Shown in pieces: positions 1-55,682 of a DNA stretch of 55,682 bases. The notes beneath the pieces were generated by a model. The model worked only from the letters and a program-made list of their open reading frames with translations, searched no databases and was not told where the DNA came from. This stretch comes from Nemertoderma westbladi (Eukaryota; Animalia; Xenacoelomorpha). The translations under genes and the position numbers were made by a program. Location of the stretch: positions 1-55,682 of the forward strand of contig JAUCBJ010002121.1 in NCBI GenBank assembly GCA_032718475.1, given 5' to 3'. The stretch's first letter is position 1, and each line of letters begins with the position of its first letter.

Positions 1-1023
1 TCCTGAACCATTTGAAGTGTTATGGGGCGTCCTCCAAGGAGACATACTTGCACCATTCTTGTTCATTATTGTGGTTGACTATGTTCTACGCATGTCCTTA
101 GATCATCATAATGATGACGGGGTGATGATAACTCCACCTACTGGCTCCAGAAGTCGAGGAAATCCTGCCAAGTACCTAACTGATCTAGACTTTGCTGATG
201 ACTTAGGAGTACTCTCAGAATCATTAGAGGGAGCCCAACGGCTCCTCAGCTCATTAGAACATGCTGCTTCTAGTGTTGATCTTATTATTAACTCCAGAAA
301 GACCAAAATTTTGACAGTTAACTTTGTTTGTCCTCAGCAAGTCTCTGATCGGATGAGCATAAGCTCAAAGGATGGTATGCCCGAGCATGTGGACGACTTC
401 TGTTACCTGGGATCATGGATCCGGAAGTCAGGTGAGGGAGGACCTTCGAATACGTAAGGGAAAGGCATGGGCAGCCTTGAATAGGCTATCCAGAATTTGG
501 AAGTCACCGAGAATTAATCGGAAACTTAAGGTCCGATTATTTAGAGCAGCAGTAGTTCCAGTACTCCTCTACGGGAGTCCATGCTGGGCTCTAACTGCTG
601 AGGACACCAAATCTCTGTATGGCACATTCACAAGAATACTACGCCGGGTTCATTGTGTCAAGTACAATGCACACATTTCCAACCAGACACTATATAACAT
701 TGGAGGTGTCTCATTGGTTCCCCCAAGCTTGACACTAGAACAAAATCGCCTCCGCTTTGCAGGACATTGCTTTCGCCGTGAGGACCAGCCAGTGCATAAT
801 CTTGTACTTTGGCAGCCTCATGGAGTGAATAAGCATGGTGGACAGCCCATGACTTTCTTGAGACGCATCTTAAAGGATACTGGCCTTGAAGATGCGGATG
901 ATCTAGCAAATGTCATGGGTGATAGGTAGTTGTGGCGGTGCAATTTTGTTGACAAGCCGGCACAGCATTCTAAAAAATGCAGCTGCAAAGCAGCATGCCG
1001 ATCCTAGTAGTAGTAGTAGTAGT
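1..1023 (+). mobile_element. RTE-clade non-LTR retrotransposon, 3' part (RT domain; frameshift ~435, premature stop 927-929), (TAG)n tail
   Basis: GVLQGD..APFLF and LDFADD RT motifs; RLRFAGHC C-terminal motif; TAG repeats at ~1005-1023; closely similar to the minus-strand copy at 48385-50419. Confidence 0.88.
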
Positions 1024-1564
1024 AATTCTCATGGAATGAGTGAGCGCCATCCAGAGACATATCGGCATTGGTATGCGCTAGGGGATTTATAAAGGACACA
1101 TCTCCGGAACTCTGTTCCCCGGAAACACGAAACTGAGACATCTAGACGTCCATATTGGTCTGCGATCTAAATATTTCCGACTATTGTCTTTAGGTCGGAT
1201 CTCACTGAATGTGATGTGAACTCTGTTAGGTTATAGTTTTGGTATGGCTGTTTACTGAATCAGACCTCATGCTGACTGGCTGAGGTTGGATGGAAAATGA
1301 AGATTGACGAGATTGTTACATTTAATGTCATCCTATTATTACTGTGAGTGCATGATACGTGAATCATACCTTAATGTTGCATTCTATGTAATGCGCTAGT
1401 AGACAATAATGCACTAGTAATAGGAAAGCAAGGCACCTGTCTAGGAATCAATATTCAATAAATTAATGATGTTAATGTATCAATTGTCACTACTAATGTA
1501 CATGCACCTGGACTGTGTAATATTTCTTTATGTGTTTAGTTTCTTCTATGCATTGCTTAACTGT

Positions 1565-1618
1565 TTTGCTCTGATGATGGCTATTATATATAATAGAAAC
1601 AATTGCCGTTTCAGTAAA
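1565..1618 (+). ncRNA. Degenerate type I hammerhead ribozyme-like motif
   Basis: tttgct-CTGATGA(1571-1577)-hairpin ctatta/taatag-GAAAC...TTC-agtaaa; the flanks can pair as stem I, but the stem II/GAAA junction and stem III are imperfect. Confidence 0.4.
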
Positions 1619-1766
1619 TAATTAAAATGGAATTAAGGGCTAATGGACATGAATAATAGAGGTGATTGTTGTCCCAGGTGGATATCGTAGTTTAAAACAG
1701 AATAGAATACAACTCTGAACACAACCATATACCGAAAACCAACCTTTACTGGTCTATACACACACT

Positions 1767-2486
1767 ATGATAGCTTTATTTCAGACAAATTTAAAGTTGC
1801 CCTCATTGCTACTGTTAATTTTTCGAATTTTTCACATTTGTACCAACTGGCGCCAATTTCAAACTCAAACAAATAAACTACATGACATTCTGTCCCTTAA
1901 CGGGTTTCCCAGTGAACTTATCTGGTCTGTCATTCACAGGGTCACCTCAAGACTAGGGGGGCCAGCCCGTCCCAAAATACCTTCGGTTGCCAAAAAACCA
2001 ATCTACTTAGTCCTACCTTACTTAGGCTACATGTCATCACAAATCAACCACAAACTTAAACTGATTTCTCATGCCTACCCGCAAATAGACTTCAAGATAA
2101 TTTTCAAACCCCACATCAGACTAGGCACCCACTTCCCGTTCAAGGACAGATTTCCAGCCGCGATGAGACCCGTTGTCTTGTACAAATTCAAGTGTGCCAG
2201 CTGTAATGCTGTCTACATCGGTAAAACCGAGCGACATTTTAAGACACGAGTCTGTGACCACCTGGGAGTCTCACCAAGAACGGGAAAGCCTGTGGCCAAC
2301 CCACAACACTCTGCAATACGGGATCACGCTATAGAGTATGACCACAAATATAATTACAATGATTTTAAAATAATAGGCAAGGCACAAAGTAATTACGACC
2401 TTCTAATTAAAGAAAGCATCACAATTGGCAGACAAAAACCCTCACTAAACATCCAAGGCACGTCCTTCCCGTTATTTCTATTTTAA
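1767..2486 (+). pseudogene. PLE ORF remnant with GIY-YIG endonuclease
   Basis: GIY-YIG-type motif with CxxC and downstream R/H/E/N residues; frameshifted at its 5' end. Confidence 0.85.
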
Positions 2487-2775
2487 AGGTGACCCCCCCC
2501 CCCCCAAACGCCCCCCCCCCCCCCTCCCCCCCGCCCACCAGCACTACTGCTCTCACACGTACCGGTTCACCTTACTGCTTACATTTTGTACATTTCAGTA
2601 TTTATCGCATGTTACAGACTGACGACCTACTTGTTGTTTTGTCTTATTTACACAATTCTAGGATCATAATAACTTTGTTTCATATTTACTACATTAAATA
2701 ATTAATTATTACTTTTTTTACAGTATGTTTATTTCGTAAAGTACTTTATATATTGCTAGTTTACACTGTTTATTT

Positions 2776-2813
2776 GGCTGATGATGATGAATGTATTTCG
2801 TCGAAACGTTCCG
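2776..2813 (+). ncRNA. Minimal type I hammerhead ribozyme of the PLE
   Basis: GG-CTGATGA(2778-2784)-T-GATGAA/TTCGTC stem II-GAAAC(2803-2807)-GTT-CC; palindromic stem III (AACGTT), as known for PLE hammerheads. Confidence 0.7.
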
Positions 2814-3529
2814 TTTGAATTAATTGAAATATAATGTTAACATGAATAATATTTTGGTTAATTTTTATCTTCATTATTTTTCTTCACTTTCCGCTTCTAT
2901 ATCAACAATAATTGAATTGATAATAATAATTCAATAATTTGAATTCGGACTAGGGTTTTAGGAATGGTACCCAGTTGCTGTCTTTGTGTTCTGCATCGGG
3001 CTCCACCATAAGCTCATGCTCTTGAAAATCGCCCCAGAATTGAATACATTGAACATATTAGTGATGGGAAAAGTGAATTAGGTTCTGGTTGACTTCATGG
3101 GATTTATAAATTCTTGTAAGGAGATTGGCAAAATGCTTATGAGAGCAAGTTTGATTACTCGATCTGATATTATCATACCATATTATCATAGTATCCTTCT
3201 CTATCAAAATCACTGCACTTGCTTATTACACCTCTTGGGTTCACTAATAAACTCAAAAATTGCCTGGCTCTGTCTAAGCTCATTCACACCCCCAAGACTG
3301 GCCTAGCCTTCAACACACCCAAGCTGATAATGTGTAGACAATGCATAATGTATTGAAATATATATTTAACAATGCCATCTAAGGCAGCAGTCAACACTCA
3401 CATCTAGGCCTACATACATTGCTACATAATGTAGTTCAACAACCAGTTCAATGCGGGTTCAATTTTAATGATTCGATGTTGAGTTGATACATGATGAATA
3501 ATGATGGGGGCTTGTTATTACCGCGTATA

Positions 3530-3910
3530 TTATATGTTCCCAGATCCCTGCATGTCTGTTATTCGTTGTGTGATTTGAAAATTGAGACTGGAAGGTGGTC
3601 AAGGCTGCCGAGAGAGAACCGTGTGTGCTGCTGCGATAACCAATCGGTGCAGACAGAGGCACACGTTCTTCTTCATTGTCCCATTTCCAAACCGTTTCGT
3701 GTTACTCCCTATTTTCACACCGATCTTATTTTTTCATGATTACCGGAATTTTTCAAAGTAAGGAATTGTATGTAATGTGTAAGTATATAGAGCGTGTTTT
3801 AGATAGTAGGGATTAATTAAATTAGGTAAGATTATATTAGTTTAGATTATATTAATTAGAAAGTGAAATATTTATGCATCTTGTATCTTGTATCTTGAAA
3901 TTGAATAAAC
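3530..3910 (+). mobile_element. 3' fragment of a CR1/L2-group non-LTR retrotransposon
   Basis: DLKIETGRWSRLPRENRVCCC...VQTEAHVLLHC C-terminal motif, followed by an AT-rich 3' UTR ending in AATAAA. Confidence 0.6.
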
Positions 3911-4743
3911 TTACCATTGTTATCCCTGGTAATCAAGTTCCAGACACCACCTTTGTAATGGCACTATTTTACAGTAATAAGATGTTGATGACAATCTGTG
4001 TTTGCCAGGTGTTTCCAGCCTACCTAACCTCAGTGATCGAAAGAGATACGTGATAAAACCATATTACTTCCCCTGGTGAAATGGCAAAACCTACAATTTC
4101 GCTGCTTTCTATTCATCTGATGGCCAATCTGGTGTTCAGTTTTCACATGGTTCATCAGTCATCAGGACATTCACCAAGTATTGGAGCCTTCCTTTGACTA
4201 TTATTTGCTTTTTTATTAATTCTACCCCATCTTTTCTACTCCCTTATTTATATTTTAATAAATATACCATTGTCTGCCGCCATTTTACATCTTAATTCAT
4301 ATTCTATTATAGACCTTTAATAACATTTTTGTTACTTTTTATCGTATGAGTTATTATAATGAACGATTATTTATATATTTCTTTGTATTATATGACTGTA
4401 ACGGCTATTGAAGAAACACTGTGTAATAATTTTTGTGGGATTTCTCGAATTTTAGATTAGGAATTAATTGATCGTCAAATGAGACGATTTTTATTATTAT
4501 TATTATTTTTTAATCTAATATTGTTCTCGTCTCCTAGGTTGCAACAATAATTATTTACGGTACATATATATACAGTATATACACAGAATATATATTTTGA
4601 ATACAATTTGGTATCCAAATTTCACGATGGTCTTCGTGTTAGTTTTTATTATTTTTTCTCTATTTGCCTTCTATGCAATTTCTGTTTCGTGTTGATTCTT
4701 TGAGTGTGCCTCATTTGTACAGTAAATTGTCTTATAGATTTAA

Positions 4744-5522
4744 GGGGGGTATCACCGCGACTGCAAAATTTTCAAATTTTCTGAAAATTTTTGAAATTTT
4801 TTTTCTTCTACTTTTGTGGTTTCATAGAATGTCTTTCATGTGGTGACATCGGTTTTTACCATTGAATAATTTTCCACCACAAAACATAACTTTTCTACAA
4901 CATAATTTATTGATTATATTCATGACTCTCCGTATAAAACAACCTTTTTCTCAGTTTGCTGATTTTGAAATTTATCATCACTAAATTCCGTACTACTTCT
5001 TTATTTTTCACTCAATTTTTATCAAACATATACCAAAATGTTCAGCAGCTTTAAGGCTACAATCGTGAGTATTAGTTTTGTAAAATATGTCCATTTGAAT
5101 GTTCTATGATCCATTATATAACTGCTTCTCTTTGTCTATCTCAAAATATATGATGCCCGAAATTTAGCCCGAACATACTAAAACCCTCATAAATTTTTCA
5201 AAACAATAATTTTGTATTGAAATTTTCACAGAAGATAGCCTACATATCTAGGTTCATTGGGCCAAACTCTTGGACCGAGAACTGCAACCCGGTTGGTACT
5301 ACAGATCCTTCTACATGAGATATTTTTCATTAAAATCCTCAAAATCTTTCCAAATTTTGAAAAAACCGACTTGCACAAAAAGTCCCATATTTTTCGAACA
5401 AAATGGTTTGTGAAGGTATCCATACTCAGTTTTCTTAGTTAAAGATAACAGATAATTGTAGCAGAGTATCAGAACAGTACCTATAAAAATAAAAAAAATA
5501 TATATTTGGGGTGATACCCCCT
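4744..5522. mobile_element. Non-autonomous DNA transposon with TTAA TSD (Kolobok-like termini)
   Basis: TTAA|GGGGGGTATCACC ... GGTGATACCCCCT|TTAA; ~15-bp TIR, purine-purine start, no coding capacity. Confidence 0.78.
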
Positions 5523-5585
5523 TTAACTTTATGGGTCAGTATGTATAAATATTTTCACTCATTTTATATTTTAAATTACTTATAG

Positions 5586-5641
5586 ACGCGGCGCAGTCCA
5601 GCACACTATTTCGAGTATTCGCGTGATACCCACGAACTAGT
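5586..5641 (+). mobile_element. Helitron/Helentron-like 3' terminus fragment
   Basis: GC-rich segment ending cccacgaaCTAG|T; same cccacgaac end motif as the elements at ~40880 and ~52270. Confidence 0.35.
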
Positions 5642-6131
5642 GGCACTAGCTACTATGTGGAGCTCACACGAATTCGGATCCACACCATAAATATTGTAAT
5701 TCGATCTATCTTGTGTTTGTTATTATGTTGGTGTTGGGTCTATCGCTCCTTATTATGTTGAAATGAAATAAAATCAATCAATCAATCAAATGAGAGTACA
5801 CCATTATACTTAATACAACAGCCTTTTTTTTTTAGCAAGTTGGAGACCCCCCCCCCCTCAATTGTAATCAAATGCTACGAAATTTGGTATGAAGATAGTT
5901 CGTCAACCTTTCATTAAATTCTTTAACATTGAGTAAGGCAGCATCAGGAGTTGAAGAGTACACCAATTGGAATTGCTGTAACTATGGAAGCAATATATAG
6001 TAAAATAGTGGAGTTCAATTTATTTTGTAACATAATTTCTTTTCATCTTTTATTAAATAATTAATTAACAAAAAAGTAACAATATTAAGTTAATTAATCG
6101 ATTAAAATTAAGTATCACATGGGAAAATAAA

Positions 6132-6163
6132 GGCGGAGTAGCTCAGTTGGTTGAAACGCCAGG
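6132..6163 (+). other. tRNA-like 5' half / Pol III A-box (SINE-head-like)
   Basis: GGCGGAGTAGCTCAGTTGGTTGAAACGCC; no B-box seen, runs directly into the minisatellite. Confidence 0.5.
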
Positions 6164-6176
6164 CCTTCCTTCTATT

Positions 6177-7616
6177 GGTAGAGCCACTCCTACCTTTAGG
6201 TAGCGGATAGGGTAGAGCCACTCCTACCTTTAGGTAGCGGATAGGGTAGAGCCACTCCTACCTTCGGGTAGCGGATAGGGTAGAGCCATTCCTACCTTCG
6301 AGTAGCGGATAGGGTAGAGCCACTCCTACCTTTAGGTAGCGGATAGGGTAGAGCCACTCCTACCTTCGGGTAGCGGATAGGGTAGAGCCATTCCTACCTT
6401 CGAGTAGCGGATAGGGTAGAGCCACTCCTACCTTCGGGTAGTAGATAGGGTAGAGCCACTCCTACCTTTAGGTAGCGGATAGGGTAGAGCCACTCCTACC
6501 TTCGGGTAGCGGATAGGGTAGAGCCATTCCTACCTTCGAGTAGCGGATAGGGTAGAGCCACTCCTACCTTCGGGTAGTAGATAGGGTAGAGCCACTCCTA
6601 CCTTTGGGTAGCGGATAGGGTAGAGCCACTCCTACCTTCGGGTAGCGGATAGGGTAGAGCCATTCCTACCTTCGGGTAGCGGATAGGGTAGAGCCATTCC
6701 TACCTTCGAGTAGCGGATAGGGTAGAGCCACTCCTACCTTCGGGTAGTAGATAGGGTAGAGCCACTCCTACCTTTGGGTAGCGGATAGGGTAGAGCCACT
6801 CCTACCTTCGGGTAGCGGATAGGGTTTTGCCATTCCTACCTTCGAGTAGCGGATAGGGTAGAGCCACTCCTACCTTCGGGTAGTAGATAGGGTAGAGCCA
6901 CTCCTACCTTTGGGTAGCGGATAGGGTAGAGCCACTCCTACCTTCGGGTAGCGGATAGGGTAGAGTCATTCCTACCTTCGAGTAGCGGATAGGGTAGAGC
7001 CACTCCTACCTTCGGGTAGTAGATAGGGTAGAGCCACTCCTACCTTTGGGTAGCGGATAGGGTAGAGCCACTCCTACCTTCGGGTAGCGGATAGGGTAGA
7101 GCCATTCCTACCTTCGAGTAGCGGATAGGGTAGAGCCACTCCTACCTTCGGGTAGTAGATAGGGTAGAGCCACTCCTACCTTTGGGTAGCGGATAGGGTA
7201 GAGCCACTCCTACCTTCGGGTAGCGGATAGGGTAGAGCCATTCCTACCTTCGAGTAGCGGATAGGGTAGAGCCACTTCTACCTTCGGGTAGTAGATAGGG
7301 TAGAGCCACTCCTACCTTTGGGTAGCGGATAGGGTAGAGCCACTCCTACCTTCGGGTAGCAGATATGGTAGAGCCATTCCTACCTTCGAGTAGCGGATAG
7401 GGTAGAGCCACTCCTACCTTCGGGTAGTAGATAGGGTAGAGCCACTCCTACCTTTGGGTAGCGGATAGGGTAGAGCCACTCCTACCTTCGGGTTGCGGAT
7501 AGGGTAGAGCCACTCCTACCTCCGTGCAGCGGATATGGTAGAGCCACCCCTACCTTCGGGTAGCGGATATGGTAGAGCCACTCCTACCTTCGGGTACCGG
7601 ATAGGGTAGAGCCACT
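6177..7616. repeat. 34-bp minisatellite (~42 units) with 136-bp 4-mer higher-order repeat
   Basis: Unit ggtagagccactcctaccttcgggtagcggatag; variants recur in a fixed order of four; interrupted at 7617 by the LTR element. Confidence 0.95.
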
Positions 7617-9122
7617 TGTTCGCGGTATTTCAACTTTTCATAACGCGAGTTGAATATTTTTTGTATTTATTAAAAATGATTATTCCGATATTACTATTGG
7701 GTGCGGGACCATGGGTTTTGGGCACATTCTATAAACTGGGGGCGATTTATGGGCGAACTTTGGGGCGACTTACAGGGTACGGGACTAATTTCATGTTTAT
7801 AAGGGCCAAGGGGGGATGGAAAATTCAAGCAGTATTCAGGTTAGCCTGATTACTATTAGGCCCTGGCCAACTTCCTGCTGCCTGTAGAGGTGGATTTGGT
7901 AACGCGCCAGGCCTAAAGGACAAGGACTGCCCTTAGTGGTCCCTGGCCAACAGCAGTTATTACGAGCCTGAAAAGGACATCGGAACGCCGGCTGCTTGCG
8001 TCAGGGATTTGCGACGGGAAACGACAGCCCCCTTAGCCAAGCCGTACTGGTTCTCGATGACCGATCCCTTCGGGGTTCGCGAGGGGTGGGACGGACACGC
8101 GAAAGGGCGGCTGACTTACAGAGGAAGGGTTTGACGAGGACTGCCCTTAGCAGTCTCTGGTCAACAACAGTTATTACGAGCCTGAAAAGGACATCGGAAC
8201 GCCGGCTGCCGGGATTGTACCAGGGATTTTCGACGGGAACCGACGACAGACCCCTTAGCCAAGCCGTACTGGTTCTCGATGATTGTTCCCTTCGGGGTTC
8301 GTGAGGGGTGGGATGGACACGTGACGGGGTCGAAAGACAAAGGACTGGACTCTACTGGCCTACCAACTGTTCGGAGCAGTTTCTCGGCTGCCGAAGCGAC
8401 TACGAGCCTGAAAGGGACTCGGAAAGCCTAGGTGGTTGGGTTTCTGCGATGAACCGACGGACCCCTAGCCAAGCCGTACTGGTTCTCGATGATCGAACCC
8501 TTCGGGGTTCGGGAGGGGTGGGGCGGACACGCGAACGGGTCCACCGACACGACAGACTCCTAGCCAAGCCGTACTGGTTCTCGATGACTGATCCCTTCGG
8601 GGTTTGAGAGGGGTGGTACGGATACGCGACAGAGTCTACCGACTGGACCGACCCTTAGCCAAGCCATGCTGGTTCTCGATGATCGATCCCTTCGGGGTTC
8701 GGGAGGGGTGGAACGGACACGCGACAGGGTCGACCGACACCGACACTACGGCATCAAGACTAGGACCGAGGGAAAATCTGGGGAACATTAGTTAGGCTAA
8801 AATCTGAGCGAACAGTGGGTAATTAAATAATATACTGTAGGGATTTATATTGTCGTGTATAATTATTGTGAATATTTGGTGTATATTGATTTGGGGAAGC
8901 CCAAAATTATTCTCAATCAGGATTGTAACAGGGTTCAGTGAGATTAACTACATTAAAGAATATATCCAACCAATGCAGCTTTTTCTCAACCGCAATCCTG
9001 CATCTAAGAAATTCCTCCTTCTCCACAATCAATATCCGGTGACTGGCCGGGACTCCGTGGTCTGTAAAGCCCCGCCTCCAGCATCGGCGTTTTTCCCCCC
9101 TGGTGTCGGGATAACGGCAACA
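7617..9122 (+). repeat. 5' LTR of element 1 (1506 bp)
   Basis: TGTTCGCG...GGCAACA; direct repeat of 20281-21781. Confidence 0.96.
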
Positions 9123-9124
9123 AA

Positions 9125-9137
9125 ATTGAGAATAATT
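9125..9137 (+). promoter_or_regulatory. Atypical primer binding site, complementary to LTR 8905-8917
   Basis: ATTGAGAATAATT, 2 nt after the LTR-terminal CA, is the exact reverse complement of AATTATTCTCAAT; no TGG start. Confidence 0.6.
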
Positions 9138-9556
9138 GGGTCAATTTGACAGGGTGTCAAAATTGAGAATAAAACGCGGCCAACTTCAACTGGTGGAAGT
9201 TGAGAATCCTACAATACCCTTCAAAACTCTCTACGTGCTTGCCAGCACCCACTACGAGGAAACTCTGGTATTTGAGTTAAGACTAAGTCGTGGTTTAATT
9301 AATCAACAAACTCGATCTAACCTACTCGTAGTCGGCAGATCACATATTTGGAGAGTTGTTAACAGGGAATGGAAGTATCGATCACACCCATTGATATAAT
9401 CCAAGTTGAGCCAGGAATCTGGCACGTCGAGGTTGAAGTATAAGGAACGAACGTCGGACGATTCAGGATTACCGTTCGGGTGGTCCAAGCTGAGTACAAT
9501 ACCTACGAGGAACTGTTTTATGATATCGCATATCTAGCCATCGACGAGGCGCTACA

Positions 9557-12500
9557 ATGACGACAAATAACGTATCCGATACCGACGAGATGGATCACCA
9601 CACAGACTCGGAAACCGACGAGGTACCGAACATCAAGAACATGGCTCGTCGACTAGGTGCTCTCAAAGGCGGAGTCACTCGAGCGTATCAACGTATAGAG
9701 AAACAACTCAAGGGAGTCGAAACCCCCCTCAACGAGATACAAACTCAGCTTCAGAGTATCCGAAGTATCTTACAAAGATATGAGAGAATGATACAGGCGT
9801 ACCAAGAACTCATCCCCGCCACCGACCAGGTAAATTATCCCAAATTGGAAGAACACGTTGCACGCCTAGACGAATTCCGCAAACAACACCGGAGGACCCT
9901 TAGCCTCGTGAGAGGCTACGAAGAACAGTACTACAAGAGAGCTGAAAGAACAGACGCAGAATCGGTGCGAACCTCCAACACCAGGACCACAATTCATCGA
10001 AAGAGAACGGGGTCCTCAAGACACCAGCGCTCCAGCGCTAGGAGCGAGATATCCGGTTCAGCGCGCAGTTCTCAAGGGGGGCCGCCACTCCAAGATCAGC
10101 TACGAGAACAGAAGGCATTAGCCCTTAAAGCCCGGATGGAAGATGAGTACGTTCAACTGCAAACCGAGCAAGATGTATTAGCCGCCGAAATGCAAAAACA
10201 AGAGGCCGAACAAGCGGCCAAACGGCAGGCTGAACAACGTGAACAGGAAGCTGAACAACATAGACGAGAGGCCCAACTGCAAGCCGAACAACGTGAACAG
10301 GAAGCTGAACAACGTAGAAAAGAGGCCCAACGGCAAGCCGAACAATGTGAACAGGAAGCCGAACAACGTAGAAAAGAGGCCCAACGGCAAGCCGAACAAC
10401 ATGAACAGGAAGCTGAACAATGGGGACGAGAGGCCCAACAAGAGATCGAACAACGCAAATGGGAAGCTGAAATGCGTAAACAACACGCCGAGGCCCAAGC
10501 GATTCTCATACACAAAAAGAATGCGGATATCGCGAAACTCGCGGAGTATGAAGCCGCACTTATAGAACGAGATATTCAACTCTACGAGGACTGGGAAAGG
10601 GATATAGATCAGGAATATGAACCAATCCCGGTACCGGAATTAGAGAAGTCATTTACACCAACAGCGGCGAAACTTCCGAAACCCGAGATCCCGCCTACCA
10701 TACAGTCTACGTTATCGGCACAAGCACCGGTGTTCCATCCCCCACCAGTTACGCTGAAAAATGAGGAACCGTGTTTCCCATCCAACCCCACGACAACGAG
10801 TGTACACAAGTACGAGCCTGAAAGGGACTCGGAACGGGATGCCACTCCCCGATCCAACAACCCATTTACATCCACACCACAAACCCGTAGTCGCGTCATC
10901 ATTAAAACTCCACCTATCATTGATCCATCGAGTATGGGAGTGAGTGCCAATAACTATAACCCTCCGAGTCACTCCAGTTCGGACGACGTCGGTATTATCC
11001 GGGCGTTGGAAAACCGCCTTGCCATGCCTAAGATGGAGATCCGCACCTTCGAAGGAGATCCCGTCGATTACCTCAGATTCAAGAAACGGTTCTTTGCGCA
11101 GATTGGATCAACGGACATAGCCGACGCACAGAAATTGGTATATTTATCGCAATACCTGGGTGACAAACCACGCAGAATTATTGCATGTTTTGAGAGAGGT
11201 TCTCATGAGGCATACTATGACGCATGGAAAACTCTAGATAAAAGATACGGAAATACCGGAACTATAATTAATAAAACTCTAGAGAGACTGATACAGGACG
11301 CGGGATCACTAGGGGACCCACAGAACATCCAGGAATTCTCTGACTCTATGAAGGATGCCTACTATACTCTGAAACCCTTAAATAAGGAGGACCAGGTGAA
11401 CAACATTCTAAACCTCCAACAGATCGCCCGGAAGTTCCCCGGATGGCTACAAAGTAAGTGGGCTTATAAATGCATAGATCTCCGGCGCAGACATCCAGAT
11501 CGAGATCCTAGCTTCCTTGAAATGTCGGCATTCCTGGACGATATCTCCGAAGCCATGAATGACTCGATGTTTTCAAAACAGAGTCTCGCCAAGTTGGACG
11601 GAATAGAGAGCAACTCCAGGAGTAAGATACCCCCTCCGAAACCGAGATTCCGCCCCCCACCGGTGAGTACGATGGCCATCACCATGGCCGAGGATTCCGA
11701 CGACGAAGACTACGAGGAACCGACATCCGCCGAGGAATGGGCGTGTTACCTTACAAATTGGGCACCCGAGAGGGAAGGCATCACAAACTCCCTCCTCTGT
11801 TTCTTCTGTGGAGAGAAACATAAAGTGGAATTCTGCAGGAAGTTTCAGTTCGCCGAACTCGTCCCACGCTTCGAGGCGATAATGAAACACCGAGGATGCT
11901 TCCGGTGTCTTGGAACAGGTCACTATGTTCGCGATTGCGACCAAAGATCGTGCTGTGCCGTCTGTAATGACCAACGTCATCACACGCTCCTCCACATCCC
12001 CGCGAACTTCGATTTCACTACCCTCCCCTTTCGGATCGAAGCCAAGCGAAGAGGAGAAACGAACCACGTTTTCAAAGGAACCCGGACAACCCAACGGAGA
12101 GAAACCAACCCGTTTAAAATCTCCACCGATACACCACAAGTAACAAATATTTCAGCCACGATTAATCTTATAAATCGCCGCTACATGGTCTTCGCAAAGG
12201 TAATCCCCGTAAGGATTCAAGGAGTCAGCAAATCCCTGACGACGCTCGCGTTCCTTGATAACGGGTCTGACGGAACCATCATCAACCGGGATTTACTCGA
12301 GCAACTCGGCCTAGAATATGAACCTTGTAAACGGCCCATACAAACCATCACCGATAACAGAGAGGTAGAGTCCGGGGAGGTGCAACTCCAGATGGAAGGA
12401 GTGATGAAGGGCTACGAAACGGTTAAGTTAACCATCAAGAACGCCTTGGTACACACAGACCTCCGAGTGCGGTTCCGACAATCGGCCGAGTACACCCCCC

Positions 12501-14359
12501 TCATACAATTGGACCGAGACGATGTAGATCTGAGGTGTCCGCAGTTGGACGTAAACCGCATCACCCTACTGATCGGACTTGATACACCGGAACTACACAT
12601 CCCCACCGGAGATATCGCCCGATCTATAAAACAGGATGACGGATTTTATGCTGAACGAACAATAATGGGATGGACACTCTGCGGCATTAAGGAAGAAACT
12701 ACTGACACCTATACCTACCTTCCCAAATGTCAGATTAAAGAGAATAAGACCTCCGTGGGTTATTGCTCAGCTACGGACCTTGACGAGGATTTGTTTCTGG
12801 AGACCGAGAAAACCCAACAAGAGATGACGAAATATTTTAATCTAGAGACCCAGGAGTTCGCTGAAAAGGACGAAAACCCGTCCGAAGAGGATCAATATTG
12901 TATGGACGTTCTCGACCAGGCCACGTTCAAAGACGGACACTGGTGTTCACCTATGTTATGGAAGGACCCAAACAAACCAATGGCAAACAACGCCAGCATG
13001 GCACTTAGGCGACTTAAGGGGATTATACGCCGGCTGAATGACCAACCCGAGATAAAGGAGAAATATAATACCGTAATCCAAGGATATCTCGACGATGGAT
13101 TAGCAGAAATGGTACCACGGAATGAACTGCAAGGTGGTAAAAGAACATATTATCTCCCAACCCACTATGTGGTAGAAGCCCGGAAGGGTGGGAAAATCCG
13201 AGTGGTAAATGATGCCGCCGCTATGTACCAGGGCGAATCCCTAAACAGTCAGCTTTACACGGGACCCAACATATATAGTACACTCATTGGCGTATTGATC
13301 AGGTTCAGGGAAAACCGGGTAGCATTCACCTGCGACATCAAGGCCATGTTTCATCAAGTTCGTACACTACCAAGAGACTCAGACTGTCTACATATCCTAT
13401 GGACGGATAAAACACTAACTCAACAGGAGATTAGTCAACTTACGATAAAGGACGTAGACATAATGCGTATGGTCGTCAGGATCTTCGGCGCTAAGGACTC
13501 GCCGGTAGCATGCAGTGACATGCTGAAGAGGACGGCAACTATGTGCGAAAACGAGTTCCCTCCAACCACCATAGAAACCATCCGACGATGCTTTTACGTG
13601 GACGATGGATGCGCCGGCGCAGATAATGTGGACGAGGCATATCAGCTAGCAATGGGGATGGTAGAATGTCTAAAGAAAGGAGGTTTTCCGCTCGTGAAGT
13701 TCAGATCCCACGACAAAACACTTATGGAAAAGTTTCCGGAGGACATCCGACTGGAAAATAACAAAATGTATTCGGAGGATGTGGAACACCGTGTACTCGG
13801 GATTGAATGGGACATAGAATCAGACGAATTCATTTTCAAATATAAACCCCTACCCAAGCCTATGACAAAAAGGGGATGTTTGTCGATAAAAAGCGCCATC
13901 TTCGACCCACTAAATTTCATATCTCCAGTAACCTTGGCCGGAATGAACCTGATTAAGGAAATGTGGATAGAAGGACTGGGATGGGACGAAGAACTCCCCC
14001 CACACCTCAGCGTCAAATGGAGAAAATGGACGGAGCAGCTCAAACACCTACATCTTATGCGGATACCTCGACCGTTCTTCCTCGATAAACTACCCACCGA
14101 TATCTTCCAGCTCCATACCTTCTCGGATGCTTCGAATACAGGAATTGGCGTAGTCACCTTCTTACGAAGACTCAGCAACGACGGAAACGGCGATACGAGC
14201 TTCTTATTTTCTAAAGCCAAGACAGTATCCGGGGAATTCGTAGCAACGATTCCAAGACTCGAGCTACAGGCTGCAGTTTGGGCAGTAAGACAGAATCGCA
14301 TGGTCATGCGGAACCTACGAATCCCCATCCTCAACACTTCTGGGTCGATTCGAGTATAG
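9557..14359 (+). CDS. gag-pol: Bel/Pao Gag-protease-RT-RNase H polyprotein (frameshifted near 14337)
   Basis: FEGDP..Y..F Gag motif; Bel-type Cys/His cluster (CFFCGEKH...CFRCLGTGHYVRDC...CAVCNDQRHHTLLH); protease LDNGS; RT DIKAMF and YVDD; RNase H FSDAS and TIPRLELQAA. Confidence 0.95.
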   Translation: MTTNNVSDTDEMDHHTDSETDEVPNIKNMARRLGALKGGVTRAYQRIEKQLKGVETPLNEIQTQLQSIRSILQRYERMIQAYQELIPATDQVNYPKLEEHVARLDEFRKQHRRTLSLVRGYEEQYYKRAERTDAESVRTSNTRTTIHRKRTGSSRHQRSSARSEISGSARSSQGGPPLQDQLREQKALALKARMEDEYVQLQTEQDVLAAEMQKQEAEQAAKRQAEQREQEAEQHRREAQLQAEQREQEAEQRRKEAQRQAEQCEQEAEQRRKEAQRQAEQHEQEAEQWGREAQQEIEQRKWEAEMRKQHAEAQAILIHKKNADIAKLAEYEAALIERDIQLYEDWERDIDQEYEPIPVPELEKSFTPTAAKLPKPEIPPTIQSTLSAQAPVFHPPPVTLKNEEPCFPSNPTTTSVHKYEPERDSERDATPRSNNPFTSTPQTRSRVIIKTPPIIDPSSMGVSANNYNPPSHSSSDDVGIIRALENRLAMPKMEIRTFEGDPVDYLRFKKRFFAQIGSTDIADAQKLVYLSQYLGDKPRRIIACFERGSHEAYYDAWKTLDKRYGNTGTIINKTLERLIQDAGSLGDPQNIQEFSDSMKDAYYTLKPLNKEDQVNNILNLQQIARKFPGWLQSKWAYKCIDLRRRHPDRDPSFLEMSAFLDDISEAMNDSMFSKQSLAKLDGIESNSRSKIPPPKPRFRPPPVSTMAITMAEDSDDEDYEEPTSAEEWACYLTNWAPEREGITNSLLCFFCGEKHKVEFCRKFQFAELVPRFEAIMKHRGCFRCLGTGHYVRDCDQRSCCAVCNDQRHHTLLHIPANFDFTTLPFRIEAKRRGETNHVFKGTRTTQRRETNPFKISTDTPQVTNISATINLINRRYMVFAKVIPVRIQGVSKSLTTLAFLDNGSDGTIINRDLLEQLGLEYEPCKRPIQTITDNREVESGEVQLQMEGVMKGYETVKLTIKNALVHTDLRVRFRQSAEYTPLIQLDRDDVDLRCPQLDVNRITLLIGLDTPELHIPTGDIARSIKQDDGFYAERTIMGWTLCGIKEETTDTYTYLPKCQIKENKTSVGYCSATDLDEDLFLETEKTQQEMTKYFNLETQEFAEKDENPSEEDQYCMDVLDQATFKDGHWCSPMLWKDPNKPMANNASMALRRLKGIIRRLNDQPEIKEKYNTVIQGYLDDGLAEMVPRNELQGGKRTYYLPTHYVVEARKGGKIRVVNDAAAMYQGESLNSQLYTGPNIYSTLIGVLIRFRENRVAFTCDIKAMFHQVRTLPRDSDCLHILWTDKTLTQQEISQLTIKDVDIMRMVVRIFGAKDSPVACSDMLKRTATMCENEFPPTTIETIRRCFYVDDGCAGADNVDEAYQLAMGMVECLKKGGFPLVKFRSHDKTLMEKFPEDIRLENNKMYSEDVEHRVLGIEWDIESDEFIFKYKPLPKPMTKRGCLSIKSAIFDPLNFISPVTLAGMNLIKEMWIEGLGWDEELPPHLSVKWRKWTEQLKHLHLMRIPRPFFLDKLPTDIFQLHTFSDASNTGIGVVTFLRRLSNDGNGDTSFLFSKAKTVSGEFVATIPRLELQAAVWAVRQNRMVMRNLRIPILNTSGSIRV

Positions 14360-16296
14360 TTCTCTATTATCTCCACTCTCCATCACGGCGTCACACTACG
14401 TTTGTTGCGAACCGAGCCACGGAGATTAAACAGTGTACCGCCCGAGAACAGTGGCACCACGTGAACGGGAAAGAAAATCCAGCGGACTTATCAAGCCGAG
14501 GTGCCACCCCAAAACAACTCGGTAAAAGCAAACTCTGGCTTACAGGCCCGGAATTCCTACAGCAGCCACAATTAACATGGAGTACCCGATTCGACCCCGA
14601 ACTCGATAGCGGAAAATACTCCGAGGACGACAAAGAGATCCGTAAAGTCCATAGAAGCAACGCAGTGGAAATTTATAGTTGTCTGACTGAGCCTGCAAAG
14701 GACTCGGGCATGCACTATAACGTTGCGATGATCATTCAACCAGCGGCGTCTTTACATCTGTTGATCGAGCGAACCTCATCAATGAGACGGCTCATCCACC
14801 ACATTATAACCCTTCGCAACTTCCTACGGTGGAAAGACAACAAGCCGATAGTTCAACGGAGTATACAAGAACTCATTATCGCGGAGAAGTGTATCGTTGG
14901 ATATGTCCAGAGAGAAAGTTTCCCCGATGAGTGGGAACTACTCAGTGCGGGCAAGACCTTGAAACCGGATAGCCCAGTCTACCAACTGAGACCAATGATG
15001 GGAGAGGACGGACTGATCCGACTGAATACCCGGATGGCAAACGCCCCGGTCGAATATGAGGTTAAATACCCGGCGCTTCTGCCCGGAACTTCAACACTAG
15101 CCAAGCTATTAATTCAACAATGTCACGAGGAGAACTATCACGCAGGACAAAACTGGATTATAGCTAATATAAGACAAAGATATTGGATCACACACATCCA
15201 GCCACTGATCCGGAAAGTGTTGAAACGTTGCTTTATCTGCAGAAGATATCTAGCGCCACCACTCACACAAAAGATGGCCGACTTACCAGCCACCCGTCTA
15301 CAGCCCGATTCCCCACCATTCTACGTCACCGGAGTGGACTGCTTCGGTCCGTTTACGGTCATCGAACGACGATCCAACATCAAATGCTGGGGGGCCATAT
15401 TTACGTGCCTTAGGTCTAGGGCAATCTACCTAGACATTGTGGTGAACCTTACGCAACACGCATTCATCAACGCTCTGCGTCGGTTCGTGGCAAGCAATGG
15501 GACATGTCGTCACATGTATTCCGATAATGGCACAAACTTTGTGGGAGGAGAAAGAGAACTTAGAGAGGCGATCGAGGGATGGTTTACCGATAACACCGCA
15601 TCCCAAGTCTGGAAGGAACACCAGATACAGTGGCACTTCCAGACCCCCTTAGCACCCCATACGAGCGGGGTATGGGAGAAACTGATCGACCTAGTGAAAC
15701 GATCCATGCGCGTCGCTCTAGGAGACACCCGGGTAACCCATGACACCCTCCGCACAACATTCTGCGAGATCATGGCTACCCTGAACAACCGACCCATTGT
15801 CCCTATCCGCGACGACCCCACAGACCTGGAGTCCCTTACTCCTAATCACCTACTGGGGAGACCTAAAACTCATGTTCTCCCAGAGATCATGTTTCCGGAT
15901 CCCAACGATATCGCGAGACATACAAATTGGAAGAAGGCCCAAGCGTTGGCAGCGCATTGGTGGAGAATCTGGGCCCAGGAGTACCTCATAACCCTCCGGA
16001 CCAGGAGGAAGTGGAACAACACCTACAGGAATGTCGAAGTTGGCGACATGGTACTAGTAAAAGAAGATCTTAAAGACCGCGTCCACTGGCCTGTGGCGCG
16101 AGTTGTGACAATACATCCGAGTAAAGACGGACTTGCCAGGACTGTGACGATACGAACGGCAAAGGGCCACTACCAACGCCCTATCCAGAGGCTGTGCCTT
16201 CTTGAAGGCAATGACAGCGGTGATTCTATGAGAGGTGATAAGTTCCCTACTCAAGATCCTGCTGCAGACATTGGTGACAATTACAAATGCGTTTAA
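14278..16296 (+). CDS. pol: Bel/Pao Pol C-terminal part: end of RNase H + integrase
   Basis: FWVDSS, FVANR, NPADLSSRG; HHCC zinc finger; GVDCFGP / SDNGTNF / GVWE DDE core; LTPNHLL; GPY/F-like C-terminus. Confidence 0.95.
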   Translation: MGSKTESHGHAEPTNPHPQHFWVDSSIVLYYLHSPSRRHTTFVANRATEIKQCTAREQWHHVNGKENPADLSSRGATPKQLGKSKLWLTGPEFLQQPQLTWSTRFDPELDSGKYSEDDKEIRKVHRSNAVEIYSCLTEPAKDSGMHYNVAMIIQPAASLHLLIERTSSMRRLIHHIITLRNFLRWKDNKPIVQRSIQELIIAEKCIVGYVQRESFPDEWELLSAGKTLKPDSPVYQLRPMMGEDGLIRLNTRMANAPVEYEVKYPALLPGTSTLAKLLIQQCHEENYHAGQNWIIANIRQRYWITHIQPLIRKVLKRCFICRRYLAPPLTQKMADLPATRLQPDSPPFYVTGVDCFGPFTVIERRSNIKCWGAIFTCLRSRAIYLDIVVNLTQHAFINALRRFVASNGTCRHMYSDNGTNFVGGERELREAIEGWFTDNTASQVWKEHQIQWHFQTPLAPHTSGVWEKLIDLVKRSMRVALGDTRVTHDTLRTTFCEIMATLNNRPIVPIRDDPTDLESLTPNHLLGRPKTHVLPEIMFPDPNDIARHTNWKKAQALAAHWWRIWAQEYLITLRTRRKWNNTYRNVEVGDMVLVKEDLKDRVHWPVARVVTIHPSKDGLARTVTIRTAKGHYQRPIQRLCLLEGNDSGDSMRGDKFPTQDPAADIGDNYKCV

Positions 16297-16569
16297 ACCC
16301 TTCTCATCATGTTGACAAACTCTTTAAACTGTGATTTATCGACAATGAAAATGGACCCCCCTTAAACCAACTGTAACCACGCAATGGTATTTGTGTTTCC
16401 TCGTGTGTTATGTGGAGTCCAGCGTCACCCTGCAGATGTTTCGACTGACGCAGGGTCGTTTATGTATTGTTTACCCTGATTTTGGTCATCGGGACCAACG
16501 ATATTGGATTATTGGAAATGGTAAAGATTTGAAGTGGAATTCATTGTATCCATTGTAGTATGTTATGTT

Positions 16570-16990
16570 GTCCGTTGCGTGCGCAGTTCGAGGCGTAGGC
16601 GGTGTAACTAGTCCAGCTGTAGATCCCGGATTGCCGCGCAACACCCCCTCTATCCCGTTATTCTGGTGGGTCCATGGTGCATCCACATGACTTCGACGAT
16701 AGAGGGTTTTATGTTTCTCAGTCGCATTATATTGGTGGGACCGTTGCGTGGATTTTGGGGCGTAGGCGGTGTAACTAGTCCAGCTGTAGATCCCAGAATG
16801 TTGCGTAACCCCATCCCACATGACTTCATCGACTGAGCTTTATGTTGTTGGGAGTGTTATTCTGGTGGGTCCCTGGTGCATCCACGTGACTTCACTTCCA
16901 GCGTCTTCATTGTCCGTTACGTGCGCAGTTTGGGGCGTAGGTGGTGTAACTAGCCCAGCTGTAGATCCCAGATTGCCGCGTAACACCCCT
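16570..16990 (+). repeat. Three imperfect direct repeats in the pol-ORF3 spacer
   Basis: ggcgtaggcggtgtaactagtccagctgtagatccc recurs at ~16592, ~16759 and ~16934. Confidence 0.8.
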
Positions 16991-17505
16991 TCCACGACAA
17001 AGATTTCCCAAAGAAGATGATTGAATGTAGTTAGAAATGATGAAAAGAATCAGACAACTCTACTATAAACCTGAATGGTGACGCGTATGATGATGAAAAT
17101 GTAATGATGCGCACCCTGGTGCTGCGCTTATAACAAATCCAATGATGATGTGGAAATAAACAAAATTGAGAATAAATGGTGGAACTAAATGCGTTGAAAT
17201 GTGTTGAAATAATTGAAATGAGATGAAATAATAATGAGAAATGAAAAAAAGACAAAAAAGGTATAAAATATAAAGAAAAGAATTGGAAAAAAGAAAAGGA
17301 CATAAAAAGTCATAAAAAACTGGTTGGATATTAATGTATAGTTATAGTAACTGTAAATGCTGAATGTATTAGCAATAAGATGATAGATGCCTATATAGCA
17401 ATGTTATTTAATAAACTGAACTGAATTATTCTGCAATCACTATAGTTTCAGACTTTCTGGACTTATAATTAACTGATCTAATTTGTAACGGATATAATCG
17501 TAAAT

Positions 17506-20106
17506 ATGGACCCAAATCGCCAAATTATCGGCGAATTACGTAACACGATAGATCTACTGGAATATTCGCAACCCGGATCCCCTGACTTTGATACAAATTG
17601 GAGCACCCTGCTAAATGAGAACGTGCGAGTCGTTAAATTCACTGGGCGAGAGGGACCGGATTCCCGGAACCTACGAGAGCTCCGGTTGGCCGATGCTAGT
17701 ACGAGACTGAAAAGAACTCAGAACGCAAAGGCAACCGGAGGGGACGATTCGTCGTTCTGGGAAACGTTCCGGCAAAGCGTCTACAAATCCCGATGTTTGA
17801 TCTACGACAACGAGGGAAACGCGACACCCACCTCGAAAGCGATTACGTTGGCAAGATGTCAAAGTTTCGTCGACGACAAGAGTACGTACCTCGCCCACTG
17901 GGGAAACCTGTCGGAGTGTACGGTGATGCTTCGAGAGGAACGTATATCGACCATCCAAAATCGCGACGACTACCAAGAAAAATACGGGGCGAAAGAATAC
18001 GGTCGATCCTTGGTCGTTGTCCTCGGAACCCTGGACGGTTTGGTATTGGTGTGTCGAATATTTCCGACACCCAGACAGGAAGTACAGGCAGCCGGAGCGA
18101 TCTGGTTGCTACCTCCGGAAATCCAAAAGATCCTCTTCGACTTCGACGTCACTAAAATCGGGTTGGATATAAAGGCGGACGTCCGGAACGACTACGCGAA
18201 CGCTCCTTCAGGAAGAAACCGATGAGACGACCTCAAAGTCCTTAGCCATTGCGTCGACACTCAAACGCTACTAGCCTGGTTACGATTCGCCGAGTTCATG
18301 CGAGGATTCCAAGAGGTGAGACCGACGAAATCCAGGATCGGCTACCTCGCTGTGCTAAACGGCGGCATCGACTTCAAACCTCAGAAATTCCGGGATTATA
18401 ATAAAATATATGGTGGATACCCGGGATTAGAAATAAAGAGCGAGCGAGAGGGTCGATGGAAGGACGTTGACCGGAAGTGGACGATACACCAAAGGTGGGA
18501 GAATCCCGATTGACGGAACTATATCTACGTCGTTATGGAGTGCTACACCGTCGCTAAGTTTATCTGTAAAACTCTCGATAACCTCATTACGGCGGTTCCT
18601 CTTTCCTTCGTCGACTACGACTGGAACGAGGTTATAAACCACGCATTCAAAGCGGTTGAGAACATCACACCGGGAGAGACGAAAACGCTCGCCGTTATCG
18701 ATTCCTGGGAAGAGAGCGGACCTTACGATATCCCTACGATTACCGATCTTCTCGGTGCGGAGGAGCCTCTGATTTCTTCGGAAGGGGAAGAAATATGGCT
18801 ACATGAGGGTGTTCTACTCTCCACCCCGAAGCGACAACTCGAGCCGGAGGCCGCTTACCAACCGGCAGCCAAACGGGTTGCCTCCTCCGAACCAACGACG
18901 GAAGTGGGCGTTTCCTCACCACTCGGCTTCGGTAGCCCTGCGAGGGAGTTGGTTACTACCTTCGCGTTAAACGACTTCGGCGATTCGCGCCAAAGGTTAT
19001 CCCCGTATCCTTTCCCGGGTGGCGAAGACTGGTCGTCGGAGATTCCGAGTACCAGCAATCAACAGACCCGCTCAGCGATATTGGTCGAGAAGGGCCCCAG
19101 CGCTGCGCCGACTCCCGACGATCTCCTCGGAATCCCTCTGTCGAAAACCCCGGCACCTCTTCACCGACCAGCGGTGGCTACTACACCCTCCATTCCTCAG
19201 GATCCTATGCGACTAACCCGTTGGTACGCCGAGCAAACCGAATGGATCCACCGCCAGAAACGGTCGTCCGAGTTGAGACCGACGGGACACAAAGAAGGTT
19301 ATCGGAGCGAAGAACTACTACGCCAAAGCCCAGCCTTCCGCGGGCTACCGACCACCGCGAATATTCAGAAGAGCGACCGACGACTCGAGTATTACGTCGG
19401 CGTCCCGATTCCGATATTCCCCGGTCGAGAGATGCAGTTGGAGGTGTGCGGTGACTGTGGTTCGGAGCAGTGCCCACGCGGTAGAAGGAATCGGGTTACC
19501 GATTCGTGCCTCCAGCTCCTCGGGATACTCTATTGCCCATACTGCGCGACATCGGGCCACGACGTTTCCGTCTGTCCGATCCTATATAACCTCTGCACCA
19601 CGTGCGGTTTCCGTGGACATTCCTCTAGCCCCCGCTGCTATATCAAATGTCCTACCAAAGACGTTACCGCTATGGGAAATATGGTCATGTTTGAAACATA
19701 CGCAAACAGCCACATAAAGACCAAGGTTCGGAGAAACGCTCGGAATATCGCGCAGGAGATGGCGTGCGGGTATTTCTCCTTCCCGGAACGCCTCCACACG
19801 ACGGCCACGCTGCCTTTCCATTACGTGGATCTGTTGCTGAGCGCCGGATTATTCGGCCCATTCGAAGTCATTAGACGCTTATACTCGTATAAAGAGGAGT
19901 TCGGTGACGGAAAGTAGTTCCTAGAGGCTCACAACTCCGAGTTGGAACGACGAACCGATATGATCCCGATGCCATCGAAAGGAAGAGCCGCCAGGAGACA
20001 AGCCGAAGCGTTGCTCACGATGGATGTTGACGCTCCTCTACCAGCTATAGCGATCGACGAGAGCCGACGGGCGAAGAGGCAAAAGGCGTATCAGAGAAAG
20101 AAATAG
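17506..20106 (+). pseudogene. Element 1 ORF3: DEDDy-like 3'-5' exonuclease + linker + CCHC zinc knuckles (866 codons, three in-frame stops)
   Basis: ORFs 17506, 18298 and 18535 share one frame, split only by TGA 18223, TGA 18511 and TAG 19915; motifs IYDNEG, LPPEIQKILFDFDVTKIGLDIKAD, CVDTQ, YVVME; CPYCATSGHDVSVC and CTTCGFRGHSSSPRC; basic tail. Confidence 0.8.
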
Positions 20107-20280
20107 TGGATCGGGATATTCCAGGAACATTTATTGAACATTTATTTTTATACATATATATATAAACTCTAGGCCAAATTAATCAAAACTATGCAATATT
20201 AAATTTGGGTTTTTTATATTGGGAATGACCTACGCAAACTCAATCTACCGATAGACCTCACGAAGGTCATTGGGGGGGAC

Positions 20281-21781
20281 TGTTCGCGGTATTTCAACTT
20301 TTCATAACGCGAGTTGAATATTTTTTGTATTTATTAAAAATGATTATTCCGATATTACTACTGGGTGCGGGACCATGGGTTTTGGGCACATTCTATAAAC
20401 TGGGGGCGATTTATGGGCGAACTTTGGGGCGACTTACAGGGTACGGGACTAATTTCATGTTTATAAGGGCCAAGGGGGGATGGAAAATTCAAGCAGTATT
20501 CAGGTTAGCCTGATTACTATTAGGCCCTGGCCAACTTCCTGCTGCCTGTAGAGGTGGATTTGGTAACGCGCCAGGCCTAAAGGACAAGGACTGCCCTTAG
20601 CGGTCCCTGGCCAACAGCAGTTATTACGAGCCTGAAAAGGACATCGGAACGCCGGCTGCTTGCGTCAGGGATTTGCGACGGGAAACGACAGCCCCCTTAG
20701 CCAAGCCGTACTGGTTCTCGATGACCGATCCCTTCGGGGTTCGCGAGGGGTGGGACGGACACGCGAAAGGGCGGCCGACTTACAGAGGAAGGGTTTGACG
20801 AGGACTGCCCTTAGCGGTCTCTGGTCAACAGCAGTTATTACGAGCCTGAAAAGGACATCGGAACGCCGGCTGCTTGTACCAGGGATTTGCGACGGGAACC
20901 GACGACAGACCCCTTAGCCAAGCCGTACTGGTTCTCGATGATCGTTCCCTTCGGGGTTCGTGAGGGGTGGGACGGACACGCGACGGGGTCGAAAGACAAA
21001 GGACTGGACTCTACTGGCCTACCGACTGTTCGGAGCAGTTTCTCGGCTGCCGAAGCGACTACGAGCCTGAAAGGGACTCGGAAAGCCTAGGTGGTTGGGT
21101 TTCTGCGATGAACCGACGGACCCCTAGCCAAGCCGTACTGGTTCTCGATGATCGAACCCTTCGGGGTTCGGGAGGGGTGGGACGGACACGCGAACGGGTC
21201 CACCGACACGACAGACTCCTAGCCAAGCCGTACTGGTTCTCGATGACCGATCCCTTCGGGGTTCGAGAGGGGTGGTACGGATACGCGACAGAGTCTACCG
21301 ACTGGACCGACCCTTAGCCAAGCCGTGCTGGTTCTCGATGATCGATCCCTTCGGGGTTCGGGAGGGGTGGAACGGACACGCGACAGGGTCGACCGACACC
21401 GACACTACGGCATCAAGACTAGGACCGAGGGAAAATCTGGGGAACATTAGTTAGGCTAAAATCTGAGCGAACAGTGGGTAATTAAATAATATACTGTAGG
21501 GATTTATATTGTCGTGTATAATTATTGTGAATATTTGGTGTATATTGATTTGGGGAAGCCCAAAATTATTCTCAATCAGGATTGTAACAGGGTTCAGTGA
21601 GATTAACTACATTAAAGAATATATCCAACCAATGCAGCTTTTTCTCAACCGCAATCCTGCATCTAAGAAATTCCTCCTTCTCCACAATCAATATCCGGTG
21701 ACTGGCCGGGACTCCGTGGTCTGTAAAGCCCCGCCTCCAGCATCGGCGTTTTTCCCCCCTGGTGTCGGGATAACGGCAACA
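20281..21781 (+). repeat. 3' LTR of element 1 (1501 bp)
   Basis: Preceded by PPT GGGGGGG-AC; followed by TSD CCACT. Confidence 0.96.
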
Positions 21782-23045
21782 CCACTCCTACCTTTGGGTA
21801 GCGGATAGGGTAGAGCCACTCCTACCTTTGGGTAGCGGATAGGGTAGAGCCACTCCTACCTTCGGGTAGCAGATAGAAGTAGCACCTACGCATACCTCCG
21901 GGTAGCAGACAGAAGTTGCGCCCACCCCTACCTTCGGGTAGCAGATAGAAGTAGCGCACACCCCTACCATCGGGTAGCAGATAGGAGTAGCGCCCACCCC
22001 TACCTTCGGGTAGCAGATAGGATTAGCGCCCACCCCTACCTTCGGGTAGCAAACAGGAGTAGCGCCCACCCGTACCTTCAGGTAGCAGATAGGGTAGAGC
22101 TACTCATACCTTCGGGTAGCAGATAGGGTAGAGCCTCTCCTACCTTCGGGTAGCGGATAGGGTAGAGCCACTCCTACCTTCGGGTAGCAGATAGGGTAGA
22201 GCCACTCCTACCTTCGGGTAGCAGATAGAAGTAGCACCTACTCATACCTTCGGGTAGCAGACATGAGTTGCGCCCACCCCTACCTTCGGGAAGCAGATAG
22301 AATTAGCGCCCACCCCAACCTTCGGGTAGCAGATAGGAGTAGCGCCCACCCCTACCTTTGGGTAGCAGATAGGATTAGTGCCCACCCCTACCTTCGGGTA
22401 GCAGACAGGAGTAGCGCCCACCAGTACCTTTGGGTAGCAGACAGGAGTAGAGCCCACCCCTACCTTCGGGTAGCAGATTGCAGTAGCGCTCGCCCCTACC
22501 TTCAGATGGCAGATATGAGCAGCGCCCACCCCTACCTTCGGGTAGCAGGTAGGAGTAGCGCCCACCCCTACCTTTGGGTAGCAGTTAGGAGCAGCGCCCA
22601 CCCCTACCTTCAGGTAGCAGATAGGATTAGTGCCCATCCCTACCTTCGGGTAGCAGATAGGAGTAGCGCCCACCCCTACCTTCGGGTTGCAGATATCAGT
22701 AGCACCAACCCCTACCTTCGGGCAGCAGATAGGAGTAGCGCCCGTCCCTATCTTCGGGTAGCAGACAGGAGTATCGCCCACCCATACCTTCGGGTAGCAG
22801 ATAGGAGTAGCGCCCACTCCTACCTTCAGGTAGCAGATAGGAGTAGCGTCTACCCTTACCTCAGGGTAGCATATATAAGTAGCGCCCACCCCTACCTTAG
22901 GGTAGCAGATAGGAGTAGCGCCCACCCCTACATTCATGTGGCAGATAGGAGTAGCGCCCATCCCTAACTTCGGGTAGCAGATAGGAGTAGCGCCAATCCC
23001 TACCTTAGGGGTAGCAGATAGGAGTAGCGCCCACCCTTACCGGGT
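21782..23045. repeat. Continuation of the minisatellite, mixed 34-bp and 36-bp units (~35 units)
   Basis: 36-bp unit cccacccctaccttcgggtagcagataggagtagcg; more diverged than the left arm. Confidence 0.93.
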
Positions 23046-23129
23046 TAACAGAGTCTAGGTTTAGTGTAAGTAGCAGCGTGGACAACTACGGTAACATGAA
23101 AGGCTGCTCTATGGTAATACTATACGCAG

Positions 23130-24910
23130 ACTGCTGCATTGCAACTATGCACATTGAGATGCTATGCTGGCTTAATAAAAATATTATTCTGCCACCAACA
23201 TGCAATCCACAATTGGCATGCCCCAATGCACAGTGCATTACGAGTGCTGGCTTATCAACTATGAAACCACAACTCCCTATCCACCATGACTTTTGGGAGA
23301 TTATCCGCATCTTCAAGGCCAGTGTCCTTTAGGAGGCGTCTCACGAAAGTCATGGTCAGTCAACCATGCTTATTTTCTCCATGGGGCTGTCAAAGCACTA
23401 GATTGTGCAGTGTAATCGATTTTTCGCGCCTCCGTAGGCAACAATACAAAAATACGCTCCCTCAAGATTATAATTTAGAAATGCAATAATCACAACATAA
23501 TTATTCCCTTCCCCTTCCCTAACCGCAATACCCCATTGCCATCTACACCCAATATCACGGCCTCCCCAATCCGATCACCTTTCCATTCACCTACTGTGAT
23601 CAACGTAATTATTGCACAATAAAGACAGAGTCTGATTAGGTGATAATTAGGGGTCAACTTCACAATGACCTCAGACACCGGGTTAAAAAGGGCCACATTT
23701 GGATGATTTAAACAGTCAGTAACCACAGGCCTTAGTAGATAGCAGCTTTGGCAGATAATCTAGGCTCTGCTATTCGGTATCGGACCTACACTGCGCCATT
23801 ACTCTGATCCCCTAATGGGACCTAGTGTTTGGATGTGTGGGTAAGGCTCCCGCTGAGAACTGAGCTTTGGCCGACCAGCCCTGAGCGCTAGCGCTCTCTG
23901 CCCCCTGGGCTACTCCGTTCATCTCCGTTCGTTCGAACGGCTTAGTCGTCATGACAAGGTAGCAGCAATCTTCCTGTGTTTTGACTCTGTCAGATTACGG
24001 TAGTGCTTGCGCACTTTCCCCGTAAGTAGACTTAGTGGAGCGACCTCGGTTAGTCCTCTAAGTCGTAGGACAAAGTAGCAGCTAACCATCTGTGTCCAAT
24101 CGGACCCACCCGCGTTTGGACCCAGACGGTAACCTGGTGTTTGTACTATTGCCAAGTTTCCAATAGCGCAAAGCAGCACCAAGTTTAATACGACTTTATT
24201 CTACCCCCTTTTGAGACTTTTAGACTTTGACCTTTTCATACTGTACCTTTGTGTGGATTTTGACTATATTTTTTAGAGTATTTTAGCATAACGAAACGAC
24301 TAAAATACTGTATTTTATGTACTATTATCGATTACAATTTTTTGGATTGTATTATTTTTCGAGGTCATACTTTGGATTCTAACGGACCCAAAGCACCCCT
24401 CACCCTGTTTCTCTTTTTCCCTATTTTTCCCTCAGAGGTTTTTCAATGGTCTTACGTAGAGTACACTATTTTTATACCAGAAGGAAGCAATATAACATCT
24501 GGAGAAACATAAATCACTGTGTGTTAGTACTATCGTGAAAGGATTGTGGATGTCCGTAAATAACAAGTCTTCGAAGGACCGTGTATTATTGCGAGTTATT
24601 TTCAAGTCAGTCTTGATACCGGAGAAACCAAAACAGTAAGGAAAGTGAAGGAACAATTTTTGGAACTTTTAGAGATACAAAGCCGTTTTAGGAGCTTATT
24701 TCCATTACATGCACCAGAACTCACCAGAAATCCATTACATGCAGTGACTGGTCCTCACGGCGAATACAGCGGCCTGCAAAGCGGAGGCGGCTTTGTTCAA
24801 GTGCCAAGCTTGGGGAACCAATGAGACACCGCCAATGTTATATAGTGTCTGGTTGTAGATGTGTGCATTGTACTTGACACAGTGAACCCGAGGTAGCTTT
24901 ATTGTGAATG
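23130..24910 (-). mobile_element. Decayed RTE 3' fragment split by a solo LTR (23130-23410 and 24740-24910)
   Basis: Reverse-complement similarity to ~630-990; continuity restored when 23411-24739 and one TSD copy are removed. Confidence 0.8.
23411..24739. mobile_element. Solo LTR (1329 bp) of a third LTR family
   Basis: TGTAATCGATTT...AAATCCATTACA terminal inverted repeat; 5-bp TSD TGCAG (23406-23410, 24740-24744); no ORF. Confidence 0.85.
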
Positions 24911-26087
24911 AAATTCGATCAAAATCGATAGAGCCGTTTTTGTTCTAGGGCAGTAGTAGTACTCAGTAGCTTCTTTTTCTTACAGTAATCAAGTCTTGCG
25001 ATTGCTAAATACTGTAAACTTAGAGTTGAACTTCACTACATACATTTTCCCTAAAATGACATTTTGAAGCTATAATATGCAATTATATTTATTTAAAATG
25101 ATTCCATTAAATTCGACTGTAAATAATTACAATATAATTAGAATGTAAATAAGCCTATAAAATAAGATAAATATATAAAATAGGCCTATAAAATAAAGAA
25201 AAATATATAAAAAAAGGCCTATATATTTTTACGTAATGTAATATATTTAGCTATTTCTCCTTTAAATATTAATTTTACGGATGTATTTTCCTAATTTGTT
25301 TGATTAATGATTATCAGTTTTATTATTTTTTTAAATAAATTATTATTATCATTACCATCGAATTTTATTGAATATAAATTAGAATGTAAATAATGTATTC
25401 GTTTAAAAAATATACCCTCTAAATATTTATTTGTATGTATTATTACAAACTAAGATTAGACATATATTTCTATATAGTACTAGAATTAAAAAAAATGAAT
25501 TATAATTAATTAAATTACAGAATGCATGAATAAGGGTTACTTTAAACCCGCAAATTTGCAAAATAGTAGCTATTTTTTAAGTGGCTGAGTGGTAAATGTC
25601 TATTGAAATATATAATTTAGAGAAATATTTATTGGTAAACCACCTGACACACGTATGGTTGGTGTTGAGAAGGATTACAAAGTCTATTGTATATATATAA
25701 TACTTAGTACTGGATATATGAGCGAGTAAGACCAAAGGTCAAATAGATAAGATTCATTCAATACTACATTACAGGATATTAGTCTGAAGTATTTACTGTA
25801 AGTATTTACTCTAAAGTAGGAGGCCTATTAGGATTACATCGTTACAAGAATGAATAATTTGAATTTACTGTAGGTATTAGGTTTACATAATTATGTAAAA
25901 GTAATTAGTATAAGTTTGTATTATGGAACTATTGTGACGAGGTGTATTGCAACGAACAAGCAAAAAATAAAAAAATAAAAATAGTAGGCCGTTAGGCCAG
26001 GGATTACGCATAAAATCGACGATTTACTTACTCGAGAACTCATTTAGCTATCATTAGGATGCAAGGCGCCAAAACGAAAACTGCCCT

Positions 26088-26166
26088 GGTCCCTATGCGT
26101 TGTTCGAACCCACGACCGCCGGAAAGATGTGAATTTAAGGCAATGGATTTAACCACTACGCCAAGG
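26088..26166 (-). other. tRNA-derived Pol III promoter (A and B boxes), SINE-head or tRNA-pseudogene-like
   Basis: Minus strand reads TGGCGTAGTGG...GGGTTCGAAC; no intact cloverleaf. Confidence 0.55.
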
Positions 26167-27410
26167 TGGGTTCGATATATTTAAATTAGATGTATGCCTA
26201 CCTTTAATGGCATTAAACAAACTTATAAATTAATAACAAATGAACAGAACTTAAACACAGGGACACCTTTAGGCATTAATTGAAGATTGCAGTTAGCGAT
26301 TACTATTCAAATTATAGCTGGGCTGCCACCTAGCGGCCTGGTAATGAACCGACTAATTTTACCTACAGTATATTATTCAGAATGATAGTGATTTTTTATG
26401 TACAAATGTACAATTTTATGTACATTTTGTACAAATTGTTCCAGAATATTGTGTATTTTTATTAAATAGAATAAATGGCCTGCAGTGAACAATAATTCTT
26501 GCAATATTTGAATGCCTATTTCTCAGCTGTTTCTCAACGAAATTCCAGCATTGTTACATATTTGGAATCCTTGCAACGCAAGCTTTCTATTGATGTGAAA
26601 AAATTACGACTAAAGTGAAGAATGGCAATTTTTTTTATTTTATTTTTTATTTATTTATCTTTTTTTTATTTTTATTTTTTTTTATTTTTTATTTATTTTT
26701 ATTTATTTTTATTTTTTTCATATCATTAGAAAGCTTGCGTTGGCACAACTATCAGCAACATAACTGCATAGCATACAGCAGTATAGGCAGACTCATAAAC
26801 TCATATTGTACTGAAGCCCGGGCTGCCAGGATGCCTTCTGGGTCAAATGGTAGTAGATTAGAGAATAGCTTTGGTGTATTAGAAGATATGCAGTTAGATA
26901 CGGCCGGCCAGACCGCTAACACTGAAGATTCCTCTACGCCGGTACTGGGCCTACTAGCACCGGGGACGTGGTACCGGTAATTATCAATACTTGCTTAGCG
27001 GTATCGTTGCAGGGTTTATCGAAGAATACATTTACGGTAACGAGTAATGTCATCTTGGAGAGATTCACGCCCGAAGAGATACTCAAGGTGAAGCAACTGC
27101 TTTCGGAATTGGCCAAGGTTAAACAGACGGGCAGATACTCAAGGAAGGACTGCAGCATCAGCAAATGTCAAGGATACCTGGGATCTATTAGTCGAGTTGG
27201 ACAAAAAAGGAACGCTTCCGGTGATCACCATAGAGGCACTAGAAGCGTTGTCGGTTCCAGTGCTCAAATCTAAGAACAACAGGGAACACGATATGGATGT
27301 TATTACACGTCTCAGTTTATTGGATGAAAAAATCGAGGAGTTTCAAAAGACGGTTAAAGAAAAGTTTAATTCGATGGAAGTAAAACTTGCGGAAAGTATT
27401 AACCCCGAGG

Positions 27411-30400
27411 CGTAACGAAAGAGTAAAGAGCAAAGCAAAGAGCGTGGCGTGAGGCGGAACGTAAGGAACGTGTAGCGAGAGAGGAAAGCGAACGCAGGGA
27501 ACGTGAGGCGAGAGAGGAAAACGAGTGCAAATAACGCGAGGTGAGAGAGGAAAATGAGTGCAAAGAATGCGAGGCGAGAGAGGAAAACGAACGCAGAGAG
27601 CGTGAGGCGAGACGAAGGGAGGGGGCTAGAAGAGAGTTGGAATTGGCTGAGCGGGACGCACGGGAGTGTAGGGAGAGAATGGCAAGAAAGGAGTATGAGC
27701 GAGAAGAGTTAGAGAAACGTCAAGGTGAGCTTAGAGGGTACAAAGCTATACATACGCGCGAACGGGAACTGGCGCGAATAGGGGCGTCTGAGAGTGGGGC
27801 AGGCTCGAGTATTTTCGAGGAGCCAGGGGCTGTGGATACATTTATTAATACCGCACTTACAGGGACCGCACGACAGACCCAAGACTGGTGTGACCGTACG
27901 GGCGGGGGAGGGGTAATAATAATGCTACAGTAGACGTCGTTAATATTAATAGTACCGTATTGGATAACCCTAATCCCTTTATTGCAGCAAATAATACTTT
28001 ACCTAGTAGCAGTAATTTAAATTTAAATACAAATAATAGTTTCAATTTGAACGTGCAAAATAATCCGAATAATAATTTAAATTTAGAAAATAACAATAAT
28101 TCAAATAATTTAAGTAATGATCCAAGCCCGAATTTATAAAATAATTCAAATAATTTAAGTAATGATCCAAGCCCGAATTTACAAAATAATTCAAATGATT
28201 TTGTTTCAAACGAACAAATTAATTCCGTTTCCAATATGGGTGCTATTAACGTGAACACGTCGGGCGTGTATGGCCAGGCAGAAGGGGGCCTGGTAGGCCA
28301 CGTAGTTGGTAGGGAGGGAGTGGCTGGGTTGGGTAGACCCAGAGAGGGCCTGGTAGGCCACGTAGTTGGTAGGCCGGAGCAGACGGGGTTGAGCCAACCC
28401 AGAGAGGGCCTGGTAGGCCACGTAATTGGTAGGCAGGGAGTGGCTGGGTTGGGTAGACCCAGCGAGGGCCTGGTAGGCCACGTAGTTGGTAGGCAGGGAG
28501 TAGAGGGCCTGGTAGGCCACGCAATAGCAGAGGATGAGGCGGGGGTGAATAGACCCGACCGCGGTAGGGTTGATGTGTCGACTGGAGAGGGATATAGTAG
28601 CGGGGTGAGAGATAGCGAAGTTAGATGTGGCGAGTGGGGGGGGGGGGGGGGGGGGGGGGGGCTACAGGGGCCCCACAACAGCGAGTTAGCGGCGAAAGGG
28701 GGGGGGGGGCAGAGAGTGTCCCACAGCCGTCAGCGGATAATGCGCGGGCCGAAATAGGTAAACCGCAACACCCGGCGACGGAAAGCAATAGGGGGATTGC
28801 GAGTATCCCCAGCGGCGTGCGACCGAGCAGAGAGAGACAGGTTGACGTCGTAAGAGGGCGGACGAAGCGTCGAGCCCGATCAGAAGAGGGAAGAAGATCA
28901 GTGGGGTTTAACCGGGAGGTCGACGAGAGATCTCACGAGCGGGAATACTCCACTGAAAGGAGAAGAAGAGAAGATAGTAGTAGAAGTATCGCCGCGAACG
29001 ATAGAAGAGCGAGGACGGATAGCGAGCCGTCGGTAGTCAAGATGAGAACAGAGAGTCAGTGGGGTCGGACTCCGGGAGATTGCCATCGCCCCGGAGAGAT
29101 GCGACCTGGTGAGGCGCATTACGCGCCGATGGAGGGGTACGCGATGTACCGGTACAAAGACGAGGACAGTAGAGGGGGGGGGGGGGGGGGTCGAAGAGAA
29201 ACTTTCCGACGGAATATACCTACCGATCGAGAATACGGTAGCCGCGGGGAGGACTATTCGAGAAGAATAAACTTCGATCCCGAGCGACACATGCAGACTG
29301 TAGGACATACTGTAGGCCTTACTGCACATACCATAGGCCATACTGACAGAGGCAATGTAGGCGATAGGATAGCGCGGACGATGGGATTAAACCCGGAAGT
29401 CGCGGAATACATACCGGCGAGTAGGCCAGAAGCTGATAGGCCTATACCGGTACCAGTACAGCAGTATGACTACAGCATGCAGGGACATAACATATACCCA
29501 GGGGAGGGGGGAATTATTGCGGATAGGTGTATGGGCCCCAACATATTAACATCAACCCCAGTACCAAACATAGAGGTGGGAGGGGGGGGGGGGGGGGGGC
29601 AGGGTGACATTCCCCCATCACAATATCAACAATATACCCCGATAGGAGCAAGAACAACGGGACCCTTGGATAAAAATAGGTCATGCGACACAGAAATATG
29701 GAGGGGGCCGCTACCCCCGATGACATATCCAAGTCAAAGGAAAGGTGGAAATAGGACAGACGGACCGCACCAGACAGGAGAAACTATACAACATCCATCG
29801 AACCCATTGGAAGCACAGGCGATGGGGATGGCCACGTTGATCGATGCGTTGAAAACGAGGATCGAGTTACCACCCGTGCCGTGGAACCATTCAAATTCGA
29901 TGGGAGTAGGCCGGAAGAATATCTACAGTTTCAGCGCATGTATAGTAACGAAATACTAACAAAGAACTTCATGCAGGCGGAGGAGTGCCTAAAGTATCTG
30001 CAAGTATACACGGGAGGCCCAGTATACGATATCGTGAGGCAATACCAAGGCATAGAGGGCGGCTTCACGACAGCATGGCGGGCACTGGATAGGGAATACG
30101 GGCACCCGGCCAAGATCATCAGGCAGACACTGAGAGGCATAACATCGTGTGGCCTACAGGATAATCCCGTTAGCATTAAGACGTTCGCTAACAAAGTCGA
30201 AAAGGCGCTAATCGTGCTGGAGACGCTAAACGCGCCATACGAGCTCAACGCGTCCAACAACATCACCACGATAGCGCAGGCACTACCGAACTGGCTGCGC
30301 AACAAGTGGAGGAAAATCGCTTTCTCCACTCGAGACAAGAAGGGTGTGGAACCGGGTTTAGAAGAAATGTCAAGCTTCTTAAACTACGAGGCTGAACTGA

Positions 30401-33400
30401 TAACTGACCCAGTCTATAGCGAAGATAGCCTGGGAAAGGGACCGAAGACGGATTACCATAGACCGAAGCCAGAGCACAATACATCAAACGCATTACCGAG
30501 GCTCAGGCAATCATTGCCATATGCAGCGACGCAGGGGACTGCGAGTCCACAGATAGCCGAAAGTAAGACCACACCATGGAACGGACAGGGGAACAATAAC
30601 AACACAAATAAATATAACCCCAGTACGTCCAGTAGGCCGAATCCAAACAATAAGAATAGTAGGGACTTTGGTACAAACGCGGCTGCGATACGCAATGCGC
30701 TGTATAAGGAGGGCTACGACCCAAAGAGCAAATGCAAGCTACACGCAAATGCGCTTCATCAAACCATGAACTGCAGTTACTGGCAGGCGCTACCTAGGCA
30801 AGATCAGATAGATTATGCGTTGAGCAATAAAATCTGCTCGCGATGTGTGATGAGTGGACATAGAGCTAGGGAATGCAAGGAGAAGCCGGTAAAGTTCGGT
30901 CAAAGGAGAGGCCAAACGATGGCAACGAGCACAGTAGGGGCGAAGAAGAGAGGAACGGTGTTACTTGGAGTAGTACCCGTGCGAGTGATTGGAGAAGGCA
31001 ATCGATCAGTAACAACACTAATGCTGGTTGATAGTGGAGCTGCCTTCACATTAGTCGAGGAATGGGTGGCCGAAGAGATAGGATTGAGAACGAGGCCAAG
31101 CAGAATGGCGGTAACAACCATCTCTAGCAAAGATGAGATCCTGGAGATGAGAACCGGACGGTGCGCGATTGCAGCAGTGGCACCGGGATGCGACTATGGG
31201 GCAACCATCGACCCCATCCAAGTGATAGAGTCAATTAATATCAATGCCAGGCGGCCAACCAACATCGAGGTCGAGCAATATAAATTCCTGGACGACATTG
31301 ACTTCTCAATCCCAGATGTGGACGTTAGGAAGGTATCCATCATAGTAGGAATGGACTGCCCAACGGCCCACGAAAGAATGCAAATGGTCTTCGGCGAAGA
31401 CAAGCAGTGTGACCCGGTGGCGATATTAACACCATTCGGGTGGACGCTGAGTGGCCCAATCAAGAGCAAGATACCATTTAGGATGTCGGAGACATCAGGA
31501 TGCATGTTCGCGGGAACAATGCAGGAAATGGGCGATGAGGGAGCAGAGGAGCAGCTTAAAAGACTGCTCAGACAAGATTTCGAGGGACTGAAAGAGACCG
31601 GGGTCGGGACCTCGGTAGAAGACAAGCAGGCTTTACAAAGCGTGGAGGAATCGATGACATGCGATGAGGGGCGGTATACTATAGGAATGGTATGGAAACT
31701 ACCGAAGATACCACTACCCGATAATAGAGGGATGGTACTCACGAGACTCCGCAAGCTGAAACAAACACTAAAACGGAGCCCTGAGAAGAATGAGTATATC
31801 CACAGAACGATTAAGAAATACGTCGAGAAAGGATGGGCCGTGGAGTTACCGGTCGACGAACCGAACACGGACAGGACATATTACCTGCCACTCCACGTGG
31901 CTTTAGACCCAAAGAAAGGTAAACTGCGGATGGTAGTTGACGCATCGGCAAAGACCAACGGAAAATGCTTAAACGACTATCTGTTAGAAGGTCCAAACAT
32001 ATACAACTCGGGCATAGAGGTCCTACTTAGATTTAGGAATGGGAAACACGCCTTCACGTGTGACATAGAAGGCATGTTCAACCAAGTCCGTGTAACGGAG
32101 GAAGACAGCGACAGTCAACGCTTCTTATGGTATAACGGCGAGGAAGAACCGTCGATAATACCGGCATATAAGATGGTAGTACAAAACATGGGGGCCAAGT
32201 CGTCTTCATTTACGACGACTATGGCAGTGAGAGACACAGTGAAGGGGAAGGAAGATAGATACAGCACTAGGGCCGTCGATATGATTCGACGCGGCTTCTA
32301 CGTAGACGACGGAATGGAGTCTGGAAATACGGTTAATGAGATATTGGACACAGGGCGCGAGGTTCGCGACATCCTAAAAGGATCCGGCTTTAACCTGACC
32401 AAATTCCAATCCAGTTCGGAAGAATTTATCAAGGCGATAGAGGACAAGAGACCAGAATCGACCATGGATAATCCCACAACAGCCAAAGGGCAGGACATGG
32501 CGAACAAGAGAACAGAATCTCAACAGAAGGCATTGGGAATCGTGTGGAACAGAGAGACAGACGAACTGAAGTATCAGCTGAGCCAGGAGGGCGCAGACAT
32601 CCACACGAAGAGGGGCTATGTATCGTATATAGCAAGGATATACGATCCCCTAGGCCTAGCATCCCCATTATTAGTCACGGGGAAACAGATACTCAAGAGA
32701 GTATACAAATTGAAGGATGAGTGGGATGTAGAGGTACCAGAGGAAATCAAGAAACAGTGGAGTAAGTGGACAGGAGACTTGGAGAAGATGGGAACATACA
32801 ACATGCCACGAGTGTATTTCCCGGATGGGAACATGACGAATCTGGACCTACACATGTTCTCCGATGCGTCGTTGGAGGCGTACGGAGCGGCACTCTATTT
32901 AGTACAACGAGAGGGGGCTCATAAGCCCAGACTGGCCTTTAGCAAAGCAAAGTCAAGATTCAGCATCAGTTCCCAAGTTAGAATTGACAGCTGCGAGACT
33001 AGGAGTTAGGGCCACAGCCTACCTAGTGGATACTATTCCCAACATAGTGGAGACACACTACTGGACGGACTCCATGGTAGTGCTTGGTTGGCTACATAAC
33101 GAAAGGACGAGATACCCAATATTCGTCGCAAATAGAGTGGACGAAATAAGGGCGACCACAGAACTGGAAAGCTGGCACTACTGCCCAACGGACGAGAACC
33201 CAGAGGACTTGTTGTCGAGGGGCGTGGTACGCCACACTTTCTTGAAGAAGGAAGTATTGTGGCAACATGGGCCACAATTTCTGAGCGATAAGGAGGCCTG
33301 GCCGCCGATGAGAAAGGTGGATCCGGGCTCAGAAGTAGTGTCAGAGGGAGAAGAAGGAGATTCAGAGGGAGAAGAGATATACTCCCAGATGGTGAGGGAG

Positions 33401-34912
33401 ATTAGGGACGTGCAACCAAAGCAAGAACTATGCGATAACCCGACGGATAAACTCCTCAGCTACAGTTCTAGTTGGTATAAGACCAAGAAATTAGTGGCGT
33501 ACTGGAGAGCCTTCGGGAATTTCCTCGCGGGAGTCGGCAAAGACAAGTAGATCAGGACATCCATAGATCTGGAAGGAGCGGCCAAGGCGGTCCTCCGCTA
33601 TGAACAACGGAAGAACTATGGCGACGAGGTGGAACGCGTCGGTAACCAACAGCACCTCCGACGGGACAGCGAGCTGATCACGCTGTCGTCACAACTTAAT
33701 GACGACGGGATTCTAGTAATGAATTCTAGGGTGGGATACAAAAACAGCATAATCGTACCATCGAAACCCATCATCATTCCAACAGGATCGCCAATAGTCC
33801 ACCAGATTATCTGGGACTCCCATAAGTCGATATTGCACGGGGGCACCAACAGAACTCTCACGGAGATAAGGAGGACCTTTTGGGTCAAACAGTTGAGGAA
33901 GAAGGTAAAAGCGGTAGTGGGGCAGTGCCAGACCTGCCGATGAGCGAAGAAGGAGCGAGCCATACAAGAGATGGCGCCACTACCAGCGAGTAGAGTAAGA
34001 CAGCACGACCCGCCATTTACGCATTGCGGTGTGGACATGTTCGGGCCGATAAAGATCAAGGTGATGCGGCACACGGAGAAACGCTACGGTATCATCTTCA
34101 TATGTAACAACACGCGGGCGGTAGGGATAGAACTCGCCCAAGATGCAACCGCATCAGCATTCATTAATGCCTTAGAAAGGTTTAGAGACCGCAAAGGTGG
34201 GACGATCACAGTGATATACAGCGACAACGGCACCAACTTTGTGGGCGCAGAGAATGAGATGGCAGAGGCCTTGGACATCTTGGAAGGGGAGGAAGTCAGG
34301 GCGGCCATGAGACGACGACAAGTAAAGTGGGAGAGAAGGACGCCGTATGCACCACATACACTAGTGGGCAGTTCAAAGCGTCTAATGACGAAGCTAATGA
34401 ACACCCACATGGTCACTGAGGACGTCTTACGGACAGTGCTTGCGAAGTGCGAGGGGATCATTAATAGCAGACCGCTATATCCGGAGAATGATGACCCTGA
34501 ATCACTAGACGTGCTGACGCCTAGCCATTTTCTAATGGAAAGGCCAGACCCCATCGATATGCGGGGTGTAGATCCAGACGACATACACTCCCGTCAGAGT
34601 TGGAAAGTCGCTAAAGCAATAAGTGCCGAGTATTGGAGGAGGTGGGTCGAAGAATACCTGCCCACGCTCCATAAAAGAAGCAAGTGGAGGAAGCCGAATA
34701 GGGAGTTAAGAGAGGGAGATCTCGTAATCGTTACGGATGATACTATCATCAACAACCAATGGCGGTTGGCGAGAGTTGTGGGCACTTACTCCGACGAGGA
34801 CGGAAGAGTCCGATCGGTAGAAGTGCGGATAGGTGGCAAGATAGGTGCGAAGGACAGAAAAACCTACAGGAGAGCTGTAGGGAAATGCTGTCTGTTAGAA
34901 GGGGCACCTTAG
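27411..34912 (+). pseudogene. gag-pol: Element 2 gag-pol, broken by several frameshifts, stops and deletions
   Basis: FDGSRPEEY, CSRCVMSGHRAREC, VDSGA, DIEGMF, YVDD, FSDAS, YWTDS, FVANR, GVDMFGP, SDNGTNF, LTPSHF across ORFs 28625, 29881, 32984, 33629 and 33971. Confidence 0.92.
28286..28520 (+). repeat. 60-bp coding tandem repeat in element 2 gag
   Basis: gagggcctggtaggccacgtagttggtagg recurs at 60-bp spacing (EGLVGHVVGR repeats). Confidence 0.85.
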
Positions 34913-35064
34913 TGGAGTTAGAGAAGAGTTTAGTCATCCAAGATTTGGACTGAGGGGGGTGGGATTGAGGGCGAGACGCCCTTCCCAAACATAAAAAAAA
35001 AATTGAAAATAAAATAAAATAATAGTACATAGTAGGTACGCAGTTAGTAGGCAGAAGTAAGTTA

Positions 35065-35502
35065 AGAGGTACGTAGTACCTAGAGTTAGTTAGTTAGTTA
35101 GGAGGTACGAGAGAGTTAGAGGGTACGTAGTACCGCTAGTTAGTTAGAGAGTTAGAGGGTATGTAGTACCGTTAGTTAAAGAGTTAGAGGGTACATAGTA
35201 CCGTTAGTTAGAGAGTTAGAGGGTACGTAGTACCGTTAGTTAGAGAGTTAGAGGGTACGTAGTACCGTTAGTTAGAGTGTTAGAGGGTACGTAGTGCCAT
35301 TAGTTAGAGAGTTAGAGGGTACGTAGTACCGTTAGTTAGAGAGTTAGAGGGTACGTAGTACCGTTAGTTAGAGAGTTAGAGGGTACGTAGTACCATTAGT
35401 TAGAGAGTTAGAGGGTACGTAGTACCGTTAGTTAGAGAGTTAGAGGGTACGTAGTACCGTTAGTTAGAGTGTTAGAGGGTACGTAGTGCCATTAGTTAGA
35501 GT
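35065..35502. repeat. 32-bp tandem array in the pol-ORF3 spacer of element 2
   Basis: Unit gagttagagggtacgtagtaccgttagttaga, ~12-13 copies, each with a GGTAC-gta-GTACC hairpin. Confidence 0.92.
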
Positions 35503-35977
35503 AAGAATTAGAAGGGTATATAAGATATAGATATTAGTTAGCAGTTAGTAGCGAGAGGGGGGCATATGAGTACAGCTGGGTAAATCGTGTGGCCATGCGA
35601 CACATACTGCTGTACTGCACAGGCCCACAGAGTAGGCCAGAATGTGGATTAGAGAATAGAATAATCCATAGGCAATAGTAAGTAGTAGGACAGTAGAATT
35701 AAAACTAAACTAAAATAAATAGAATAGGGCTGAAAGTTACAAATTATGGCAACACTAGGAAAGTTATTCTGGAACATAATAAAAGTAACTGACAGAAATT
35801 GAAATTAGGGTGTATTTACTAGCTTCAGAATTAATTAGTAATAATTTAGGCTAAAAGGGCGCAGTTGAGTAAGGAATAGGCCATTATCGGACCGTACAGA
35901 ACATCTTAGATACATCACTCATCTGTATTGCGCCTTGGTAAGGCACCACCTTACAGGTGAGCGAGTGAGTGTTCGGA

Positions 35978-38293
35978 ATGGCGAGCAAATTGATCAGAAA
36001 GAGAAAGGCGGAGTCAGGAGGAAAGGAGATACTGGTGGATTTCACCGAGAGGCATCCGGAAGAGAAGACGAGAGGATACTACGAGAGGTTGGAAAGGGGT
36101 CACGCGGCACGAGCGCTGCAGGATCACTTCCGGGAGATGCACGAACAGCGGCTGGTCGGGACCTACGGGACGCCGTCGCTGGACAACGCGATCTTCCAAC
36201 ACTTCCACTACGTGGTGAAAGGGGACGAGGCGAAGTTCGGGATTCCGAAGTACCCGAGGGAATCACCGAGGAAGGATTGGAAGAGATTCATAGAGTCCGT
36301 CAACAGGGGAGGATATATGATCCTAGACGACGAGGGAACCGTGGAAGACGAGGAGGGTTCGAGACGAGGATCGGCGGGGTCGGCCAGGACCATACTCCTA
36401 CATTTGGCCGCGCCAAATGGGGACATCTTCTTATTCGATCTAGGAACGTATGGGAAGAAGGACGGGCCGAAATTAAACCGGTTGCCGAAAGCGGTACAAG
36501 TCTTGGTAAGAGAGAAGTCGACGACGAAAGTAGGATCGGCGATTCGCGAGGACGCGGAGAGAATCATCGGTCCGGACGCCACCAACCTCCTGGATATGCA
36601 GAAGGTCTTCATGGCTATGACGGCACCGGATGGGTTGGGGGTAGTCGGAAACACAGGCCAATGCGGGGCGGTGGCAATGGGCCAACTATTGGGGCTCGTA
36701 TGCCACAAACCGATGGACTGGGGGAAGTTCAGGGAAGAATACGGAGCAGAACTAGCGAACTCGCTAAAGTGGGGAGCGAGACCGGGAAAGCAAGAGGTAT
36801 ATCAATTCCGCAGAGGAGCGATAAAGGTATATCAGAAGCGATATATCCTGCAGGAAGATTGGATGATGATAAGTTTGCTTAACTTATTTATGACCGTGGT
36901 TATCGAGAGGGAACCAGCGGCATTTCTGTTATCGGGATCACCCCTAAGCTACAGGAGAGCCTTTAAAATGGCCTTCGACGGTCTGGTAGACCACCCGGGG
37001 CTGAAGGGCGAGTCGGTGTACTACAACAGCCGACATCTGGTAGACGGGGAGACAGATACGCCGTATCAGAGATGGGAGCAGCTAGAGACGGATAGACGAG
37101 AAGCAAAGCGACTGGAAGAAGTCGCTAGACGGGAGAGGATAGAAGCAGAGGAGAGGGAAGAGGAGGCCAGGACGCAGAGTTACGGCTTCGAGGAACAGGC
37201 AGGCTTAGACGAACTTCATTGGACTTCATCAGGGAGTTCGGGGGAGTCTCTAGGGCGAGAATTGGGATGGACGGTGGGATCGCCGAAACAGTCGACGTCG
37301 GGGCTGCAAGAGATGCCCATACCAGCGGGCGCCGAAGGCGACCAACCGCCAAGGAAGTTAAGGGAGCTAGAGGGATGGAGAGCTACGGGCGAGAGCCAAG
37401 GCGGGAAGGGACATAGTGGATCCATCGGGATACCGGGGTTGGAGCCACTGCCAGAGGAGGAGGAGGACGACGACGAGTTCGGAGGGGTGCCGCCCATCGA
37501 GAGGATTGGCCACTCGGACACGGACTGGGTTGGCGGGAGGGTGGTGACGGCCAGTGGGGCGAGGGCCTTCTGGAACAGATCCGGCAAGCGGACCTGGGTG
37601 CACGAGGAGCCGGCGATGGATTTCGCGGGGAGCACTATCAGGTTGGGCGAGCAACCGGGGACGGCACCACGGGTAGTATTCGGGGAGACGATGCCCGAGA
37701 GGGGCGGAGAGATCGACGTAGACAGGGACACCAACGTGGAGAAGTTCGCCTACCAGCGACTCCACAGACCGCGGAGATCGCTTGGGACGAAAGACGACGT
37801 GGGGCGGGAGACATTGGTACTCGGTTGCGACTACTGTGGGAGACAGACCCACCAGGAAAGGAGCTGCTTGTACCGGTTCCAAAAGGGAACCTTTTGTCTC
37901 TACTGCCGAGAGCCGAGCCACAGGATGGGGGCGTGTCCACGGTTGCATAACCGATGTCCGAAGTGCAACTTTCGGGGACACTACGGACGCCAGTGCGACT
38001 GGATGGACGACGAAGAGAAGTTCAGAAGATTCGAGGAGTGGGCCGACGTCGGGGCCATGACGCGCCAGCGCATGAAGGCCCAGGAGTTCAAGTGGGGTTT
38101 CTTCCTTATCAATCAGGAGGCTCACATGGAAATCATAAAGCAGAGGCTACCGTTTACCTATCAAGAGGTAGCAACGGCGGCGTCGTATGCCGGAGTGATG
38201 AATACACAAAGATATTTGGACAGGTGGACGCCACCAGAGGGAGACAACAGGGCCACTCTGAGGGGCCACCGGCGAAGCGATATCGGGCACTAA
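35978..38293 (+). CDS. Element 2 ORF3: DEDDy-like 3'-5' exonuclease + linker + three CCHC zinc knuckles
   Basis: Open ~771 codons from ATG 35978; ILDDEG, LLHLAAPNGDIFLFDL, LPKAVQVLVREKSTTKVGSAIRED, LLDMQ, YILQED; three Cx2Cx4Hx4C; may extend by frameshift to a basic tail ending 38448. Confidence 0.85.
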   Translation: MASKLIRKRKAESGGKEILVDFTERHPEEKTRGYYERLERGHAARALQDHFREMHEQRLVGTYGTPSLDNAIFQHFHYVVKGDEAKFGIPKYPRESPRKDWKRFIESVNRGGYMILDDEGTVEDEEGSRRGSAGSARTILLHLAAPNGDIFLFDLGTYGKKDGPKLNRLPKAVQVLVREKSTTKVGSAIREDAERIIGPDATNLLDMQKVFMAMTAPDGLGVVGNTGQCGAVAMGQLLGLVCHKPMDWGKFREEYGAELANSLKWGARPGKQEVYQFRRGAIKVYQKRYILQEDWMMISLLNLFMTVVIEREPAAFLLSGSPLSYRRAFKMAFDGLVDHPGLKGESVYYNSRHLVDGETDTPYQRWEQLETDRREAKRLEEVARRERIEAEEREEEARTQSYGFEEQAGLDELHWTSSGSSGESLGRELGWTVGSPKQSTSGLQEMPIPAGAEGDQPPRKLRELEGWRATGESQGGKGHSGSIGIPGLEPLPEEEEDDDEFGGVPPIERIGHSDTDWVGGRVVTASGARAFWNRSGKRTWVHEEPAMDFAGSTIRLGEQPGTAPRVVFGETMPERGGEIDVDRDTNVEKFAYQRLHRPRRSLGTKDDVGRETLVLGCDYCGRQTHQERSCLYRFQKGTFCLYCREPSHRMGACPRLHNRCPKCNFRGHYGRQCDWMDDEEKFRRFEEWADVGAMTRQRMKAQEFKWGFFLINQEAHMEIIKQRLPFTYQEVATAASYAGVMNTQRYLDRWTPPEGDNRATLRGHRRSDIGH

Positions 38294-39159
38294 TAACACC
38301 AGCGCCCAAGGAGCCAACAACTGGGATCAGTAGGGAGGTGGCGGCGAAAGTCCGAAAGCAGAAAGCGGATCCCAGAGGAGCGGTAGTAACCAAGAAACGA
38401 CCCAGGGAAGAGGTCGCCAGAGGGAACTATCTCCAGAGGAACAGATAGGTTCCCAGGGCCGGGGGAGAGAAACTGAGACTTGGACGTGGTACGCCTGGAA
38501 GGCGCCGCGTGAGACGTACGAACTATTAAGTACAAACTAAGCTGATGCAAAATAATTAAATAAGTGCAATTATATGTACGTACGTAGTGATCAGTAGTTT
38601 AGCAATAAAATATACGTTCAGAGTAAGTACTATAGTCATACAACCTTTCTCAATTAGCTACTGGGACTGGGGGGATAACTGACTATGGCACTATGGACGA
38701 GACACCAGACGATTTCACACTTCTTGAGTGTGACGGCACAAGAGGGGGGGGGGGGGAGACTCGTCAGAAGGCATGAGGTAGCCAAAGAGAAACGGAGTAA
38801 TAGTGCGAAGTGCGGAGAGAGTGCGGACGCAATTCTAGTGTGGGGGGGGGGGAGAATAAGAGGCTGAGTGAGGGACGAGGAGGTCCGAGGGTACGAGAGA
38901 GTTAGGGTGAGAGTGGAGAAGAGATAGGGCGAAAGTGTTGGGGAAACAAAAGTCGCGTGAGAGGTGAGCGCGATCGGCCCGACATGGGACGCCAGGCATA
39001 CAGGGTAGCGTTATCATACCCATAGGGAGCGGCCTGGAAAGCCGGCTCCGAGAGAAAAGAATTCCACCCCACACCCGATACTAGATCGGGATCCAGCGGG
39101 ATTGTAGCGCACTTTAGGTGGATGCTATCTTCTCACCGGGAAGATAGCATGGGGGGGAG

Positions 39160-39688
39160 TGTTAGCTTATTCAATCCCGCTAACACCCCATAAAGTTAAG
39201 CCGATAAGCAATATTGGGGGCCACGAGATTGAGTAATCAATCACTCGTGCCACCCCAACAAAATGGGAAGGAGAAACACACAATGAGGGTCAGGGGCCAA
39301 ACCCCTAACCCAGAGAGAACAGGTGGAGTGAACGGGAACACTCCAAAGGGCGCCAACAAGGGTATCAACCAATCAGAGGGGGGAAAGGCATCGATTAGGT
39401 AGAGTAACAAGGCCAACCCGTGCAATATAGCCAGTTGGCAGTAATCATTTCAGTTCAGTTATCTCAGTATCATATTGGTGCTAGTTAGGTTAGTTAGTTT
39501 AGCTAGGGAAGGACCGGGACTTTAATTACCGTTTCCCGCCTTCTGTGTACGACATCATATCTATATCTATATCTTTTACCTGAATATTATACGCGACAAA
39601 CAACGTGAACCCTTTCACTCTTCACACACGGCGGGGACGCGTAAATTAACAAACGGATAAACCGGGATCCTCCCTGGATCCCGTCACA
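39160..39688 (+). repeat. 3' LTR of element 2 (~529 bp)
   Basis: PPT GGGGGGG-AG then TGTTAG...GTCACA; TCAGTT initiator-like motifs at ~39450-39460; LINE ORF1 resumes afterwards; no partner LTR to confirm the ends. Confidence 0.75.
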
Positions 39689-40242
39689 GTATAAACGGCG
39701 CCAGCCTAAGTTTGTCATGGGTACAGGAACCGGTGTGGCTACTTCGAATGCCACCTCAAAGATGGCGGCTGCTCCTGGCGACGTGTTTGTATTCAGGATC
39801 GATAACGAAACAATTGAGCAAGATATAGTTGATCATTTAGAAACACATAATATATCCGTTGTCCTGGGTAAGATTACTAAAATATCATATCCTGATGCCC
39901 GTACTAAGAGCTTCATGATAACTTTACCAGCGAACACTTGGTTATGGCGCTCAACCTGGACACATGGCCTTATGGGGTTTGTGTGCGAAAATGTACATAC
40001 AACAGAGGGGACAGGGCACCAATTTGCGGTCGATTTGACAAGCACATCACCGGCACCATTCCCACCCAAGGTGTCAGGATCTCATGAGATATAGATGTCG
40101 CTGAAAGGTACTTTATTAACCTCTAATTATTAACAATGGCTAATGATCTTAATTCTAACAAAATAACAAATATATATGTAAGTTCGTACAATTGTTCAGG
40201 TTTTGCACCGGATAAAGTTGAAACCATTAAAGGCCTATTTTT

Positions 40243-40331
40243 GTTTTCTGTGGGGCGAGACACGTAGTCGGCGAGCCTTTGCATACGGTTCATATAGGGC
40301 AAATGGGGCATGTCCGTCTGTCTGTCCGTCT

Positions 40332-40364
<33 letters not shown>

Positions 40365-40888
40365 GTAAATGTTTGAACGCGAATTTCTCGGCATCGCTCG
40401 TTCGGAATTGAACCAAACTTAGTAGGTAAGTAGTAGAGAGAAAGTTTAGAAAGTTTGTAAAGTTTGGTGAAAAATCATGCAGTCTGACGTCAGCTACGAC
40501 AGATTATGTGGTTTTTAGAAAATGTTAAATTTCTCGGGAAGGCCTCATTTTCCTGAGCTGAAATTTTGATGGCCTGTAGAGAATCATGAAGTCTATCTTT
40601 TACGAAATTGAAAAGTTAAGACATTTAATTGGGGATCCGCTAGAGACTCAGAAGTAATGACATAGGCCTACCGGTACGGTACTGCTGTACAGTGGTGCAC
40701 TGGTAAGTACGAAATTGCAGAATAACAATTTGACACCACCTAGCGGATTAACATATGATTGTATATCGAATGAATACATTTATAGCATGGGATATGGGGT
40801 CCAAACTAGACATGCCCCATTTGCTCTATATGAACCGTATGCCAAGGCTTGCCGACTACGTGCTGCGCGAAGTCCCCACGAACGTGTT
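40243..40888 (+). mobile_element. Non-autonomous element with ~65-bp inverted repeats and (CTGT/CCGT)n microsatellite (Helentron-associated HINE/DINE-1-like)
   Basis: 40249-40314 is the imperfect reverse complement of 40809-40880; microsatellite follows the left repeat; interrupts the LINE APE domain. Confidence 0.7.
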
Positions 40889-40984
40889 GTTGTATGCCTA
40901 CAAGAACATTTTATATTGGAAGGCAATAGGCATAAAATAACTCAGCATTTTCCAGGATATGGTATGAACTTTTCTCCAGAAATG

Positions 40985-42015
40985 TACCATAGTGAATTAT
41001 TTGTAAACAAAGACAGTAATTACAGTATGGCTACTATTCGTATTGGTGCAGCCTACACAGTATAGTATACAGTATTCCCTAGATTAGTTTATTCTGCACT
41101 GTTGAAAGGTACTGTATTTCGATGGACAATCTCAAGTTAAATTGTGTTTTGGAACCAATACTCTACAATAGTACAGTAGGCCTACTATTTTTCATTATTG
41201 CAGGCTACAGTATACATGTGTACTCTACAGTCTGACAGTACATAGTTCTGTACTATACTTAATCAGACTTTGAAAATGGTTGCTACTCAGGGGGAGGATT
41301 AGGCCTACTGGTAGCAAAAATAAATAGGCTACTGCACTGATAATGAAAATGAAAGTATACTGTCGGTCTATATGATATCACCATCAGACTGTCAAGTTAA
41401 GCAACTGGCCTTGCAAACTCTTTCAATTTAAATTTCCCTCCTAAATTGATTATAAACAGAAGAATTACATTGGGTGACAATAAATTATTTTTGCAGCACA
41501 GATTCATTTAAAATATGCAAATGATTGGAATATGTATTTTGATTGAAAAGTTCAATTCTTTAACAATGGCAAAAATGTCATCAAACAACATATTTTATTG
41601 TAATTAATTAGTCACTACAATGAATCATACACTTTTGAATAACAATTGGAAATGGTGATTAAATTTTTTCCAGTACAAAATTTTGAAAAGTTCTGGAATT
41701 TTTTCAAAAAATGAAAAATCCTGATATTTTGAAAACCAAACGACAGATTATTTTAAAAATACTATTTTTGGGTTTGCCATGACCTAAATTTCACTTTTGA
41801 GTAACAATTGGACATGGTGATTTAATTTTTTTCGGCACTTAATTTTGAAAAGTGCTGGTATTTTTTCAAAAAATGAAAAATGCCAATATCTCAAAAACCA
41901 AACGACAGAATATTTTAAAAATACCATTTTTGTGTTTGTATTGACCTGATAGATAACCATGCAAAACATGGTCCATGGTGATTTTCCAAAGTTGATTTCC
42001 TATTTTGGTATGGGG
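40985..42015. mobile_element. Unclassified insertion in the LINE APE domain, with ~157-bp internal tandem duplication
   Basis: APE frame stops after ...NFSPE and resumes at GRPSGG; 41637-41783 resembles 41794-41946; ends not resolved. Confidence 0.45.
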
Positions 42016-43513
42016 TGAAGGTAGACCCAGTGGCGGCCTGTGTACAATTTGGAAAAAGTCTGCACACAAGTATATTTCCGTTAATAACTTGGCTCCTACT
42101 AGTACTACTAGTGCCAATCGTTTGCAAGCTGTAAATTTAAAATTTCCTAATTTTGAGGCTCTGTTATTTAATTCGTATTTTCCAGTAGATGTGCAATCTA
42201 GGACTGTCGTAACTGATGAATTATTAGGTCTATTAAATATCATTAAGGACGGAATTAGTAATGCGAATATGCAAAATATTTTATGGTGTGGAGACTTAAA
42301 TACCGATTTTTGGCGAAATTCGGTTCATGTATCAACAGTAAAGGACTTTTTGCACGAAAATTCACTGTTATCATTATGGGATAGCTGTGATGTTGATTAT
42401 ACTTATCGCTGTGTTGTGAATAACATATCATATTACTCTGTATTAGATCACTTCGTCTCTAATAGTAGAATGTTAGATTTATGTTTGGAAGCAGGAGTAA
42501 TTCACCATGGTGATAACATTTCAGGGCATAGCCCTATATATTTTAAATTTGCACCAAATGAGTTGGATATCACTGAGCCAATTAATGTATATCCTTATCG
42601 GTCTTCTTTTCGGAGGGCGAATTTGCAGCAAAGGGAGCAGTTCTCAAAGGAACTTGTTGATAATTTATCTGGTATTAATTTCGATAATGGTTGTGAAGCG
42701 TGTAAGAATTTTAATTGTAGTGAGATTGCTCATAAGATTTATATTGAACAGTATGCTATTGACATATTGGATGCCGTTGAAAAAGCAGGAAAATGTTTAC
42801 CTCAAAGCGGGGGCATAAAATCGGAATCTAATAGAAATAGAGTTAACGAAACCTTGCCTGGGTGGAATGACTATGTCAAACCATTTCAGACAGAGGCGAT
42901 TTTCTGGCATGGCTAACCATGGTAACCATGGTAACCTGTTTCATCTCAGGCAGTCTAACAGGGCTCAGTATAAATATGCTCTTAGAAGATTAAAAAATGC
43001 CGCTGACAAAGTAAAACGGGATAATATTTTGGCGGCTGCAATTAAAGGTGATTCAAATATTTTTATTGAGTTACAGAAATTACGCGGTAAGCTTAATGTG
43101 CATAGTAGTGTTATTGATGGGGAATCCAAACCTGTGGCAATTGCAAGCAAATTTGCTGAAATTTAGAAGGATTTATATAACCAAGAATATGATTCCGATG
43201 TAGAATTTATTAAATCCGAACTACACAATAAGACGCCACTACGGTCTTGATTACTCCAAACGTTGTACATGATGCAATTTTAGATTTAAAAGGTAAAAAA
43301 AGTGATGTTAATTACGCGTTCGATTCTGATGCTCTTATAAATGGTGGTGCCGAGTTCGAATCCCACCTCTGTAGTATATTTAATAGTTTTTTGGTGCATG
43401 GTATTATTAGTAAATCATTATTATCGGTTGCCCTTGTTCAGATTTACAGATTTATTGTAGAAGGTATCGTTGATTGTGCTCATCCTAAGATCTGCTGTGC
43501 AGACGCTTCTTAA
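42005..43513 (+). pseudogene. LINE ORF2 remnant (APE endonuclease, linker, start of RT)
   Basis: GRPSGG, NSYFP, CGDLN, LDHF, GHSPI motifs; frameshifts and stops after 42910. Confidence 0.85.
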
Positions 43514-44114
43514 ATTTTTCAAAGTGTATGCTTACTTCTAATCGATTGTGTGTGCGGTTCTTGGCAAACCTTGTAATGTTTGATTGTAATAGTGTAAGTG
43601 GAAATAATTTAAGGCGCATAGGTAACGCCTGTAACGTTTTTGATTTGCAATATCTCAACCCGCAGATTGTCTCCAAATTGCACTATGCAATTCATCCTAT
43701 TGACTCTAGTTGGCGTATTCATCTTTGTAGAGAATTATGCAATGTGTTAAGAAGTGGTGACCTTGAGGTACCCGGGTTTACTTATGAAGAGTTGGGTGCA
43801 ATACGTATCTTTATAATAGATATTATTAAGAAATCTCGTTAGTTTCTCCGTCGACATGCAGACTCCTAATAGGGCGTATCGCTGGTCCGCGGATAGAGGG
43901 ATACGTAACTTTGTTTCTACATATTAGGCGCTATCCATTTGTTACAACTATATTCAGCTTTATACCTATTAGGCTGTATTCCTATATTACCATTAATATT
44001 TTAGGCCACTACTGTATGATTTATCTTATATTGTGCTATTATATCTATATCTATCTTATATTAGTCTTTATCTGTACTGTGCATTGCAATAATATTGGAA
44101 TGTCCATGTACGAC

Positions 44115-44161
<47 letters not shown>

Positions 44162-45077
44162 TACAGAGGGTGCGATTTCGCAAAAGACACTTTTTTAAAA
44201 CGCTTATAAATAAAATTTAAAGGCGAAATCGAAAATTCCGGCTTCATGGTAATAACCACGGTGAGTTGAACTAGTTGTGTTTTAAATTTCAAGCAATATG
44301 ATAAAGATTTGTAGAAAAATAATTTTTTTTTGGGGGGGGGGGGGGGGGAGGGGGGTCCGTGTCATCAGAAAATGACACTATATTACGGGTCATGGTGTAA
44401 TATATACTGCTCTATACTGATACCGGTACTAAGAGAACAGCTGTAGGGCTACTGCTACCTGAGGAACCTGAAATTGGAAATAAAGGCGGACAAAAGACGT
44501 CAAAAACATACATTATTAGTGATTTAAAATGACTAGAAAATTTATTCCGCTTCGGAATATCGTATCTTTTTTCTAACACTTTTTTCTTAACACTTTTTTC
44601 TAATACTTCACAAATTTAATATGAATACATTAAAAAATTATATAATATTGGCAAGGAATACGATAACAATTGATCTGTACCAAACAATATCCCTCTAATT
44701 CTCTCAGCTATTCCCAGTTGGTACAGCTCGAATTATATAAATTACATTATAAATTCAATAATATAGGGAAAAGGTAGGAAGGTAGGGGAGGAACCTGTCA
44801 AGATTAAATATTCCTTAAGTAAATTGATGATAATGTATCATATGTTACTATTAATGTATTATGTTACAATGCATTATATGTATATCTTATTCAAGTATAT
44901 GAATAAATTATATATAATGGAAGGCAGGCGATTGTATGTAGTTATGCTTTGCGCACACATTGATTGCACCTGTCTGTAATAAATAATTCACCATCGTTGA
45001 AACTCATCAAAATTCGTTAGTATCAATTAGGTTGCGAATATAGGTAAGAGTACAGTAGTCGATAAATTCCATCCAAA

Positions 45078-45217
45078 TTCGAATACGTAAGGGAAATGCA
45101 TTTGCAGCATTGAATGGGCCTTCCAGGATTTGGAAGTCACACAGAATTCACCGGAAACTTAAGGTCCGATTATTTAGAGCAGCAGTAGTTCCAGTACTCC
45201 TCTATGGGAGTCCATGC
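45078..45217 (+). mobile_element. Short RTE fragment
   Basis: Matches 446-585 of this window. Confidence 0.8.
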
Positions 45218-45747
45218 CAAATTTTAATACGTATTCGATATACTAATAATATATAGTAATAAATAATAAACATACTAATAACATATACTAATAAATAATA
45301 AACATATATTAATATCGATATAGGCCCTACTATAATAAATAAATAATATGATACACTAATAAGTAAACTTGTCGAGGATGCTTGTCGAGCACATTGTCAT
45401 ATGATTTTGAGAAATCAATAAAGATGAGATAGATTGAGATAGAGTAATTGTACGAGCAACCAGCACCTGCTCTTGGCGACCTAGACCAATTTGGCCTACC
45501 ACTTATTCAGGTTGGGTGGAAAACCACAGACACAATATCGTATTTAAATAATTCAAATAATATCGAATAATTTGAATGTGCGTCTGTACACTGCTGCCAG
45601 ATTTAAATATTGTAGTCAACTTTTATTGAGCCCACACGGCTGGTATACACCGATGGGCAACATTAAAGGCCCTGTTTTCTATGGCGTCTCTAAAGGGTCA
45701 AAATATAAATGAATAAAAACCTCTAGGAAACAATAAAAATGCCTCCA

Positions 45748-46031
45748 TATTTGTTACTGCAGTAATAAATAATTGTTACTGCAGTAATAAATATTTGTTA
45801 CTGCAGTAACAAATAATTATTGCTGCAGTAACAATTATTTATTACTGCAGTAACAATTATTTATTACTGCAGTAACAATTATTTATTACTGCAGTAGCAA
45901 TTGTTTCTTACTGCAGTAAAAATTATTTATTACTGCAGTAACAATTATTTATTACTGCAGTAACAATTGTTTCTTACTGCAGTAACACTTATTTATTACT
46001 GCAGTAACACTTATTTCTTACTGCAGTAACA
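45748..46031. repeat. 22-bp quasi-palindromic minisatellite with an internal orientation flip
   Basis: Unit tatttattactgcagtaacaat; the first 2-3 units are its reverse complement. Confidence 0.9.
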
Positions 46032-46467
46032 ATTATTTATTACTGCAGCAAAGACCGGGTTTGTATTTAAAAAGCATGTAATGGTTGGTTATAATACGTG
46101 TATAAATTGAATAAAATATATTTTTTTTTAATTTGAAATAAATTTTTCAATTAAATTATCATGATAGCTAGTAAAATTTATGATAGCTAATAAATAATAA
46201 AAGCAATAATAAAAGTGATTTTCACAAGAATTTTTTTTCAAATTATAAATTTTTATTGTACTAGATAATAAAAAGTACTAGCTAACACAAAATCAAAATT
46301 TCTAGCTACAATCTTACTATATTTGTTCAAGAACAAAATCCTCATGATAAAAGGTATTTTTCAACAAAAAATTGGATTTCTGTATTTCTCTCACAAAAAA
46401 CCGCTTTATCTAATACTGTTTAATTTAATTTGATTATCCCGCTTTAATTCGCCCACGCAAATTCATT

Positions 46468-46615
46468 CAAGTTGCCGTAAAATTTGAGCAACTTTCACGG
46501 CAACTTTTTTTCAGCAACTTAAGTGTTTACATGGAGCAACTTGATCGGCAATTTGGGTTGCTCTACAATTTGCCGAGAAAGTTGCTCAAAAAGTTGCCAC
46601 TTGTAAACTGGCCTT
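46468..46615. mobile_element. MITE-like fragment with GCAAC/GTTGC subterminal repeats
   Basis: Multiple inverted gcaactt/aagttgc motifs ending tgtaaactggcctt (PIF/Harbinger-like end); other terminus not seen. Confidence 0.4.
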
Positions 46616-47837
46616 CAGAAAGTCGAGAATGAAAATTAAACATTAAAGAGTTTCCCTCCCCTCAACACGAAGCCCCATAACACGAAAATCGCCAGAGACT
46701 CAATGATAGAAACACCAGCAGCTGGTGCTCATGAGGGGCAAGCTCTCCTAGTAAGCTTGCTACTATTGATAGAATGGATAGGCCCAAACTGCAGATAAGT
46801 ATATTACTTGCCATGTTTATTACTCTCTCACTCTATCCCCAACAAGTAAGCAAACATCAACTGTTAGTTTGTAATTTATTACCCCGCCAGCTGAATAGCT
46901 CTCTACCCAGTGAATTTTATAAACACAAGAGCCTTACACGCCACAAACGAAAAAAATATAGAATCAGGACATTAAGCCCAAAATAGTACTCAGCCCGTAG
47001 GTACAATCCCCCGTTAGTGAGTATGTCGTTACCTTTAATTACCAATTAATGAATGATCTGCCCAAGACACTTTATTATTCTTCTTATTAATCTTTATTAT
47101 TTTCATTTTATTTATTTCCGACATGTATATACATAATTAATAATTAATAAATATATTAATAATATGTATAATAATATATGATATTATTATATCCTCCTTC
47201 ATCTATTTTCCATCATACATCCTCCCCCGATCCCACTTATTGGAGTAACAATTGATGCAATATCAAATATGGATATATTTTGGTAAAAAAGAAGAGGACC
47301 CACCGTTACATAATACTTGGGTTACCAAAGTCCTTTCCTATGGCGCATTGGTATTTAAACTGAATAAAATAAATATGAATTAAATCAAGCAACGGAGAGT
47401 TATTCAATGATAAATAATTTGGATTTCCGGATCTGTGTTCGAGCAGAACAAGATAGGGGTACTATAGTGAGTTAGTTATGGACGTTTGCAACATATGTGG
47501 TAGAATATACGGTAACATATGCGATCCGCCCATCACATAATGAGGGGCATCGCAAGTCATACATTATTGATGTATCCTGACACATTACCCCGGAAGAGCT
47601 TAGTTGAAAGACATCGATCGATTCAATTCTCGATTTAGAAACCCCTGAGTATCATATTTTTACATATATAATTTTATTGACTAAGTAAGTTAAGTAAGTT
47701 AATATATAAAATATAGAACACACATAAAACATATATCAAATACAATTTATCCATTTATCAAACGCAGGCTTTCATCCTTGACCGGTCGATAAATTGGAAC
47801 CAAAGTAACTTTAAACAAAACAAAGAGTAAGTAAGTT

Positions 47838-47975
47838 TACTGTGGATGATCACCCATATAACAAAGAGGAAGAGTTTCCTGTGGAATATCAACCATAAGT
47901 GGTGAACAGGCATTTCTTTGGAAACAGAATGGAATGGTTTACTGTGGAAGATCACCCATGGTTGTGAACAGGCGA
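47838..47975. repeat. Degenerate ~60-bp repeat family (left part)
   Basis: ctgtggaagatcacccat...gaacaggcatt motif, also at 51085-51350. Confidence 0.65.
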
Positions 47976-47979
47976 GGAC

Positions 47980-48384
47980 TGGGCAGCCTTGAATATGATT
48001 TCCAGGATTTGGAAGTCACATAGAAATAATCGGAAACTTAAGGTCCGATTATTTAGAGCAGCAGTAGTTCCAGTAATCCTCTATGGGAGTCCATGCTGAG
48101 CTCTAACTTGTGAGGACACAAAATCTCTGAATGCCACATTCACAAGAACGCCACGCCAGGTTCACTGTGTCAAATACAATGCACACATCTCCAACCAGAC
48201 ACTATATAACATTGGAGGTGTCGCATTGGTTCCCCCAAGCTTGACACTAGAGCAAAGCCGCCTCCGCTTTGCAGGATATTGCTTTCGCCGTGAGGACCAG
48301 CCAGTGCATAATCTTGTGCTTTGGCAGCCACATGGAGTGAATAAGCATGGTGGACAACCCATGACTTTCTTGAGACGCATCTTA
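47980..48384 (+). mobile_element. RTE fragment, inverted relative to the adjacent copy
   Basis: Matches ~468-872 and the reverse complement of 48520-48924. Confidence 0.88.
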
Positions 48385-50419
48385 CTAGGATCGGCATGCT
48401 GCATTGCAGCTGCATTTTTAAGAATGCTGTGCCGGCTTAGCGACAAAATTGCACCGCCACAACTCCCTATCACCCATGACATTTGCTAGATCATCCGCAT
48501 CTTCAAGGCCAGTGTCCTTTAAGATGCGTCTCAAGAAAGTCATGGGCTGTCCACCATGCTTATTCACTCCATGAGGCTGCCAAAGTACAAGATTATGCAC
48601 TGGCTGGTCCTCACGACGAAAGCAATGTCCTGCAAAGCGGAGGCGATTTTGTTCTAGTGTCAAGCTTGGGGGAACCAATGAGACACCTCCAATGTTATAT
48701 AGTGTCTGTGTGGAGATGTGTGGATTGTACTTGACACAATGAACCCGGCATAGCATTCTTGTGAATGTGCCATCCAGAGATTTGGTGTCCTCAGCAGTTA
48801 GAGCCCAGCATGGACTCCCATAGAGGAGTACTGGATCTACTGCTGCTCTAAATAATCGGACCTTAAGTTTCCGATTAATTCTCGTTGACTTCCAAATCCT
48901 GGAAAGCCTATTCAAGGCTGCCCATGCCTTTCCCTTACGTATTCGAAGGTCCTCCCCTGACTTCCGGATCCATGATCCCAGGTAACAGAAGTCGTCCACA
49001 TGCTCAAGCATACCATCCTTTGAGCTTATGCTCATCCGATCAGAGACTTGCTGAGGACTTTCAAAGTTAACTGTCAGAATTTTGGTCTTTCTGGAGTTAA
49101 TAAAAAGACCAACACTAGAAACAGCATGTTCTAATGAGCTGAGGAGCCGTTGGGCTCCCTCTAATGATTCTGAGAGTACTCCTAAGTCATCAGCAAAGTC
49201 TAGATCAGTTAGGTACTTGGCAGGATTACCTCGACTTCTGGAGCCAATAGGTGGAGTTATCATCACCCCATCATCATTATGATGATCTAAGGACATGCGT
49301 AGAACATAGTCAACCCCAATAATGGACAAGAATGGTGCAAGTGTGTCTCCTTGGAGGACGCCCCATAACACTTCAAATGGTTCTGTGTCACCGTCAACAG
49401 TAGACACAAATGTTGTCGAACCATCGTATACTGATCTGATTGCTGCAATAATTTCATCAGGAATCCCATATAATGAAAGTATGCTGAACATACGTGAGCG
49501 AGAGACTGAATCAAAGGCCTTGAAGAAGTCAACAAAGATAACAGCCAGATGCCTGTCTTTCTTTTTTGATAATTCTTCAATTATCCTTCTAAGTGCCAAA
49601 ATGGGCTCCATGGTCCCACGACCTTTACGGAACCAATTCTGATTTCCACGGAGCAGTCTCTCAATGGGATCCCTGATGCGATTTAATAGAATCCTATTGT
49701 ATAGCTTTGCAGCAATCGAGATCAATGAGATTCCCCGAAAAGAACCATAGAGTGTTAGGTTGCAATTCTTGGGAACTGGCACCAACTTATTTGTTTTCAT
49801 TTCTTGTGGGACTCTTGTTGTTCGATACATGTCTACTATGATGGGATAGATGAGCTTTAAACACTCAGGTATTTTAAAGACCTCAGGGGGAACACCATCT
49901 ACTCCACTGGCACGATTGGTCTTAATGCTCTTTGCAGCAGCATTCACTTCTGCAAATGCCAATGGGAATATCTGGGAGTACAGACTCAGACACTTTTACT
50001 TCTATAAAGTTATCTGGCAATACCCTGTCATTATTGCGGAGCTTTTCAAAGTGGGCTTTCCAACCATTGAGGCGATCGGATGGTGATTCAGCCTTAACCT
50101 TGGTGGTTGGTTGGCTTTTCCGCCCAGTAAGCAGATTGATCTATTTCCATGCCTGGGATGATTGCCTGCTGTCGTCAGCATCATTGATGGCATCAACCTG
50201 TTGGTTTATTAGCTCCTGTAGATTAACAGAGTATTGCCTGTTCAGGGACCTAGATGCAGCCTTAACTGCATTCTTGGCCGCTAAAGTCTGTTTGAGTCGG
50301 GACTCTTTCTGCGCCTTATGAAGGTCGTTTCGGCACTTTTGAATTTTGTTGTCAGTCCAGGGGGCCCTTTTCCTGTTTCGAGGGTATACAGGAACTGTTT
50401 CTGCAGCTGCTAACTGCTA
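48385..50419 (-). mobile_element. 5'-truncated RTE-clade non-LTR retrotransposon
   Basis: Contains the RT ORF; 3' end ccgatcctag as at ~998-1007. Confidence 0.9.
48418..49962 (-). CDS. RTE reverse transcriptase (open 514 aa, N-terminus disrupted)
   Basis: ASGVDG, FRGISL, FVDFFKAFDS, GVLQGD, LDFADD, FCYLGS, RLRFAGHC. Confidence 0.9.
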   Translation of the reverse strand: MAFAEVNAAAKSIKTNRASGVDGVPPEVFKIPECLKLIYPIIVDMYRTTRVPQEMKTNKLVPVPKNCNLTLYGSFRGISLISIAAKLYNRILLNRIRDPIERLLRGNQNWFRKGRGTMEPILALRRIIEELSKKKDRHLAVIFVDFFKAFDSVSRSRMFSILSLYGIPDEIIAAIRSVYDGSTTFVSTVDGDTEPFEVLWGVLQGDTLAPFLSIIGVDYVLRMSLDHHNDDGVMITPPIGSRSRGNPAKYLTDLDFADDLGVLSESLEGAQRLLSSLEHAVSSVGLFINSRKTKILTVNFESPQQVSDRMSISSKDGMLEHVDDFCYLGSWIRKSGEDLRIRKGKAWAALNRLSRIWKSTRINRKLKVRLFRAAVDPVLLYGSPCWALTAEDTKSLDGTFTRMLCRVHCVKYNPHISTQTLYNIGGVSLVPPSLTLEQNRLRFAGHCFRREDQPVHNLVLWQPHGVNKHGGQPMTFLRRILKDTGLEDADDLANVMGDRELWRCNFVAKPAQHS

Positions 50420-50952
50420 GCTGTAGGAAAGCAAAGGCTTGGGTAGCTCTATCAAAAATGGATACCATCTGGAAATCAGATCTCTCCAGGCACCTGAAGA
50501 CTAAGTTCTTTCGAGCCATAGTGGAAAGTGTATTTTTATATGGGGGTGAGAGATCTGGACACTGACTAAATCAATTAAACAACTTATCACAATTGATGGT
50601 TGCTACACAAGACTACTAAAGGCAGCCCTAAACATCAGCTGGAGACAACACATGACAAATGCCCAGCTTTATGGTACAATACCACCGGTATCAACCACCA
50701 CCCTCCGTGAATGCAGATTAAGATTCAGTGGGCACTGCTGGCGAAGTAAAGACGAGGTCATACCAGATCTACTTCTCTGGCAACCAACTCATGGAAAGCG
50801 TAGTCATGGACGACCGGCCATAACATATATAGATCAACTTGAAAGGGATACTGAACTTGGAAGAAACGAAATTGCGACAACTATGGAGAATCGGGAAGCC
50901 TGGAAGGATCTCATTTCCACTGTCCGAGTTCGCTCGACCTAGTAGTAGTAGT
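50420..50952 (+). mobile_element. 3' end of a second RTE subfamily with (TAG)n tail
   Basis: RKAKAW...IWKS, RLRFSGHCWRS, LLLWQP..GKRSHGRP; ends TAGTAGTAGTAGT. Confidence 0.85.
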
Positions 50953-51084
50953 GTTCTACTATCTACTAATTAATAGCAATATCTACAGTACATATTTTAC
51001 ATACTTAACACTATGTTGTGCTATTTATCTATGCATCACTATAATATTGTATATGGGCATTGGCCTGAATTAAAGATAACATCA

Positions 51085-51350
51085 CATAATTCCTTTAGAA
51101 AACGCAGTGGAAGATCACCCATGGTGGTGGTGGTGAACAGGCATTCCTTTAGGAAACAGATTGGAAGGTTTTACTGTGGAAGATCACCTATGGTATGGTG
51201 GTGAACAGGCATTCCTTTAGAAAACAGAGAGGAATGGTTTCCTGTGGAAGATCACCCAGAAAACAAAAAAGAGGGGTTTACAGTGGAAGATCACCCATAA
51301 TTGTTGAACAGGTATTCCTTTGAGAACCAAGAGTGGAAGTGTTTACTGAA
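51085..51350. repeat. Degenerate ~60-bp repeat family (right part)
   Basis: gtggaagatcaccc recurs four times with gaacaggcattccttt. Confidence 0.7.
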
Positions 51351-51354
51351 CTTG

Positions 51355-51605
51355 TTCTTCAGGTGCCTGTAGAGGTGGTCTGATTTCCAGATAGTATCAA
51401 TTTTGGATATAGCTACCCATGCCTTTGCTTTCCTAACTTATGTCTTTTTTGCTGCTCTCTACTCTATCCATGAGCCAAGGTACTGGTAGTCGTCAACCTT
51501 CCTTAGTTGATTATTATCAATTGTGGTCATACAGCGCGATGTCATCCGCAAAGTCAATGTGTATAACTGTAGTTGCCGGATATCTGCTACTTCTTACTGG
51601 GTACA
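51355..51605 (-). mobile_element. Decayed RTE fragment (second subfamily)
   Basis: Minus strand encodes SSRYPA...IDFADDIAL and RKAKAW...IWKS. Confidence 0.7.
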
Positions 51606-51862
51606 GTGGCATAAGCATTTGGGGAAAGTTTATATATAAATATCACTATTAATCAAGGAGATCAATTTCATTCATTTCATTTGTGTCATATTTAATAATT
51701 CATTATACTTCTTTGTAGTTCAGTAATTGGATATCATATTTGTTCCTATTGGTTAGGTCTACTGGCTAATTATATTTGTTCTGTACTTCTCTTGTTTGAA
51801 TATAGAAAATCTCTGTTATTTCCTTTGAGGAGTACAAGTTTATATTTAGTGCAAATCAACAC

Positions 51863-52280
51863 CCAGTTAACCTGTGGGGTGAGCGAGGCTGTAAAGGCGA
51901 GCCTTAGCACACAATTATAATTAGTAAATAGGGCAACATTTAATGTCCGTCTGTCTGTCCGTCCATCTGTAATGAAAAATGAAATATACTTTTCATGCCC
52001 TATATTTTTTACTTATTATGCCCTATATAATTACTTTAATGCCCTATATAATTTTATTACTTTTCATGCCCTATATTTTTTACTCATTTGCCCTATAATA
52101 TTTATGTAAATAATTTGAAGATTTTAATCAAATTTTGTATGGTCATACTAAGAAAAACTTTGAATATTTCTGAAAGTTACGGGCAAATACCTCTCGAACT
52201 TTTGACACCAGATCAAATCGAACTTGTATCGAACTTGCTCAAGTACCCGTGCGGCGCGATGCCCCACGAACTTGTACTGG
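51863..52280 (+). mobile_element. HINE/DINE-1-like non-autonomous element
   Basis: tgtgggg...ccccacgaac inverted ends, 5' hairpin, gtccgtctgtctgtccgtcc microsatellite, internal atgccctatat repeats. Confidence 0.55.
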
Positions 52281-52921
52281 TAGACAGTGAATGATTGAGT
52301 GGTTCACAAAGTAAACAAAAATTGAAAATGGGTAGTTTTTAAATATAATGAGGAATCCATATAAATAAACAATTGGATTGTGATTCAAATGAGCATAACT
52401 TTGTAACTAAAACAGTAAAATATATAGTTGGAGATATAATCCAAAGATATAAGGTTAATATTATTACTAAATTATTCTAGCCAATAAAACAGCAGCATGA
52501 CAATAGACCTTGGTCGATTACGTCCTGTACAATTTGCCCTCCGAAGACAATTGCTCCCAGATAATTGCCCCTGGAGAATTGAATTAGAGGACAAATGGCT
52601 CTCTTTGGAATTGTCCTACGTTTTAAAACATTGTAAGGTTATTTCAACTTGTTTTATGCAGTTGGAAGTATTTCCTGTCTACGGAAACAAAATTATAAAC
52701 TATACGGATTCCAGATTGTTTTAAAGAGTTATATAAGCAAGGAACGATCTCATTTGTAAGTATTTCTGTTACATATCCGAAACAGTGAAGCAGATAATTC
52801 TTAGTCAAAATTATTATATCCCTTTACTGTAATAGAATTACTTCCAGATCACCTAGTAGAGTCCATTTCCTATTTCCTATCAAGAGGAACCAGTATACTC
52901 AACCTAAATTTCCATTCCCAA

Positions 52922-54853
52922 TTATGGATTCTGGCGAATTTCAGTAGGCTTTCTGTAGGCTTTTTTCCAAATATGGTACAAACAAGCAGCAGAATGGAAG
53001 CGAAATAGAACTTGGAGTGGGCCGCATGTGTGAGACATAATTTTCCAGTTGCGTTCTTTAAAGAACGATATCTGCATGGGATTCACATCAGATATATTTA
53101 CTTCAAAGATACTCACACCCCAAAAGGCAACATTGGCCATAATTAAAAACATCACAGCTTGATGGCTGATTGAATCTGCATCAGAAGGTTTTCTTTGCAT
53201 TCCATCAAATATAAATGCTGTTTGAATTCCAGTTTCAAGAATAAACAATGGTCTTAGCAACCATGAAATTGATTCAGGCCCATTGTAGCCGCTTGACCAG
53301 AACGCGGCGACACTGCTGAATCCACCAGCAATGAACATCCCGAAGAGACCAACCTTCAGTATATTTCTATCCAAAGCATTATCCCCCTCTGTGGAAAAAT
53401 CGTTATGGTACAAATATCTCCATGCTAATAGTGTAGCAATAACCATAATAATTCCCAATGATGTTAATATTGATTCATACAGTGTCAATATTGATTGTTT
53501 ATTATTGTCTTTTACTTGTTTGTCTTTATTGTCTTGATTGTCTATTGATAGATAACAACCAATCATTATGATCATTATAAAGACTGATATAGCTCCAAAT
53601 ATAAATCCTGTTAGGGAGTGCTGAAATGTAAGTGCTGGGTTTACCTCTACTCTCTCCTCGACTAATGTGCCTCCCGGTTTATCATCCATTGCTTGCATCA
53701 TTGTAAACACAACAGAGGCAGCGACAACAGCATATTCAACGGTACAAACATACAAAAATGGCTTGAGAGATATAATAGTTCTACCGAGTTCAGTGTAATT
53801 AAAATCACATGAATGATTAGATGATACATTTCCTAAATATGGGCTCAAAATTTCCGACATTGTATAATCATCATTACCCAAGTCATCCCGAGCTTCTTCC
53901 ACCAGTAGATAAATCCAAATGTATAAATTAGTAGCTAGCATGTGAGCTAGGGCCATTCTGATAATCCATCGCCGCTTAGGTTGCAGGTAGTAGTTAGAAA
54001 TTCGCGCTATTAGGATGAACTGACTGGTGACAAAAACAATTTTTAGTGTGTATGCAACTGGTTCTGCTGCAGACGTACCACACCTTTTTTTAAATAGGAC
54101 ATATGCAGCTATTTGCAGTCCTGCATTCAGCATTCCAATGAATCCACATACACCACATGCTACTTGGTCGAAGCCGTTTACAATATGACCCTTTTTTTCG
54201 GATCTTTCTTCTTTCTTTAGCTTAATAATAATAATTGCAGAACATATCCCTAGTATGTATACAACAATAGCAGCTGCGTCAGTGTATGTAGGTATCCATT
54301 GAGGTTGAACCATTTGTGTTACTATGACAACAGTCCCAAAGACCACAACACCTAAAGAGTATTGCAACCCACATGAGCGACCACAGTTTCCAGTCTTTGG
54401 CGAAGCACTGTTTACATTATTCACAGCTGCTTGCTGATCAGTGTTGACACTACTAACAGGTGCTTGATGGACAGTGTTGACACTACTAACAGGTGCTTGA
54501 TGGACAGTGTTGACACTACTAACAGGTGCTTGAAGAACAGTGTTGGCACTACTACCAGCTGCTTGAGGAATAGTGTTGATATTGTTTGCAGCAAGTGTTT
54601 GAGGAACATTGTTGACACTACTTGTAGCAGCTTGAACATTGTTGACACTATTTGCAGCAGCTTGAACATTGTTGACACTATTTGTAGCAGCTTGAACATT
54701 GTTTACACTACTTGCACCAGCTTGAACATTGTTGACACTACTTGCAGCAGCTTGAAAATTGTTGACACTATTTGCAGCAGCTTGAACATTGTTGACACTA
54801 CTTGCAGCTGCTTGAACATTATCAATTAACAGAGGAGTATGCTCATCAGACAT
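52922..54853 (-). CDS. Otop: Otopetrin-family proton channel (single exon, 643 aa)
   Basis: About 12 hydrophobic segments; HMLATNL..W, PFLY.CTVEY, SLTGFIFG, LDR.IL, QTAFI, FLIMANVAFW...FE and C-terminal PLQVLFRFHSAACLYHIWKKAY signature. Confidence 0.92.
   Translation of the reverse strand: MSDEHTPLLIDNVQAAASSVNNVQAAANSVNNFQAAASSVNNVQAGASSVNNVQAATNSVNNVQAAANSVNNVQAATSSVNNVPQTLAANNINTIPQAAGSSANTVLQAPVSSVNTVHQAPVSSVNTVHQAPVSSVNTDQQAAVNNVNSASPKTGNCGRSCGLQYSLGVVVFGTVVIVTQMVQPQWIPTYTDAAAIVVYILGICSAIIIIKLKKEERSEKKGHIVNGFDQVACGVCGFIGMLNAGLQIAAYVLFKKRCGTSAAEPVAYTLKIVFVTSQFILIARISNYYLQPKRRWIIRMALAHMLATNLYIWIYLLVEEARDDLGNDDYTMSEILSPYLGNVSSNHSCDFNYTELGRTIISLKPFLYVCTVEYAVVAASVVFTMMQAMDDKPGGTLVEERVEVNPALTFQHSLTGFIFGAISVFIMIIMIGCYLSIDNQDNKDKQVKDNNKQSILTLYESILTSLGIIMVIATLLAWRYLYHNDFSTEGDNALDRNILKVGLFGMFIAGGFSSVAAFWSSGYNGPESISWLLRPLFILETGIQTAFIFDGMQRKPSDADSISHQAVMFLIMANVAFWGVSIFEVNISDVNPMQISFFKERNWKIMSHTCGPLQVLFRFHSAACLYHIWKKAYRKPTEIRQNP
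54430..54820 (-). repeat. Coding tandem repeats (30 bp and 33 bp) in the otopetrin N-terminus
   Basis: SVNNVQAAAS-type decapeptide x7; QAPVSSVNTVH-type 11-mer x3-4. Confidence 0.9.
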
Positions 54854-55682
54854 TTTTTTTAAAGTAGAAGGCGAAGCGTGAACATATAATTATAATATTT
54901 GTTTAAGATATCAAATGAACTAAAAGAACATGAATATGAATAGAAAGGCAGGTGTGTAAAACAAAACAATACAGCAATTTAATAAGCAATTGGTATCCAA
55001 TTGCTGCATCACTGCTGTAATTAGCTATTTTTATACAATATATTTATATATATACATAAATATATACAATTTTTATATAATATATTTTATATATATATAT
55101 ATATATATACAATTTTTATATAATATAATATACACCTTTATTTATATTCCTCAGTTAATAAGTATTTAATTAAACTAAACATGTCAAATGTATCTCCAGC
55201 TGTTTAATAGGCCTACATGACATTATTGACAATGTCTTCCAAATTTAACCTATTCTTTGCTCATGTAAAAGATACATCAACTATTTAAAATGTCTCACTG
55301 AAGAACACTTTAAAATGGTGCTCCCTGGAGGGTGAATCAAATGGCACTTCCTGTAGACTCGACTGTGGGGAAATGGACTCCATGATTAAAAAAATAATTA
55401 TAAGAATCCTTCAATTGGAAGGATGGAAGTGGGTGGCCTACATGGATTGAAAAATTTGTCGAAAATAAATCACAAAGACATTTGATTGTGCCAGTAGTGA
55501 TAGATAATAAACCAGATTCGAAACCAGAACGGTTTCTATTTCGAAATTATGTTTATTACTGCTAATTAGTTAAAACAGCCACTTTTTGTAATTTCATACT
55601 TATCAATTTGTTTCCTCAGATCAGTTCACGATCAATGATAGTATAATAATGATATAATGATATATATTTATTTAGTATAATA

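Follow-up and report, generated by a model that had tools for sequence, protein, structure and literature searches.

In bdelloid rotifers, the LTR retrotransposons Juno and Vesta, together with the Terminons, carry a third open reading frame (ORF3) that encodes a DEDDy exonuclease (Rodriguez, Kenefick, Arkhipova 2017, PMC5408684). The preliminary description of the locus studied here had pointed to such extra ORFs in rotifer Gypsy-type elements, and this is borne out by that account, in which Juno and Vesta appear as Gypsy-like lineages whose ORF3 was gained at least two times and is common to Penelope-like elements (PMC5408684). The same source describes EXD1 and Maelstrom as dead derivatives that have retained RNA binding. 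The combination of a DEDDy exonuclease with zinc knuckles is termed very unusual in the paper on Trypanosoma brucei RNase D (TbRND), whose knuckles raise both RNA binding and cleavage (PMC7797062). Within Bel/Pao, Tas, Cer7, Cer13, and Atlas possess a third coding region behind the integrase, described as encoding a membrane glycoprotein (PMC8742986, PMC554778, PMC9094657); the elements reported here likewise have a third coding region behind the integrase, but its product is a predicted soluble nuclease-knuckle protein. The preliminary description knew of no exonuclease-knuckle Bel/Pao lineage, and searches of the literature likewise turned up no nuclease ORF3 for Bel/Pao.

Two Bel/Pao Elements in Nemertoderma westbladi

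The window is the whole stretch of DNA that was analyzed, 55,682 nt of N. westbladi (assembly GCA_032718475.1, contig JAUCBJ010002121.1, positions 1-55,682, forward strand), and all features given below lie on its plus strand. Both of its elements are Bel/Pao, as first proposed: Pfam Peptidase_A17, DUF1759, and DUF5641 are present in each, within a Gag-PR-RT-RH-IN order that includes Pao-specific domains and the YVDD and DAS motifs. The families of both elements are abundant repeats in the host, and in contigs assembled from DNA runs ORF3 is covered to the same depth as pol in each.

Element 1 is bounded by a 5' LTR (7617-9122, 1506 bp, TG...CA) and a 3' LTR (20281-21781, 1501 bp) that differ by 14 substitutions and one gap, and a 5-bp target duplication (CCACT) flanks it on both sides. 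Its 5' LTR shows CpG-type decay in the host, a polypurine tract occupies 20272-20280, and by eye no canonical primer-binding site, which in Bel/Pao would match tRNA-Arg or tRNA-Gly, is evident after the 5' LTR. The total length is 14.2 kb, against an ICTV range of 4-10 kb for the family (PMC8742986). The gag-pol region (9524-16296) encodes Gag with Cys-His boxes, PR, RT (YVDD at 13595), RNase H (DAS at 14126), IN, and DUF5641, with a single frame change near 14330 and zero in-frame stops. Two of the Gag boxes are found by pattern (11798 and 11897) and a third, with an HH doublet, by eye; a triple Cys-His box in Gag is a Bel/Pao trait (PMC554778). ORF3 spans 17506-20106 (866 codons) and is interrupted by stops at 18223, 18511, and 19915. 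Contigs from three DNA runs mismatch the window at 18223 at close to full depth, and at least this stop is therefore private to the window's copy. An alternative genetic code is unneeded as an account of these stops, since the relatives' frames are long and open under the standard code.

Element 2 is 5'-truncated. Its gag-pol (27400-34912, the start being approximate and taken from contig depth) has a gag part rich in stops, a frame change near 32955, and stops at 33548 and 33941; it retains the RT YVDD at 32299 and one Gag Cys-His box by pattern. ORF3 (35978-38293) is intact, at 771 aa. The 3' LTR extends over 38729-39688, its end being an 8-bp inverted repeat of its start, with a possible alternative start at 38680 behind a G-rich tract. 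The initial picture of two elements, each with a sense ORF between pol and the 3' LTR, thus needs amendment: the ORF coordinates stand in both, but the frame of element 1 is not open, and an LTR pair exists for element 1 only, the 3' LTR alone of element 2 lying within the window. This LTR shows no similarity to those of element 1, the best matches being 15-22 nt long with E of at least 0.04.

Architecture of the ORF3 Proteins

Both proteins consist of a DEDDy exonuclease domain, a variable linker, three CCHC knuckles, and a conserved helical tail, and the motifs on which their kinship was first proposed are present and colinear in both. How well the two align depends on the region. The C-terminal Cys/His block aligns strongly (BLASTP E=1e-13, 28% identity over 184 aa; z=25 against 300 shuffles), while the N-terminal domains lack significance in pairwise comparison (E=0.22 and 1.1; z=2.1). 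Consequently, homology of the N-terminal domains rests on the family profile, which they match at 81.6 and 103.4 bits, or at 27.4 and 47.1 bits when the profile is built from motif-found loci alone.

Assignment of the N-terminal domain to the DEDDy family (RNase D/WRN/EXD/Mut-7) is upheld by profile, language-model, and fold searches, with one correction, namely that the last catalytic Asp (ExoIII) is replaced by Glu in both proteins. A DnaQ-like fold with ExoI, ExoII, and ExoIII in order is recovered directly for element 2 and through the family profile for element 1. In element 1 the domain lies at about 17758-18660, with an insertion of ~55 residues after ExoI and catalytic positions at D101 (17806), E103 (17812), D225 (18178), Y341 (18526), and E345 (18538). 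In element 2 it lies at 36155-37027 (residues about 60-350), with D117 (36326), E119 (36332), D192 (36551), Y289 (36842), and E293 (36854). The resulting DEDYE set is shared by all six members of their group; the canonical DEDYD occurs in 42/69 library relatives and 19/41 intact loci. Judged from this Glu, nuclease activity of the window proteins is not assured.

Against the PDB, the family profile matches EXD2 (E=9e-16), TbRND over both domains (5e-10), Egalitarian (2e-6), and WRN (1e-4). An AlphaFold model of the element 2 protein built from 84 sequences has a pLDDT of 68.7 overall and mostly above 80 within the two domains; the single-sequence model, at 34.5, is uninformative. Foldseek matches this 84-sequence model to RNase D, with TbRND at the top, Egalitarian, Rrp6, and Nibbler, and in structure comparison Nibbler is closest (Z 13.5, rmsd 3.7, 209 residues aligned), though tied within 1 with the next two matches. 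Fold similarity is no guide to the substrate, as exonucleases that act on DNA (WRN, NrnC, and those of polymerases) also come within 1.5 Z. Identity in structural alignments to host proteins of the EXD2/Nibbler/WRN/Egalitarian/EXD1 type is just 12-18%, too low to point to a donor gene. The closest structural relatives of the nuclease work on small or localized RNAs. BFVD yielded giant-virus and phage exonucleases and no retrotransposon protein, and the ESM Atlas gave PF01612 in 25/30 matches for element 2 (score 0.94).

Because Pfam misses both the nuclease and the knuckle domains, these proteins are invisible to standard annotation. At E<=0.1 it returns zero matches on either window ORF3 (that of element 1 searched as its two longest open pieces), and PF01612 appears as two sub-threshold matches among 62 relatives. 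Annotation in the clusters of 20 relatives consists solely of 'hypothetical protein', twice.

The knuckles behind the nuclease were correctly recognized at the outset but undercounted, there being three and not two. In element 1, knuckles (19447-19638) and tail together occupy 19447-19905, and the first knuckle has Cys in place of His. In element 2, knuckles and tail occupy 37826-38221, the knuckles being C617-C630, C640-C653, and C660-C673, and the conserved tail residues F685, E686, A689, G692, T695, R698, W706, G707, and F708; residues 621-710 are modeled at pLDDT 85-98. Each ligand column of the C-x2-C-x4-H-x4-C pattern is kept in 181-261 of 261 aligned members, a conservation that for the last two knuckle sets is partly due to selection by the search motif. 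The knuckle profile matches Lin28 and nucleocapsids in the PDB. In the ESM Atlas the best knuckle match scores 0.86, a lead only.

The proposal that ORF3 is no membrane-type env is supported by these domains. Searches of Pfam, PDB profiles, Foldseek, and BFVD revealed no env-type homology; 19-residue hydropathy peaks at 1.35 in element 2 and at 2.08 in element 1 (residue 168), and this sole hydrophobic segment aligns with strands predicted to form the nuclease core.

Inheritance, Selection, and Loss Among Relatives

The ORF3 family comprises 193 library matches, and the predicted linkage to Bel/Pao pol is found in metagenome loci, where 27/29 of those with more than 3 kb upstream have pol on the same strand (40/120 loci with flanks of just 300 bp were left out). 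Peptidase_A17 or DUF5641 was present in 14/14 of the pol ORFs scanned near relatives. Pol is absent from the 8.9 kb upstream of one locus (L013) and from the 1.3-2.3 kb upstream of three others (L009, L033, L075). Two assembly prefixes account for 65/80 flanked loci, so the host range may be narrow. One candidate, L074, proved to be a chance motif match inside a pyrophosphatase gene, and a repeat protein (P0020) was dropped from the domain counts. A viral contig collection gave zero matches to ORF3 or pol. Word-indexed homologue searches returned nothing for the element 2 ORF3 or for the 84-sequence alignment, and 8 close relatives for the nuclease region of one member.

Vertical retention of ORF3, as had been surmised, is confirmed by the agreement of integrase and ORF3 trees for 28 elements: the ORF3 tree recovers 11/12 strong integrase splits and contradicts 0, and the distances correlate with a Mantel rho of 0.81. 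Purifying selection acts on both domains in 17/17 pairs, with dN/dS of 0.03-0.51 for the nuclease and 0.03-0.48 for the knuckles, dead-clade pairs included; these are whole-domain averages and show no sign of positive selection. For integrase, two dN/dS comparisons with L040 were out of frame and set aside. Such data bear on whether ORF3 is a passenger fragment of a host gene, or a gene kept for host benefit. The intact ORF3 behind the broken gag-pol of element 2 would suit this, as would the few loci without pol nearby, but element 1 has the reverse pattern, a gag-pol without stops and a broken ORF3. The matching depth of ORF3 and pol, the co-diverging trees, and dN/dS far below 1 between element families also argue against it, leaving it largely refuted and with scarcely any likelihood.

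Of 115 members, 76 have the full catalytic set, 3 a partial set, and 36 a dead one, and the dead nucleases remain conserved under purifying selection. In two relatives (L048, L061) an ORF3 behind pol has knuckles only, the nuclease domain being absent. Nidovirus ExoN is a proofreader for the nidovirus polymerase, and ORF3 might similarly proofread reverse transcription, one of the three roles first put forward, beside small-RNA counter-defense and the processing of primers or RNA ends. The DEDD fold is common to polymerase exonucleases, readthrough would join ORF3 to RT, and the elements are long by the ICTV range. The family is nearest to stand-alone EXD2, Nibbler, and RNase D, however, and the option is weakened by the purifying selection on members without catalytic residues and by those without a nuclease; it appears very improbable. 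Little better, though still improbable, is a role as an RNA-localization adaptor, a counterpart of Egalitarian that takes element RNA to the germ line and substitutes for env as a means of reaching new cells. Egalitarian is among the top matches and has been solved with localization signals, one of them from the I-factor retrotransposon; the conserved dead nucleases and the position of the gene at the env site fit as well. Set against this are the many members with a full catalytic set and the fact that active nucleases score at least as well as Egalitarian.

Expression and the Readthrough Signature

SIRE1 has a pol-to-env readthrough. In 15/35 relatives pol ends in a UGA followed by a stem-loop, and in 10/35 the pol-ORF3 junction is in frame and without stops, compared with 1.8 expected. 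UGA-C stands at the junction in 10/12 long-open cases versus 3/23 others, and the stem, of 7-11 bp, lies at +8 to +11. Stems were located sequence by sequence; the search interval was set after viewing the data and was the same for controls. When 13 junctions were aligned with MAFFT, RNAalifold recovered no consensus structure. Leaky UGA context, 3' stem-loop, and open ORF together make up a signature of readthrough, by which ORF3 would become joined to Gag-Pol, and about 15/35 relatives may make a Gag-Pol-ORF3 protein in this way. The signal is absent from both window elements and from 20/35 relatives. Given that the pol-ORF3 spacers of the window elements (1.2 and 1.06 kb) contain stops, expression of ORF3 would there depend on splicing or on internal initiation of the message.

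A readthrough product would package ORF3 along with Pol, which lends some credit to a doubtful alternative in which ORF3 belongs to the particle or RNP and works on nucleic acids of the element itself, as a second RNA chaperone of nucleocapsid type whose nuclease would trim the tRNA primer, overhangs of the cDNA, or the 3' end of the genomic RNA. The similarity of the knuckles to nucleocapsid and Lin28 and the lack of an evident primer-binding site in element 1 agree with this. However, gag and pol suffice for replication of described Bel/Pao elements (PMC8742986), the signal is confined to a minority of relatives, and catalysis has been lost in about one third of members.

A Possible Role in Counter-Silencing

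The reading favored here, at a probability of roughly 0.45, is that ORF3 is an old, vertically inherited Bel/Pao accessory gene for a predicted DEDDy nuclease with knuckles, likely an RNA-binding counter-silencing factor. Its identity and inheritance are close to certain on sequence grounds; the counter-silencing role is tentative, and somewhat short of an even chance. By analogy with the trypanosome enzyme, the knuckles would hold single-stranded RNA so that the 3' terminus enters a two-metal active site. Because the nuclease is dead in almost a third of members yet conserved, and absent in two, RNA binding looks to be the central task, with catalysis optional. Catalytically active forms might trim or destroy host small RNAs directed at the element, and dead forms might sequester such RNAs or shield the element RNA. 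In favor of this role are the small or localized RNAs on which the nearest structural relatives act, and the abundance of both repeat families in a host where the 5' LTR shows CpG-type decay. Against counter-silencing, a Gag-Pol readthrough fusion suits particle delivery no less well than it suits suppression in the cytoplasm, and host conflict might leave positive selection, which dN/dS does not reveal. The most far-reaching version, that an undescribed ancient Bel/Pao clade swapped env for a Nibbler/EXD2-like nuclease-knuckle protein disarming piRNA/siRNA defense, with sub-lineages turning it into a dead RNA decoy and joining it to Gag-Pol by UGA-stem-loop readthrough, is unlikely to hold in full.

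If the counter-silencing role is true, ORF3 would be an animal retrotransposon suppressor of small-RNA silencing derived from a trimming enzyme of the silencing pathway itself, and would address the open question of whether animal retrotransposons have their own counter-defense against small-RNA silencing. More broadly, the family is a natural comparative series in which complete, dead, and nuclease-less versions, many of them intact, stand on one tree and span different apparent expression routes, with TbRND as a solved structural analogue.

Comparison with Known Systems

With the present findings, nuclease ORF3s occur in a second LTR superfamily besides the Gypsy-like elements of rotifers, and relatives add a well-supported pol-to-ORF3 readthrough signal. 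Like Juno and Vesta, these elements have a separate RNase D-like DEDDy ORF behind pol, with a variant motif (DEED in rotifers) and without env features. Unlike them, they belong to Bel/Pao, and their ORF3 forms one co-diverging family with a triple knuckle and tail, a DEDY-E variant, a dead clade, and the readthrough signal in relatives; the account of the rotifer elements describes no knuckle fusion in its main text (PMC5408684). The readthrough signal resembles the alphavirus type, a UGA usually followed by C, a stem-loop, and a long in-frame ORF (PMC8310308), but would here link Gag-Pol to a nuclease-knuckle protein that is in most cases catalytically dead. EXD2, best by profile, Nibbler/Mut-7, best by structure, WRN-exo, Egalitarian, and EXD1 share the fold and motif order of the ORF3 nuclease, but are host genes without such a knuckle domain. 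TbRND (PDB 7C42/7C45) likewise has tandem CCHC knuckles behind a DEDDy exonuclease; it is described as a mitochondrial enzyme of the cell, with a linker of 28 residues and four knuckles (PMC7797062), whereas in the window proteins the linker is disordered and ~200-250 residues long, and the knuckles number three and are joined by a conserved tail.

Two divergent elements and their surroundings

Two Bel/Pao retrotransposons lie on the plus strand of the window, each carrying between pol and the 3' LTR a sense ORF (ORF3) with a predicted DEDDy exonuclease. Element 1 (7617-21781, 14.2 kb) has LTRs of 1506 and 1501 bp that begin with TG and end with CA, is flanked by a 5-bp target duplication and possesses a polypurine tract; its two LTRs disagree at 14 of 1501 aligned sites, so the insertion is young. 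Its gag-pol (9524-16296) carries the YVDD and DAS motifs and changes frame once near 14330; its ORF3 (17506-20106) begins 1.2 kb further on. Element 2 extends from about 27400 to 39688, limits taken from contig depth, which is at flank level beyond them; its gag-pol is broken, its ORF3 (771 aa) is intact and its 3' LTR is present. The preliminary description of two divergent Bel/Pao elements with a third ORF holds for the Pao-specific Pfam domains, the integrase regions (32% identical) and the unrelated LTRs, but must be qualified for three in-frame stops in element 1 ORF3 and the absent 5' LTR of element 2. In this organism both families are repeated abundantly, with thousands of contigs at 85-100% likeness, and contig coverage of ORF3, as summed depth rather than copy number, is as continuous as that of pol in both.

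At 10 of the 14 differing LTR sites (7617-9122 versus 20281-21781) the 5' LTR has TG or CA and the 3' LTR CG, a pattern that points to CpG methylation and decay on one side, in element 1's promoter LTR. Each of these LTRs contains internal repeats of 95 bp and about 220 bp. Element 1 is flanked by a 34-bp satellite (6177-7616, 42 copies) and a 36-bp satellite (21782-23041, 35 copies); because these differ on its two sides and are about 80% alike, it sits at a boundary of two satellite subtypes. Its pol-ORF3 spacer (16300-17050) shows a short motif three times and raised contig depth, and that of element 2 (1.06 kb) holds a 32-bp tandem array (35110-35501, 12 copies). The plus strand of element 2 is strongly purine-skewed (27000-39000; GC skew +0.10 to +0.43, AT skew +0.13 to +0.34), in contrast to element 1, where GC skew is near zero. 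Directly 5' of element 2's truncated end is a low-depth, coding-looking stretch (26830-27393). Elsewhere (1-1009, 48383-49995, 1719-2486, 52922-54889) the window holds two inverted non-LTR retrotransposon pieces (96-97% identical; RVT_1, DUF6451), a weak GIY-YIG match (E=0.08) and an otopetrin ORF containing a 30-33-bp repeat.

A predicted nuclease joined to zinc knuckles

By sequence comparison the two ORF3s are homologous. That they share one protein, as first proposed, is borne out pairwise for the C-terminal block (E=1e-13; z=25) but not for the N-terminal block (z=2.1), whose kinship appears through the family. Searching 1.84 billion proteins with a profile of both ORF3s gives 193 matches at E<=0.001; a common N-terminal domain is present in 75 of the 87 proteins of at least 450 aa among the 150 matches listed of these 193. 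A profile of that domain from which the window proteins were left out gives them 81.6 and 103.4 bits. Another, drawn from 16 loci that came solely through the knuckle DNA pattern, matches the two ORF3s (47.1 and 27.4 bits) and no further place in a six-frame search of the window.

The N-terminal domain is, on sequence and predicted structure, a DEDDy exonuclease fold, in agreement with the initial family call. An 84-sequence profile matches EXD2 (9e-16), Trypanosoma brucei RNase D (TbRND; 5e-10), Egalitarian (2e-6) and WRN (1e-4), with motifs ExoI, II and III in register; PF01612 clusters account for 25 of 30 ESM Atlas matches (score 0.94); and the AlphaFold model, in which two domains are confident and the linker (residues 411-612) is disordered, matches RNase D, Egalitarian, Rrp6, Nibbler, NrnC, WRN and EXD1 in Foldseek and VIA-align. 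These fold matches are tied and therefore no single donor can be named; Egalitarian is one of them, and an Egalitarian-like transport role for ORF3 is unlikely. The top Atlas feature matches to the nuclease region (0.95) are 213-214-aa clusters without a name; those of known source are mostly basidiomycete.

In the C-terminal domain three CCHC knuckles precede a conserved helical tail, F-E-x2-A-x2-G-x2-T-x2-R...W-G-F. One library protein (P0003) has the knuckle domain twice, and three metagenome loci (L006, L044, L053) bear low-complexity extensions of about 900 residues N-terminal to the nuclease.

Both window ORF3s read D-E-D-Y-E at the catalytic positions. Canonical D-E-D-Y-D is the commonest state among the matches listed (42/69 library proteins, 19/41 intact loci), and the E variant, with the other four residues kept, characterises six divergent proteins that group together (support 0.67). 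Among 115 members four acidic residues are present in 76 and three in 3, while 36 lack the catalytic residues (dead), some dead singletons perhaps being misaligned or decayed. The dead state requires 10 changes on the tree versus 30.7 for shuffled labels and includes one large clade; at two further loci (L048, L061) the long ORF3 behind pol has knuckles but no detectable nuclease. Because the loci were found through the knuckle domain, nuclease-only forms would have escaped the search. Judged from these residues, catalysis looks optional in the family, and a proofreading role for ORF3 is very improbable. One variant (L009, L033, L075, L017), near-identical in three assemblies, reads N-E-E-H-N, with no pol within 1.3-2.3 kb upstream.

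Linkage, inheritance and selection

The knuckle DNA pattern recovered at least 120 metagenome loci, 80 of those listed having flanks; these are not independent hosts, because 65 of the 80 carry two accession prefixes. Among the matches listed, the nuclease domain lies upstream of the knuckles at 57/80 flanked loci and at 42/47 where over 2.5 kb of contig precedes the motif. The expected linkage to Bel/Pao is likewise plain among them: same-strand pol is upstream at 27/29 loci offering over 3 kb of upstream sequence and at 35/43 offering over 1 kb, and all 14 pol ORFs scanned by Pfam are Bel/Pao. Listed loci without pol upstream are L006, whose own long ORF occupies the whole contig, L013, L009/L033/L075 (one sequence), L036, L054 and L078; Pfam found no Gypsy or Copia domain in the ORFs scanned from pol-less loci. 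At L004 a knuckle-only ORF of the family precedes a 980-aa ORF with an N-terminal zf-Di19, Bel/Pao pol is absent, and the locus is possibly a different mobile element.

Vertical retention, proposed at the outset, is upheld by FastTree trees of 28 elements, all of them ORF3 carriers, in which integrase alone was compared with ORF3: distances are correlated (Mantel rho 0.81, p=0.0005), of the 12 integrase splits supported at 0.95 or more 11 recur and none is contradicted, and elements 1 and 2 are sisters in both trees (0.99, 0.91). A single origin of ORF3 in Bel/Pao is likely on these phylogenies. Nei-Gojobori dN/dS, rough because dS is high (0.5-2.2), indicates purifying selection in all 17 pairs on the nuclease (0.03-0.51) and the knuckle domain (0.03-0.48), and it persists in dead-clade pairs; that ORF3 is a passenger or serves the host is highly improbable.

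Expression in relatives

A readthrough signal between pol and ORF3 is predicted in relatives. Among the matches listed, ORF3 lies in frame behind the pol stop with no other stop at 10/35 loci versus 1.8 expected; where a long open frame follows (12 loci) the stop is always UGA, with C next in 10 versus 3/23 others. A perfect 7-11 bp stem starts 8-11 nt 3' of the stop at 15 loci of this type, both arms differing in sequence between loci, and reaches p<=0.05 against dinucleotide shuffles at 12/15 versus 0/22 others; these counts are not independent, because 13 of the 15 loci belong to the dead clade. RNAalifold on a plain alignment of the junctions gave no consensus structure, and window elements 1 and 2 lack the UGA-stem signal. 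A TCGG-core motif lies at about +19 to +24 after the pol stop, in a bulge of the predicted stem, at L002, L008, L022, L034, L035, L038, L040, L064, L067, L068, L071 and L072. CGG and CAA-UUA are readthrough contexts, and SIRE1 is a precedent for readthrough in a retrotransposon (pol-to-env). The junctions resemble the UGA and 3' stem-loop of alphavirus readthrough, as described in PMC8310308. At L044 (1269-1273) the pol stop and the start codon of ORF3 overlap, and at L007 the start codon follows 2-3 bases later, an arrangement that may provide a third expression route by termination-reinitiation.

Candidate function and comparison with known systems

In TbRND (PMC7797062) the DEDDy domain and tandem knuckles cooperate, the knuckles holding upstream RNA and boosting cleavage; by analogy, ORF3 knuckles would bind RNA upstream and raise cleavage. 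That ORF3 acts instead as a particle or RNP factor is a tentative possibility, rather doubtful. An RNA-binding counter-silencing factor is the candidate role favoured over all rivals (probability roughly 0.4), because described Bel/Pao elements manage without ORF3, because members have repeatedly lost catalysis yet retained the protein, and because the closest relatives work on RNAs that are small or localised.

Extra domains may occur in nematode Cer elements. The ICTV profile of Belpaoviridae gives gag, pol and env as sole genes (PMC8742986), and a word search of PMC3118150, PMC6238403 and PMC8556966 (main text) finds neither exonuclease nor nuclease. In keeping with the earlier statement that no Bel/Pao lineage with an exonuclease-knuckle fusion was known, full-text literature searches (supplements, Repbase and GyDB being outside their scope) found no Bel/Pao nuclease ORF3. 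A DEDDy domain occurs in some Dada DNA transposons (PMC3706591, in part). The Bel/Pao ORF3 is a real finding beside the DEDDy ORF3s already known, as stated at the outset for rotifers, from the elements Juno, Vesta and Terminons (PMC5408684; also PMC6431247, PMC5718144, PMC6338049).
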